A stretch of DNA of 64,000 bases from Podarcis cretensis (taxonomy: Eukaryota): NCBI GenBank assembly GCA_951804945.1, contig OX638159.1, positions 49,724,001 to 49,788,000 of the forward strand, read 5' to 3'. Positions 1 to 64,000 of the stretch are shown one piece after another. Position 1 is the stretch's first letter. Every line of letters starts with the position of its first letter. Made by a program: the position numbers and the translations under genes. The notes under the pieces are model-generated. The model was not told the origin of the DNA, did no database searches, and saw only the letters and a program-made list of their open reading frames with translations.

Positions 1-69
1 AAACTACTGTATTTAATAAACAACCAGTATATCAGAATCACATTACAGCCATGTAAAGTGAACAGCAGT

Positions 70-784
70 CAACAATGGCATTAAGTCCAGTATATCTGAA
101 GGAGCGTCTCCTCCCCCATCGTTCTGCCCGGACACTCAGGTCCAGCTCCGAGGGCCTTTTGGTGGTTCCCTCACTGCAAGAAGGCAAGTTACAGGGAACC
201 AGGCAGAGGGCCTTCTCGGTAGTGGCACCCACCCTGTGGAACGCCCTCCCATCAGATGTCAAAGCGATAAACAACTACATGACATTCAGAAGACATCTGA
301 AGGCAGCCCTGTTCAGGGAAGTTTTTAATATGTGACATTTTAGTGTACAGTGCCTCGCAAGACGAAATTAATCCGTTCCGCGATTCTCTTCGTCTAGCGG
401 TTTTTTCGTCTTGCGAAGCAAGCCCATTGACGGCTTAGCGGATTAGCGCTATTAGCGGTCTAGCGGCTTTTAGCGATCAGCTGAGAGGCGGCTTATCAGC
501 GGAACAGCTGATAAGCGGCTTAGCGGCTTAGGAAAGGGGGGGGAAAGCGAAAAAAACCCGCGGGAACTCGCAAGATTTTTTCGTCTTGCGAAGCAACCCC
601 ATAGAGAAATTCGTTTAGCGAAGCGCCTCCAAAACAGAAAACCCTTTCGTCTAGCGGGTTTTCCGTCTTGTGAGGCGTTCGTCTTGCGGGGCACCACTGT
701 ACTTTTCATCTTTCTTGGAAGCCGCCCAGAGTGGCTGGGGAAACCCAGCCAGATGGGTGGGGTACAAATAATAAATTATTATTA

Positions 785-820
<36 letters not shown>
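70..820 (+). mobile_element. 5'-truncated L2-type LINE 3' end, interrupted by a MITE at 348-699
   Basis: 75-335 translates as YLKERLLPHRSARTLRS...RAFSVVAPTLWNALP, typical of the L2 ORF2 C-terminus. The 3' UTR (gccgcccagagtggctgggg...) and (ATT)n tail resume at 702. The same tail occurs at 4518 and 13469. Confidence 0.75.
348..699. mobile_element. Tc1/mariner (Tigger-like) MITE, family A
   Basis: TA at 346-347 and 700-701. TIRs CAGTG(GTG)CCTCGCAAGACGAA / TTCGTCTTGCGGGGCACCACTG. Homologous copies at 16988, 43305 and 51297. Confidence 0.85.
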
Positions 821-825
<5 letters not shown>

Positions 826-874
826 ATCACTGTCATTAACAAATGAAGAGAGACTTTAAAGTTTGAGTACTCTT

Positions 875-1810
875 CTAGTCTTCTGTGAACCCCAAGAACT
901 CATCACTGCTAAAGTCAGAATTTATGAAGCTCAGTTGCTCACAGTCACTGACATCACTTTTATCTTCATGTAAAATACCATCTTCGTATCCATCCAAAGC
1001 ATTGCTAATGCCACATTTTTTCCTCTCAATCCTCTTCCTCCCCTCTCTCAGTGAACAGCCTGCCAGCTGCTCACAAACATTCCCTTTACTTGAATTACAG
1101 TCAAGAAACAGCCAAGCAGAGCTTCTCAGCGGCAGGCTTGGGCTTTCCTTTTCCCCACTTTTTTCTCCCCCCCCCCAAGCAGAACAGTCCCCTTTCCCAG
1201 CCTCCTCCTCTCCATCAATTTCACCCAAACTCCTCAGGTGACGTCTACAATTTCTCCCCTTCACTGCTCCCTCTCCTTTGCCCTCAACCATGACTCTCCA
1301 CTCACGGCAACCTATGGTACCTCATCTCCCTTCACCCAGCTTCTTGGTCCCCCTCCTCTCCCTCCCCTCTCTCAGTGAACAGCCTGCCCGCTGCTCCAAA
1401 CCTTGAGGGGAAGGGCAGGCTGCTGGCAGAGCACACACACCCCCCGCCCCCATTCAGCAGCCCAGGAGTGTGGGGCATGGGCGCACAGCCCTCCCGTTGC
1501 TCCAAAGCTTCCCGGGGCTGCAGGGGGAAGCCGAGGCTGCCGGCAGATGAGCGCGGCTCTCCCCCTGCCCCCATTCAGCAGCCCAGGAGTGTGGGGCATG
1601 GGCGCACAGCCCTCCCGTTGCTCCAAAGCTTCCCGGGGCTGCAGGGGGAAGCAGAGGCTGCCGGCAGATGAGCGCGGCTCCACCACCACTACCAAAGACC
1701 AGTCCAAAAGTGTGCCGCACTCCGGCAATTTGGCTCCAGGGACCATACATTCGCTCCATAGGACGCACAAACATTTCCCCTTACTTTTTAAGAGTAAAAA
1801 AGTGCGTCCA
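875..1810 (-). mobile_element. Deleted pogo/Tc2-type DNA transposon with transposase C-terminal remnant
   Basis: The minus strand of 875-1020 reads KKCGISNALDGYEDGILHED...DEFLGF*, resembling pogo/Tc2 DDE transposase C-termini. 1749-1810 matches the subterminal region of the elements at 58084 and 58930. Confidence 0.6.
1446..1680. repeat. 121-bp tandem duplication (2 copies)
   Basis: cattcagcagcccaggagtg... starts at 1451 and again at 1572; about one mismatch seen. Confidence 0.95.
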
Positions 1811-1947
1811 CGGAGGTGGGATGTTGCTGGGCTCTCATCAGCCCCAGGAACCACAGTCAACGGTCAGGAATACTGGGAGCTGTAGTCAAACAACATCTAG
1901 AGGACCACCATTTGCCGACCGTTGTGAAACATGAAGTATAGGCTTAC

Positions 1948-2028
1948 CTCCAAGCACCCACCTTCACCAGTTCCCTCCTTGTTCTTCTTCTTTCCTGGTT
2001 CTTTCTTCTTCTCTCCCCCAGCAATGAT
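1948..2028 (-). CDS. TARS1: Threonyl-tRNA synthetase 1, coding exon 2 (81 nt, phase 0/0)
   Basis: Minus strand ttttattcttctAG|ATC...GAG|GTaagc encodes IIAGGEKKKEPGKKKNKEGTGEGGCLE. This aligns without gaps to remembered human TARS1 IGAGEEKQKEGGKKKNKEGSGDGGRAE. Confidence 0.9.
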
Positions 2029-3152
2029 CTAGAAGAATAAAAGAAAACCACCAAGGCACTTGTTTCAAAAAGTGTCATCATTAATCCTGCTAGAAAAATC
2101 ATCATTCTGTTTAGAAATGGTAAGAATAGCAGAGGAATTTCTGTAACTTTAGTGTGAATACACTCAGGATAATTAAACATTTTAGCTGCACCGGAATCTC
2201 AAATCCATTTCTGTTATTAACAACCCTCTTATTAAGCTAAAAGAAAGTAAGATAAATAATAATAAAAATATTAATAATAATAAAAAAAACAACTCCTACT
2301 TTGTGGGAGTCAAAATGCTTAGCTATGAAGCTGTCAAGATGGGAGGCTCCCTTGGGCGTTGCACTCCTTGGCCTGCAAGCTTCTCTTTGAAGAAAAGGGC
2401 AGAAACACAGCCGTTCTTTCCTCAGAAAGCACAGGTGATGCCAATGCACAAACTGTTACCCAGGACCCTGCATTGCCAAACCTGAAAGTGTTGAGGACTA
2501 CTCACTTGGCGATCCAATTCTGCCAAGTTAAAAGCAGGAATCCCAAAACAATTTGTGCCTATAGCCCATTGGCACTCCTGGCTGGTGCACAAACAGGGCA
2601 TGAGCCCTTCCTTGTCTCTAAAAGTTGACAACCACTGTCAGTGAATGAATGTACTGAGGGGGCTTTCAACACAGGCCTGTTGTACTTCAATCGATTTTTA
2701 TTACTCTTTTATACTCACAATTTGGAACTGCAGATGGATTAATCAAAAGCTGCCACCATGGTGAAGTGTTCTGTATTCACACTTCCTAATAAACTTGGGC
2801 AGCAGGAGACCATCTAGGCTGGCATTCTATGCCCAGGAGCAGCCAAGCAACCCACAAACATCAAGATGGAGGCAGACTTATCCTCAAGCATCTGGTGATC
2901 AGTTGAGCATATTGCCTTTGTACATCAAGATGCAGCCTGTGGCTGTTTTTTGACTGATTTATCAAATCCCCAGATTGCTCAGTAGGAGAGATCTCAGGAC
3001 AGTTCACAAAACTAGAGTAAAACAAGAAAACTGGACACCACAAAAATCAGGACAGTGGCAAGGATTTTAAAAAGAAACAGTCCTGTTTGTTTGAAATTAA
3101 TGAAAAGCACTTCCTCTCTTTTTTCCTTTTTTAAAAATAGGTATTTAAAGGT

Positions 3153-3330
3153 CCATAGCAGAGGAAGAGCACCTGCTGTGCCTGAACAATATCCCTGGTT
3201 CAATTCCCAGAATTTCCAAGCAGAGGTAGGAATTCCCCTCATTTGAAACTCAGAATTGCTCATTTGAAACTCAGAATTGATAGATGAAACAATGGCCTGA
3301 CTCTGTATGAGGCAACTTTTTTTGTTCCTA
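3153..3330 (+). mobile_element. Degenerate tRNA-derived squamate SINE (Squam3-like)
   Basis: B-box-like ggttcaattcc and tail ggcctgactctgtatgaggcaac...gttccta; related to 63885-64000. Confidence 0.45.
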
Positions 3331-4004
3331 GATCCCACTTGCTTTAGGGGAAGGGCTGCCCTACCTTGGAGAGGAAACGAAACAGCAACTACCATTCTTT
3401 ACTGAATGACCCCCATCTATACACAACACTCTGAGCTCTTTGGAGGAATACCAAGCAGGTGGAATACCAAGCAGGTTTTGTTTTTTAATAGAGAAAATAA
3501 TTAAAAGACCAGCACCCAGCATGATTCGGGAAAAAGGGTGGCGTGGCGGCAGCTGTGACTGTTGGCCTTCGAACTACAACATCCTCGCTGACATTTGCAT
3601 GGCGACTTCCCGAGAGTCCACGTAACACTATACTGTCCACGTGTATGGCGCTTCACACATTACAGGCGCGTGTCAGGAGGTCCCTGCGAGGAAAGGCCTT
3701 GTATTCCAGCAAAGGATGGGTGCGAGGGATCGGGGGGGGGGGCAAACTATTTCATTTCTACGTATGAAAGGAGGCGACACGCCAAATGTTTCACAGCCAA
3801 GGGCGCTGCGTAAAAGTGGCCGTGCGCGCAAGCAGCGTCCTCACGTTACAAACCCAGCCGGGATTCTTCGGAGAAGCTTCTTTGAAAGCGAGAGAAAAAG
3901 AGCCCAAGGCGAGGCCTATTTTTAAGTCTGGAGGCACCGAGGGCGGGTGCTGCCTCCAGCCAGCCTCGCCATGGAGCTTGGGCGCGAAACTGGAGCCCCC
4001 TTAC

Positions 4005-4028
4005 CTGTTCATCTGCCGCCGTCTCCAT
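4005..4028 (-). CDS. TARS1: Threonyl-tRNA synthetase 1, coding part of exon 1 (METAADEQ)
   Basis: Strong Kozak context ggAagATGG at 4028 and donor CAG|GTAAGG at 4004. Phase 0 matches exon 2, and the exon lies in a CpG island. Confidence 0.8.
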
Positions 4029-4146
4029 CTTCCTTCCTTCCTTCCTTGCACAGGCTGAGCCGGTTCTTCCCTCCGAAGCGGCGAGGAGCCCAATAGCAGC
4101 CCGCGAACTCAACCGGGCTGGCTTCAGTCGCGCAGGCCCCGGCAGC

Positions 4147-4155
4147 TGATGCAAC
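4147..4155 (+). promoter_or_regulatory. C/EBP-ATF response element (CARE/AARE, ATF4 site)
   Basis: TGATGCAAC matches TGATGnAAn, about 120 bp upstream of the TARS1 ATG. Aminoacyl-tRNA synthetase genes are established ATF4 targets. Confidence 0.65.
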
Positions 4156-4517
4156 GCGCCGCAAACGTGCTTCTTCCCGGGCCCGCCCAGGCCGCGGCGC
4201 GGGGCGGAGCGCGAAGGACGGCGATCCCCGGGAGCGAAAGCGGAAGCTGCTCGCTGGCAGCGGCGAGAGAGCGGGGACGCGGCTTGGTTGTTGCGCGCGC
4301 CCGCTCGATCGCTTTCTCCAGAGGGGTCGGGTGGAGTCAGTGCCGGTGCCAGGCTGTTCTTTTTGCGCCAGACACACACCAAATGCATCCCCCTCCCCAA
4401 AATTGCTAACTTCAATTTCAAAAACAAAACAAAACTGGTGTGTGTTAGAAAAAATCAAAAGCACTTGAAACTGCTAAATTTATTTTTTTTTAATTAAATG
4501 CATTTTCACTATTTAGG

Positions 4518-4641
4518 TAATAATAATAATAATAATAATTTATTATTTGTACCCCGCCCATCTGGCTGGGTTTCCCCAGCCACTCTGGGCGGCTTCCAAC
4601 AGAGATGAAAAATACACTAAAAATACACTAAAAATACACTA
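4518..4641 (-). mobile_element. L2 3' tail fragment with (TAA)n
   Basis: Reverse complement of the 702-820 tail. Confidence 0.7.
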
Positions 4642-5098
4642 GGTATATGTTACATAGATTTCCAACCAACTGTACGGTCTTTTTCATACATATGGATATG
4701 GTATGAATTACTTCAAAAGTGATAAAACTTCAGAATATAAAATAAAAATAAAATATCAGATTTAAAAAGATGTAACGAAAACTAATCTGTATAAAAACGT
4801 GCCCTTTCAAAGGTCAGTACTGCACCCCTCTGAAGTCTTTCACACTAATCCAATGATAGCACAGGCCCTGCATAGAGTGGCCGGTTCCTAATGTGCTCCA
4901 CTTTTTGCCATGTATTTTATCTGGTATGAAAGTCGCTGGCAAGTCAGAATTTGTGTCTGGTCTGTCTGCAGCCAGAATGATTAGCAGATAGCTGTGGTTT
5001 TTTTTTTATAAAAAAAAACTTATTTAAATCAAGCACAGCAAAAACCTGTGGCTCTCTGAACGCTATTAGACTGCAGCTGTCATGAGCCCCAGCCAGTA

Positions 5099-5324
5099 CA
5101 ATGGTACCTCGGGTTACATACGCTTCAGGTTACAGACTCCGCTAACCCAGAAATATTACCTCGGGTTAAGAACTTTGCTTCAGGATGAGAACAGAAATTG
5201 TGCTCCGGTGGCGCAGTGGAAGCAGGAGGCCCCATTACCTAAAGTGGTGCTTCAGGTTAAGAACAGTTTCAGGTTAAGAACGGACCTTCGTAACGAATTA
5301 AGTACTTAACCTGAGGTACCACTG
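5099..5324. mobile_element. Tigger-like MITE, family B
   Basis: TA flanks; TIRs CA(A/G)TGGTACCTC...GAGGTACCACTG; copies at 30525 and 45410. Confidence 0.85.
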
Positions 5325-5339
5325 TATTTCTTTAATATT

Positions 5340-5380
<41 letters not shown>

Positions 5381-5883
5381 TAAAAGAAATGCTGGCTGGG
5401 GCTCATGGCAGCTGCAGTCCAATATATATACTGCTGTATCATTCACAGCGGTTTGCAACAATATGAAAACATAAAAAGCAAGATAATGTTTATTTATTTT
5501 ATTAAATTTCTATACCGCCCTTCATCCAAGGATCACAGGGTGATTTACAATATAAAAACACAAGCATACATACCATACTAACAAACAACATACTGAAAAA
5601 AGCACAATACGAAACACTACAATTCTATCAGACACTTATACTTCCCTGTTTTAAGTAATTAGCTGTACTAGCTAATCATAAACACTTCAATTAAGTCTTA
5701 GTTTTTCATTAATTAAATCCAGTTCATAGTATTTAAAACAAAGTCTATACACTATGCTATCTATAAAAAGAAACTTTTCAAAATAGTCCATTATGACTCA
5801 TTGTATTTTTTTTCTTGTTAAGCAGATTAATTTTGCAGATTTAATAAAATAAATAAATCATGGAAAATTAAAAAGAAATTATG

Positions 5884-6272
5884 CGTGCAAAGACAGGCTC
5901 TGGCGGATTGAGCGGAACAGACCAATAGTGGACCCCATAGTTTGGAAGGTGGTTTCTGCACATGCTGTAGAGGGAACTGGGGGGCAGGTGAGGCTTGTCA
6001 ACCTGGGAAGGTGGCCCATCTAGGAGAAGGAAAACTCTGATCCTAAACCTCCACTGTTCTTATCTTTGGGAGGAGAAAAGGCTAAGGAGTAAACCCTACA
6101 CAAATCCAGAGTGGAGTCCCTAAAACAGCTGGGAGGTTGAAAGTGGTGGGTCTTGTCATCTGGGCAGCCCACAACCACCATGTCCTGGGAGATCACTTAG
6201 GTCCTGCTAACACAGCAGTTAGACATCATCCTCAGAGGTGCACTCTATTGTCTCTCGAGACAGACGGATGCT

Positions 6273-6350
<78 letters not shown>
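5884..6350 (+). mobile_element. Non-autonomous RTE-like/SINE-like repeat with (CAG)n(CAA)n tail
   Basis: Shares aaaaggctaaggagtaaaccctacacaaatc with 15567-15927 and 61133-61335, ggaaaactctgatcctaaacct with the 61133 copy, and ttgtctctcgagacagac with the 15567 copy. Ends in a microsatellite tail. Confidence 0.55.
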
Positions 6351-6351
<1 letters not shown>

Positions 6352-6386
6352 GGATTCTAGCCTGAATTTTTCCTTTTGGGTATGTA

Positions 6387-6704
6387 GGGACGCGGGTGGT
6401 GTTGTGGGTCAAACCAGAGCCTAGGGCTTGCCGATCAGAAGGTCAGCGGTTCGAATCCCCGCAACGGGGTGAGCTCCCATTGCTCAGTCCCTGCTCCTGT
6501 CAGCCTAGCAGTTCAAAAGCACGTCAAAGTGCAAGTAGATAAATAGGGGTTTCCATGCGCTGCTTTGGTTCACCAGAAGCGGCTTAGTCATGCTGGCCAC
6601 ATGACCCGGAAGCTGTAACCGGCTCCTTTGGCCAATAAAGCGAGATGAGCGTGCAACCCCAGAGTCTGCGACTGGACCTAATGGTCAGGGGTCCCTTTAC
6701 CTTT
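6387..6704 (+). mobile_element. Sauria SINE (older subfamily)
   Basis: GGGACGCGGGTGG head, B box GGTTCGAATCC, ACCTTT tail. Confidence 0.9.
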
Positions 6705-7276
6705 GTGAGTGATTTTCTTGTTTTCTGATGGAGAAACCAAAGTGTCTAATATATTCAAAGTTGTCTCTGTGTATATACTGTATGAACTGGTGCCTGACTT
6801 TACTTTTGTTTTTTTTTTATTCCTTCCTCCCCACCCTTTTTCCTTGTGTGTCATGCCTTTTAGATTGTTAACAATCAGGGCAGGGACTTAACTTACTATT
6901 GATCTTGTAAGTCACCCTTGGAGCCTTTTGGACTGAAGAGGTGAGTAAAAGTGCTTTAAATAAATAAGAAGATCTTTCACTGTTCAGTTCAAGCATGATG
7001 GTTCACAAATGTACATTAGCAAGTTAACGTATGAAGGTATGTGAAAAAGAAGCTAATTTTTGCAAGAGTCTCACCATTTTGTTTATAAAAAATAATTATA
7101 TCACTGTATGATACAATACTAGAACCATAGATGAGATTCTAAAACTAGAAAATATTTAGTGAAAAACAAACAAATAGGAAACAAAGTTATTTAAAGGAGA
7201 AATGAAAAACTCTGCAACAACTGGTAGATTCTGGAAAGGTGTACATTATTAACATTATGTAATAAATATATTACCT

Positions 7277-7640
7277 GGGACGCAGGTGGCGCTGTGGGTT
7301 AAAGCCTCAGCGCCTAGGGCTTGCCGATCGAAAGGTCGGCGGTTCGAATCCCTGCGGCGGGGTGCGCTCCCGCTGCTCGGTCCCAGCGCCTGCCAACCTA
7401 GCAGTTCGAAAGCACCTCCGGGTGCAAGTAGATAAATAGGGACCGCTTACCAGCGGGAAGGTAAACGGCGTTTCCGTGTGCGGCTCTGGCTCGCCAGAGC
7501 AGCGATGTCACGCTGGCCACGTGACCCGGAAGTGTCTCCGGACAGCGCTGGCCCCTGGCCTCTTAAGTGAGATGGGCGCACAACCCCAGAGTCTGTCAAG
7601 ACTGGCCCGTACGGGCAGGGGTACCTTTACCTTTACCTTT
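7277..7640 (+). mobile_element. Sauria SINE, full length, young subfamily
   Basis: Pol III A box and B box (7341-7351), (ACCTTT)3 tail, TSD AATAAATATA at 7261-7270 and 7641-7650. Confidence 0.95.
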
Positions 7641-8139
7641 AATAAATATAGCCAGGAGAGGGCAGTAAAGTTACACATTTCAGAATATAATCCTTTGTGA
7701 CCTTGATTCTGTTTGGATTCATTTAACCTTTTTCCATTATGATTTTTTTTGTTGCTGTTCTGTTTTGCAATCCTGGAAATTCACATGAAACTATTTCTTG
7801 GCACGGATCCAATACAAAGTGGCACTGTAGGCCAACCAGAGCCAAGTCCAGATTAGAGAGAGCAAGAGCGTTGGGCAAAATTCATTATTGATAGGTCCCC
7901 AACCTTGTTGGAGAGCCTTAGCAAGCTTTTTGCTACTGCTCACAGCCAGTGGCATTGTTCTGTAGCTAAGGGCCGCCATTTAAATTTTCCACAATTCCTC
8001 ACAAAAGGCCATACATCAGGGCATTGTGGGAAATTAAAAGCAGTTAAACTCAATTGCTTGGTGCTGCTCAGAGCACTGCAGTGCATGGGGGGTGGGGAGA
8101 AATTAAAAAGGACCCAGCATGGGGTGGCTCTTCCAAGAT

Positions 8140-8281
8140 GCTAGAGCCCTGGGTTTGAATCCCCACTAAACCATGAAGCTCACTGGGTGACCTTGGGCCA
8201 GTTACTTCCCCTCAGCCAAACCTACCTCACAGGATTGTTGTGGGGATTAAATGAGGAGGGAGAGAGCCATGAGAACCTTGA
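8140..8281 (+). mobile_element. MIR/CORE-like SINE fragment
   Basis: ctgggtttgaatcccc...gtgaccttgggccagttac...cctacctcacaggattgttgtggggattaaatgag resembles the MIR core. Confidence 0.6.
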
Positions 8282-9543
8282 GCTATATAAAAAACACGAG
8301 TTTGGAAAACCTCTGCCAATCAGGTTTGCTAAAGGCAAACTAGATGTGGCATTCATTTTGTGATTGCAATTAAAATGGCACTTTAAAAATGTAAATAGCA
8401 GCTATGGGACAGCCTGAGCAAGTTTGGGACCACGTGGGATAAAAGGAGGGGGTTAACACTTTCTCCTCTATTGTGGTACCAGTGAGAATCATCCCCGCTT
8501 TAGCAGTTTATTTGCATATGGAGGGAAACTTAATACATTCTAATGCATTCTGAATCTGCCCATAACATGCAATCTAATCCTAGGTATGTTTGCTCAGAAG
8601 CAAGTCCCACAGAGTTCACTTTCTCCCAGGAAAATGTGCTTAGGATGGCAGCCCTCCTGGTGTCATTGATTCCCTTTATAATTTGACCACAAAAAATCAT
8701 CAATGTGTACAAAAACAAAAAAGGAACAGAAAAAAACCCTGTGAATGTAGTGTGAATTGATTCTGCTTAGTAACATGGGACAAAAATGGATTCTGTTTAT
8801 TAGTTTATCATACAAAAGTCCATCTGTGCCAATTTCTATGCATGGCTTTGGTATTTACACTGTCTGCCCTGTGAGTGGCACCGAGGGGGCGGGAATGAGC
8901 ACCGTTTGTCTTGTAGAAACCACAGCTGCCAAGCACAGAAAGGACAGTGATTTTTGTATAGGTGAAATGTCTTGGGTCAAATCCTAAGTGGGTGCAGACT
9001 GGTGTAAATATTGAGCTGTATCCATTTCCATCAAGTCTTGCGTTAAATTTACTTTAAAATTGTGGTTGGAAAGACTGGCTGGAATTAGAATGTTATTGAG
9101 TTCACATTCTTCTTAAAACAGGCAGTAAAGAAAGTAGCCAGGAAAATACAATCCAAGGAAATAACAGTGTGAAAAATGGAAGCTGGTGAGCCAGACTAAT
9201 GCCAGGAGCTTGAAATGGGGGTGTATGAGACCTTCTAGAAATGGGGTAAGACGTCACTATTAAAATCAGTATGATGTATCTAGCTTTGAAGGCCCTTGAG
9301 TATATGCCATCTTCTTTTGAACCCAAGTTATGCCTAAACCATCCCGGGAAAACCACTTCTTCTAGCTAGGACATAAAGTGGGTTTTAATGTTTTCAATTA
9401 ACATTTTATTCTGTGAAGCGAAGAGTGAGACCTCATCAGGAAATTCGTAAGTGAAGTTTCTTGATCTCAAACTGGCTTTTCAAACCCAAGAACTAGCTGG
9501 GAATTTTGCAAGACTTCTTATACCATGGCCTGTGTCTACCTAG

Positions 9544-10460
9544 TGTTATAAAAGTTTAACCGGAGACTTGTATTTCCTTTGGTTTTGAAGCATTAAAAAG
9601 TAGTCTAGTTAGATTTCTGGAAAGGGGGCTCTGGAAAATACATCAAGGACTTACTTCTGAGTAAACATGCCTCAGATTAGTTTGCCTGTTATAGGCAGAT
9701 CCAGTACGCATTAGAAACATAGTTTCTCCAAGGTTTGCATGTTTTTTTCCAAGTTACAAGATGTTACGTGGCTAGTTGTCTTTGTCAAATGGTTCTCCTG
9801 AATGTGCTTAGCAATTTTAGAGAAATCATGTGAAACTAAGACAGAAGCTTTTCTAGAAGTTTCAAGAATTTTTATTTAATTGGTGACTGTATTCCAAGCA
9901 GAAGCTCCTATTTATAATGGGCCAGATTACTGCAAGTTGATTCTAGTTTTTGATCATATAATGATTCATCTTGCATACTGATGCCCCCTTTCCATCCCTA
10001 ACTTTTTGACACCTGTTCTTCATCACCCTCCTCCTCCCCTCCCTCCTTCTTCCCCTCCCTCTCTCCCTTTCCCCACCCACCTCTTTCTCTTTCATACCCC
10101 CCTTACTCCCCCCCCCAGTAGGCTGAGAGGGACAGATCTCTGCTGTTGTCAGAGATCAGAACTGATTGCTTGCAGGTTCTAGGACTGCAGCTTGCCCACC
10201 TCGCTTCTGTAAATAAACCCAGATTCTACACCATGAACCAGCTTTTTAAGTATTGGATGTCTGAGTGCATCTTACTTAGTAAGTGTTTTATCCTCATCAA
10301 AGATCCATGCCTTTGAATGCTTGATGGGAGCGTTCCACCTATATTATGTTATTGGCTCAGGCATCACTCTCTACTGAAGCACTTAGTTAGGATCATGGCC
10401 ATCACACTGCGAGATGCATCAAGGCTGGAGGTGGTCGGATACTGACGGATCATAACTACA
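9544..10460 (+). mobile_element. Possible solo LTR (left boundary uncertain)
   Basis: TGTTAT...AACTACA with CTAG on both sides and AATAAA near 10212. An old repeat fragment near 9650 argues that the true start may be further right. Confidence 0.3.
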
Positions 10461-10580
10461 CTAGGCCATACTAGGGAATACTGTGTGGTACGTCTGTGTT
10501 TCTGGCTTGTGGTATCAACCTGGACCTGATGCTGTGACCACAGCTGGAAGCCTCCTGAAAGAAAGGATGTCAGTCTAAGA

Positions 10581-10832
10581 TAGGAGTCAACAAACTTTTT
10601 CAGCAGGGGGCAAGTCCACTGTCCCTCAGACCTTGTGGGGGGGCCAAACTATATTTTTTTGGAGGGGAATGAACAAATTCCTGTGTCCCACAAATAACCC
10701 AGAGATGCATTTTAAATAAAAGGACACATTCTACTCACATAAAAACATGCTGATTCCCGGACCATCCGTGGGCCAGATTTAGAAGGCGATTGGGCTGGAT
10801 CCAGCCTCCGGGGCTTAGTTTGCCTACCCATG
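10581..10832. mobile_element. hAT (Charlie-like) MITE
   Basis: 8-bp TSD GTCTAAGA / GTCTAAGG; degenerate TIRs TAGGAGTCAACAAACT / AGTTTGCCTACCCATG. Confidence 0.75.
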
Positions 10833-11118
10833 GTCTAAGGAATCACAAATCACCTTCTCAATTCTCCTCTTCTGATGTGTCTTAAGTCCAGCTACCTATC
10901 TTGGAAACTTGGTGGGATTCTGAGACAACTGTCTGAGATACTTTTCTTAAAACTACTAAAAGGTAGAAATCAGAGGTATAAATTTTTTTTATCTATAGCT
11001 TCTGCTGAAATACTGTATTGGTGATTATGTTTCATGATGCAGTTGGGAGCGGTGTCTAAAAAGGGATTTTGCAAGAAGGAGTGGCAACCACTGGTTCAGA
11101 GACTGCTGCTATGTGGTA

Positions 11119-11464
11119 AAGGTAAAGGGACCCCTGACCGTTAAGTTCAGTTGCGGACGACTCTGGGGTTGCGGCGCTCATCTCGTTTTACTGGCCGAGG
11201 GAGCCGGCGTTTGTCCGCAGACAGCTTTCGGGTCATGTGGCCCGCATGACTAAGCAACTTCTGGCAAACCAGAGTAGTGCATGGAAATGCCGTTTACCTT
11301 CCCGCTTTATCTACTTGCACTCTGGCGTGCTTTCGAACTGCTAGGTTGGCAGGAGCTGGGACCGAAAAACGGGAGCTCACCCCATCGCAGGGATTCAAAC
11401 TGCCGACCTTCTAATCTGCAAGGCCTAGGCTCTGTGGTTTAACCCACAGCGCCAACTGGGTCCC
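11119..11464 (-). mobile_element. Sauria SINE
   Basis: Reverse-complement head and tail; 13-bp TSD CTGCTATGTGGTA at 11106-11118 and 11469-11481. Confidence 0.92.
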
Positions 11465-12884
11465 AGGTCTGCTATGTGGTAGGGAGGCCATATACCTTAC
11501 TTTACAGAGATCAGTCCTCTATTTGAAGGATTAATTCCAGGTCCAGTTGAAAGATAAAGAACCCTCAGAAGGAAGAGCAAGAAGGGCCTTGAAGTTGCAA
11601 CTGGAGCAAATTGAGCAGGTCCACAGGTCACTTGGGCAGCCTTCGCCATTATGTCAAGATGTACTGTATTTCTCTTAAAATTATAGTATTTCTAAATTAC
11701 TATAGGTGTCAGTCCCATCTATGTAATTGCACTGAGACAACGAAGTGAACTCCAGCAACCTTCCTTTTACAATGACGAAACAAGCAAGCAAACAAACAAA
11801 CAAGAAAGATGGCAGAAATTTAAATGCCATCCAAAATTCTTATTGCTAATTATGTGGATGCTTTCCACCCCATTGCATCTGCTTGGTGGAGAAATGATTG
11901 ACCTATACTCTCAAAAATAAGAATGTGGGAAAGTCTGTGAACTTCAAGAGTTATGCTGGCAACGTTTTGCTGGTATTTCTCCACAGGAAGGCTTAGCTGA
12001 CATTGGAAGAATGGGTGAAAGAGCAGGGAGGCAGGCACCAAGTACCATCCAAATTTGATTAGGCTTTTTGCCACTTCCAGAATCAGAAACTTTGGCCCAC
12101 AATTAATTCCTCTTGCTGGAAACCTACAACACCCCCCTCCCCAAAACACTCCGTGTGACTGGAGATCACAAGGCTCCCTATTGGAAATATTCTCAACAGA
12201 GATTTCAGGAAGGTTAGCTAATGTGAAGCATACTTGTGTAATTCCCATGATGGGCACTGATAACTGGGTCCTGTTCTGTGCGCCAGCAGAGAGTTAAAGG
12301 GAGCCTGGTGACATCCTACAGCTCAGCTGCATGCCAAAAGTAGATGTCGTATAGAATGAAATGCCATTCACCATGCTTTGCTACCCTTGTTTCCAAAACT
12401 GCCAACATCTGAAGAAAACCTAAAGCCAAAAGAGGGAAATTAACGACCTGGCTCTGTGGCCTGAGCCCACACAGCTATCTATTAAAGTTGCAAGATTTAT
12501 TGTCCTAGTACCCAAGTTAAAACTGGCAATGCAGTCAGTGAGAAAGGATAAGCACAATGCCAAGAAGGTTGCTAGCTAACCATGAGAAGAAAAAGAAATG
12601 CTTCTTTGGCTTTCTTTTTCTTTTTTCTTTTTCTTCTTTGCTTTTTGGCCAGTTGAGGCAAGTCTCCCCTCCCTAGATTGTGGGTGGGTGTGGGTGTGCT
12701 TAGTTATGTACCTTTTCCAATTGGCACCTGCTCCCATGCTTGCAAAAAACAACAACACCAGGTTTCTGCCTTAGATCTATCAAAAATGTCCAAAAGAGAG
12801 AAAACACATAACGAAGAAAAGAGATAGGGCATGAGTTTGCATAAAATCTGCATGTGCTCGTTTATATGTGTATTTATATGTGTA

Positions 12885-13245
12885 GCGCAGGTGGCACTGT
12901 GGTCTAAACCACTGAGCCTCTTGGGCTTGCCGATCAGAAAGTTGGTGGTTTGAATCCCCGCGACGGGGTGAGCTCCCGTTGCTCAGTCCCTGCTCCTGCC
13001 AACCTAGCAGTTCAAAAGCACATCAAAAAAAGTGCAAGTAGATAAATAGGTCCAGCGGGAAGGTAAATGGTGCTTCCATGCGCTGCTCTGGTTCACCAGA
13101 AGCGGCTTAGTTATGCTGGCCACATGACCCGGCCACATGACCCACATGACAAATGCCGGCTCCCTCAGCCTACAGAGCGAGATGAGCGCCGCAACGCCAG
13201 AGTCATCCGTGACTGGACCTAACGGTCAGGGGTACCTTTACCTTT
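12885..13245 (+). mobile_element. Sauria SINE with internal micro-triplication
   Basis: Homologous to the other copies; CACATGAC occurs three times at about 13121-13150. Confidence 0.9.
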
Positions 13246-13468
13246 TTTATCTGTATTTACATTGAAATACAGTATTTATATCCGTAGTGATGAAGCCTGT
13301 GGCTTCAGATATAGGGTTCCTTAGTTTAAATAGAGGGCTGCCCTCTGATAGCCCTTCAGAGAGAGGGGGGTTGTCTGTAAAACAGGTTACACAAGGAGGG
13401 CCCACCACAGAACAGGTTTGCTGAGGAGTCGCCTCAAGGCTGGAGTTGACCCTATTTCTCTCTCAAGA

Positions 13469-13489
13469 GTAGTAGTAGTAGTAGTAGTA

Positions 13490-13535
<46 letters not shown>

Positions 13536-13632
13536 CCCACCCATCTGGCTGGGTTTCCCCAGCCACTCTGGGTGGCTTCCAACAAAAGATTAAAAATACA
13601 TTAAAAGATCAGTCATTAAAAACTTCCCACCT
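13469..13632 (-). mobile_element. L2 3' tail with (TAG)n(TAA)n microsatellite
   Basis: accccacccatctggctgggtttccccagccactctggg, as at 4518. Confidence 0.7.
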
Positions 13633-15301
13633 AAAGGCAGGATATAAATGCCATAAATAAATAAATGTGCCCTCGCACCCCAGCATTCGTAGCGAGTGAA
13701 ATGTCTGGCTGTGAACTGCATGTAGGGAGAACTCTGTGAAACTCGCAAGCTGATGCCCTTCTGCCAACACAAGTTGTTCCAGTTAAAAAGGCATAACCCT
13801 CCCTACTTGGCAATAGCGCTATATTCCACAGTTCTCTCGTGAGGCGAACAAGCTGTAAATTCTTCCCCCTCCACTTCCTTCCACTGTAGTACCTCATCTC
13901 CACATTTTTTATTTTAATTTATTTGGTACTCTGACTAGAAACCCTTAGGAACTCTTCCTCCCATCACCCCGCAATAACATTTTAAATTAAGAAGCGAACA
14001 GTAAAAGAAAGCAAATGGGAAGAAAACAATTGTTTATTGGAAAACATCTGTTTGCCTTTAAGGTAATGTAAAAAATTTACAGTGGATTGCTAAGCAATGC
14101 CTTCTGTATTTATAGTTCTGCTTCATTTTCCATTCGCGTATATGACATTAGGGGGTTCCGTGACAAACACCACAAATTGTGTTTGGAGATGAAGTTTGTT
14201 TTCACTCTGGCCTGGATTTCAGCAAGACTTTTTCTTTTTGTTTTTTCAAAATTAAACCATCTACAGAATGGCACATCTGTTGAGGCTGCCTGAGGACACG
14301 GAGCTTGATAAATGTCTACATTTTTTCAGACGTGGGAACTCTTGGGCAAAACGGGATGCCTGCTTTGGCCATTTGCATGCCAGTACCCAGTGTGCTTTTT
14401 CAGCTCACAGCAATTGGATTGTTGTGTCTCAATCCTCGGGATAAAGCAAAAAGTTCAAGCCTGTTTGTGCAGTGCGGGCACACAGAATGCTTTTTCAACA
14501 GTGCAGCCTTTTAAACAATTTCTTGTGTGGTCACCTTCTTGGACTACTGCTCTGAAGCTGGCCACATGATTTCAAAATCTGTTTTGCTGGGTATGCTGCC
14601 TGAAAAATCAGCAGAAATCTGGGCGCATGACAAGACTTACTGGCTCTGCTGCCATTGCCTGACCAATTCCACGTGAATCAAGTCACTCTGGGGCATCATT
14701 TCCCGCTGAACAACGTGGAATTTGTAGTTTCCTGTGGCCCCAGTTCCATTCAGGAAGCTCAAGGCCCAGTGTTGCTCAACAGGAAATAATGCTTCTGAGC
14801 ATGTCCAGGAACAGCTGGCCTGGTTAAGGATCAAGACTACTTTCTCTAGTGAGCACTCCTCTGTTTTCTTTGGTTTTCGATTGAGAAGGGGTTGCTATGG
14901 CTAGCAGAGAGAGACAGCTAGGAGTGGGGACAGATCCCACTATTAATCGCCACGGGGACACCTCAATCAATGCTAAGGCTAAAAGGAAAATGGAAAACTG
15001 GGATTCTTAAGCAACAATGTAAAACATCTCAGAGCATCAGCAAGCAGATTCTCTTAGTTTTTCCTCTTACTTGAGTCAACAGTATTTGGTCTACCTCTGT
15101 TCCACCCTCACTGCTTTGAGCTTCTGTGTTTTATTTGATGGTGTGAGCCTTTCTTATTCACACATTATGTCCACAACTGAGCCCATTGCAGGGAAATGTG
15201 GCAACCAACTATTTTGCAACAAGGCCACAAACCTGGGGGCATTAGATAGGGAATGACTCCATAGTTCAGACCATGCTGTGGTCAAGCGTGTATGTGGAGA
15301 A

Positions 15302-15420
15302 GTCCAGTAGCCTGACTGAAATTCAGTATCTGAAGAAGTGTGCATGCACATGAAAGCTTATACCAAGAACAAACTTAGTTGGTCTCTAAGGTGCTATTGG
15401 ACAATTTTTTAAAAATTTAT
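15302..15420 (+). mobile_element. Penelope-like element pseudo-LTR fragment
   Basis: ctgaagaagtgtgcatgcaca(t)gaaagcttataccaagaacaaacttagttggtctctaaggtgcta. The short inverted copy GTCCAGTAGC (15302) / GCTATTGGAC (15393) is typical of Penelope 5' inversions. Confidence 0.65.
15326..15363 (+). ncRNA. Minimal type I hammerhead ribozyme motif (Penelope-associated, possibly decayed)
   Basis: GTAT-CTGAAGA-A-GTGTG(CATG)CACAT-GAAA-GCTT-ATAC: stem I, conserved core boxes, stem II and palindromic AAGCTT stem III. Confidence 0.6.
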
Positions 15421-15566
15421 ATATATATTTGAAGTTCATATGATCATTTTGATTGATTACTAAGAAAGTCCAACATATTTCCAAGGAGACATAATTAGCT
15501 GATGAGAGGCACTGCTGCTCTTGGGGGGGGAGGAATAAAATTCATGTGGTTTGGGGGGGTTACCCA

Positions 15567-15927
15567 CTGCCTTGCAGGATATTTTCGGGAGAAGAAAAAG
15601 CTAAGGGGTAAACCCTACATAAATCTGGAGTAGGGTCTCTAAGATGGTTGGATGGTGTCTTGTAGGCCTCCTTCCAGCTCTACTTTCCTGAGTCTGGCTG
15701 AGAACGGGGTGGGGTGGGGTCTTGTTGTCTGGGCAGCCCAAGAGCTCCATACACACTGCCCAGGCTTGCATCCCAGGGAGGCCACTTTGGTGCTGCGAAC
15801 ATGGGAGGCAGAAGTTATGAGTTACCTGTCTCTGCAGCTACAGCAGGAGCTGTGATTCTTCAGCAGTTTGACTTTACCCCCCAGAGGCCCACTTCATTGT
15901 CTCTTGAGACAGACAAATGCCAACAAA
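15567..15927 (+). mobile_element. Second copy of the RTE-like non-autonomous repeat
   Basis: Similar to 6050-6275. Confidence 0.55.
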
Positions 15928-16987
15928 AAGTTTGGGGCTGGTCTCAGACTAATAATGGATCCCAGTTTTTCCACCCAGGATAAATAGAAAACAGGTTTCA
16001 CACGGTCTCATATGTGTTACTCACGATCTAAGACTCATGATCTGAACCTCAAACGTGCACTGAAACATTTGGTTTGGATTAACTCTTAATATGGCATCTG
16101 CACAGTCTTTACATTTCCAGTCTGCCAGTTTGGGGGCAACAGCCTGATCCTGCACAGAGATTTTACAGGTGGACAGAGAGATCAAAAACGAGTTGATCAG
16201 AGCACTCAATTTTTATATCCCACTTACTGTGTTTTGCTTAGCCAGACTGTCTTACTTAAGGCTCTTTCTGAGAAAGGCTTCTACTGCAAAAATGACACAA
16301 AGCAGTGCAGCTTGTAGTGGAATCCAACATCTTTCTCTTGTCTGCTGTTTCTTCTCCTGTCTTCTATTTAAGTGAACAATTCTGGCTGTTTACATCAATT
16401 GTTACTCTGCTGTTGCAAATGAAACATATGCACATCACATCCGAATCCATTGTGCCAACATTGCATAGGAATTATTGAAGACGTGCCTGTTTAGACAAAA
16501 GTTCTTCTGATCTCCTTATCTGAAACTCCTGCTTTTAATTGCTGTTTTAACCGGTTTAATGTTTAACGGGCTTCTTTTGTTGCACACTTTAATTGTGGGT
16601 GCTTACTTTAATGTATTGATAGAATTATTTCACTGTGTGTTTTAATTATATGTGATCCTTCATTGTTATTTTGGGGTCATTAGTTTTATGTTCCTAAAGT
16701 GCTTAAAAGCCACTTTGGCCGTTGGGCAGCATATAATGAAATAAATAAAGCAAATTGTGGATCAAGGCAGAGAGCTGCCTGTGGCTGTCCTTAGCGAGGA
16801 GGACACCCCCACATTTGTACCCACTAGTGCTGTAGTTCTTCCACGTTTCAGTTGATCATGCCTTTGGAGGTCTCTTTGTGAGAGCTGAGCAGCATGTACT
16901 CTCTCCTGCCCCCTTGCTGGCTGTTCCATGCTAGCGCAGGATCATCTTTTGCCAGGAAAATCAGAGCGTTGGGACTGAAGTACTTTA

Positions 16988-17339
16988 CAGTGGTACCTCG
17001 CAAGACGAATGCCTCGTAAGACGAAAAACTCGCAAAACGAAAGTTTTTCATTTTTTGAGTTGCTTCGCAAGACGGATTTCCCTATGGGCTTGCTTCGCAA
17101 GACAAAAGCGTCTTGCAAGTTTGTTTCCTTTGTCTTGCAAGTTTGTTTCCTTTTTCTTAAAACCGTGCATTCACTTTGAGGAGCAACTCATAGCACGCGG
17201 TGTGGTAGCCTTTTTTGAGGTTTTTGAAGACTTTGGTGATTTTTGAAGCTTTTCCAAAGTCCGTGTTTCGCAAGACGAAAAAATCGCAAGACGAAAAAAC
17301 TCGTGGAACGAATTAATTTCGTCTTGCGAGGCACCACTG
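16988..17339. mobile_element. Tigger-like MITE, family A variant (different interior, opposite orientation)
   Basis: TA flanks; TIR CAGTGGTACCTCGCAAGACGAA. Confidence 0.85.
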
Positions 17340-17411
17340 TAATGACGACCTGAATGTTTAGAAACATGAACTACTCCTGCTATGCCATATAGCACCATAC
17401 TTGCTAGTGTA

Positions 17412-17757
17412 AAAAGGTAAAGGTAAAGGGACCCCTAATCATTAGGTCCAGTTGTGGCCGACTCTGGGGTTGCGGCGCTCATCTCTCTCTACTGGCCGAG
17501 GGAGCCGGCGTACAGCTTCCAGGTCATGTGGCCAGCATGACTAAGCCGCTTCTGGCGAACCAGAGCAGCGCATGGAAACGCCGTTTACCTTCCCGCCAGA
17601 GTGGTTATTTATCTACTTGCACTTTGACGTGCTTTCGAACTACTAGGTTGGCAGGAGCAGGGACCGAGCAACGGGAGCTCACCCCGTCGTGAGGATTCAT
17701 ACCGCCAACCTTCTGATCAGCAAGCCCTAGGCTCTCTGGTTTAACCCACCGCACCCC
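17412..17757 (-). mobile_element. Sauria SINE
   Basis: Tail AAAGGT x2; TSD ACTT(G/T)CTAGTGTA at 17399-17411 and 17761-17773. Confidence 0.9.
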
Positions 17758-19014
17758 TCTACTTTCTAGTGTACTGTTGTGTAAAACACATGCAGAACCC
17801 TGCATCTTTTGTTCTATACTCTGCTTTAATGAGGGTACACACAAGAACCTGATGGATGGTTGGTGAAAGAGCCTGTGTGAGATGCAGGGAAGGGAAGATT
17901 TCTCAGGGTGGGAGACTGGAGAAAGAGAAGCTCCCAGGTGAGAGCTGGGAAGATCTGCCCCCTTCTGTGTGAGACAAAATGGGAGAACTGCATGGCAAAA
18001 TTTAGAGAAGTATAAAGGGTGGCTCAGTTTTGGCTGATGAAGGATGGCTGTGTTTTGGTTACTTAACTGAGGCATATCATCATCATTATTACCATTAATC
18101 AAAAATGTTAATAGAAAATTAATAATCAAAGACCACAGGGCAGTTTGCAACATTATAATAACAGTGCAATATAAAACAGTTGTCTTTAACATCCCATAAA
18201 ACAACAAGCTTTAACACCAACAATATAAGAATCCCTAACAAATACCAATGGCTGCAGCAAATAATCATGCCAACAGGCCCCATTATAGTGTCAGGGTCTG
18301 GGGGAATAGATGTCTTGAGCTGATATCTGAAACTCAGCAATGAAGGTAATTTCCAGGGGCGGGGAATTCTAAAAGTGGGGGCCCTGTTATCACTGGCAAG
18401 ATGCAAGAAGGGCCCCTTAAATGTTGCAGCTCAAATGATTCTGAAGTATGACTTTTCTGTTATTATAAAGATGAGAGATGGGAAAACCTGTGGACCCTCC
18501 AGATGTTGCTTGGCTTCTACTCTCACCAACTCCAGCCAGCATAGCCAATAGGGATGGTGAGAATTGAAATCCAGCAACATCTGGAGGGCCATAGCTTCCC
18601 CATCCCTGATCTAGATTAGAACATATAAAAGGAAATGTGTGCAATCGTGTGAAAAAAGAAGTAACAATTTCATATTGCTCTCCATTTTGGCCTTCCTTCT
18701 CAGCAGCCTCTAGGGGGAGCCCTGCTTTCAGCAAATCCTTTCATTTCTTTTCATCTCAGGAGAGATTTGAAAATCACTTGCCAAAAGGAGTTGGAGAAAG
18801 CTGCAGATTTTAGGACTAAAGCATTCAGGCCACATCCCATGCCAGTTTCCCCCTTGATATTAAAATATGTGGATCACACATGACTTTAGAATCAAATCAA
18901 AACAAAGCAATGCAACATGCTAAACCATGTCTGTTCAAGAGGGGCACCCAGGCAGCGTCAAAGGACCAGACTGCAATGTTCTGCTTCTCAGTAGCTGATC
19001 TTCGTTTTTCTATG

Positions 19015-19543
19015 TCATAGAATCATAAAATTGTAGGGTTGGAAGGGACCCCAACAGTGATCTAGTCCAGTCCCTTGCAGGAATATCGACTAGTCAGTGT
19101 TTCCCAACCTTGGGCCTCCAGCTGTTTTTGGACTACAACTCCCATCATCCCTAGCTAGCAAGACCAGTGGTCAGGGATGATGGGAATTGTAGTTCAAAAA
19201 CAGCTGGAGGCCCAAGGTTGGGAAACACTAGACTAGATCATATATAACATCGAACCTCTGCTTAAAAACCTCCAAGGAAGGAGAGTCCACCGTCCCGAGG
19301 GAGTCTGTTCCACTGTTGAGCAGTTCTTACTGTCAGAAAGTTCTTCCTGATGTTTAGCCAGAATCTCCTTTCTCTTAACTTGAATCCACTGGTTTGGGTC
19401 CTACCCTCCAGAGCTTGCACCAGAGCTTGTGGCAGCCCTTTAGATATTTGAAGATGGCTATCATATCTCCTCTCAAACTCCTCTTTCCCAGGCTAAATGT
19501 ACCCAACTCCTTCAACCATTCTCATAAGACTTGGTTTCCATAT
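19015..19543 (-). mobile_element. CR1 LINE 3' fragment with nested palindromic MITE
   Basis: TCATAGAATCATA is the reverse complement of the CR1 (ATTCTATG)n tail; homologous to 39040-39397. Confidence 0.8.
19095..19230. mobile_element. Palindromic hAT-type MITE (~135 bp)
   Basis: Near-perfect arms of about 57 bp; GACTAG on both sides. Confidence 0.8.
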
Positions 19544-19656
19544 TGATAAATGCTGGATAAATGTTCTGGAATGGGCCCACTGAAGTCAACAGAACCAGTC
19601 CAGAAAAAGTAGTTCATGAATTATTATACTTTAGCACCTGATGAGAAATTTGTTTT

Positions 19657-19807
19657 AAAAAGAAAAGAGAAAATGAATTTTAAGCTATTTCAGTAAAACT
19701 TTTGTCTATGTGTGCCTTTTGTTTTTTCAGACTATGGATATGAGAAAAGGTGTTCGTATGATCCCGTTAGTAAGAGACATTTAAATCACATTTGCAGCTC
19801 TTATGGT
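19657..19807. repeat. Left copy of a 151-bp direct repeat flanking an L1 fragment
   Basis: Identical by eye to 20349-20499. Confidence 0.95.
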
Positions 19808-20348
19808 TGGATACAAGACCTTCCCACGCTGGAAGAGTGGCAGACGCAGTTGATGGACTATATGGAACTGGCTGAAATGACTGGCAGAATCCGAAATCTG
19901 GGAGAAGAGACAATGGAAGAGGACTGGAAGAAATTTAAGGACTATTTACAAAAACATTATAAGTTGTATGAATGTTAAGAATCTGCATGACTTGGAAATT
20001 TTAGCTCCTGCAATTAGATTAGGAAAATAGAAAGTTACGTTATAAGTAAGAAAAAGTTGAAATTTAAAGTTATTTTATGTATTATCTTAAGGTATAAATA
20101 TTTGACAAAAGGTACTTTAAATTTAGAAGTAAAACACTCTGAAAGATATAAATAAGATACGAAACAAGGTAATAATTTGCTGATATGTTTATTGTAAAGA
20201 ACGCAGGGTGAGGGAGATGTGGGGAAGTCCAGTTAGTAACCTAAAAATGTATTTTGAAAGTTGGATTGTTTTTCTTTCTTTCTTTTTTCTGGTTTGTCCT
20301 TCTTTTTCTTTTCTGTAAACTGAAAATGTAATAAAAATTTTAATAAAT
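19808..20348 (+). mobile_element. 5'-truncated L1-type LINE (ORF2 C-terminus, 3' UTR, A-rich end)
   Basis: WIQDLPTLEEWQTQLMDYMELAEMT...WKKFKDYL resembles non-mammalian L1 ORF2 ends. Ends in AATAAA-rich sequence and is inserted at TTTT/AAAA. Confidence 0.75.
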
Positions 20349-20499
20349 AAAAAGAAAAGAGAAAATGAATTTTAAGCTATTTCAGTAAAACTTTTGTCTA
20401 TGTGTGCCTTTTGTTTTTTCAGACTATGGATATGAGAAAAGGTGTTCGTATGATCCCGTTAGTAAGAGACATTTAAATCACATTTGCAGCTCTTATGGT
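20349..20499. repeat. Right copy of the 151-bp direct repeat
   Basis: Identical by eye to 19657-19807. Confidence 0.95.
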
Positions 20500-22946
20500 G
20501 GCTAATACAGTAGAGAAAGAAGAACAGGCATTTGTAATGCAAATGCACATCCTGGGAAAACAAACTTATGTGAATCCATGAAAGCCTCTGCTGTGAAAAT
20601 GTTCCCTGCCTTCGACATTTAATGACTGTGTGTCAAGCAGAGAGTATTTCCCTTTCATTTTTTTTTTAAACTGGAAACAAATGAAGAACAAAAACAGCAC
20701 ATGGTATTTCCTCTTAAGTCATGATATTTATTGAACACAGGCAGCCTGATCCTAGGGTGAATCTGAACCACCACAAGACTGAATTTAGGACAGGTGCCAG
20801 TAGCCTACAAGGTATTTTGTCAAGCCAAACCCATGATTGGCCACTTTACATCATTTGGTGGTATACATAGGAGGATTCAACCTGAGTGCTGCTCTGCCAG
20901 GTAAATATCAGATAATTTTGTGGTACTGTAATTTTGTATTATATCCCATCACTCCTAATGGCAAACTCAATTCCCCAGTACAGCCAGAAATGGCAGAGAG
21001 AAACAAGAAGATGATATCAGCATATTTGGGGGGACTCTGCCATTTGCACAAGTTAAAATAATAGCAATACTTTAAACCCTGCCCCTGCTGTTACTTTTTT
21101 TTTTTTTGCTAGTCTCACTTGTTAGTTCTATATGGAATTTCTGGATGTCTTCTGTTATGGCTAGCTTTCATAGTTGGTATTTTTCAAAAGAAAATGCTGA
21201 AAACGAATGCAAATTTGTATTAATACAAATGAAAATTGTCACTCAGCATCTCCCCATTTATCTCCCCATGTTAATCTTGCTGAAACTATTGCGTAAGGGA
21301 CATTTCACTGAAACTTCAGTTTCCATGACCAAATTGCTGTGTTGACAATGTGGGCAGAGTAGATTCACTTCTGGTGAAGCTGTTGTGCCATTCATTCGCC
21401 ATGTGTCCAGTTGTAATCCTGGTCACATTACACGTGCATAGAGTTCCAAAAACAGGCTCATAGAAAAGCAGTTGTGTGGCTATATTGCCTTATGATGGAC
21501 TCTACTTGGACCCACCAAAACTCACATTCTCAGGATGCCAATTTGGTGGTGTGTCTTTTTCTGAGTAAGGAATCCTCCTGCCATATTTATCATTCACTTT
21601 TCCAAATAAGGGCACATTCCATAAGGGGGAGTTATATTGCAAAGAGGACATTCAGATCTGTTTTTTTCTGTGTGCATGCTAGCTTCTACACATTCCTTGG
21701 TGTGTCTCCCCCCCCCCCCCGTCTTATATATTGCTGTTCTGCCGCTTGCCATCCACACCACTGGACAGAGCTTAATGAAACATATCCACAGGTGTTTGTT
21801 TTTGTCCCTCCCCGTTGTCAGTTTAGTTGCAGTTGCAGTACGTGCACTGGGATTGTTGATTATTTTATAGTTTTGGTTCTAATGGTTTAGAAAATATCTT
21901 TTTTATCACTCTAGCACAAGATGACAGTCTCTAAGGTAGTCCCTTCTATGTAGTGGATGGACATCTTGAGAGAACAGCTCATCCTATTCAGTTGTTGAGC
22001 ATGCCTACAGCCTGTGCAGATTGTTAAAGAGAGGAATGATCCTATCGTTTGCGCTTTCAGAAACAAAATAGCTAGGGTTGTGCTCAAGCAAGTAGCAAAT
22101 GGAAGTGGGGGTGCTGAAACCTTACCACACATGTGACAAACTGCCCATCAATAAAAATAAAAATGCTAACAAGTTTACACATCAGCAGTGCCTGTAGTAG
22201 ATATATAAAAGGTTATTTTAATTTACTGGATTTTATTTTGTTTATTTATTTTTGCATAAAGGGGAAATCCAGATTAAAAAAATATTTAAAAAGCATGGGC
22301 TGGAATTTTGATAGCATGGCTGTTGTGCAGATGCTGCCAAAAATAATAATGATGCATGCATGAGCAGCACTGATTGCACAATAAACTCACACCTGATAGT
22401 GTATTTAGAAAGTTTAGGGTGTTGTTTTAATGGCAAATTCCTAGATCATTTTGAAATAATTTGTAGTAATAAATGCTGAAATGTAATTCCTGTAAAGTTC
22501 TCTTGACCTTTGCCCTTCTGCATCTTATTTTATATCTTATTTCCCCAAATATTTCTGATTGTCACTCTGCTGGTATTTCATTATGTTCTACATACAAGGA
22601 AATAATAACATGTTCAGTATTTGATTTGGAGCTGCAATTCTGGTTTTCAGCTGAATCTCGATTTTGATTGGAATTCAGGCCTAATAGCTATACATTATGC
22701 CCTCACAGCTTGTAATAAAACAAGAAAACAATTAAGCCTCAAGGAGAAATCTATAGATATCAGTAACAATTAATTGCACATTTATTCCAAAGCCATTTAA
22801 AATGATTTACCGGTAATTAATTCAACAAAATTGATGAACTTGATCTGGTGATACCAGCTTTTCAAAGTCTTGATAGTCTTTTACACATCCAACACCTCTC
22901 TGCCACCCGCTTGCCTCGGCACCCTGCTAATCCCACAGCCCCCTTT

Positions 22947-23319
22947 TCTTGTTGTTGTTGTTTAGTCGTTTAGGCGTGCCCAACTCTTCGTGACCCCCTG
23001 GACCAGAGCACGCCAGGCACTCCTGTCTTCCACTGCCTCCCGCAGTTTGGTCAAACTCATGCTGGTAGCTTCGAGAACACTGTCCAACCATCTCATCCTC
23101 TGTCGTCCCCTTCTCCTTGTGCCCTCCATCTTTCCCAACATCAGGGTCTTTTCCAGGGAGTCTTCTCTTCTCATGAGGTGGCCAAAGGATTGGAGTCTCA
23201 GCTTCAGGATCTGTCCTTCCAGTGAGCACTCAGGGCTGATTTCCTTGAGAATGGAGAGGTTTGATCTTCTTGCAGTCCATGGGACTCTCAAGAGTCTCCT
23301 CCAGCACCATAATTCAAAA
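22947..23319 (-). mobile_element. BovB (RTE) LINE 3' end
   Basis: Encodes RVPWTARRSNLSILKEISPECSLEG...LEKTLMLGK...RQRMRWLD; (CAA)n tail; 12-bp TSD ACAGCCCCCTTT at 22935-22946 and 23320-23331. Confidence 0.93.
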
Positions 23320-23349
23320 ACAGCCCCCTTTGGGAAACACTAATTCAGA

Positions 23350-23830
23350 GTGAGGTTAATGACTGATTTGCTTAGCTGATGATCCTTATGTGGAACTGGG
23401 CAGGAGTGTGACCATACTAATATTCAAAGACCTCCCAGAGGTATTTGATACAATAGAACCATCTAATCTTCCTAGACTGCCAATTTACTTTAATTTGGGG
23501 GGATACTACTTTGCAGTAGTTAGCTACCAGAAAGTAGCACTAAGTGTCTGCTACTCTCTCCCAGGGGCTCTGACCTGTGGAGTATCTCCCAGTGCCATCT
23601 TATCCCTGGTACTTTTTAATATCTACATGCAACTGCTGGGAAAGATCATTTGGAAGCCTGGAGTATGGTATCGTCAATATAGCAATCAATATGCAGGTCT
23701 TAAAAAGGCAATGATTCTTTTCAAATCCTTTCTTATCAGGATTCTCTGAGGATATGTGGGATTGAAGGTATGAGCTGGATGAGGACCAACAAACAAGCTT
23801 ATCCAGACATGACAGAACTGGTTATGGTGG
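23350..23830 (+). mobile_element. Degenerate L2/CR1-clade reverse transcriptase fragment
   Basis: DLPEVFDTIE and CGVSPSAILSLVLFNIYM are decayed DLSAAFDTID and GVPQGSILSPxLFNIYM motifs. Confidence 0.7.
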
Positions 23831-24516
23831 CAGAATGATGCATGTCTAAAAAGTGTGTCTTCAACGTGAAAAGTTTGGAAAGCTCTGCTGTATACCGTCC
23901 CTAGTTTTGACTGTCATTGATGCCGTTACATTTGGCTTGGTTTGATATTTGTATGTAGCTTTTCCACACTGAGTTTGTATAATCCACAATGTGACAATGT
24001 ATTTGTATCCTGCTCTTCTATTGAAAGTCATTTTCTTTTGTGATGAATTTTAACTGTTTTTATTCTTTGAACATTTCTTAACATTTTACGTACGCCACTT
24101 AGAAATATGTAAATGCAAGTACAACGAACAGTTTCTAACGCAGTAACACTTCCCCAGTCCATCACTCAACCCAGGTCACTCAAGACAACCTAGGCAGTTC
24201 CCAGACTGGACCTAAAACCAGTCTGGAAATGGATCCAAATAATGTTTGGCTCAGCAAATCCTGGAGCTGCATCACATGTTCACCTTACTAAGGTTTACAA
24301 GGCTGGATATAGGGCAATAGTTATTAGTTCTGCCGGGGTCAAGGAGAGACACCTTTTAATAAGGGCCTCACCACAGCCTCCTTCAGGACTTCCTCTGCGA
24401 CACAATTAGACAATTAGACATGTCTGATCTTACTGCTTTAAGCAGCCATTATGGCATCCCTGTGGATGGCTTTACTTCAAAGTCGGTCCATGTTCTCAGT
24501 ACTGATACTATTAACT

Positions 24517-24653
24517 CAGGCTTCCTCAAACTCGGCCCTCCAGATGTTTTTTGGCCTACAACTTCCATGATCCCTAGCTAGCAGGGCCTGTGGTCAGGGA
24601 TGATGGGAATTGTAGTCTCAACACATCTGGAGGGCCGAGTTAGAGGAAGCCTG
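24517..24653. mobile_element. Palindromic hAT-type MITE
   Basis: CAGGCTTCCTC...GAGGAAGCCTG arms; flanks TATTAACT / TATTAAGG; same core as 19095. Confidence 0.75.
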
Positions 24654-26552
24654 TATTAAGGACTTTTAAAAATTGATGTGAATTCAAAGACCAAATAAGC
24701 ATAGAATCTGGAACATTGTAAACTCTGGGAGGGTGCAGAGTTTTCTGTTTCTGTAGATTTCTTAGAGGTGAGGCTGAATCGCTACAGCAGCAAGCTGTAG
24801 TAATTCCCTTTCCTGCCACCCGCCCTGTCCACAGAAAGCTTTTCCAGAGCCGATTATTTTCTGAAAGCCCTCTACCATCTAAAATAAGGGAATAAATGAA
24901 ATAATTTTTGCAGGGATTCTTGGGCCATTGCAACAAGATATCTGTAAAAGAACCTAGAATTTTTGACTACTAACAAAATATAAATAAATCAGTCTGTGTA
25001 ATGCTGGCATAAGGAACTACAGAGATTTCCACTGCAACACGTAACTGACTTCAGTATAATGGTAAATGGCTGTGTTGCACATTGTTCTCCCTTATCAGAA
25101 ATTAGCAAATCACCATATGATTATTTTTATGAAGCATTCATTCTTAGTGAATGTTTTAAAAGTACAATCCTGTATCTTACTGAGTAAATCCCATTCAGTT
25201 CAATTGGGTTTACTCCCAGCTACAAGGGACTTGGATTGCTACAGCCTTAATTACGTACCAGTAGTCAAACAACTTACTCAGGAGTACTTCTGTTGATTTC
25301 AGTGGACTCCCATCATTTTTCATTTTTGTGAAGTGCTTTGGACATTTTGTGCATATTGGAAAGGTGACATTGCAACAACTTAATTAATATCCTACTGAAG
25401 CCAGCAACACATTCCCCCATGGTTTCCATAAATTATAATAGAATACAGTTTGAGAATTGTTGCTTAGAGAACATCATTCTAAATGTACTCAAAACCAAAT
25501 GTGTTTTTTTTTTCCTTCATGGAAAATGCTGATTTAAAAATAAAACACAAGCTCTTTCTGCTGGGAAAGGAAACACTTGGAGACTCACTTTCATGCTGCT
25601 TTTAATTAGAAACTTGCCGAAAATAAACGCTGAAAATGTCATTCATACACAATAAATACCGAAAATGTCACTCAGCAGCCATGTTTCTTTATAGCAGGAA
25701 ACTGTTTGCTCTGTAAATTGTGGAGCTGCTCAGACTTCTCTTGTACATGAACCTTCTCCATTGACTAGATTTGCTACACAGATGCATATTGGAAAGAAGC
25801 ACTGTGTGTGCTTTCTGTAGGGACTGAATTATCTTGCTGGATTTTCCCTGTCATAGCCAAAAAGCAGAATATATCTTATCCTTCCGGCTCCTCTTATAAA
25901 ATTTGGAATCATTCAATTAGTCCACAACATGTGGGATTTGCAACAAAATGTAATGCGGTATACTTGATACTTAGCCTGAACATTGGAAATAGAGGGGATT
26001 CTTGTTACAGCCATGCCTTCCTTAACGCAGCGACCTCATTTACAGTGAAGTGTAGCTTGCAACTGAGGCTGCTTTCAATTAAATCACTTAGTTTGTGCTT
26101 GACACCTTGGTCTTTGTTGCAGGTGGCAAATCAGCACTGCCGTCAAAAAGTCAGGATAGTGACTCCTCATTGCATGTGATCAGGCGGAGGAAACCCCATA
26201 TATCGCAAGACATGATAAATCTACAAAGTGATAAATGTTTAAAATACATATTGATCTTTATTTTTGTGTTGTACTGTATATGATTCCATGTACACTTCCC
26301 TGAAATCTAATAGGATGAAGGGACATTTGAACTTCTAATAGGAAGTATAAATATTCTAATGAAATAAAATTAATTATTATCATGTGCGGAAATGTTTCCA
26401 AAGTATACCTTACTTACATGTCCATCTCACTGAAATGAAGAAAGTAAGAGCCCTGCTGGATCAGGCCAAAGTCTCATGTACTGTAGTCAGAAATCCTTTT
26501 CTCAGTGGTCTAGCCACTGGGTGGGACATGGAAAGCGTAATGCTGCTGGTCA

Positions 26553-26890
26553 ACAAAAGAGGTTTAAAGACTCTCTCAAGGCAAATCTAAAAAAAATGTA
26601 GCATAAACACCGACAATTGGGAAACACTGGCCTGCGAATGCTCCAATTCGAGAACAGCCTGTACCAAGTGTCATGGACTTTGAAGATGCTCAAACTCAGC
26701 ATGAAAGTGAGAAATGTGCTAAGAAGAAGGCACGTTTGGCAAACCCTCACTGTGATCAATTCCTGCCCAGAAACCTATGTCCCCACTGTGGAAGGATGTG
26801 TGGATCCAGAATCGGCCTCCACGGTCACCTGCTGTTAAAACCGTGTTCATAGAAGGCAATCTTACTCGGCTACGAGTGATTACCAAAGAA
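26553..26890 (+). mobile_element. RTE-clade LINE 3' end (degenerate)
   Basis: Frameshifted KDSLKANLKK...NWETLA...CPHCGRMCGSRIGLHGHL, a C-terminal zinc-finger pattern of RTE elements. Confidence 0.65.
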
Positions 26891-28011
26891 ACAGGTGACA
26901 AATTAACACAGGACCTCCTTGTATGCAAATAACAGAAATGTGAAAGTCTTTACATCCACAAACATTCATGCACCGATTAAAGAAGAGTAAGTTTCTAGTC
27001 CTCATGGGGGAGCTGGAGGGTGGCAGGAAGCAGAGACTCTTTAAATGTGTACAGCCAGGAACTGCGACTATAGCTCCGGAGTCCTAGTCCTCCTTCCCAA
27101 GGTGAGGTACTCTGCCTACTCCTTGGGGACATCCTAGCCAGCATTGTGTGCTGGCCGTTTGTTCCCCTGAAGAGGCACACGCATCCCCTGACTGCACGCC
27201 TACTGTTTTTGCTCGGCTCGTAAACAAGCTAGCAACCAGTCCCGCTGATCCGCGAAGCAGGCGATAGTTCAAAGTGGGAGGACCGATGAGAGAGAGAGAG
27301 AGGGACTGACTTCATTGCAATCCGAACATCTGCATACAATGCAGCTTTTAAGCCTAGGGAAGTCCGCCCCCTCTTTGCTGCCCTGCACCTAATTGCATCC
27401 ATGCCGCTGTGCAAAGCAGCGCCCCTTGAAACTTTGCAACGGACCTTTCTCATTCCATGCATTTGAAGTGAAGTCGTACTGGGGTCGGGGCAGCCGCTTG
27501 GGCTTCCATGCACAGGTTTGCAGCGCCCTCGATCTGCGAACCCTCGGGGCACGCAGGCATGCAGCACCCCACCCCCACCCCCTACCCCCCTCTCTCCCGG
27601 AAAAAGGAGGGGAAATCGCGGCTCACTTTCCTCGCCGTTTGCCCACCGGGTCGTCCTCGTTTTTGCAGTCCAGAACAAAGTGGCGGAAGCCCGAGAGGGC
27701 GTCCGGAGGCGCGCGCTGCGGCCAGGGGGGCGGGGCAGAGCAGGGGGCGGGGCCACCGGCAGGCAAGGGGCGTCAATGGCGGTCTCCTCCCACGCACCCC
27801 CCCCCCCACCTCCAGCTCAAACCCGGCCTCGCCGCGCCATGTGTGTGGCGACCAGGCGCGCGGGCTGCTGCCACCCTATTTAAACAGAGGCTATGAGACC
27901 AGGAGGAGCAACGGAGGTCCACCGAGATCACTCAGGAGGCAGAGAGACGGGGGACGGGGGAGGAGGGGGAGGAAGAAGAAGAAGAAAGGGGAGAAGAAGA
28001 AGGAGGAGGAG

Positions 28012-28053
28012 ATGCTCTTGGCGCCCCCGCCACCATCGCAGCATCAGGGATAA
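28012..28053 (+). other. Candidate upstream ORF (MLLAPPPPSQHQG) in the NPR3 5' UTR
   Basis: ATG at 28012 with a purine at -3 and TAA at 28051-28053; lies between the TATA-like box and the main ATG. Confidence 0.4.
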
Positions 28054-28326
28054 GTCGCGGGAGAGTTGTAGTTGAGTTGCAAAACATCCCCCCTTTTTTA
28101 AAAAAGAAAAAGCAACACATTCCCTGCTAGGCATCAAGACGAGAGAGGGAGAGAGAGCGAGAGAGAAAAGACGAGGCGCTCCTTGTTGCTGGATCCATAC
28201 AAACTTTGCAGGGGTTTCTTTTCCTGGCGCGCGCTCTTCTCGCATCTTTGGGTACGTAGTTCCCGTGCATTCAGGAGTGCTTTCCCACCCCTCTCCGAGT
28301 TCTTTTTTCCCTTTTGCATCGCAACC

Positions 28327-29065
28327 ATGCCGTCCTTTTTCTTCCTCGGCTGCTTTTCTTGCAGCCTGATGGCTTGGCTGCTCCTCGCCGGCGGCAGCAG
28401 CAGCAGCAGCAGCAGCCGCCGCCCGGGTGTGCAGGAGGCGGAGGAGGAGGCGGAGGAGGAGAAAGCGCTGCGGGTGCTGGTGCTTCTCCCCAAGGACAAC
28501 GCGTACCTGTTTTCCCTGGCGCGGGTCAAGCCGGCCGTCGAGTACGCGGTGCGGCGCCTGGAGGCGAACGGGACGCTCCTGCCGGCGGGCTACAAGTTCC
28601 GGCTCTTCTACAACGACTCGGATTGCGGCAACGGGGCGTTGTTCAGCCTGGTGGACATGGTGGCCTTGAGCGGCCAGTGGCCGGACCTGCTGCTGGGCCC
28701 CGTGTGCGAGTACGCGGCCGCGCCCGTGGCGCGCCTGGCCTCGCACTGGAACCTGCCCATGATCTCGGCCGGCGCCTTGGCCGCCGGCTTCGGCACCAAG
28801 ACGGGCGAGTACTCGCACCTGACCCGGGTGTCTCCGGGCTACGCCAAGATGGGCGAGATGTTCCTGGCGCTCTTCCGCCACCACAACTGGAACCGGGTGC
28901 TGCTGGTCTACCACGAAGACAAGGAGCAGCGCAGCTGCTTCTTCGCCGCCGAGGGCGTCCATGTGGTCTTCCGCGACGCCGGCTTCCACCTGGACGACTT
29001 CGCCTTCGACGAGAGCGCCAAGTACGCCGAGGACGTGGTGCGCGCCATCCAGGGCGGCGAGAAAG
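28327..29065 (+). CDS. NPR3: Natriuretic peptide receptor 3 (NPR-C), coding exon 1
   Basis: accATG; signal peptide MPSFFFLG...LLLAGG; motifs [24 protein letters not shown] and EYSHLTRV...YAKMGEM; donor AAG|GTGAG, phase 1. Confidence 0.97.
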
Positions 29066-30524
29066 GTGAGGATGCGCGCGGGAGCGACCTCCGGGGGGAG
29101 CTGCCCTTACCCGGAGCCCAACGAGGCTCCTCCGGCTGGGGGTGGGCGAGCGCAACGCCTGGACCAGAGGGCGCAAGGAGCAGCGCGCAACTCCGGAGGG
29201 GCGCTCCTCTTTACGCACTGCTTGGTGCAGCCACTTAGGGGAAAGCGGAGAATCTGCGCCCCGCGTTGCGCGCTAGCATGGTGGCATGCATTCAAATAAC
29301 GCCTTTGCGTTATTCGGCATCTCTGTCTGGCAGCACCTCTTCACTATTTCCAGCTTAGAGCTATATTCGCTTTAAAAAAAAATGGGACAGGGGAGCGCAT
29401 CCAGACTATCGCCGTTTCAGAGTGGGATTCAGTCGCAAACAAGACACATTTAGGTTCCCCGATTATTGTTGCTTGGGAGGGCCTGCGTAACAAACCCGCT
29501 TTCCCCAGAGAGCCGGCTTTTTGCGATATGGAAAGTGAAGGGGAAAGGCACTGGAAACTGGCTAGCACTTGTTTTGGGACAGTTATCACACCTCTCTGCA
29601 AACAAAATCGGAATGAATGCTCAGTAATCATCTTATTGTCCCGGGTTCAGTGTGACCTATCCTCATAATGGCCCTCTGATGTAGACTACTATTATTCCCA
29701 TTTTACAGAAGGGAAACAGAGGCCAACGGGAAGCAACCTGCGTAGACCAGGGATGTACTTGAATTGAGGTCTACCACATTCCAGTCAAATACACCCAGTT
29801 CCTGGGAGGATTCAGCTACTCTTTCCATTACACTCTCTGCTACAGCTTTATCGCTCCTTTTCCCAGGGTTGCCACCAATGGGGAACCTCTCCTTTGCATA
29901 TATTAAAGTTAACAACAGCATTCAAATCCATTAAAACTTGTCAATTGACTTGTATTGAGCTTGGGACCACACAAAAATATACATTTGGGGCCTGTGTGCT
30001 CAACTGCTGCAGAACTATATGTTAAAATGGCAAAGAGTTTGTGGAAATTATGGCAGAGGTGATAACTATGCAGTTGTTCACTAGCTTTTTCCATATTGAA
30101 GGGCAGCATGATTGCTAGGACAGCATTGGTACACGTGCGAACGCTCAACCTCTGAAAACATACACAGTATAAAACAACTAAAGGCTAGTTTTAAATAACC
30201 GTTTTAAAAACTATTCAGAAATGATGAAGACACAAAAAGAATGTATTATCATCAATGATGCCACAAACACTATCCAGTAGGTGTTCATAACATTCTGGAA
30301 AGCACAGTATGCCTAGCACCTCTTATTGCAATAGATGCACTGGGAAAATGGGATTTCCTAATGGGATTTTCATTGGCAGATGATCAGTAGGGGATATTGC
30401 AGGCTGTTATTGGTGGATCAGGAATGTATAGGAATAAACAATGGACATCAAGGATTTATTTAAACAAGGCATTTTCATGGAGTGACACATAACCCAACTC
30501 CTCACTCTTTCCTCCACACAAGTA

Positions 30525-30750
30525 CAGTGGTACCTCGGGTTAAGTACTTAATTCGTTCTGGAGGTCCGTTCTTAACCTGAAACTGTTCTTAACCTGAAGC
30601 AACACTTTAGCTAATGGGGCCTCCTGCTTCCGCTGCGCCACCGGAGTACGATTTCTGTTCTCATCCTGAAGCAAAGTTCTTAACCTGAGGTAATATTTCT
30701 GGGTTAGCGGAGTCTGTAACCTGAAGCGTATGTAACCCAAGGTACCACTG
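30525..30750. mobile_element. Tigger-like MITE, family B
   Basis: TA flanks and TIRs; reverse complement of 5099-5324. Confidence 0.88.
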
Positions 30751-33700
30751 TATTCTTAGATCTGGTCTTATTTATGTAATAAGTGTATACCCCCTGCTTT
30801 CAGGGCAAAGGCCAACAACAACAACAACAACAAACCCTTACAACAAGTTAAAAAAGGGTTGCACCCAACTAGGTCAGATTAGACCTACTGAAATCAATAG
30901 ACTAAAATTAGTCCAGAGGACCTACTCTTCAGTTTGCCGTAGTTGGCTGAAACTCAAATATTTTGCTGCTTTTCATATGCTGTTAGGGGATTTGCTACAC
31001 ACTTTCTCTTGTGTCCATACATAATGGAAAGTGGTATGAAATAAGAATGCCTTTCCACCCACTCTGTGAATGACTGAGTCAGATATGAACAGTGGAAATC
31101 ATGGGTGCAGCTGGATTGTAGAGTCTGAATGTGCTACAGACTTTCCTGAATTATTTTGTACAGATATATGCATACATAGATCTGGTACAGTGCCTTAGTT
31201 TTTGAGTTTGAGGTAATGAGGACGTTCAGGTCTCACCTCTGCCCAGTTAATGTAGGTATATAAGTCTCTTGAAAGAGTGAGTCTCCTTCAGAGTTTGGTT
31301 TTCTACTAGGTCATTTTCTCCTGTCCTGTTTGTGAAAACAGTTGAGCAGGAATTGCTTGGAATGGATCATTTAGAAAGGATTGTATTTTTGTTGATGTGG
31401 AGCACTTCATATGATCCTAGCACAGTAAGTTTGATTGAACGTGAGCTGTACTCAAACAGAGAAAACAGGAACCCCCTGGATGCAGCATGACCCAATGCTC
31501 ATTTGAGTAGCCTTATTGTGATTTGTATTAGCAAAGCTTAATAAGGCTTTCTAAAACATGTATGCATGTGTGCTTGTAGTTCCAGCTAATAGCACCTGGA
31601 CTGTGTGTGACAAGCATGGTGTGATTGCATGGTGTGATTGCTAAGAATTGTGACCCAAGCAGTTGTTGTGAGAAGCACATGACTGTAGAAGCAGTCATTG
31701 TCTTGGGAATGTAAGGTCAGGGGAGAAGGGAATAAACTTGAGGCTATACGTTTCAGCATGCCTTTTATGAAAAAATAAAATAGGAAAGTGAATCCTGTCA
31801 GAAGAAATGCCCCAGATAATACAGCAAGAATGAGTTAACGCCAGAGTTCTGCTTCCTGACTTCCTGTGCAACTTTCTCAAAAGTAATGTTCCTGTCTATG
31901 CCAGCCTCTCTCATTTCCATTTTCTGTTTCTTTGTTTAGATTTGCCAGTGAAGGAACTGGGCCAGGATTTCCCCTTGCATTTCCTTCAAAAGCTGACTCA
32001 TCCAACATTTCATTACCTGCCTATGTAGAATCTATATGGGCAGGTTATACAATTTTGGAGAATACATTGTATTAAAGATATAACATTTTCTGTGCTTCTC
32101 GTTATTGTTTTTCTGTCAGTTACAAATAGTTCTTGTTTGGAGCTTTCGGGCCAACTACTCTCAATAGCAGCAGAGTCTAATCTTCTGTGGTGTTTCCTGT
32201 TTTTATTCAGTGTAGGAAGTTGTTCTCTGGTAGGTCATACCCTGTTGGCTTTTGGACTTCTTGAGTTCAGCAGGGGTAGCAGGAAGCACAGGAGTCAGAT
32301 TTACAATGAATGGGGATTGAGATATACTCCACTGAAACTTCAGATTGATCCCTCTGGGTTGTTCGTTGCATTTGCTTGTCATCTGTTACACAAGAGACAC
32401 CACAAAGCCTGACTTCCCTAACTGCCTTGGGATATGTATTAAAAATGCCCTAGCTCATAGTTATTCCTGATCATGTCCACATCTCTCTTCTCATTTATAA
32501 ATGTGTGTTTCTTCTGAAGCAACAGTTGAACATTTACATAATGTAACTTTACGCTGTTGTACAGAAGAAAGAAGTTTGCTGCATTGTCACTCTAGAAAAA
32601 TCAGCTTGCAGGTGCAGGATGCAGATAAATTGAGATAAAACAGCCTCTTGTAGCATTTGAGGAGTGGAGTAGGCTATGGAATAGAGATGTCAAGGGCTGT
32701 TGAAATGTTTCTCCGCATCACTAGCACACCACAAAAAATCCCAAGTGTCTGTATGAAAGCTTTCCACTTGTGCGGATAGACTAAGCAGGGGCTATGTCTG
32801 CATTAGAATCTTGTTCAAATGGCTTCTTGATTACGTAATTATAAACCTTCGCACATACTTTATTGGGACAGACTGACACTTGCATTGGATTATAAAGCTG
32901 GTATTGGCTTGCTTCATATGACAATGACTAGGGTTACTTCTTTCAACGTCTATTTATATTAGACAAACTGTCTTCTGTCTTTTGGTAGTTTAAAAGTGCA
33001 CTGTGTACTGTAAATTGCTAGCTCAAGGTGGAACTAAACATTTGAGAGTAAACATGGGATTTTCAGCTGTGTGTTTGAAGTCCAAACACGAGAGAGGGGC
33101 ATATACAGTAGAGAAGTGGGAGATGTGGAGCAGTGGGGGTGTTTAACTTTTCCCTGCTCCTTCCAGCTTTATTCTTATCATCTCTACCCCAAGCAGGACA
33201 TCCAAGACATGCTTTCCTAGGAAGTGGGGGAAAGCAGACACAACAGGAAGTTGCAGAGTGAGGTCAAGGCAGGGTTAAGCACCTCTTCCAATTCCCACTC
33301 GCAGCTCCTGCAAATGTCAACCCACCTCTGCCTTGTATATCAAGAGCAAAAAGGAATTCCCAGCACATGTCTAGTTTCACCATGAGACAAGAGCCATGTT
33401 TGCACATTGTAGTTCAATCCCTGGATCAGACATAAGTCTCAGCTAGGGACTGTGGTTTGTTTCCTGCATGTGTGAACAGAGATTAGTCTTAACAGCCCAG
33501 AAAGGAATATTTACAGTAAACCATTAACTATAGCTTACCGTTACATGCAAACTGAGCCATCGTATTTTGTGGAAAGTGAATAAATTCAACTTTTTATTCA
33601 AGCCAAGGACCCCTCCTGTTTGATTTAAGCATCCCCTGTTGTTGTTGTACTATATAATAATAGTTCCTTAGCAATCAGCCTCTTTTTCAAGGTCTTTCAT

Positions 33701-35863
33701 TTTAAGAATGCAAAAACCCCATGAGCGTATCCAAAAGGAAATGTTGGATGGACAGCAACAAATCTGATGCTTAACCTTTCATTCTTTTATAGTGACTCTG
33801 CCTATGTTAGGAGTGTGAGAGATGTTTTCTTTTGGCCATGCTGAATATAGAGTCTCTTCCCCCTCAACCTTGGAGAGATCCCGTTGAGTATTGCATAAAT
33901 AACAAAGGCATTTTGTGGAAGGAACCATCAGGGGAGCACATGGATTCCTGACTCTCACATTTGTTCAGCAATACGCTCATCACTTTAGAAAATCAAGCAA
34001 CTGGGAGACAAACAGCTTGGAAAACATTTTGTTGTTGTTCTTGCTGTTGAAAACTTAGATACAATAAATGGATTTAATAATCATTTCTTAGTGTAATCTT
34101 TAGTGATATACATTTTGGGTGGAAAATGGTGGATAAAATTAATTACAAAATCCAGGACTTGAGCTGTAAGTATTGGGGGATACATTGTGTCAAATCTGGG
34201 TCTTCCCCTGTCACTTACGAGGACTTGCGGGTTGGTTTTTAGACTGAACAAATGAAGGGAACAAAACCTTCCATGTGACTGCTGCTTACCAGGGGTGGGG
34301 GAACTTTTTTCACCCTGATGGCATTACATGGCCTCTTGGGCAGCCTTCCAGGGGCCATATGTTAATGGTGGGTAAATATGTCTCTTTTCTTTGTACAGTA
34401 GGTTGTTCTGTACCCCTATCATGGCATCTCCCAGCCCCAAGTGCTCACCCCTCCCCCAGTTCATTTCTGATATTGGAGAAAAGCCAGAGAAACAGACTGA
34501 AGGAATATTAACCACACACGGGGAAACGATTTGTGCCCCACCAGGACCACCACATGCTCCTTTGCTTTAAAAATAGGACCTTTACTCCCACTATGCACTG
34601 TATATATGTTTTGGGGCAGACCTCAGTTTACAGAAATAATCTGCTGTCATGTGTAGACTGAGCCTCAGTTAACTACACATTAACTATTTCATTTATATGT
34701 CATTAAGAAATAGATAAGCACTATCTTTTATTATACAACGTTGTCTTGAATATAGGACTAAGTAAGCTTTGCAAGTCATATTTATACATTATTGGCTATA
34801 CTTTTACGCTGTCTGTCCAGCTGTTTTCTGTAGACTACCCACAGCATGTTAAAACCAACAAACAACCACAAGTAAAACTCCCAACGGGGTGAAGCAAAAG
34901 GTAAATCCCATGTTAAAGATCAGCAGCTGGCAGATATTGGGTTCAGTGCTGCTCCCTGAAAAGGCCCCTAGTTACCAACCCAAAGGCAAAATAGGGGCAT
35001 GAATCTGGACTTGTGACTGTGGTAACAGGACATGCCAGTCACAATGAGGCATCTAATCATAAGCCTGCATTTTTATCAAAGCTTATATTTTTGATTAAGG
35101 CCTGTATATTAAGATGAGCTTAAAGATTTTCAAATGTTTCATGCCAGGCAGAAGACCAGCTGCCTAAGAACCTTGGCAATGTTTATTCTCCTGGACAAGG
35201 GGGGCCCCTGATTTATAGCAGAAAACAATTCTCAAAGTCAAAGGGAATTACAGGCTGAGAGCCAAGGTTACACTGACCCTACATATTACAGAAGATATAA
35301 GAAGGCTGAGAAAACATAATTAAGAGTGGGTAAATAGTAAAATAAAACCATGTGCCTCCCATTAAACTTGAGCCATATTTTCCTAAGGTTAAAAGGCCAA
35401 GAGCATCTGGCTGGCAGAAAGGGAGGGAGTATTTTGGGAAGTCTTTTTCTAAAGTTGTTTCTTTCTTAAACTGAGATCCTTTTAAGATTTCTTTTCCTTT
35501 TAAAAGGTTATTTATGTTATGTATTAAATATATTGGCTTAAATGTAATTATGCAAAGGAATTAGAAACTAAGAAATGTTAAATCCTTATGCTAGATTCTT
35601 ATTTCATATAGTTGGAAGAGACCACAGGGGCCATCAGCCCAGCCCCCCTTGCCAAGCAGGAAACATCATTAGAGCACACATATGGTTGTCAGGCCTTTGT
35701 TTAAAGACCTCCAAAAGAAGGAGATCTTTCAATGATGATGTGAACTCAAGATCCTTGACATCTGTTTAAGATAAAAATTTAAGATTAACCATCTGTTTTG
35801 GAGGGCAATAGGCCAAGGAGGGCAAGAGGTGAGCTGGTAATTAAGGTTTCTTGTTGAGACAAA

Positions 35864-36220
35864 TGTAAGATATATGACTACTTATTTGTCATTTATAGAT
35901 AGAAGAATATATAGCTTTTTGTTTCCCATAAAAGGGCAAAAGGAAATGGGTGTATCTTTTGTGATTGGTTCTAGCAAACAGCCAATAGGAATTTCAACCA
36001 GGCTGATTGGACAGAGGCAGCCACAGGAGGAGCAAGGGGGCTGGATTAAGGAAATATAAGTGCTGGCCATAACGGCAGGAGGCCAGGCCAGAGCTTGGTA
36101 ACCATATACCACTGTGCCTCATATTTATTTGTCCGACAAATAAATTATTATTTTAATTTCTCTATTGCTGCGTTGAATATTTCATTCCAGCTAAGCGTTA
36201 ACCACAAGCAGGGTGCTACA
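35864..36220 (+). mobile_element. Solo LTR, sense-oriented in NPR3 intron 1
   Basis: TG...CA ends; flanks ACAAA/ACAAG; three CCAAT boxes (35964, 35982, 36006); TATAAG 36055; AATAAA 36139. Confidence 0.6.
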
Positions 36221-37026
36221 ACAAGACACTGGAGGATGGTGACTGGGGCCTTGGTCCTCTTTCCTCACTGGGTGTCCTCGTTATCGGGGTCTTCTATAAA
36301 TGACCAAAAATAAATAGTCCTATACACTCTCTACCTATAATGTAATGACTTTATAATCAGGTGAGAACATGTAATTGCAGTGATGGTGGATAGTTGATAT
36401 AATTAGCTCTTCTGTGGTTTGTTGCACATGTTTTATCAATACTTGAATTCTTCAGTGCTTTTAGTCAATCTTGCTAATTGATACTTGAGGAATAACTTTG
36501 ATTCTGCTTACTTAATGGTAGATTAAATATATATAGGTTAGAACTGAGTGGGTATTTTTGAAGGAAATCCAGCACAACTTGTTTGTAGCTAGAAAGTAGT
36601 CCATGCATGCGTTGGATTTTGCTTGTATAAGTTGTATGTGTGCGTCTGAAGCATACAGCCTGTTAGGAGATTAAACTACAGGCCTGCACCAAGCAGGAGA
36701 TTGGACTAGATGACCTACAAAGCCATTCTCGACTGTTGTGATCCTATGAGACTGTGTGGCCAATGCATCTTTCCAAGTTGAGATACTGCATCTATTGACT
36801 CGGCAGTTATTAGCAAACACAGTGCACCTGTGGGGTTTCACTTTGTCCTGTGTGGCTTCAGACTGCCCCTCAATCTGAGCAGTTTGCCTTCTGCACCAGA
36901 GCCTGTGCTGGAATCCAGTTCCCATCAGCCCTATAAAGCATCAAGCCAATGGTCAGATATGATGGGAGTTGTAGTCCAACATTATCTGGAGTGCCATAGA
37001 TTCCCTATCATTACTTACTGCTAGTA

Positions 37027-37357
37027 CAGGGGTCTGCAATCCGCGGCTCCGGAGCCGCATGTGGCTCTTTTACACCTTTGCCGTGGCTCCGGGGCGGATA
37101 CTAGCGAGGGGAGGAGGCGCATTGTGCGCCCCGACACTCCCCACTGTGGCGGGCACTGTACTGGCTGTGACGTCGCATGGGGGCAGTGCGTGCGTTAGTC
37201 ACGCACCGTCCCGACGTCACCTTCCTGCCCGCTGTCAGATCGCGGCTCCGGAGATATATTTGTTTTAAATGTCGCAATGGTTTTGCGGCTCCCAGTTTTT
37301 TCCCCTTCGGAAACGGGTCCAAGTGGCTCTTTTTGTCTTAAAGGTTGCAGACCCCTG
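37027..37357. mobile_element. Young hAT-Charlie MITE
   Basis: TIR CAGGGGTCTGCAA; perfect 8-bp TSD TGCTAGTA (37019-37026, 37358-37365); CpG-rich. Confidence 0.93.
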
Positions 37358-38704
37358 TGCTAGTAGAAGGCCTGTAAATTCCTTCTGGTCCATGAGCACA
37401 TCATTTGCTTCCTCTTTGCCTCCATGCCTTGCCTTGTCTGCCTCTTTGTTGATGAGCAGCTTTCTGCTTGCCCAACTCAGCTGTGGCCATTGCTGCAGAC
37501 TGACTGTCCTGATTAGTGATTCTGCCAATGCAGAGACTCACTTAATCAAAGTATAAATTATGAAGCCAATTTTCGTTAATTAATTTGACAGGTCTTTTCC
37601 ACGTGTAGCCATTTTAGGTTTTAGGTTCAGCACAGATAAGATTTCAGTTGTGATCTTTGTTTTAAGGTTTAAAGTGTCTGGCGAAAGCAGACAGGTTTTC
37701 TCACACAATCTAAAATACTTTTCTTACCATGTCACACATTTTTGAAGATGTTCCAGTTCTCTTGATTTAGATCTGGTGAAGTTTTAGCAACTTAATTTCT
37801 GTAACTCAATCATTCTACAGAATGACGGGATTTGTTATCACTGATCTTAGTTATTCAGATTAAAGCAGCCTTCCCCAGCCTGGTGCCTGTCAGACTACAA
37901 GTGCCATCAGCCCCTGCCAAGTGCTATGTTTTCCAAAACATCTGGAAGGAACCAAGTTGGACAGTGCTGGATTAAAGGAGAAGGTTGTAGCATTACAATC
38001 TAGGAATGCCTAGTTCACAGTGCCCAAGAAAGAGTACACAACTACCTTTTAGTCATTGAAATTAATGAGCATGACTAAGTTATGTCCATTAATTTCAGAG
38101 GGTCTACTCTGAGTAAATCGTAGCTGAATACCACCCTAAGTCTTAAGAATCACAGCACCCCTCCTTTCCTGCACATTATTAAACATCATGGGTATGATCC
38201 AGCCAAAGTGAAGTATTTTTAAATGCTTTCCAGGAAATATCCTAACATATACTTATAATGGTATTTTAAAATGCTTAACTTTAATTGGATTGCCCCCTAA
38301 CTATGTATTGTTAAATGTTCCAACTATTTAAGTCTTTCCTCCAATAAATAAAAAATATGCCATTGCATGAAATATTTAAAATGTGGATGGTGAAATTGAT
38401 ATTTAAAACCTCTACAAACATTATGTCAATGAAAAGGCTGACAATAATAGGCCATTGCGGGTGGTATTTTCAAATAGGCCTAGCAGAATTAGCAGCTGGG
38501 CTTCTGCAGAGTGGCAGTGAAATTGGTTGCTATATTTTCCTTTGAAACCCCTAGCCTTGTTGCTGGACGTTATATCCAAGATTTTGAAAAGCAACTGGAG
38601 GACATTTTATGTCCTTATCTCCAGCTGTACATAAATTTGACAGTCTGTTTCCAGTAGTTTGAGGAATAGTTTCTTATCTTGTGTTTTCCATTTCTTTTCA
38701 CCAG

Positions 38705-38827
38705 TTGTGATCATGTGTGCCAGCAGTGACGCAATAAGGAACATCATGTTGGCTGCACATCGGCAAGGAATGACCAATGGAGACTATGCTTTCTTCAGTA
38801 TTGAACTTTTCAACAGTTCATCATATG
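38705..38827 (+). CDS. NPR3: NPR3 exon 2 (123 nt, phase 1/1)
   Basis: ccAG|TT GTG ATC ATG...TAT G|GTaatg encodes [41 protein letters not shown]. Confidence 0.97.
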
Positions 38828-39039
38828 GTAATGTGGTTTCTTTCCTCTGGTGGGTTCAAGGCTTTTATAAACAAAGCAACATTTTAAAGATCACTTTAGT
38901 CTTTAAGTTTGTAAGTCTTAAAATATGCCACATAGCATTGTCTCTTCTAACACTTATTAGTATCCACTTGGATTATGAAATTAGAAAGGGGGGGCAAGGT
39001 TTTAAAAGTTCAGTGTATAAAGAGAAATTGGTGACACAA

Positions 39040-39397
39040 AAAAGAGCTAAGACTGGGAGGAGATATGATAGCCATCTTCAAATATCTCAAGGGCTGTGAT
39101 GTGGAAGATGAAGCAAGCTTGTTTTCTCCTGCTCCAGAGGTTAGGACCCAAACCAATGAATTCAAGTTACAAGAAAGGAGATTCCCACTAATCACCAGGA
39201 GGAATTTTCTGTTGAACTTTCTGTTCAACAGTGGAATGGACTCTCTTGAAAGGCAATGGACTCTTTCATTGGAGGTTTTTAAGCAGAGGTTGGATGGTCA
39301 TCTGTCATGGATGCTTTAGTTGAGATTCCTGCATTGCAAGGGTTGGATTAGATGGTCTTTGGGTACCTTCCAACTCTACAATTCTATGATTCTATGA
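39040..39397 (+). mobile_element. CR1 LINE 3' end
   Basis: [11 protein letters not shown]...LEVFKQRLDGHL and tail ATTCTATGATTCTATGA. Confidence 0.88.
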
Positions 39398-40598
39398 AAT
39401 GTATGAAAAACTGATACCCTTTATTTATTTTTTAATTTGTTTTCCCCTCTGCCCTCAAGGAGTTCAGAGCTGGATTTGTGTCCTGTGAGATAGCTTATGT
39501 TGAGAGACAGTAACTTGTCTGAAGCCACCAGTATGTTTCATATGCCAAGCCAGTGTCACTTTGAACATGTGTCCCCATCAGACAACCACATTATCACATA
39601 GGAAGTTTGATCCATACATGTTGCTGCAGCTTCTGGCTGCTCAGGCAAGATAATGAGCATGGGGTTGATCTTCATGACCTCAAAGATTACTTCCCATTCT
39701 ACGAGTCTGTGATTTCAAAGGCCTGGCTTGTTCTGGAGCTGTTTAACCATAGTTTTCCATTTCAAATAAGGAAACTATGGTTAGCTGAATGTGTCCTGGT
39801 TTGTTTGCTGATTTACACTGAGGGGCTCATTCATTTCTCAACTGATTAATCAAAGGTAAACTCATCCAAACATCCTCATAGAATCCTACTAGACTGGAGG
39901 TAGAGGAATGATGTGGATTATTGGCTCAGTTCATTACCAAGCAGCAAAGCCTCAAGGTGGCTTATATTATAAGAACAACAAGAAATATTTTTTTTTAAGA
40001 CACAATCATCCAAATAGCTAAATATAACCACCACAATAAGCAGACACACTCCCCACCCACCTCACCCCTCTAGACATATTTTTCTTTTCTCTTTTCCGCT
40101 CTTAAATTCTTTTTGATTCTTTTTTTCTTATTCATTAGTGTAAATTTCCAGTTGTAAAAATTAGGTTTCCAGGGAGATTAGAGCAGTTGTGTTGTGGCAC
40201 TCTGTTGTCTGTATTGCCAGTGCACAATGTTATTGCTGAAAAAATGAAATTAAAAACAAGCATATCTCTTGGGACCCCCCCCCCCCAAAAAAGGAAAATG
40301 TTTCTTTGTTTCCCTTTCTTAGGTCCCAAGAGCTATGCTTGTTTTCATTTCATTTTTGTCCTGAACTTCCTGTAAAGAATGTCAGACTTTTGCCACACAT
40401 CTCACCCTCGAAAACAGCATGCTTCCTTTTTCTTTAGTACAGTGTGTGGCCTTTTGTTTAAAAAAAACTGCATTAATGAATCATGCAGGGTACAATCCAT
40501 CCACATTTCATTTCAATGGGAAATATTTGATAATGTGTTTGATGCTCTCATAGGTAATAAGTGTGATTTAAAAGTGTTTAAGTTTGGTGGATTGTGCG

Positions 40599-41003
40599 TG
40601 TCAGGGAACTGACATCAGAGCGAAAAGCGGAGGCAGGGCTCCAGAGCGATGCCGGAGAGGGAACCAGTCGGGGGGAAGGAATTCAGTGTGACACCAATAG
40701 AGAGGAGATGGAGGAATCGGTGTCAGGGCTCCAAAACCCTTCAACCGAAACCAGCGGAGAGAGCGCTGGCACGCCCTTGCCATCCCCTTACTTGCGCAGA
40801 CGCGTTCCGCGCAGAGAACATAGGCGGAGACTTGGGGTCAAGCAGCTTTTATGCTGGAAGAGATTCAAGAAACGCCCACTGGCAGATTCTGCAAGTGACT
40901 AACAGGTCACGGAGGGCGAGCTCTAACCCTAAACATGTTTGAGCAAACCATCTAATTGGAGTGGAGGCAGTTTACGCACGAGTAACCACACTATACCATT
41001 ACA
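40599..41003 (+). mobile_element. Solo LTR (Gypsy-like), 405 bp
   Basis: TGTCAGG...CCATTACA ends; perfect 5-bp TSD GTGCG at 40594-40598 and 41004-41008; CpG-rich. Strand is assigned only from the open frame. Confidence 0.8.
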
Positions 41004-41147
41004 GTGCGCCTTTGTTAGCAGGGCAACATCCTTTAAATCTCTGGCTACCCCCAGCAACACATGGGGAATACAGCAGGAGGAAAGGGGGAAAACGAGCTCT
41101 TTATGGTAACTGGCTTGGAATTGTAAATATTTTTATTTCTCCCTTAG

Positions 41148-41314
41148 GTAATGGCTCATGGAAGAGAGGAGACAAATACGACCTTGAAGCAAAGCAGGCG
41201 TACTCATCCCTCCAGACAGTCACACTACTGAGGACAGTGAAACCTGAATTTGAGAAGTTTGCCATGGAGGTGAAAAGTTCTGTACAGAAACAAGGAATCC
41301 ATGATGATGATTAC
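41148..41314 (+). CDS. NPR3: NPR3 exon 3 (167 nt, phase 1/0)
   Basis: ccttAG|GT AAT GGC...TAC|GTaagt encodes [56 protein letters not shown]. Confidence 0.97.
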
Positions 41315-43304
41315 GTAAGTGCCCGATTATGAGGCTAGAGCTTTTGGCATCATAAAAACACCCTCCTAATTAAATCAGAGGTGACAAAGTGGCCTTTTCT
41401 GAATTGGACCAAATTGTCGGAGTGTTCAGCTACTTTTTCAGAACACTTTTCCTGGTAGCCTTAAAAAAAGCAACCCCACTTGCAAGTGAAAATTGCTCTT
41501 TCTGTTTGTTCACAGTCATCTGGAACAGAGTTCCTTTCATCTTCATCTGTCTTGCTCATCATGAGGCTTTTAAGGGATGATGTGGTGAAGAAACTGGTTC
41601 TGTAATCCTTACTGTTTTTCTTTGTCAGGACTTCCTTAGTTTTCCATTTCGCTCCATGTTTCCCTGAGTTATCTCAAAAGCCATTCCAGCAGAGAATCAA
41701 GTTATCCTCTAGTTCCTTGTCCTGTCCTCACCTTATCAAATAATTTATTGCAGTCTAATCAACAAACCGCATTCTTTCCCACTTGTGTTGATGGAAGATA
41801 CTGGGGAACATAAACCATGCCATGAATCCTTTCCTCCACTTGAGACCTTTTCTCACTCCTTTCTCTGTAGTTGTAGCTGGTTTCTATTGCAAAGTACCTG
41901 AATGAACTTTATCTGCTCTCTTGACTTGAACAGGCTCTCAGACCAAATTTGAGAAGTCTTGTTTTGCCATTGTAACTTTTTTCTTCCTGATGATCTCTGC
42001 ATCTCTTCCTCTCACTCTCTTTATATTAGTTAAGGTGCATTTTAGATCCATTTATGTCTGCTCATGCAAAGGTACACTGGGAAAATGTGGAACCTATCAA
42101 AAGTGAAGGGGGAGGAACAAGGTTTCTCAGATGCAGCTTGTGAGATTTGCATTTTACTTCCTTAATTGTGTTACAGAAACATCTTCCAGTTTATCAAAAT
42201 ATCCTGAAAAGAGCTCTTTTGCACTCACAACTATTCTGAACCCAGAAATATCAGCATTGGAGTATCTAATACTGCAGTCATGGTCTTGGATCCAGACACA
42301 CAGTTAGTGATGCATCAGGGGAGGACATAACAGAGGAGGTTTATACTGTAAACCGCCCTGTGATCCTTGGATAAAGGGTGGTATATAAATTTAATTAACT
42401 AAATAATAATAACAAACCCAAGGAAGACCCTATATCTGGAACATTTCAAGAAGCAGCCACTGAGGCAGTTCTTCTGGTGGAGACTTCCTGAGATGAAGAG
42501 AAGGCACAGCAGTCTGTCCCTAATCCCCAGGGACTTTGCTTCTTTTATCCTCTGGCTCCCAATCATGGTTTCTTGCCTGTATCACTTGATACCAAAGACT
42601 CCACCCCAGAACTTATCTCAGCTCTTTGCATTCTGCTGCAATCACACACACACACACACACACCCCAGCATGCCAGTCCCTGAGGCAGCAGAAAACACCA
42701 CTTCAGTCAAAGGCACAAAGCATCTCTTTGAGTACTGATTTCCTCCAGGGATGTGGGGCCTATGGCACAGACCGCCCTGCCTAGTTATATTTGCCCTCAT
42801 GAGAGTTCAGGTCAGTACTGGGGTAATATACTGGATTGCCCGTCCTTGGCACTGATCATTTGTCTTCGCTTGGCTCCAGCTCCCACAATCGCTGTCCCAG
42901 GTTCTGACACCAAACTTTTATTCTCTTTTATTCATTTATTTTATTCCATTTATGAGTCATTTATTTTTTAAAAAAAAATCTCTAGGCAATTATGCTTGCC
43001 CGCTTGGCTCTGCGGCCCACCTGTGGCTACTGCTGTAAGTACTTTCCTGGCTATCCTGCCTGCTGCTATGGCGTAGCTCCTCTGCAGCTTCAGTTATGAA
43101 CAGTGCTTGAGCAAAAAAATGTTGTTCTCCATCCATGGGTGAGGCCTATCTTTACAGGAGATGAATAATGATTAGGTTCCTAGAGTGTAAGTAACAGCTG
43201 TTTGTAGATTAAGAGGAAGATAATTCCAGGTTAAAGATTAAAAATGGTCAGTCCAAAACAATTAGCAGTAACATCCGTTGTCGCTGTTTTCTGCTTATAA
43301 ATTA

Positions 43305-43619
43305 CAGTGGTGCCTCGCAAGACGAAAAGAATCCGTTCCACGAGTCTCTTTGTCTTGCGGTTTTTCGTCTTGCGAAGCAAACCTATTAGCGGATTAGCGC
43401 TATTAGCGTCTTAGCGGCTATTAGCGGCTAAGCGGCTATTAGCGGCTTAGAAAAAGGGAGAAAAAAGCGGAAAAAAATCGCAAGACTCGCAAGACGTTTT
43501 CGTCTTGCGAAGCAAGCCCATAGGGAAATTCGTCTTGCGAAGCGCCTCGAAAAACGGAAAACCCCTTCGTCTAGCGGGTTTTTCGTCTTGCAAGGCATTC
43601 GTCTTGCGGGGCACCACTG
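43305..43619. mobile_element. Tigger-like MITE, family A
   Basis: TA flanks, TIRs, internal TTAGCGG-type repeats. Confidence 0.88.
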
Positions 43620-45409
43620 TATAACTTTGTTGCAATTTTCCTTAACATTAAAAGTAAAATGAAATGAAATGTATACTGTTTGGGTGGCATCCAATTGGTG
43701 CCCCTCTGCTAGCGGAATGCATTCAGAGTGGAAAAAGGAGGGAAGGAATTTTCTGCTTTGCCCCTGCAGTCCCTTAAAATCTGCCCCCTAAGACCCCCAG
43801 GGTGGATTATGGGGGGGGGGAGGAAATAGCACAAAATTGCCGCCCTCTCTGTCCACATCCAGATGCCTTCTGTCAGCACAGGGCACCAGTTAGATACTAC
43901 CCTTTTCTGTAGGGGAGAAATTACTTCCTGAAAACTCCTGAAGTGTTTTATCTTGTGAAGATTTTAGGCATGGAACATAATGAAACATAACAATAGGGAC
44001 ACATGTAAAGTTTTTAAATAAACCCTTTAAGAAATGCCAAGTTCCTTGATAAATATTCCATTGTATGTCAGTGAATGAAGTGTTCTTAGATGTTCCAGAG
44101 ACACTTTCGGCAAGTGATTTCAAGTATTCCGTGTTAAATCCAGGCAGCTGCCCATTGGTATTAGTGCAAGACTTTTCCACTACAGCAATTTCCATTCTCT
44201 ACACTGGCTTTATATTGCAGCTCCTGAATGCAGCATTTGACAGGCAGGGTGTCAGAGGATTTTGTTTTTGTTGTTTTTTAAAAAAAACACCCCACCAGAG
44301 TTTTGCCTGTTCGGAGGCACTGAACTGTAATCTCGGCTGTTTCACCTTCTTTTTCCCCATGAGAACACCCTCTATGGAGCTCTGTTAGGAATAAAAGTTC
44401 TGTGTCAGATGTGGCACAGCCCTCATTGAAAGTCTACCAACTCCTTGTAGTTGTAGATAGTGGAAGCAATCATTTGGAACTAAAATCCGTTTTGTATGTC
44501 CCTCCACAAAAGGTTAATGGGACACAGTACATCTAGTAATTTCTAATGCCCCCCAATGCAAATCATTTTAAGCAGCAGACCTTTAAATCTGTTTTATACA
44601 GATTTGGGTTTAAAGCTCCACTGTAATTAAACTTCTTAGGACTTGTGAAGGTTTCTTTTCTTTTTTGAACCGGGGGGGGGGGGGGGGAGCTTCTGCCCCG
44701 CCCCACCGCCCAGGCCGGGAGCCATACAGAACATGGCCTGTGTGAGAGCATGATAGGCCATTCAGGAGAGGTGTATAATGCTATATTTTGCTAAGATGTC
44801 TGAAAATGTTGCTTTGAATGGTAGCTGTCCTCCTAGCATTTAATGCCAAACTGCTACAAGTGTTAGCAACCTCAGTATGGTGTCACATTGACATCATACA
44901 TTCAATGCAAACATGGTTTACCCTAAAATAATTGTGCAAACCATAGTCCCCTCCCAAACAACAAACCCCAGCTCCCTAAACAAACTACAGTTCACAGGAA
45001 TATTTGGGGGGAAGTCAATGTGCTTTAAGAAAATGTTGTGAGCATGACCTAAGAGAACATAGGAGTTCAGTCATAGCATTGAAAAGGGAGAGGAGACAGG
45101 GAAGTTGCACTTTGGAGTTCCACAAGTAATAAACCTAATTTAAGGCCATCTACATACCTCCCAAGAACTGTACTGGAAATTTATATTAGGATGTTCGCAT
45201 TGAAATATGAATAACAATATACCATAGCAGCATTAGGGTCCCAGGGTAGAGATGGCTGGATCAGTCTACTTCTTAGTCTGTTTTCATTGCACATGTGTTA
45301 GTTATTGAATCCATCCTGTACTTTACATTGCATTAGTGAATTTTTGAAACTAAAAAGCACACTAAAGTTTGTGTTTAAACACGAGCATCATATTCAACAT
45401 ACTTGCATA

Positions 45410-45637
45410 CAGTGGCACCTCAGGTTAAGTACTTAATTTGTTCCGGAGGTCCGTTCTTAACCTGAAACTGTTCTTAACCTTAACTTAAGCAGCACTTTAG
45501 CTCATGGGGCCTCCTGCTGCCACCGCGCCGCCGGAGCACAATTTCTGTTCTCATCCTGAGGTACTATTTCTAGGTTAGCGGAGTCTGTAACCTGAAGCGT
45601 ATGTAACCTGAAGCGTATGTAACTCGAGGTACCACTG
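45410..45637. mobile_element. Tigger-like MITE, family B
   Basis: TA flanks, TIRs, homology to 30525. Confidence 0.85.
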
Positions 45638-46877
45638 TATTTGAAAAGTGGTTGAAGAGCTGTCTTTAACATTTTAATCCCTTTTCAAAAAACAGTCAAA
45701 GTAACCACTCCAAGCATATCTGCCTCCACAACTGTGTACTGTTGCAGTTAACCATCTTCCCCCACACCTGATCACAGGGATCTTGTCAGTTCCATTTCAA
45801 ACACAGTCTTGGTGGCAGAAATGCTTTGTTCTGATTCATGAGTTAGTCTGGGAGGAGCACGCCAGGCCAATTTGGGGGGAAGATTTTGGTTCCTCCTTGG
45901 TTCATATCCAACAGATGCAGCCAATTTCAGTGAAATGTACTTGTTGCAAGTAAGTGTGCTTAGGATCTCTGTTAGTTTAATCTGTCCGGAATACTGAATT
46001 CCAAGAAAGTCCAAGGATGCCTTCCTGAGGAGAGTAGTAGAGCTTTCTAATTAGAAGTCAGTCTTCCTCAGTTACAGCCAGTTGGCCAATATATTATTGT
46101 TAGTCTCTCATCAAACTGGAATTTCCTGTGCGAGCAAATCTTAACACTGAACAGGTAACAATGTTTCCCTCAACTGTACTTCTTTCAGAAACACTGTGTT
46201 AGTACAAAGCAACTGTAAGGTAGACCGCACCTGCAAATGTAGTTGGTAACCTGTTTCCAGGGTCCTTAAAGTGATACAGATATCCTCTCGCATTGTCTTG
46301 CCAGTCTATTAACAAGGCAGTAAATCAGTATGGAGTAATATTAATGTAAAATTGAATTATTTAAACATGTGTTGTAGGATTTATTTTTTAAGCATAGCTT
46401 TTTAAAAAGTAAAACTGAACAGGCCCTGAATTGGTGCCTGATGGGGAAACCCCCAAAATATTAACTATAGACAGTATTCTCACCCGAAACACCCGGCTTT
46501 GTCAGGGCCCTTTAATATTAGGTGACTATGTGATTTCAAGTGCCTCACAATAAATAAGCACACTTGTGTTTGATTTCCCATTCTGAAAACAGCATAACAG
46601 GAAAAATTGTCAATGAAAGCTGCTGTATTGTTCATAATTGTGTGTATGTTATCTCAAGTCCTGCTAACAAAAGAATAAAGAGTTGATTTACAGTTTTTCA
46701 TTCTGCCTTGGTGCAAAAGAATACAACCTCGGCCTTGAATAGGAACTCTGCTCAGAAGGACAGAGAGTTGTTAACAGTTCTCAAGGGCCATCTGCAGTCT
46801 TTTAAGCAACACAGTGGAAAAAGCAGTATGTTCTCTTAAATCACACAGTAAAATGTAACCTCAAACTACTGCTACTA

Positions 46878-47443
46878 CAGCCTAGAACCCTCATATCTAC
46901 GGGACCGCCTCTCCCGGTATGCCCCACAGAGGACCTTAAGGTCCATAAATAGTAACACCCTAGAGGTCCCGGGCCCTAAGGAAGTCGGATTAGCCTCAAC
47001 CAGAGCCAGGGCCTTTTCAACACTGGCTCCGGCCTGGTGGAACGCTCTGTCTCATGAGACCAGGGCCCTGCAGGATCTGATTTCTTTCCGCAGGGCCTGT
47101 AAGACAGAATTGTTCCGCCTGGCCTTTGGCTTGGAATCAAATTGATCCCCTCCCCCTCTTCCTTTATCCTTTCTCCTTCTGTGATGGAATTCCTATTTGG
47201 GGACTTCCCTGGCTTTTTTCTGGCTCATGTAGGACCAGTCTAGATAGTTGGCCTTGGTGAAGACTTGATGTTTTCATCCCCAGAAAAGTTCCTACTGAAA
47301 CTCTGAATGTAACCTCAGTAGGCTGCATTTTAATGTTGTATTTTAATCTTGTTTTTAAGTTGTATTTCAATCAATTGTTTTTATACTGGTGTTAGCCGCC
47401 CTGAGCCCGGTCTTGGCTGGGGAGGGCGGGGTATAAATAAAAT

Positions 47444-47484
<41 letters not shown>
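46878..47484 (+). mobile_element. L2 LINE 3' end (second subfamily) with (TAA)n tail
   Basis: Reads PSYLRDRLSRYAPQRTLRS...ARAFSTLAPAWWNAL...FRRACKTELFRLAF, then 3' UTR and tail. Confidence 0.8.
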
Positions 47485-47485
<1 letters not shown>

Positions 47486-49079
47486 GCAAAACATGCAATG
47501 GGGGGACAATTCCAATGGTAGTAAGCTGCCATCATAAATACCGTACATCTTAACTTTGGACTGTATTGACTTAACAAGCCAAACTAGGAGGAAAGATGAA
47601 AGGCAGGCCTCCTGAAACTGTACCGTAATTCAGTTCTTCTGCTGACTCCTGCCTATTCCCATTTACCTGACAGGTGGTAATATAGCCTTTCAAAAATCCC
47701 ATAGAGATAGGAAAAAATGATGTCTTCTGATTCTGATGGAAGTTTCTTAATATATAGTTCCATTATTTTCCTCTTGTGATCCTGGAAATTTACATAAAGC
47801 TACAATTCTAAGCATGCCTACTCAGAAGTAAGTCCCACTGAATTCAGTGAAGCTTACTCCCGGGTATGTGAGGTTATGTTTGCCGCCTAATTCACTAATT
47901 CATTACACTAATTCACTAATTCACTAATGATGCATTACAGGCAGGAGCCAAGTCTAGCCTCACCCACATATTCCTTAGCTGGTGGTAAAATTACAAACTG
48001 TCATTTTATGACTCCAGCTTTAAGCCAAGAGATAGCTATTGTTAAAAGTAAACACCAAAACTACACAAACCTATAGCACAAAAGTTTGTTCCCAAGTTGG
48101 CATGCCCAGCATACTTAAAGCTTACAGAATCTGGCCCCGAGCATATGAAATTTCTTCTCAATAGTCTATTGTTTTGTAGAGGAAGGTGAACAGTATCTTA
48201 AGTAACTGCATAAATCTGGTTCCCTCTAGATTACTGTTACTGAACTTTACATAACAGGGCACCCATAAGAGATTTTAATCCATGGATTAGATAGGGTGTA
48301 TGTATAGAAGCTTCAATAATGCCATGCTCTCTTCAAATATAAGTACCCCACTGTTTCTTTTCTTATCCAAAAGACACTGTACAAGTTTACCAAGGGCAGA
48401 AGCTGGTTCTGTTTTTCCTAGTTAACAGAAACTACAACCTTTTCAGAATCAAATGATAGACATTTGGTTTTGATTTTTGTTTCTTTGAGATGCTGTTGTT
48501 TGTTAGATTTTTACCTATACATTTTCCCTGAAGAAGCCCAGAACTTGACATCACAATGTAAAACAACACAGAATTTAAAACAATGTAAAATACATTTGAA
48601 AAGCACCTCAGAGTCAGGGCTCTTGAACCAGACAGGCAGGGAGTGTTGTCCAAGAAGCTGAGGCTGAATGGTCCCCAAGCCCACGTGAACAACAGTTCCT
48701 TAAATGACAGGTGGAAACCTGCCCCATAAAAAGAAGTGCCATAATTCAGGAAAAGACTCCTTCGGAGGCAAGGTCCTCCCCATGAGGAGACCTCTCTCTG
48801 ATAACAACTGGTAGAATTCAGCAGGACCCTGGTAATGGTTCCAGCTGCTCCAGTTCAAAAGTACCTGGGTAGAAGAGCTGTTTTTCCATCAGCAACACAC
48901 CTGGCCTGAACACCTATCTCTGTGTGGCCAGACTGTCCTTGGCCTGTGCCCTTGCCTTTACTGCTAGCTGTTTGCCCAGTCTCTGGACTGCTTGTGGGCC
49001 TTGTGGACCCTCTCTAGCTGGGACCTGGCCTGAAACAGGAAACACTGGGATACTGATGAATGGTCCAACTGTATTGCCC

Positions 49080-49750
49080 CAGTCACTATCCTGGCAACCA
49101 CATTCTGCACCAGCTGCATCTTTCAGACCATCTTCAAGGGTAGCCCCATGTAGAGTGCATTGAAGCAGTCCAAATGGAAGTGCTGCAGCGAACTAGCCAG
49201 CTGTAGTGGAGCATAAGCATCCCTTGCCACAGAAGCCATTTGGGCCTCTAGTGACAGATTGGTATCAAGGAGACTGCACACCTGCTCCTTCAGATGTGCA
49301 ACCATCCCCAGAGCAGGCTGCCTGCCTAATTCCCTAACATGTGAACTGCCTGCCCACAGCACCTCCCTCTTAATCATTTTCAGCCTTGGTTTATTGGCTC
49401 CCATCCAGCCCACCACCGGCTCCAGCCCCACTTGTCTAGTAGCTGATACAGCCTTTGCTGATTTATATGGCTGGAGAGGTAGAGCTGCATGCCATCAGCA
49501 TACTAATGATATTGTGCTGCAAATCCCCAGATGACAGCTTTCAGTGGTTTCATAGCACAAGGGACGGAATAGACCCCTGAGGAACCTTACAGCCTAACAG
49601 CCATGGGGTTGAGAAAAAGTTTCCAGTGCTGCTCTCTATAGTTAAGAGTGGAACCACTGCAACACACTGCCTCCAGCTCCTCTGAGTAGCTTCAGAAGAA
49701 CATCATGGACAGTTCTGTCAAAAGCCACTTAAAGGGTCCAGATAATCATC
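49080..49750 (-). mobile_element. Degenerate L2 RT fragment
   Basis: WMGANKPRLK...LDTNLSLEAQMASVAR...LDCFNALYMGLPLK. Confidence 0.7.
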
Positions 49751-51296
49751 TTCCTCCAGGCACACCTACAGTTAGTTGGATGTTAGAAAAGGTGCACATA
49801 TCTATTGCTGGCAAAGTGCAATTTGGCTACAAAGGAAGCAGTAGCTGTGGGAAGACGTGTGAATCCCCCACCCCAAAACATGCACACAAATTGCCCTTAC
49901 TGGCTGGAGAACAAGTGTATTGCAGCAAATGAATAGTTTGTCCATTCTTCATGCTATAATATTAAAAAAAATTAATATTATAATAGATGAGTGCTGAAGA
50001 GGGGTATGATTTGAATATGCATAAGAAAATGAGTGTGTGATGGCTTGTACCCATTATAGTGTTATTATGCCTGTAAAAAGTAAGGACAACCCCAGAGTAA
50101 AAATAGATCCTGACATACCTAGTTTACTAAAAATTGTTTTTCAGTTAAAGTTCAGGCACAGTCCATTTTTATTAAATGATTCTGCACTCTTACAGGAAAT
50201 TGGCTTTAGGCTTTGCTTTTCAAAATTATTAATGCTACCTCTGTTACTGGTTTGGGGGTAGAATTTAATAAATGCTGCTTTTATTTCAGATCCAGTATTC
50301 TGAGCTGGGATGATTTTATAACCTTGGCTATTTGGCCTTTTGAGGTTAGCAAGGCCACCCATGGCTTGTTTTTTCTTCTCATTTAAAAGCAAGGGGAAAA
50401 TCAACTAATTTAACAAACATTCCAGCAAGGTTGGCTGGATAGAGCGGGGTTGCATTGTTTGGTGGGATCAGAGTTTTGTCACTCTAAGAGGCATTTCTGC
50501 AACATTCTCTAATGTCGGAGAGAATGAAGAGCAGGCCTTATTTGATTTATAACTTTTCTTGTTGAAAGAATGTGCACCAGTGCATTAAATGAATTATTTT
50601 AATCAGATATTCTCTCTTTCTCTCTAATGAGCAGGTCAGTTAGACAACATTTGTCAATGAGAGTTGAAGGCACTGCCAGTCCTCTGAAGCAACAATTTAG
50701 CATTGTGTTGATTATCTTTAAAAAGCTACATGGGAGGCAACAGAAATTGGAATGCTTGTCAGCTGGTCCATAATTTCCATGCCAAATACTCCCACTTATC
50801 TGTCTTCCAATTCCCCCAACTTCTCTCTCTCTCACGCGCGCGCGCGCGCACGCACGCACACACACACACACACACAGGCATTCCCCCCCCCCCCAAAAAA
50901 AAACGTTATCCATTAATTGGGACTATACAGTCACAGAGAGTGGAGGTGATGGAAGATTGCTAAGCACTTCCTAAAAATCTCTTTAAAAGAAAGCAAAAAT
51001 GTGACATGTTCAGTGGTGTGTGCACCACTTGTCTTTTTCCAAACCAGCCAAGTAGGATTAATGACAGGCAGGCTTTTGTGTCCTCTTTTAAATGCACCAG
51101 GAGAGAAAGGAGAGGAAATAAATAGGCTGCTGCCAAGGAATAATTTGTACAAATGAATAGAACTTTTCAGTATCTGGAGTGCTTTGCTAATTGTCTTTGA
51201 AAGAATAAAAGCAAACCACAGATTTGCTTTCAGTGGCAAGAAAAGCCGAATTCACATGGCAGCTTATGTTTTGCTGACAGAATCAATCCACTATTA

Positions 51297-51620
51297 CAGT
51301 GGTGCCTCGCAAGACGAAAAGAATCTGTTCCGCGATTCTCTTCATATAGCGGTTTTTTCGTCTTGCGAAGCAAGCCCATTGACGGCTTAGCGGATTAGCG
51401 CTATTAGCGGCTTAGCGCCTTAGCGGATGAGCTGATAAGCGGCTTAGCGGCTTAGAAAAAAGGGGGGAGGAAAAAACCCCGCAGGAACTTGCAAGACATT
51501 TTTGTCTTGCGAAGCAAGCCCATAGGGAAATTCGTTTTGCGAAGCGCCTCCAAAACGGAAAACCCTTTCGTCTAGCGGGTTTTCTGTCTTGTGAGGCGTT
51601 CGTCTTGCGGGGCACCACTG
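51297..51620. mobile_element. Tigger-like MITE, family A
   Basis: TA flanks, TIRs, close to 348-699. Confidence 0.88.
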
Positions 51621-52562
51621 TAATTAGAAGTTTGTGGCATGACTGCATAGCCACCAAAGTCAGCAAGATCTTTCCCACTATCTTTGTTGAGAGGATAAAG
51701 CCCAAGATATCTGATGTTTACTGACAATGAATAAAATTACACTCTTATTTTTCCTTATGCCCCCCAATGCATTTTTGTCCCTTGTTTATGTGGACATTTT
51801 GAAACAGACTACATCTACCCAGTCCAGGCCCATTCAATGTTATGTTTAGTACTTTAGCAACCTAATCCTTAGGTCCATTTATTGGTTTTCAGCATATTAT
51901 CCCCAGTTGGAATCTCAGAGTGTTAGAACATAGACATCTTTTCCTTTGAATGCAATACTTGAGGACATTTAGAGCAAGTAGGATCGGAAGAAAACTAACC
52001 TGGTAGTATATTCAACATATTGTTATAAAGCAGGGATGAGGAACCACCTGCAGCCCTCCTGGACTACAAATCCCATCAGCCCCAGCCTGCATGGTCAATG
52101 GTCACAGATGATGGAAGTATGTAACCCAATAGCATCTAGAGGACCACAGGTTCCCCATAAGAAGATAACAAGAACCTGTTGGATCAGGTCAATGGCCAAT
52201 CATGTCCAGCATCCTGTTCCTGCTGGCACAAACCACAAGCAAAACCCAAGCACAAGAGCACTTTCCTCTCTTATAGTTTCCAGTAACTTAATATTTAGAA
52301 GCATTATTGCCTCCGACCAAGGAGGCAGATCATAGCCACCATGACCAGTAACCATTGCTCTAAGATATAACCATCCTTGCTGTAAGGTATTGCTGAGGCT
52401 TGGAATTAATTTTATGGTAACATACAGCTAGGGTGTAGGTTAACTGAAGGATTTCTAGTACATTTTTGCAAGGCAGTTTTGATGGATTCACATTCTGCAG
52501 ACCTAATCAACTTCAAACCCAGGGCATTAAAGCTGTGCCAATGGCAGTTTTTTTCTTTCATA

Positions 52563-52740
52563 AAATATTTCTGCATTGCTAGTCAAAGAGATCCACAGTG
52601 GTTTACAAAATCAAAATGAAGCCAACAATAAAAATAAGAAAATACAAATAGTACAAATATTTCTGCATTGCTAATCAAAGAGATCCACAGTGGTTTACAA
52701 AATCAAAATGAAGCCAACAATGAAATAAGAAAATACAAAT
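52563..52740. repeat. ~92-bp tandem duplication
   Basis: aaatatttctgcattgcta...aaatacaaat at 52563 and 52655; few differences. Confidence 0.92.
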
Positions 52741-53439
52741 TTCATACACCAGCAATAGCAGATTAGTGGCAGGATCAGAAACAACCACAATGCAATGTTG
52801 AACAAAAACAGTCAGCTTTAAATCCTGCCAGAACTGGAAGTTATAGGAGCCACGTGCTCATCACCAAAAGCAGCAATTCAATGTGTAGTCGTCCTCTGTT
52901 AATGCTTAATATTAAGTGAAGCAGTACATCATTGTGCTGTGAGTTTCCACACTTGCACTCCACTGCACTGTCTGCCACTTGTGGATATGGGAACAGTAAG
53001 TAATATCAGGTCATGTTTTCTGTAGTACTAGACATTACAGGGGCTGGGAGGGGAAAGAGGAGATGCAAGACTGTTGCTTCTGGTAGGAGCCACATAGCTC
53101 TTGCTATGCTTACTTTTGGCCTAGAGGGGCATTATTAAGTAGCACATCTACGTGCCAAAAGAAATGTGTGTATATCAACACCATTGAACTTATTGTGGAA
53201 TCTTCTTAAAGAACTGCAAATGCTATGGCACAAAATAGATAAAATTCAGTAGAAGGCAACAAATGGATCCTACCTGAGGCATATTCTTGTGGCGTGGGGT
53301 CCAACTCTTATTAAAATCTGTGGCCATTAGCTTGAATGAAATGTGGATTGCATCCTAAGCCTGCAGCCCTTCTGTTTAAGGTAAGTCAAAAAAATATGAT
53401 GTGAAAAAGGCCCAATTTGTTTTTATGGACTCCTATTAT

Positions 53440-53803
53440 GGACGCAGGTGGCGCTGTGGGTTAAAGCCTCAGCGCCTAGGGCTTGCCGATCGAAAGGTCG
53501 GCGGTTCGAATCCCTGCGGCGGGGTGCGCTCCCGCTGCTCGGTCCCAGCGCCTGCCAACCTAGCAGTTTGAAAGCACCTCCGGGTGCAAGTAGATAAATA
53601 GGGACCGCTTACCAGCGGGAAGGTAAACGGCGTTTCCGTGTGCGGCTCTGGCTCGCCAGAGCAGCGATGTCACGCTGGCCACGTGACCCGGAAGTGTCTC
53701 CGGACAGCGCTGGCCCCTGGCCTCTTAAGTGAGATGGGCGCACAACCCCAGAGTCTGTCAAGACTGGCCCGTACGGGCAGGGGTACCTTTACCTTTACCT
53801 TTA
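53440..53803 (+). mobile_element. Sauria SINE, young subfamily
   Basis: About one mismatch versus the 7277 copy; TSD TTATGGACTC at 53423-53432 and 53804-53813. Confidence 0.95.
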
Positions 53804-55049
53804 TTATGGACTCATGTATTGTTCACGTTTAAAGTTAAACGTTTTGAAAAGGGAGGGCATAGGGAAGATTATGTACAAGCAATGCAACATGTGAAAGAAA
53901 AATATACAAAGTAGAATCGGTTCTCTCATGTGCGGTATCCTTCAAGTGTAGCCCTCAGTGCTGGACATGTTGTACCCCAAATGAAGGAACCTGCATTGAT
54001 ATTTGAGTCCATACTGTGGTTTGGTTCTCTGTAATGAAAAGCTGTGTGTTTTGAGCTTTCTGTTTCCATTAGATGCTAAAAACGTCTGTCCCAATGAGAA
54101 ATCTCCTGAGGGCAATGAGACCTTCTGAGCACTGTGAACCTTCACAGCTATGACTAAACTTATATATTTAGGAACGTTAGGTTTGGAGGAACATTGTACT
54201 GTGTTATATGAATGCCTTCATGCTCCCAGTACAAATTCTGTACCTACCCCAATGCATTAACCTTTGACTGCTACCATTTCTGACACCTGAAATTTAGGGC
54301 CAAACTAGATGTTAAATGCATTTAGCATGCAAGTGTTCTAAAATGCAGCTAGTAGAAGCTGATAATTACTGGGGTTGCAGGAGCCGGGGGAATTGTTAAA
54401 CCTTTCCATCCTTCATGCAGTTGACAATCACTCTTCTGAGGCCGCTGTCTGCAATGAGAGAGAATCTCCCATTGATAGACTTTTGTTAGGATCATATTAG
54501 GGGAAGAAAGAGTTAAACCCCACCTCTCCACAATACACACTTACCCACCACACCAGCCGTTTTGCTTTAAAAAGCTTGTGTGTTAAATGCAAAGATGTAT
54601 TTAATATGACATTAATTTGTTCCTTAATTCTGCTTCATTCAAATATATAATAACAGTGACTTTCAAAATTCTGGAGTTGTATTTTTTTAAAGAAGTTGAA
54701 ATGATATATAATGAAAATAAGTTGAAATGGTACATAATGAAAAGTTAAGCCTGAACTGTTGGGAGCTCTCTAGCAAACATTGCAGTGGTGTTTGTAGTGC
54801 ACAATGGTAGCGCACATAACAATTTAAGACAAGACAAGGATGGAGAGCCTGTGGATCTCTAGTTGTTGTTGGACTCCAACTCCCATCAGTCCTAGTTAGC
54901 ATGGCCAATGGGAATTACAATGCAACAACATCTAGGAGGCCACCCATCCATGATGTAAGAAGTGCCCTGCTGCATATCAGCCCAAAAGCATACTGTTTTC
55001 CATTGTGGCAGGTCAAAATCTGCTAGGGAGCACAAAAGTAAGAGGACTG

Positions 55050-55050
<1 letters not shown>

Positions 55051-55092
<42 letters not shown>
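55051..55092. repeat. (CTG)14 microsatellite
   Basis: Directly visible. Confidence 0.95.
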
Positions 55093-55094
<2 letters not shown>

Positions 55095-55650
55095 CCCCCT
55101 GGCAATTGGTATTCAAAGATACATTTCCTCTGAACACAGAGGTTTCATTTAGCCACCATGACTCATAGCTGTTGATTGAGCTATCCTCCGTGACCGTGTC
55201 TAATCATTTTTAAGGCAACATCTTTAAATTGCACATATTTGCAAGGCTAGATCCTACCTTGTTTTTGTGGCTTTGAATGTTGCGAGAGAGAGAGAAATGC
55301 CCTCACCCTGGGCTCCTAACAAAATTGAGTTTATTAATTTGGGCAGGGTTATGTAATTAATCTATGTTAACTTGGTGTTCCCTGGATATATTTGCAGTCA
55401 CACCCAGTCCTTCCCCAAAGTCTTAGTGTTGGTTAAACAAAACTAACAATTAAAAATATACTTTAACAATTTAAAACAGCACTTATAAAAACACACCAGA
55501 ATTCCCCGTCCTGAAACCAACAATATTAAAACTCCAAGCCTTACATTTAGTCCCCATTTACTGAAAGCTTGTCCAAACTAGTTTGAGTATATGTGCATTC
55601 TATTCTTTCTCCAAGCAGCACATAAAGAAGCAGTCCCCAGGTTTAAAAAT

Positions 55651-56023
55651 GGTAAAGCTAGAGGACCCATGGACAGGGGCGTAGGAAGGGGGGGCAGGGC
55701 AGCGCGCCCTGGGTGTCATCCCTGAGGGGGTGACAAAAAGGCACACCATGGGGGGCTCGCCCTGCCGCCCCCGTGCGTGGCAACGTGCAGCGGATCACAC
55801 CATCACCCCCCCACGCAGCTCACCCCCAACCGGGTGCACGGCATGGCCGCTGCTCCGGGTGTTCATGCAGCTAACTCCACCGCTGCCCCTGGACACTTAA
55901 GTCCAGTCAAAGGTGACTATGGGGTGCGGCACCCATCTCCGCTTTCAGGCCGAGGGAGCCGGTGTTTGTCCACAGACAGCTTTCCGGGTCATGTGGCCAG
56001 CAGAACTAAACCACTTCTGGCAC
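55651..56023 (-). mobile_element. Sauria SINE 3' half interrupted by a hAT-like MITE (55674-55885)
   Basis: SINE sequence resumes after an insert with ends CAGGGGCGTAG / CTCCACCGCTG and TSD CCCATGGA / CCCCTGGA. Confidence 0.75.
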
Positions 56024-58083
56024 AATGGAACATATCCAGTAATGGAACATCCTATGCACCTTCAAACCATTAGTTTGGTCCTGTGGTACTTTAAGACATT
56101 ATAGTACTATTTTCTGTGTACCCAAAACCAAAATAGAAACTTTTGATTATCTGAATTCGAAGTTCTTGCAATACAGCCTCAAACTGAGAGAATGAAACAC
56201 AAGAAAGCTATGCCTGTGTGTTTTGAATAGGAATGGACAGATCTGTCTGATTTGATTTCAGGTCAGTTTCACATGTGTTCATTCATAAGGCAGTTTTGCC
56301 TTGATTATACATTAATGTGATATTTTTTTTAAAAAGTATGAAGATAAATATTTAAATATTTAAATGCATATGTTATTCCATATGTATCTCAAACATTTTT
56401 AACTACATTTTTTTATAGTGGTTCATGTATGTCTAAGGTTTCTTTAGCCTTAATTACACATTTTTAATTGGTTGTGGTATGTTTTTAGAACTCCATTGCA
56501 AAATTCAGGACATACTCCAATCTATGTATTAATCTAGGAGGTGTGAACTAGGTCAGTTCACTTAAAAATGCAGGATGAAATTTTCCTCCATCCCTAGTTC
56601 TCTCTCAAGACTTGAAGCACCTCTGTTGTCAGATCTATTTTAATCAGTGCATATTTTCTGACTTTTGGGATTCTTAGAGCAAGTTTGTAGAGAAGACAGC
56701 TCCAGTGTAATAAACATTGGGAGTGTGCCACCACAGGGGCTGAATGGATGAGGCATTTGTATGAACTAGTGACTTCATCTGGGTGTCGTATGTGTGATTT
56801 CTGCAATGGCAGTGACTCTTAAAGTGTCCTTGTCCATTGGCCATAGTGGTGTATTTTGTTTGTTTTTAAATAAAGTTATATAAACTTAGTAATGGTTACA
56901 TACAGTTCAAAATGATTTAATTATAATACAGTATAATACAGAAATAAGTAGGGTATATTTATACTCTTATTTCCATTCAATACAAAAACAGATGCAAAAG
57001 AAAAGGTAGCTACACAAGAATACAAAAAATAAAAACAGAAAAAAACTAACCTAAAAACCCCCAGTTGTTTCCAATTCTCTAAATCAACAGTTGAAATACA
57101 CACACACATGGGCCTGCTATGCCAACCTTTAAACATCTTCTGAAAACTTCTCTATTCCCCCAGGCCTATGCAGGCAATTAAGAATACATCCTTCCACAAT
57201 GTTTAATTGATGCCCGTTTTAACTTTCCTGTGGTTTTTATTGTACAGACTTATCGCTGATATGAGAGATACCAGTTGCTAAAAGTGCAGTGGCTCTAAGA
57301 TCTGCCACAGACCTTTGTTTGTTTGTTTGTTTGTTTGTTTGTTTAAAAAAAAGATGTGCAGAGAATCCGAAGTGTGCATCGGTTTTAGGACCATGTCGGT
57401 ACACATTTAACTTGGGGTGGACATGCCCATTCCATGGCGTAAATTCTGTAGCTGCTGTTTTCCAAGTTAGCTGGCATGTGGATTTGTGATAACTGGTGAA
57501 TGAATCATGCAGAAAGCTAATTTTGGTGACATAGTAAGGGGTTTTGTAGTCAAAGAGAGGTAGGAGAACTATTACTAGCTGTTACCACCAGTATAGTCTA
57601 GTGGATGGACAGAAGCAAGAAAGCTTGTGTTCAAAACCCTGTGGGGCCACGAAGCTCACTGGATGTCTTCAACCAGAAATAATCTTTTAGCCAGGATGCA
57701 GAACCTCTGACCTTCTGGGTGGTGCTGGACTATAGGTCAAATTACCACACACACCTCCCAACTGAGACTGTGCAGCCTTTGTATGCATGACAGTAGCCCA
57801 GTCAGTGCCAGCCAATGACAGAATGGTGCATACCCAGTGAGGAAGCTTTGAGAAGACACAAGCCACAGCGAGGGATGCCACATTCCATTCTGGAGCATGA
57901 GGGTTGAGTCGCGTTGGGTTCCTGGTTGTGTAGTTTAGTTGAGATTGAATGTCTCTAGTAGCGGCCTTTTGTGTATGTCTCTGTGTGTGGATTTTTGGCC
58001 CACTCAAAGCACAGCCTTTGATTTAATTTGAATGTTTAGCATTCTCTGTTTGCTCACTGGCCATATTTTTTATGTATTACATA

Positions 58084-58339
58084 CCACATTTTTTGCTCTA
58101 TAAGACTCACTTTTTCCCTCCTAAAAAGTACGGGGAAATGGGTGTGCATCTTATGGAGCGAATGCAGGCTGTGCAGCTATCCCAGAAGCCAGAACAGCAA
58201 GAGGGATTGCTGCTTTCACTGCGCAGCGATCCCTCTTGCTGTTCTGGCTTCTGAGATTCAGAATATTTTTCTTGTTTTCCTCCTCCAAAAACTAGGTGCG
58301 TCTTGTGGTCTGGTGCGTCTTATAGAGTGAAAAATACGG
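58084..58339. mobile_element. Tc2/pogo-type MITE
   Basis: TA flanks; ends CCACATTTTTTGCTCTATAAGAC / GTCTTATAGAGTGAAAAATACGG. Confidence 0.8.
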
Positions 58340-58509
58340 TAGATAATCTGCCTTTCTCCCAAGGGTCTAAAGGCTGTGTACACTGCACAGTGTTTTGAAC
58401 ACATGGGGTATCCAAATGAAAGTGAGCATGCACACTCAGAACACAATAATCCAGGACAAGTTAAATACAAGCTTCATCTTCACAGGGAGCAATAAACATG
58501 TAACAATAA

Positions 58510-59419
58510 TGTTATAAGAAAAAAACTGCTCCTTTTTCCCTTATGGGGTATCCAAAAGCCCATATAGAGTCCTTATGTAGGTTCTCTATCAGTAGGAGAA
58601 AATAACAAAGGCTAACCAGAGAATATTGAGAAGCAAGGCAGCTAGTAAGCATGATCTTTATTAAACTGTTGCAGCAGGGTCCCCCGCTTACTCCACGTAT
58701 GGAGGGAGGAGAGGAACCCAGAACACTGGTGTGCAAGCTCTTATAAAGACTTTTGAAATTGCCTACCCTATAGCTCGATACCACCCCCCAAAACATACAT
58801 ACATCACAGAAAGAGGTGGTCCCTAGCAAAAATTTGAGTGTATTGCTTCTCTCCTGTCTGCCAGGATACCTGATAATGCCTTATCTGATTGCCTTTTCTG
58901 GGTAGCCTGGCTGAGATGGTAAATATTTACCGTATTTTTCGCCCCATAGGACGCACTTTTTCCCCTCCAAAAATGAAGGGGAAATGTGTGTGCGTCCTAT
59001 GGGGCGAATGCAGGCTTTCGCTGAAGCCTTGAGAGCGAGAGGGGTCGGTGCGCACTGATGCCTCTAGCTCTCCAGGCTTCAGGAAGCTATCCGCAAGCCT
59101 TGCAAGCCCGGCAGGAGTTCCCGCGGGCTCACAAGGCTTGCGGGCAGCAGCCTGCAGCCCGAAACACGGGGCACCCTCTGGAGGGCGCCCCGTGCTTTGG
59201 GCGGGTGTCCGCAAGGCTTGGGGCTGCAGCCGCGGCTGGGGGGGGGAAATAATTTTTTTTTATTCATTTCCCCCCCAAAAAACGAGGTGCGTCCTATGGG
59301 CCGGTGTGCCCTATAGGACGAAAAATACGGTAGTTCCTGGATTTCTTATGCATATTGATAGTGTGCTCAGCTTAACAGATTTGCCAGACTGTATTTACAG
59401 GGAGGTGTAAGCCCCTACA
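58510..59419 (-). mobile_element. Probable ERV-type solo LTR (antisense) containing a MITE
   Basis: Minus strand TGTAGGGG...TTATAACA, TATA-like site near 58741, AATAAA near 58657. No TSD found. Confidence 0.45.
58930..59330. mobile_element. Tc2/pogo-type MITE, young
   Basis: TA flanks; TIR CCGTATTTTTCG(C/T)CC(C/T)ATAGG; GC-rich internal hairpins. Confidence 0.9.
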
Positions 59420-61132
59420 GTCCAAAGACAATTGGAAAGCTTTTCCCATTTCCTTCCTCCTTGCACAGAAATATTTGAGGTCAATTTGGGAGTGTCAGAA
59501 TGGCTTCAGGATTGTTCTCCTGTGCTATTTCAGACACGTGGCTTATATACTTATGTATGTGTTTACCTTGTACATTTATGAACATTTATTGTATATCTAT
59601 AAGACCTTAGAATTCCTATAACAACAATAATAGGAGTCAATGCCTCTTTTGAACACCAGATAACAATGAAAGTTAATTGCAGGTGTGGAGTAGGCACTCA
59701 TGAGCTCAGGTTCCGCTTGTGGCTTTCCCACAGGCATCTAGTTGGCCACTGTGAGAGCAGGATGCTGGACTAGATGGGCTATTGGCCTGATCCAGCAGGC
59801 TCCTCTTCCGACCCCCAACCCTGTGTTAGCCTAACATAACCACCTTTTCATCATCTATCTGGTTGACAAGTGTTTGGGATTATCAAGAGACAAATACTGC
59901 CAGTGTGCCCTGCTTGTGAACCTTACTGAGTATGGCTGGCCACTTAGAGAACAAATAGAGTAAGGATAAATAGAACCAACCTAGCTTTCCTTTGCTCTAT
60001 GTAACAAAAAGTGATGTCAGCTTAATTCTGGAAGGAATGCGATGTCTGATGCAGAGCCAAAGGGTCTGTCTCTCCTAGAGCTTGATTCAAAGCCTATTTA
60101 AATCCATTTTTTAAAAAACAAACCTTGGCTTCATATCGGATCCTAAATCTAATGAAGTGGCAATTTGTTTTTCAATAGTAGGAAGACAATAAGAGGAACC
60201 ATTGGTGATGTATGTGTGTGTGTGGGGGGGGTAATATTTATGGGATTTATTGTAAGTTTACAAGTAAACATTGCCAGGAGCTTACAGCCATTTATTTTCT
60301 GGTTAATCACTTCAAAAACAGTGTGGTAATAAAAAAGATACAACTGGGAACCCTAATAAGATCTACTGTTTGCAGATAAAGGACTTTGCTTCCTTGTTTG
60401 TAAGCTATTTGTCACTGTGGTATATATATAATCCCCTTTTTTTTACTGTAGCGCTCTTGCACAGACCAGGGGCAGGATAGATTTATACTGCATCAAAAGG
60501 ACAGGCTGTGGCTGTTCCAGAATCAGTAAATTTTCAACTTTGAAATGTAAGGGTGGGGAGCAACCAGAAATGAATCAAAGCAAATTAATTTACCTCCTAG
60601 AGCTACAAAAACAAGGTGACTATTCAAAGGAAGCATAACCCTTAGGGCATGTTTACACTACAAATGAACTTTTATTTATTAAAATTAAAACATTTCTAGC
60701 CCACCTTTCTGTGTCAGATAAAATGCCCAAAGTACCTATTATGGTATTACAGGTAAATGAGGCAGTCACCTCAGGCAGTGGGTTTTAGGTATAACAAAAA
60801 GGCAGAATTGCTAGTTATTTAATTTATTTTTTGTTGTATTTTAACTCCCAGGAAAAAGGCTGGTGTGGGATTTTCAGTCTCAGGTGCCAAAATAATTTGG
60901 CCAAGCTTAGGTACTATGGACTTTGACTGAGAGTAAATGGAGGGCAAGTGCCATTTGCTGTTCTGCCTCAGAGGACAAACTTTCTTGAGCTGCTCCTGTT
61001 CCTTTATGGAATTTAAGACTCCAAATGCTTAAGGAAATCTCAGCACCTTATGTATCTGTAATGCATGACAATTCACTAAAAAAAATGAGCACTTTCCCAA
61101 ACCCTTATGAATATAAGCATTATGATACAATG

Positions 61133-61335
61133 CGGTTTCTGCACATGCAGTAGAGGGAAGTGAGGAGTAGATGGGGCTCATCAACCTGGGAAGTTAGACC
61201 TAGGAGAACGAAAACTCTGATCCTAAACCTTTGCTGCCTTCCGGGATATCTTTGGGAGAAGAAAAGGTTAAGAAGCAAACCCTGCACAAATCTGGAGTGA
61301 GGCCCCTGAGACGGTTGGCTGGCACCTTGCATGCC
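61133..61335 (+). mobile_element. Third copy of the RTE-like non-autonomous repeat
   Basis: Similar to 5950-6130. Confidence 0.55.
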
Positions 61336-63407
61336 TTCGTCTGGCATCAGCTCTCCAGGGTCTCAAGCAAAAGACTTTGCCCCCCACCTCTATGTGCAGT
61401 GAGCAGGTGTATGGGCTGTAGGTTTGCATGCTTTCTCCTTGCTCCTGTTGCCAGTACTAAGCACGGTAACCTCATATCACCCTTTTGAAATCTTTAGAAT
61501 GGACTAAAGGAAATGCCATTGACCTTAGGAAGAGATAAGGGCTCGTCAACATGCACCAATATTGCAAAATCATCTTAAGTGTTCACAGTGTGCTGAAGTT
61601 TTGAAATTTTGTAATGAACTGCACTCTTTTCGAGGTCTCTGAATACCATTTATTTTATCTGTACTGAACTCTTGTGCTATAAAACAAAAGCTAAATAAGT
61701 GTTCGTTGCCCCAAATCTAGGCCATATTTTTTTTAGACATCATAGCACCGCCAGTTCCTAGTTTTCACTGAGATGGTAAACCTGTGTCTGGAGTTCTGTA
61801 TTATTTCAGATTGTAGGTTGGGGCTGACATGATTGAATGCTTCTCCACACAATCCCCTCTTCAAGTAGAAAACTAAATATCAGGGAACTAAATTCTGGTT
61901 TAGCCTTCTTCCATTCATGCCAATTTTATTTGTGCAGGCATCTTTTTCATAATGCATACCAGGAAGGTTAAGTTAGAACCCCCCTATTTTATATTCTTCG
62001 CTCCCCCCTCATGGAAGAGTAGTCATGAGCCCCCTCTGGCTGCCTGAAGTTGTACAGTCTACCTTCAGGTTTTCTACCCTAGTGAGCAGGCCACTGTTTT
62101 GCATTTGAAAGCCGCCCATAATGTCTGGAAAGTGAAATGCTAGAATTCCAGTGATGTAATTGCCAACCTTGTGCCAAAAGATAACACTGTTCCTGCTTGT
62201 TAGCTAAGTAAATATCTGAGACCTGGGGAGTGGACAGTTAATATCATAACCCCACCCCCCTCTTATTTCTGCATACCATCTAGTTGCCCAGAAGGAGCTG
62301 ATAAAACATCTGGCACTACCAAATCATGGTAGCTAGGTGGCTCACTTCCAGGGGCTATTTCATCTTCCTCATTTGTGTAAGTGGCAGGTTGTCTGATTTT
62401 TTTTATTATTTTGCCTTATGGGGTTCTCTGAAAAGCAATGGTAGCAAAATGCCTTCAGGCATCAGAACTACTCCTACATGGATATCCCTTGTTTAGGAGT
62501 AGGCAACCCTGTCTCCCAACTTCTCCAAAGAACCTTTTATGTCCTCTGCCCTCCTGCTTAAGCCCTTTTTGACACTGTTTCTCCTATTAGCCATTTACCT
62601 CTGCTGCAGGCATCTCTTTGGGGTTCCTCCCAAAGCATATACCAGCTTCAGTAGGAGGATTTTTCTTGATATTGCAAGTTAGGTGCAAAGCTGCATTTTG
62701 TGTCCAGTTTGGCTCTAGGAGTCTCAAGGTTAACTTTAAACTAATCAGTCCTTACAGTGCGCTTTTGCTTGTTCTCCCATACAGGAATGCACATTCTCTT
62801 TCATCTAAACACACACAGATCTTTTATATACTCCATCAGTACCAGTTTGTTCAGGCCCTTTTCTGGCTCAGACTGGAATCTTTGCTACCACTTAATGATA
62901 CAGGCCTGAACCAAGCTTGATAGCTGAGAGCGATAGGCTGGCCCCACACTTTCTGCCCGTCATCATGAGTGATGGGACTGTAGATGTGAGGGTCGTTCCT
63001 GTGCTCTGTCACTCTCTGCCACTGAATTGTCCTGCCCCTCCAGCAAACATTACCTGAAATGGAAAAGAGGGGAAACTTTCCACATCGCCTCCATCGGCCT
63101 TCCATAGAGAGAGGTCTTCACATATGATTCATATGACCAATGGAAAGATAATCAGACTATGGGCAAGATGGAGCCTTTCTCCTGCCTCACGTGGCTGAGA
63201 TTCCACATGTCCCCAATTTGTATGCTACAGTTCTGTCTGTTCCTACTGTTTGAATGTCACATCTTTGCTCCATCAATGAAATGGAATCTTGGATTTTCAA
63301 CCTGGTGTTATTGGTTGAACATAACTGCTGCCTTAAGAGTCTTATAAATCATCTGTTAGAGTATTGTATAGTTTCTTTATTCTATTCTACGAAGTATTAT
63401 GAATATA

Positions 63408-63772
63408 AAAGGTAAAAGGTAAAGGTACCCCTGCCCGTACGGGCCAGTCTTGACAGACTCTGGGGTTGTGCGCCCATCTCACTTAAGAGGCCAGGGGCCA
63501 GCGCTGTCTGGAGACACTTCCGGGTCACGTGGCCAGCGTGACATCGCTGCTCTAGCGAGCCAGAGCCGCACACGGAAACGCCGTTTACCTTCCCGCTGGT
63601 AAGCGGTCCCTATTTATCTACTTGCACCTGGAGGTGCTTTCGAACTGCTAGGTTGGCAGGCGCTGGGACCGAGCAGCGGGAGCGCACCCCGCCGCAGGGA
63701 TTCGAACCGCCGACCTTTCGATTGGCAAGCCCTAGGCGCTGAGGCTTTAACCCACAGCGCCACCTGCGTCCC
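63408..63772 (-). mobile_element. Sauria SINE, young subfamily
   Basis: About four mismatches versus the 7277 copy; TSD ATTATGAATATA at 63396-63407 and 63775-63786. Confidence 0.95.
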
Positions 63773-63884
63773 ACATTATGAATATACAGCTCCTGAAATT
63801 AGCAAATTGCCTTTAAGGTGTTCTCCTGTAAACACTCAGTAAATGTGCAATTCAGCCCTCTTTTGGATTACTCTCAAAGGGAAG

Positions 63885-64000
63885 GGGTGTAGCTCAGTGG
63901 TAGAATACAGTACACACTTGCATGCAAAAAGTATGCAGCTCCAAACCCTTGTATTTCTGGGTAGGGCTGGGAAAGACCCCTGCCAGAAACACAGAGAGTC
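63885..64000 (+). mobile_element. tRNA-derived SINE head (Squam3-like), cut by the window edge
   Basis: A box TAGCTCAGTGG, decayed B box, then gtagggctgggaaagacccctgcc. Confidence 0.55.

What the first reader, a model, noticed from the sequence alone, without database searches (positions are those of the whole stretch)
4028..28327. TARS1 and NPR3 are head-to-head and only ~24 kb apart: candidate inversion breakpoint
Seen: divergent orientation of the two genes. Recalled: in human and mouse the order is SUB1-NPR3-(several hundred kb of gene desert)-TARS1, all on one strand. Inference: NPR3 has been inverted relative to TARS1 in one lineage, with a breakpoint inside this repeat-rich interval. 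No SUB1 exons were seen here. The arrangement puts a tissue-specific receptor promoter next to a housekeeping, ATF4-responsive promoter and would change which enhancers reach each gene.
Basis: partly seen in the sequence, partly recalled or inferred. Interest (0 to 1): 0.7.

Follow-up and report, generated by a model that had tools for sequence, protein, structure and literature searches.

The report
Ancestral gene order; placental mammals flipped
In this wall lizard the genes TARS1 and NPR3 sit head-to-head 24 kb apart, as bird gene models also imply, so this is likely the ancestral order and the ordinary inversion likely happened in the ancestor of placental mammals, where matching breakpoints are already listed in a published table.

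Summary
TARS1 (minus strand) and NPR3 (plus strand) are intact, found once each, and start 24,299 bases apart. The local order is ADAMTS12+, TARS1-, NPR3+, 163 kb gap, SUB1-, ZFR+, so only NPR3 is turned relative to the recalled human order.

The order is not lizard-specific. RefSeq TARS1 isoform models of three birds begin with NPR3 exon 1 read antisense and spliced to TARS1 exon 2, which needs the same head-to-head layout. Damas et al. 2022 (Dataset S7) list human-lineage breakpoints at chr5:32,615,397-33,060,568 and 33,434,895, both dated theria to eutheria. By recalled human gene coordinates these bracket NPR3 and its gene desert. So the lizard likely keeps the old order, and placental mammals flipped NPR3 with its desert as one block.

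No strand data were obtained for amphibians, fish, marsupials or other squamates, and no long reads were laid across the gap. One side lead seems unpublished: a possible NPR3-antisense/TARS1 chimeric transcript, which would be impossible in placentals. It remains untested in lizards.

The parts
1948..2028 (-). TARS1 coding exon 2 (IIAGGEKKK...GCLE), phase-0 acceptor
   Evidence: covered by RNA reads of a related species
4005..4028 (-). TARS1 coding exon 1 (METAADEQ) followed by a GT donor
3501..4500 (.). TARS1 promoter CpG island
   Evidence: CpG observed/expected 0.85-1.07, GC 0.57-0.58
4147..4155 (+). ATF4/CARE-type site TGATGCAAC, 119 bases before the TARS1 ATG (function untested, consensus recalled)
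   Evidence: background 0.10 per kb
4501..27500 (.). Intergenic interval with scattered SINE-like repeats; the ancestral-type junction that placental mammals likely broke near its TARS1 end
   Evidence: breakpoint position inferred plus recalled human coordinates
27501..29500 (.). NPR3 promoter and exon 1 CpG island
28327..29065 (+). NPR3 coding exon 1
28507..28962 (-). Antisense open frame inside NPR3 exon 1, from an ATG to a donor-like CAG|GTACGC; equals the N-terminal part of three bird TARS1 isoform models; use in lizards not shown
38704..38832 (+). NPR3 exon 2 (approximate bounds)
   Evidence: tblastn
41138..41320 (+). NPR3 exon 3 (approximate bounds)
   Evidence: tblastn

Best explanation
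TARS1 and NPR3 are head-to-head 24 kb apart in this lizard, and this is likely the ancestral amniote order, with NPR3 and its downstream gene desert likely flipped as one block in the stem of placental mammals. Shown: the lizard order and strands. Inferred from gene models: birds share it. Published: two breakpoints on human chr5 dated theria to eutheria. Inferred with recalled human coordinates: one break fell just past the SUB1 3' end and the other about 6 kb before the TARS1 start. NPR3 would then keep its own desert enhancers and only swap which housekeeping gene lies at each end, which would make the flip tolerable and probably near-neutral.
For: Lizard order ADAMTS12+, TARS1-, NPR3+, SUB1-, ZFR-type+, MTMR12-type+, GOLPH3-type+. 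3 of 535 stored proteins match the antisense frame of NPR3 exon 1: TARS1 isoform X2 of Molothrus ater, Sylvia atricapilla and Phalacrocorax aristotelis, E 3e-55 to 9e-49. Their last 110 residues before TARS1 exon 2 are codon-compatible with bird NPR3 read backwards at 108-110 of 110 for 4 of 5 bird NPR3s tested against two of the models (takahe 89-90), and 108-109 of 110 for 3 of 3 against the third; shuffles reach at most 40 and mammal or frog NPR3 51-56. PMC9550189 Dataset S7: chr5 32,615,397-33,060,568 and 33,434,895-33,434,896, both 'theria > eutheria'; NPR3 is named among genes in breakpoint regions. The same table dates breaks at 31,598,737 and 32,117,782-32,286,365 to that branch; the lizard has a PDZD2-like gene on the same strand as GOLPH3 (human tail-to-tail, recalled) and its C5orf22-type gene on another contig, which fits. 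Chicken Z:10.03-10.31 Mb is listed with NPR3, TARS, ADAMTS12 and SLC45A2 within 278 kb. Zebrafish has a 118 kb gap between zfr and npr3 and 15 kb to the next listed gene (the table is a gene subset without strand).
Against: No strand was obtained for NPR3 in any amphibian, fish, marsupial, monotreme, turtle, crocodile or non-lacertid squamate. The 445 kb published breakpoint region contains NPR3 itself, so it does not fix NPR3's orientation in marsupials and may hide more than one event. The authors urge caution on early mammalian branches. Human strands and gene coordinates are recalled; papers seen gave the order only. The bird evidence is predicted gene models, not genome coordinates. PDZD2 was identified by position and layout only; Pfam and the Atlas did not name its giant exon. 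No enhancer or expression test was made.
Confidence: 0.82

Rival explanations
1. The flip happened in the sauropsid stem; mammals keep the old order.
For: Direct or near-direct evidence for head-to-head covers only a lacertid and three birds. The published breakpoint region swallows NPR3 and its early dating is flagged as less certain.
Against: Both flanking breakpoints are dated theria to eutheria. The neighbouring PDZD2-like gene and the C5orf22 junction also fit a pre-placental state in the lizard. Zebrafish spacing looks lizard-like (weak).
Confidence: 0.1
2. A lizard- or lacertid-specific inversion, with the bird layout arising separately or the bird models coming from a stray NPR3 copy beside TARS1.
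For: No orientation was obtained for other squamates; locus tags gave order only.
Against: Three birds of two orders share one junction with near-perfect codon compatibility to intact bird NPR3. There is no long inverted repeat pair marking a young inversion, only SINE-sized hits of about 400 bases or less. It needs two or three events where one suffices.
Confidence: 0.04
3. Misassembly of this genome.
For: No long read was laid across the interval.
Against: No gaps, single copies, both genes whole with exons in order, and independent bird assemblies imply the same layout.
Confidence: 0.01
4. The head-to-head layout is kept by function: antisense transcription from the NPR3 CpG island feeds a second, tissue-specific TARS1 start, and the placental inversion cut this link.
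For: Same junction in three bird models; in-frame ATG and phase-0 donor-like site present in the lizard.
Against: The donor letters are imposed by a Tyr conserved in 15 of 15 NPR3s parsed (2 of 17 not parsed), mammals and sawfish included. Long antisense frames are common in GC-rich exons (recalled), and the top 5 of 8 library hits are unfused antisense frames. Lizard reads at the normal TARS1 exon 1 nearly match exon 2 depth in one run (about 50-60 against 60-75).
Confidence: 0.05

Closest known systems
Human-lineage evolutionary breakpoint regions chr5:32,615,397-33,060,568 and chr5:33,434,895 (Damas et al. 2022, PMC9550189, Dataset S7)
   Same: Same locus (NPR3 is named among breakpoint-region genes) and the positions expected for an inversion of NPR3 with its desert.
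   Different: The table gives coordinates and a branch only, at 300 kb resolution, with no gene-level description of the ancestral head-to-head order; lizards are not mentioned in the passages seen.
Whole-block inversions of a regulated gene with its gene desert, broken beside housekeeping CpG-island genes (genomic regulatory block idea; recalled)
   Same: The long gap stays on the 3' side of NPR3 and the ends abut SUB1 and TARS1.
   Different: Conserved non-coding elements and domain borders were not mapped here.
Bidirectional (head-to-head) promoters, usually under 1 kb apart (recalled)
   Same: Divergent orientation, CpG islands at both starts.
   Different: Two separate islands 23 kb apart, so not a shared promoter.
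Read-through or antisense chimeric transcripts between neighbouring genes (recalled)
   Same: Bird models splice an exon from the antisense strand of a neighbour into exon 2 of TARS1.
   Different: The upstream piece is a coding exon read backwards and in register; expression level and translation are unknown.

Membership tests
NPR3 (NPR-C) orthologue | Closest to NPR-C, with ligand-binding ectodomain, one membrane helix and short tail | tested here: met
   whole 524-aa P. raffonei protein maps in 8 exon hits
TARS1 orthologue (not TARS2 or TARS3) | Best hits named TARS1; adjacent to ADAMTS12; paralogues elsewhere | tested here: met
Lineage-specific (lizard) inversion | Outgroups show the other orientation | tested here: not met
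   three bird models need the lizard orientation
Lineage-specific (lizard) inversion | Inverted repeat pair or scar at both breakpoints | tested here: not met
   only SINE-sized hits in both orientations; absence is expected for an old event
Placental-stem inversion | Breakpoints on both sides dated theria to eutheria | tested here: met
   Dataset S7 rows read; placement against SUB1 and TARS1 uses recalled coordinates
Placental-stem inversion | Marsupial, monotreme and amphibian NPR3 oriented as in the lizard | not testable with these tools
   no eukaryote outgroup genomes held; supplement searches without strand or blank
Bidirectional promoter | Two starts within about 1 kb on one CpG island | tested here: not met
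   two islands, 3501-4500 and 27501-29500
Expressed chimeric NPR3-antisense/TARS1 transcript in lizards | Junction reads from 28507 to 2028 | tested here: inconclusive
   repeats filled the tables; 141 joints and 2,154 loose ends not shown
Misassembly | Long reads fail to span the interval | not tested
   no span was laid; indirect checks negative

The most novel reading that the evidence does not exclude
In reptiles and birds the NPR3 CpG island also fires backwards and splices into TARS1 exon 2, making a tissue-specific threonyl-tRNA synthetase whose extra N-terminus of about 150 residues is the antisense reading of NPR3 exon 1; the placental inversion abolished this transcript.
Probability: 0.07. 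Interest if true: 0.65.

Novelty: already known. Interest (0 to 1): 0.27.

Why it matters
NPR3 is a blood-pressure and height locus in humans (recalled), so it is useful to know that its desert likely moved with it. This is still one of 94 inversions counted on that branch. The chimeric bird models would matter more if they prove to be real, translated and tissue-specific.

Tried and rejected
Locus-tag trick: Phrynocephalus NPR3 is split into an N-terminal piece JRQ81_013016 and a C-terminal piece JRQ81_013017, but no flanking-gene tag of that species turned up, so no agamid orientation. RefSeq accession order was dropped as unreliable: neighbours are 1,398 numbers apart in P. raffonei. The metagenome scan gave 16 loci, 15 at 31-39% identity and one 3-kb contig at 49%; none was examined further. 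The representative search with the antisense frame gave 8 hits; the top 5 carry no TARS1 part. No RNA holder was listed on record in the run search. Laying four RNA or guessed-RNA runs on window 1500-7500 showed TARS1 exons covered and most intron bins empty, but repeats crowded out the junction rows. The first compatibility test for the Sylvia model failed on a motif index and was redone. Supplement searches for strand data in zebrafish, chicken and frog were blank or lacked strand. Three recalled paper ids were not held. Earlier scan findings: none relevant. Three other two-interval protein hits (P0004, P0032, P0326) hit scattered intergenic places too and were set aside as repeat-derived.

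Full report
What is there. The window is G000:C11:49,724,001-49,788,000. Its NPR3 exon 1 is 98% identical to that of Podarcis raffonei, so the animal is a wall-lizard-type lacertid. TARS1 starts at window 4028 on the minus strand and ends at C11:49,705,328; its best named hits are cytoplasmic threonine--tRNA ligase 1 (best 120 of 559 listed). NPR3 starts at 28327 on the plus strand and runs in 8 exon hits to C11:49,799,633. The starts are 24,299 bases apart, on two separate CpG islands. One exon of each gene was searched in the own genome and gave one full match each.

Neighbourhood. To the left lies ADAMTS12 on the plus strand, its last hit 7,080 bases from the TARS1 stop. To the right come a 162,648-base gap, SUB1 on the minus strand, then ZFR-, MTMR12- and GOLPH3-type genes on the plus strand (named by Pfam family and position). 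Papers list the human order PDZD2, GOLPH3, MTMR12, ZFR, SUB1, NPR3, TARS; the strands (SUB1, NPR3 and TARS1 all plus) are recalled. Against that, only NPR3 is turned round between SUB1 and TARS1, and the long gap stays on its 3' side. The interval is no more repetitive than its surroundings (24% against 10-41% in 20 tiles) and shares only SINE-sized hits with the NPR3-SUB1 gap.

Birds share the order. Screening 403 stored proteins against the region showed two bird TARS1 models that also hit NPR3; a third came from the cluster look-up. In all, 3 of 535 stored proteins match the antisense frame of NPR3 exon 1: TARS1 isoform X2 of Molothrus ater, Sylvia atricapilla and Phalacrocorax aristotelis. 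Two other long bird TARS1 models did not match. The three end at the same place and continue into TARS1 exon 2. A codon test asked whether each residue can be the reverse complement of the matching NPR3 codon. It gave 108-110 of 110 for 4 of 5 bird NPR3s against two models (takahe 89-90 in a gapless test), 108-109 of 110 for 3 of 3 against the third, 92-94 for Podarcis, 51-56 for mammals and frog, and at most 40 in shuffles. Such a model can be built only where NPR3 exon 1 lies upstream of TARS1 exon 2 on the opposite strand. Whether or not the transcript matters, three bird assemblies therefore imply the lizard layout. A chicken study lists NPR3, TARS, ADAMTS12 and SLC45A2 within 278 kb of Z, which leaves little room for a desert between NPR3 and TARS; this is weak support.

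Which lineage flipped. Damas et al. 2022 (PMC9550189) reconstructed mammalian ancestors at 300 kb resolution. Their Dataset S7 lists human chr5 breakpoints at 32,615,397-33,060,568 and 33,434,895, both dated theria to eutheria, and Dataset S11 names NPR3 among genes inside breakpoint regions. With recalled human coordinates (SUB1 ends near 32.60 Mb, NPR3 32.69-32.79 Mb, TARS1 starts near 33.44 Mb) these are the two ends of the block that is inverted relative to the lizard. A check on the next block fits too. The table dates breaks at 31,598,737 and 32,117,782-32,286,365 to the same branch. The lizard has four PDZ exon hits and a 1,219-codon frame on the plus strand at C11:50.28-50.35 Mb, the layout of PDZD2, on the same strand as GOLPH3, while its C5orf22-type gene is on C7. 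In human PDZD2 and GOLPH3 are tail-to-tail and C5orf22 is adjacent (recalled). Zebrafish has zfr, a 118 kb gap, npr3 and arid3c 15 kb further on, lizard-like in spacing, but the table is a subset and has no strand. Limits: the wide breakpoint region includes NPR3, the authors urge caution for early branches, and I obtained no NPR3 strand for marsupials, monotremes, amphibians, fish or other squamates.

How it likely works. The simplest history is one inversion in the placental stem, with breaks just past SUB1 and a few kb before TARS1. NPR3 would have carried its desert along, so its own enhancers would keep their place, and only the housekeeping genes at the ends would change. That is inferred; no enhancer or chromatin data were tested.

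The side lead. The lizard has an open antisense frame with an ATG at 28962, where two of the bird models start, and a donor-like CAG|GTACGC after 28507, in the same phase as the normal TARS1 exon 1. The chimera could therefore form here. However, those letters are dictated by a conserved Tyr codon of NPR3, so their conservation proves nothing. The read lay on window 1500-7500 showed TARS1 exons covered, with strand bias in the bulk run (10.9 against 0.46 in the exon 2 bin), but repeats hid the junction rows. It is untested in lizards.

What is in print. Ten full-text searches listed no paper that, by title or abstract start, describes the head-to-head order, this inversion by gene name, or the chimeric transcript; most subscription papers are outside the library. 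Seen of each paper: PMC9550189, main-text passages, supplement list and searches and part 1 of 2 of Dataset S7; Datasets S3 and S12 were searched but not read and may give block orientation. PMC5690287, supplement searches, list and one part of file 8; its large tables could not be read and may hold strand. PMC11004871, PMC8703930, PMC11830294, PMC13467334 and PMC8362798, passages only. PMC4053838, PMC6594659 and PMC10794172, supplement lists or searches only.

Verdict. The feature is real, the lizard order is likely ancestral, and the breakpoints of the likely placental inversion are already tabulated. Interest is low to modest, raised a little by the chimeric bird models.

Noticed in passing
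window 28507-28962 (minus) and 1948-2028 (minus); proteins P0148, P0444, P0185: Three bird RefSeq TARS1 isoform X2 models start with NPR3 exon 1 read antisense and splice to TARS1 exon 2; the frame and donor-like site exist in the lizard.
   Followed up: partly
G000:C11:50,282,814-50,348,843 (L090-L097): PDZD2-like gene on the same strand as GOLPH3, unlike the recalled human layout; fits a second placental-stem rearrangement listed in the same published table.
   Followed up: partly
G000:C7:23,540,169-23,542,677: The C5orf22-type gene (UPF0489), a neighbour of PDZD2 in human (recalled), is on another contig in this lizard.
   Followed up: no
L001, L002, L004 (C3:52.37 Mb, C11:7.58 Mb, C2:27.62 Mb): Three further PC4-family matches; two cover the domain in one open frame and may be processed SUB1 copies.
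   Followed up: no
G000:C11:50,175,519-50,179,271 (L079-L080, minus): A 1,251-codon open frame with reverse transcriptase, RNase H-like and integrase domains, an LTR-retroelement pol, between GOLPH3 and the PDZD2-like exons.
   Followed up: no
G000:C11:50,299,122-50,303,940 (L092, plus): Four long adjacent open frames that look like a nearly whole LINE element between PDZD2-like exons (judged by eye).
   Followed up: no
window 19661-19780 and 20351-20500: A short duplicated stretch flanks an inserted A-rich-tailed element of about 550 bases, possibly a recent insertion (judged by eye).
   Followed up: no
protein P0052: A second, divergent NPR3-like model in the plover Pluvialis apricaria, fused in the annotation to a reverse-transcriptase piece.
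   Followed up: no
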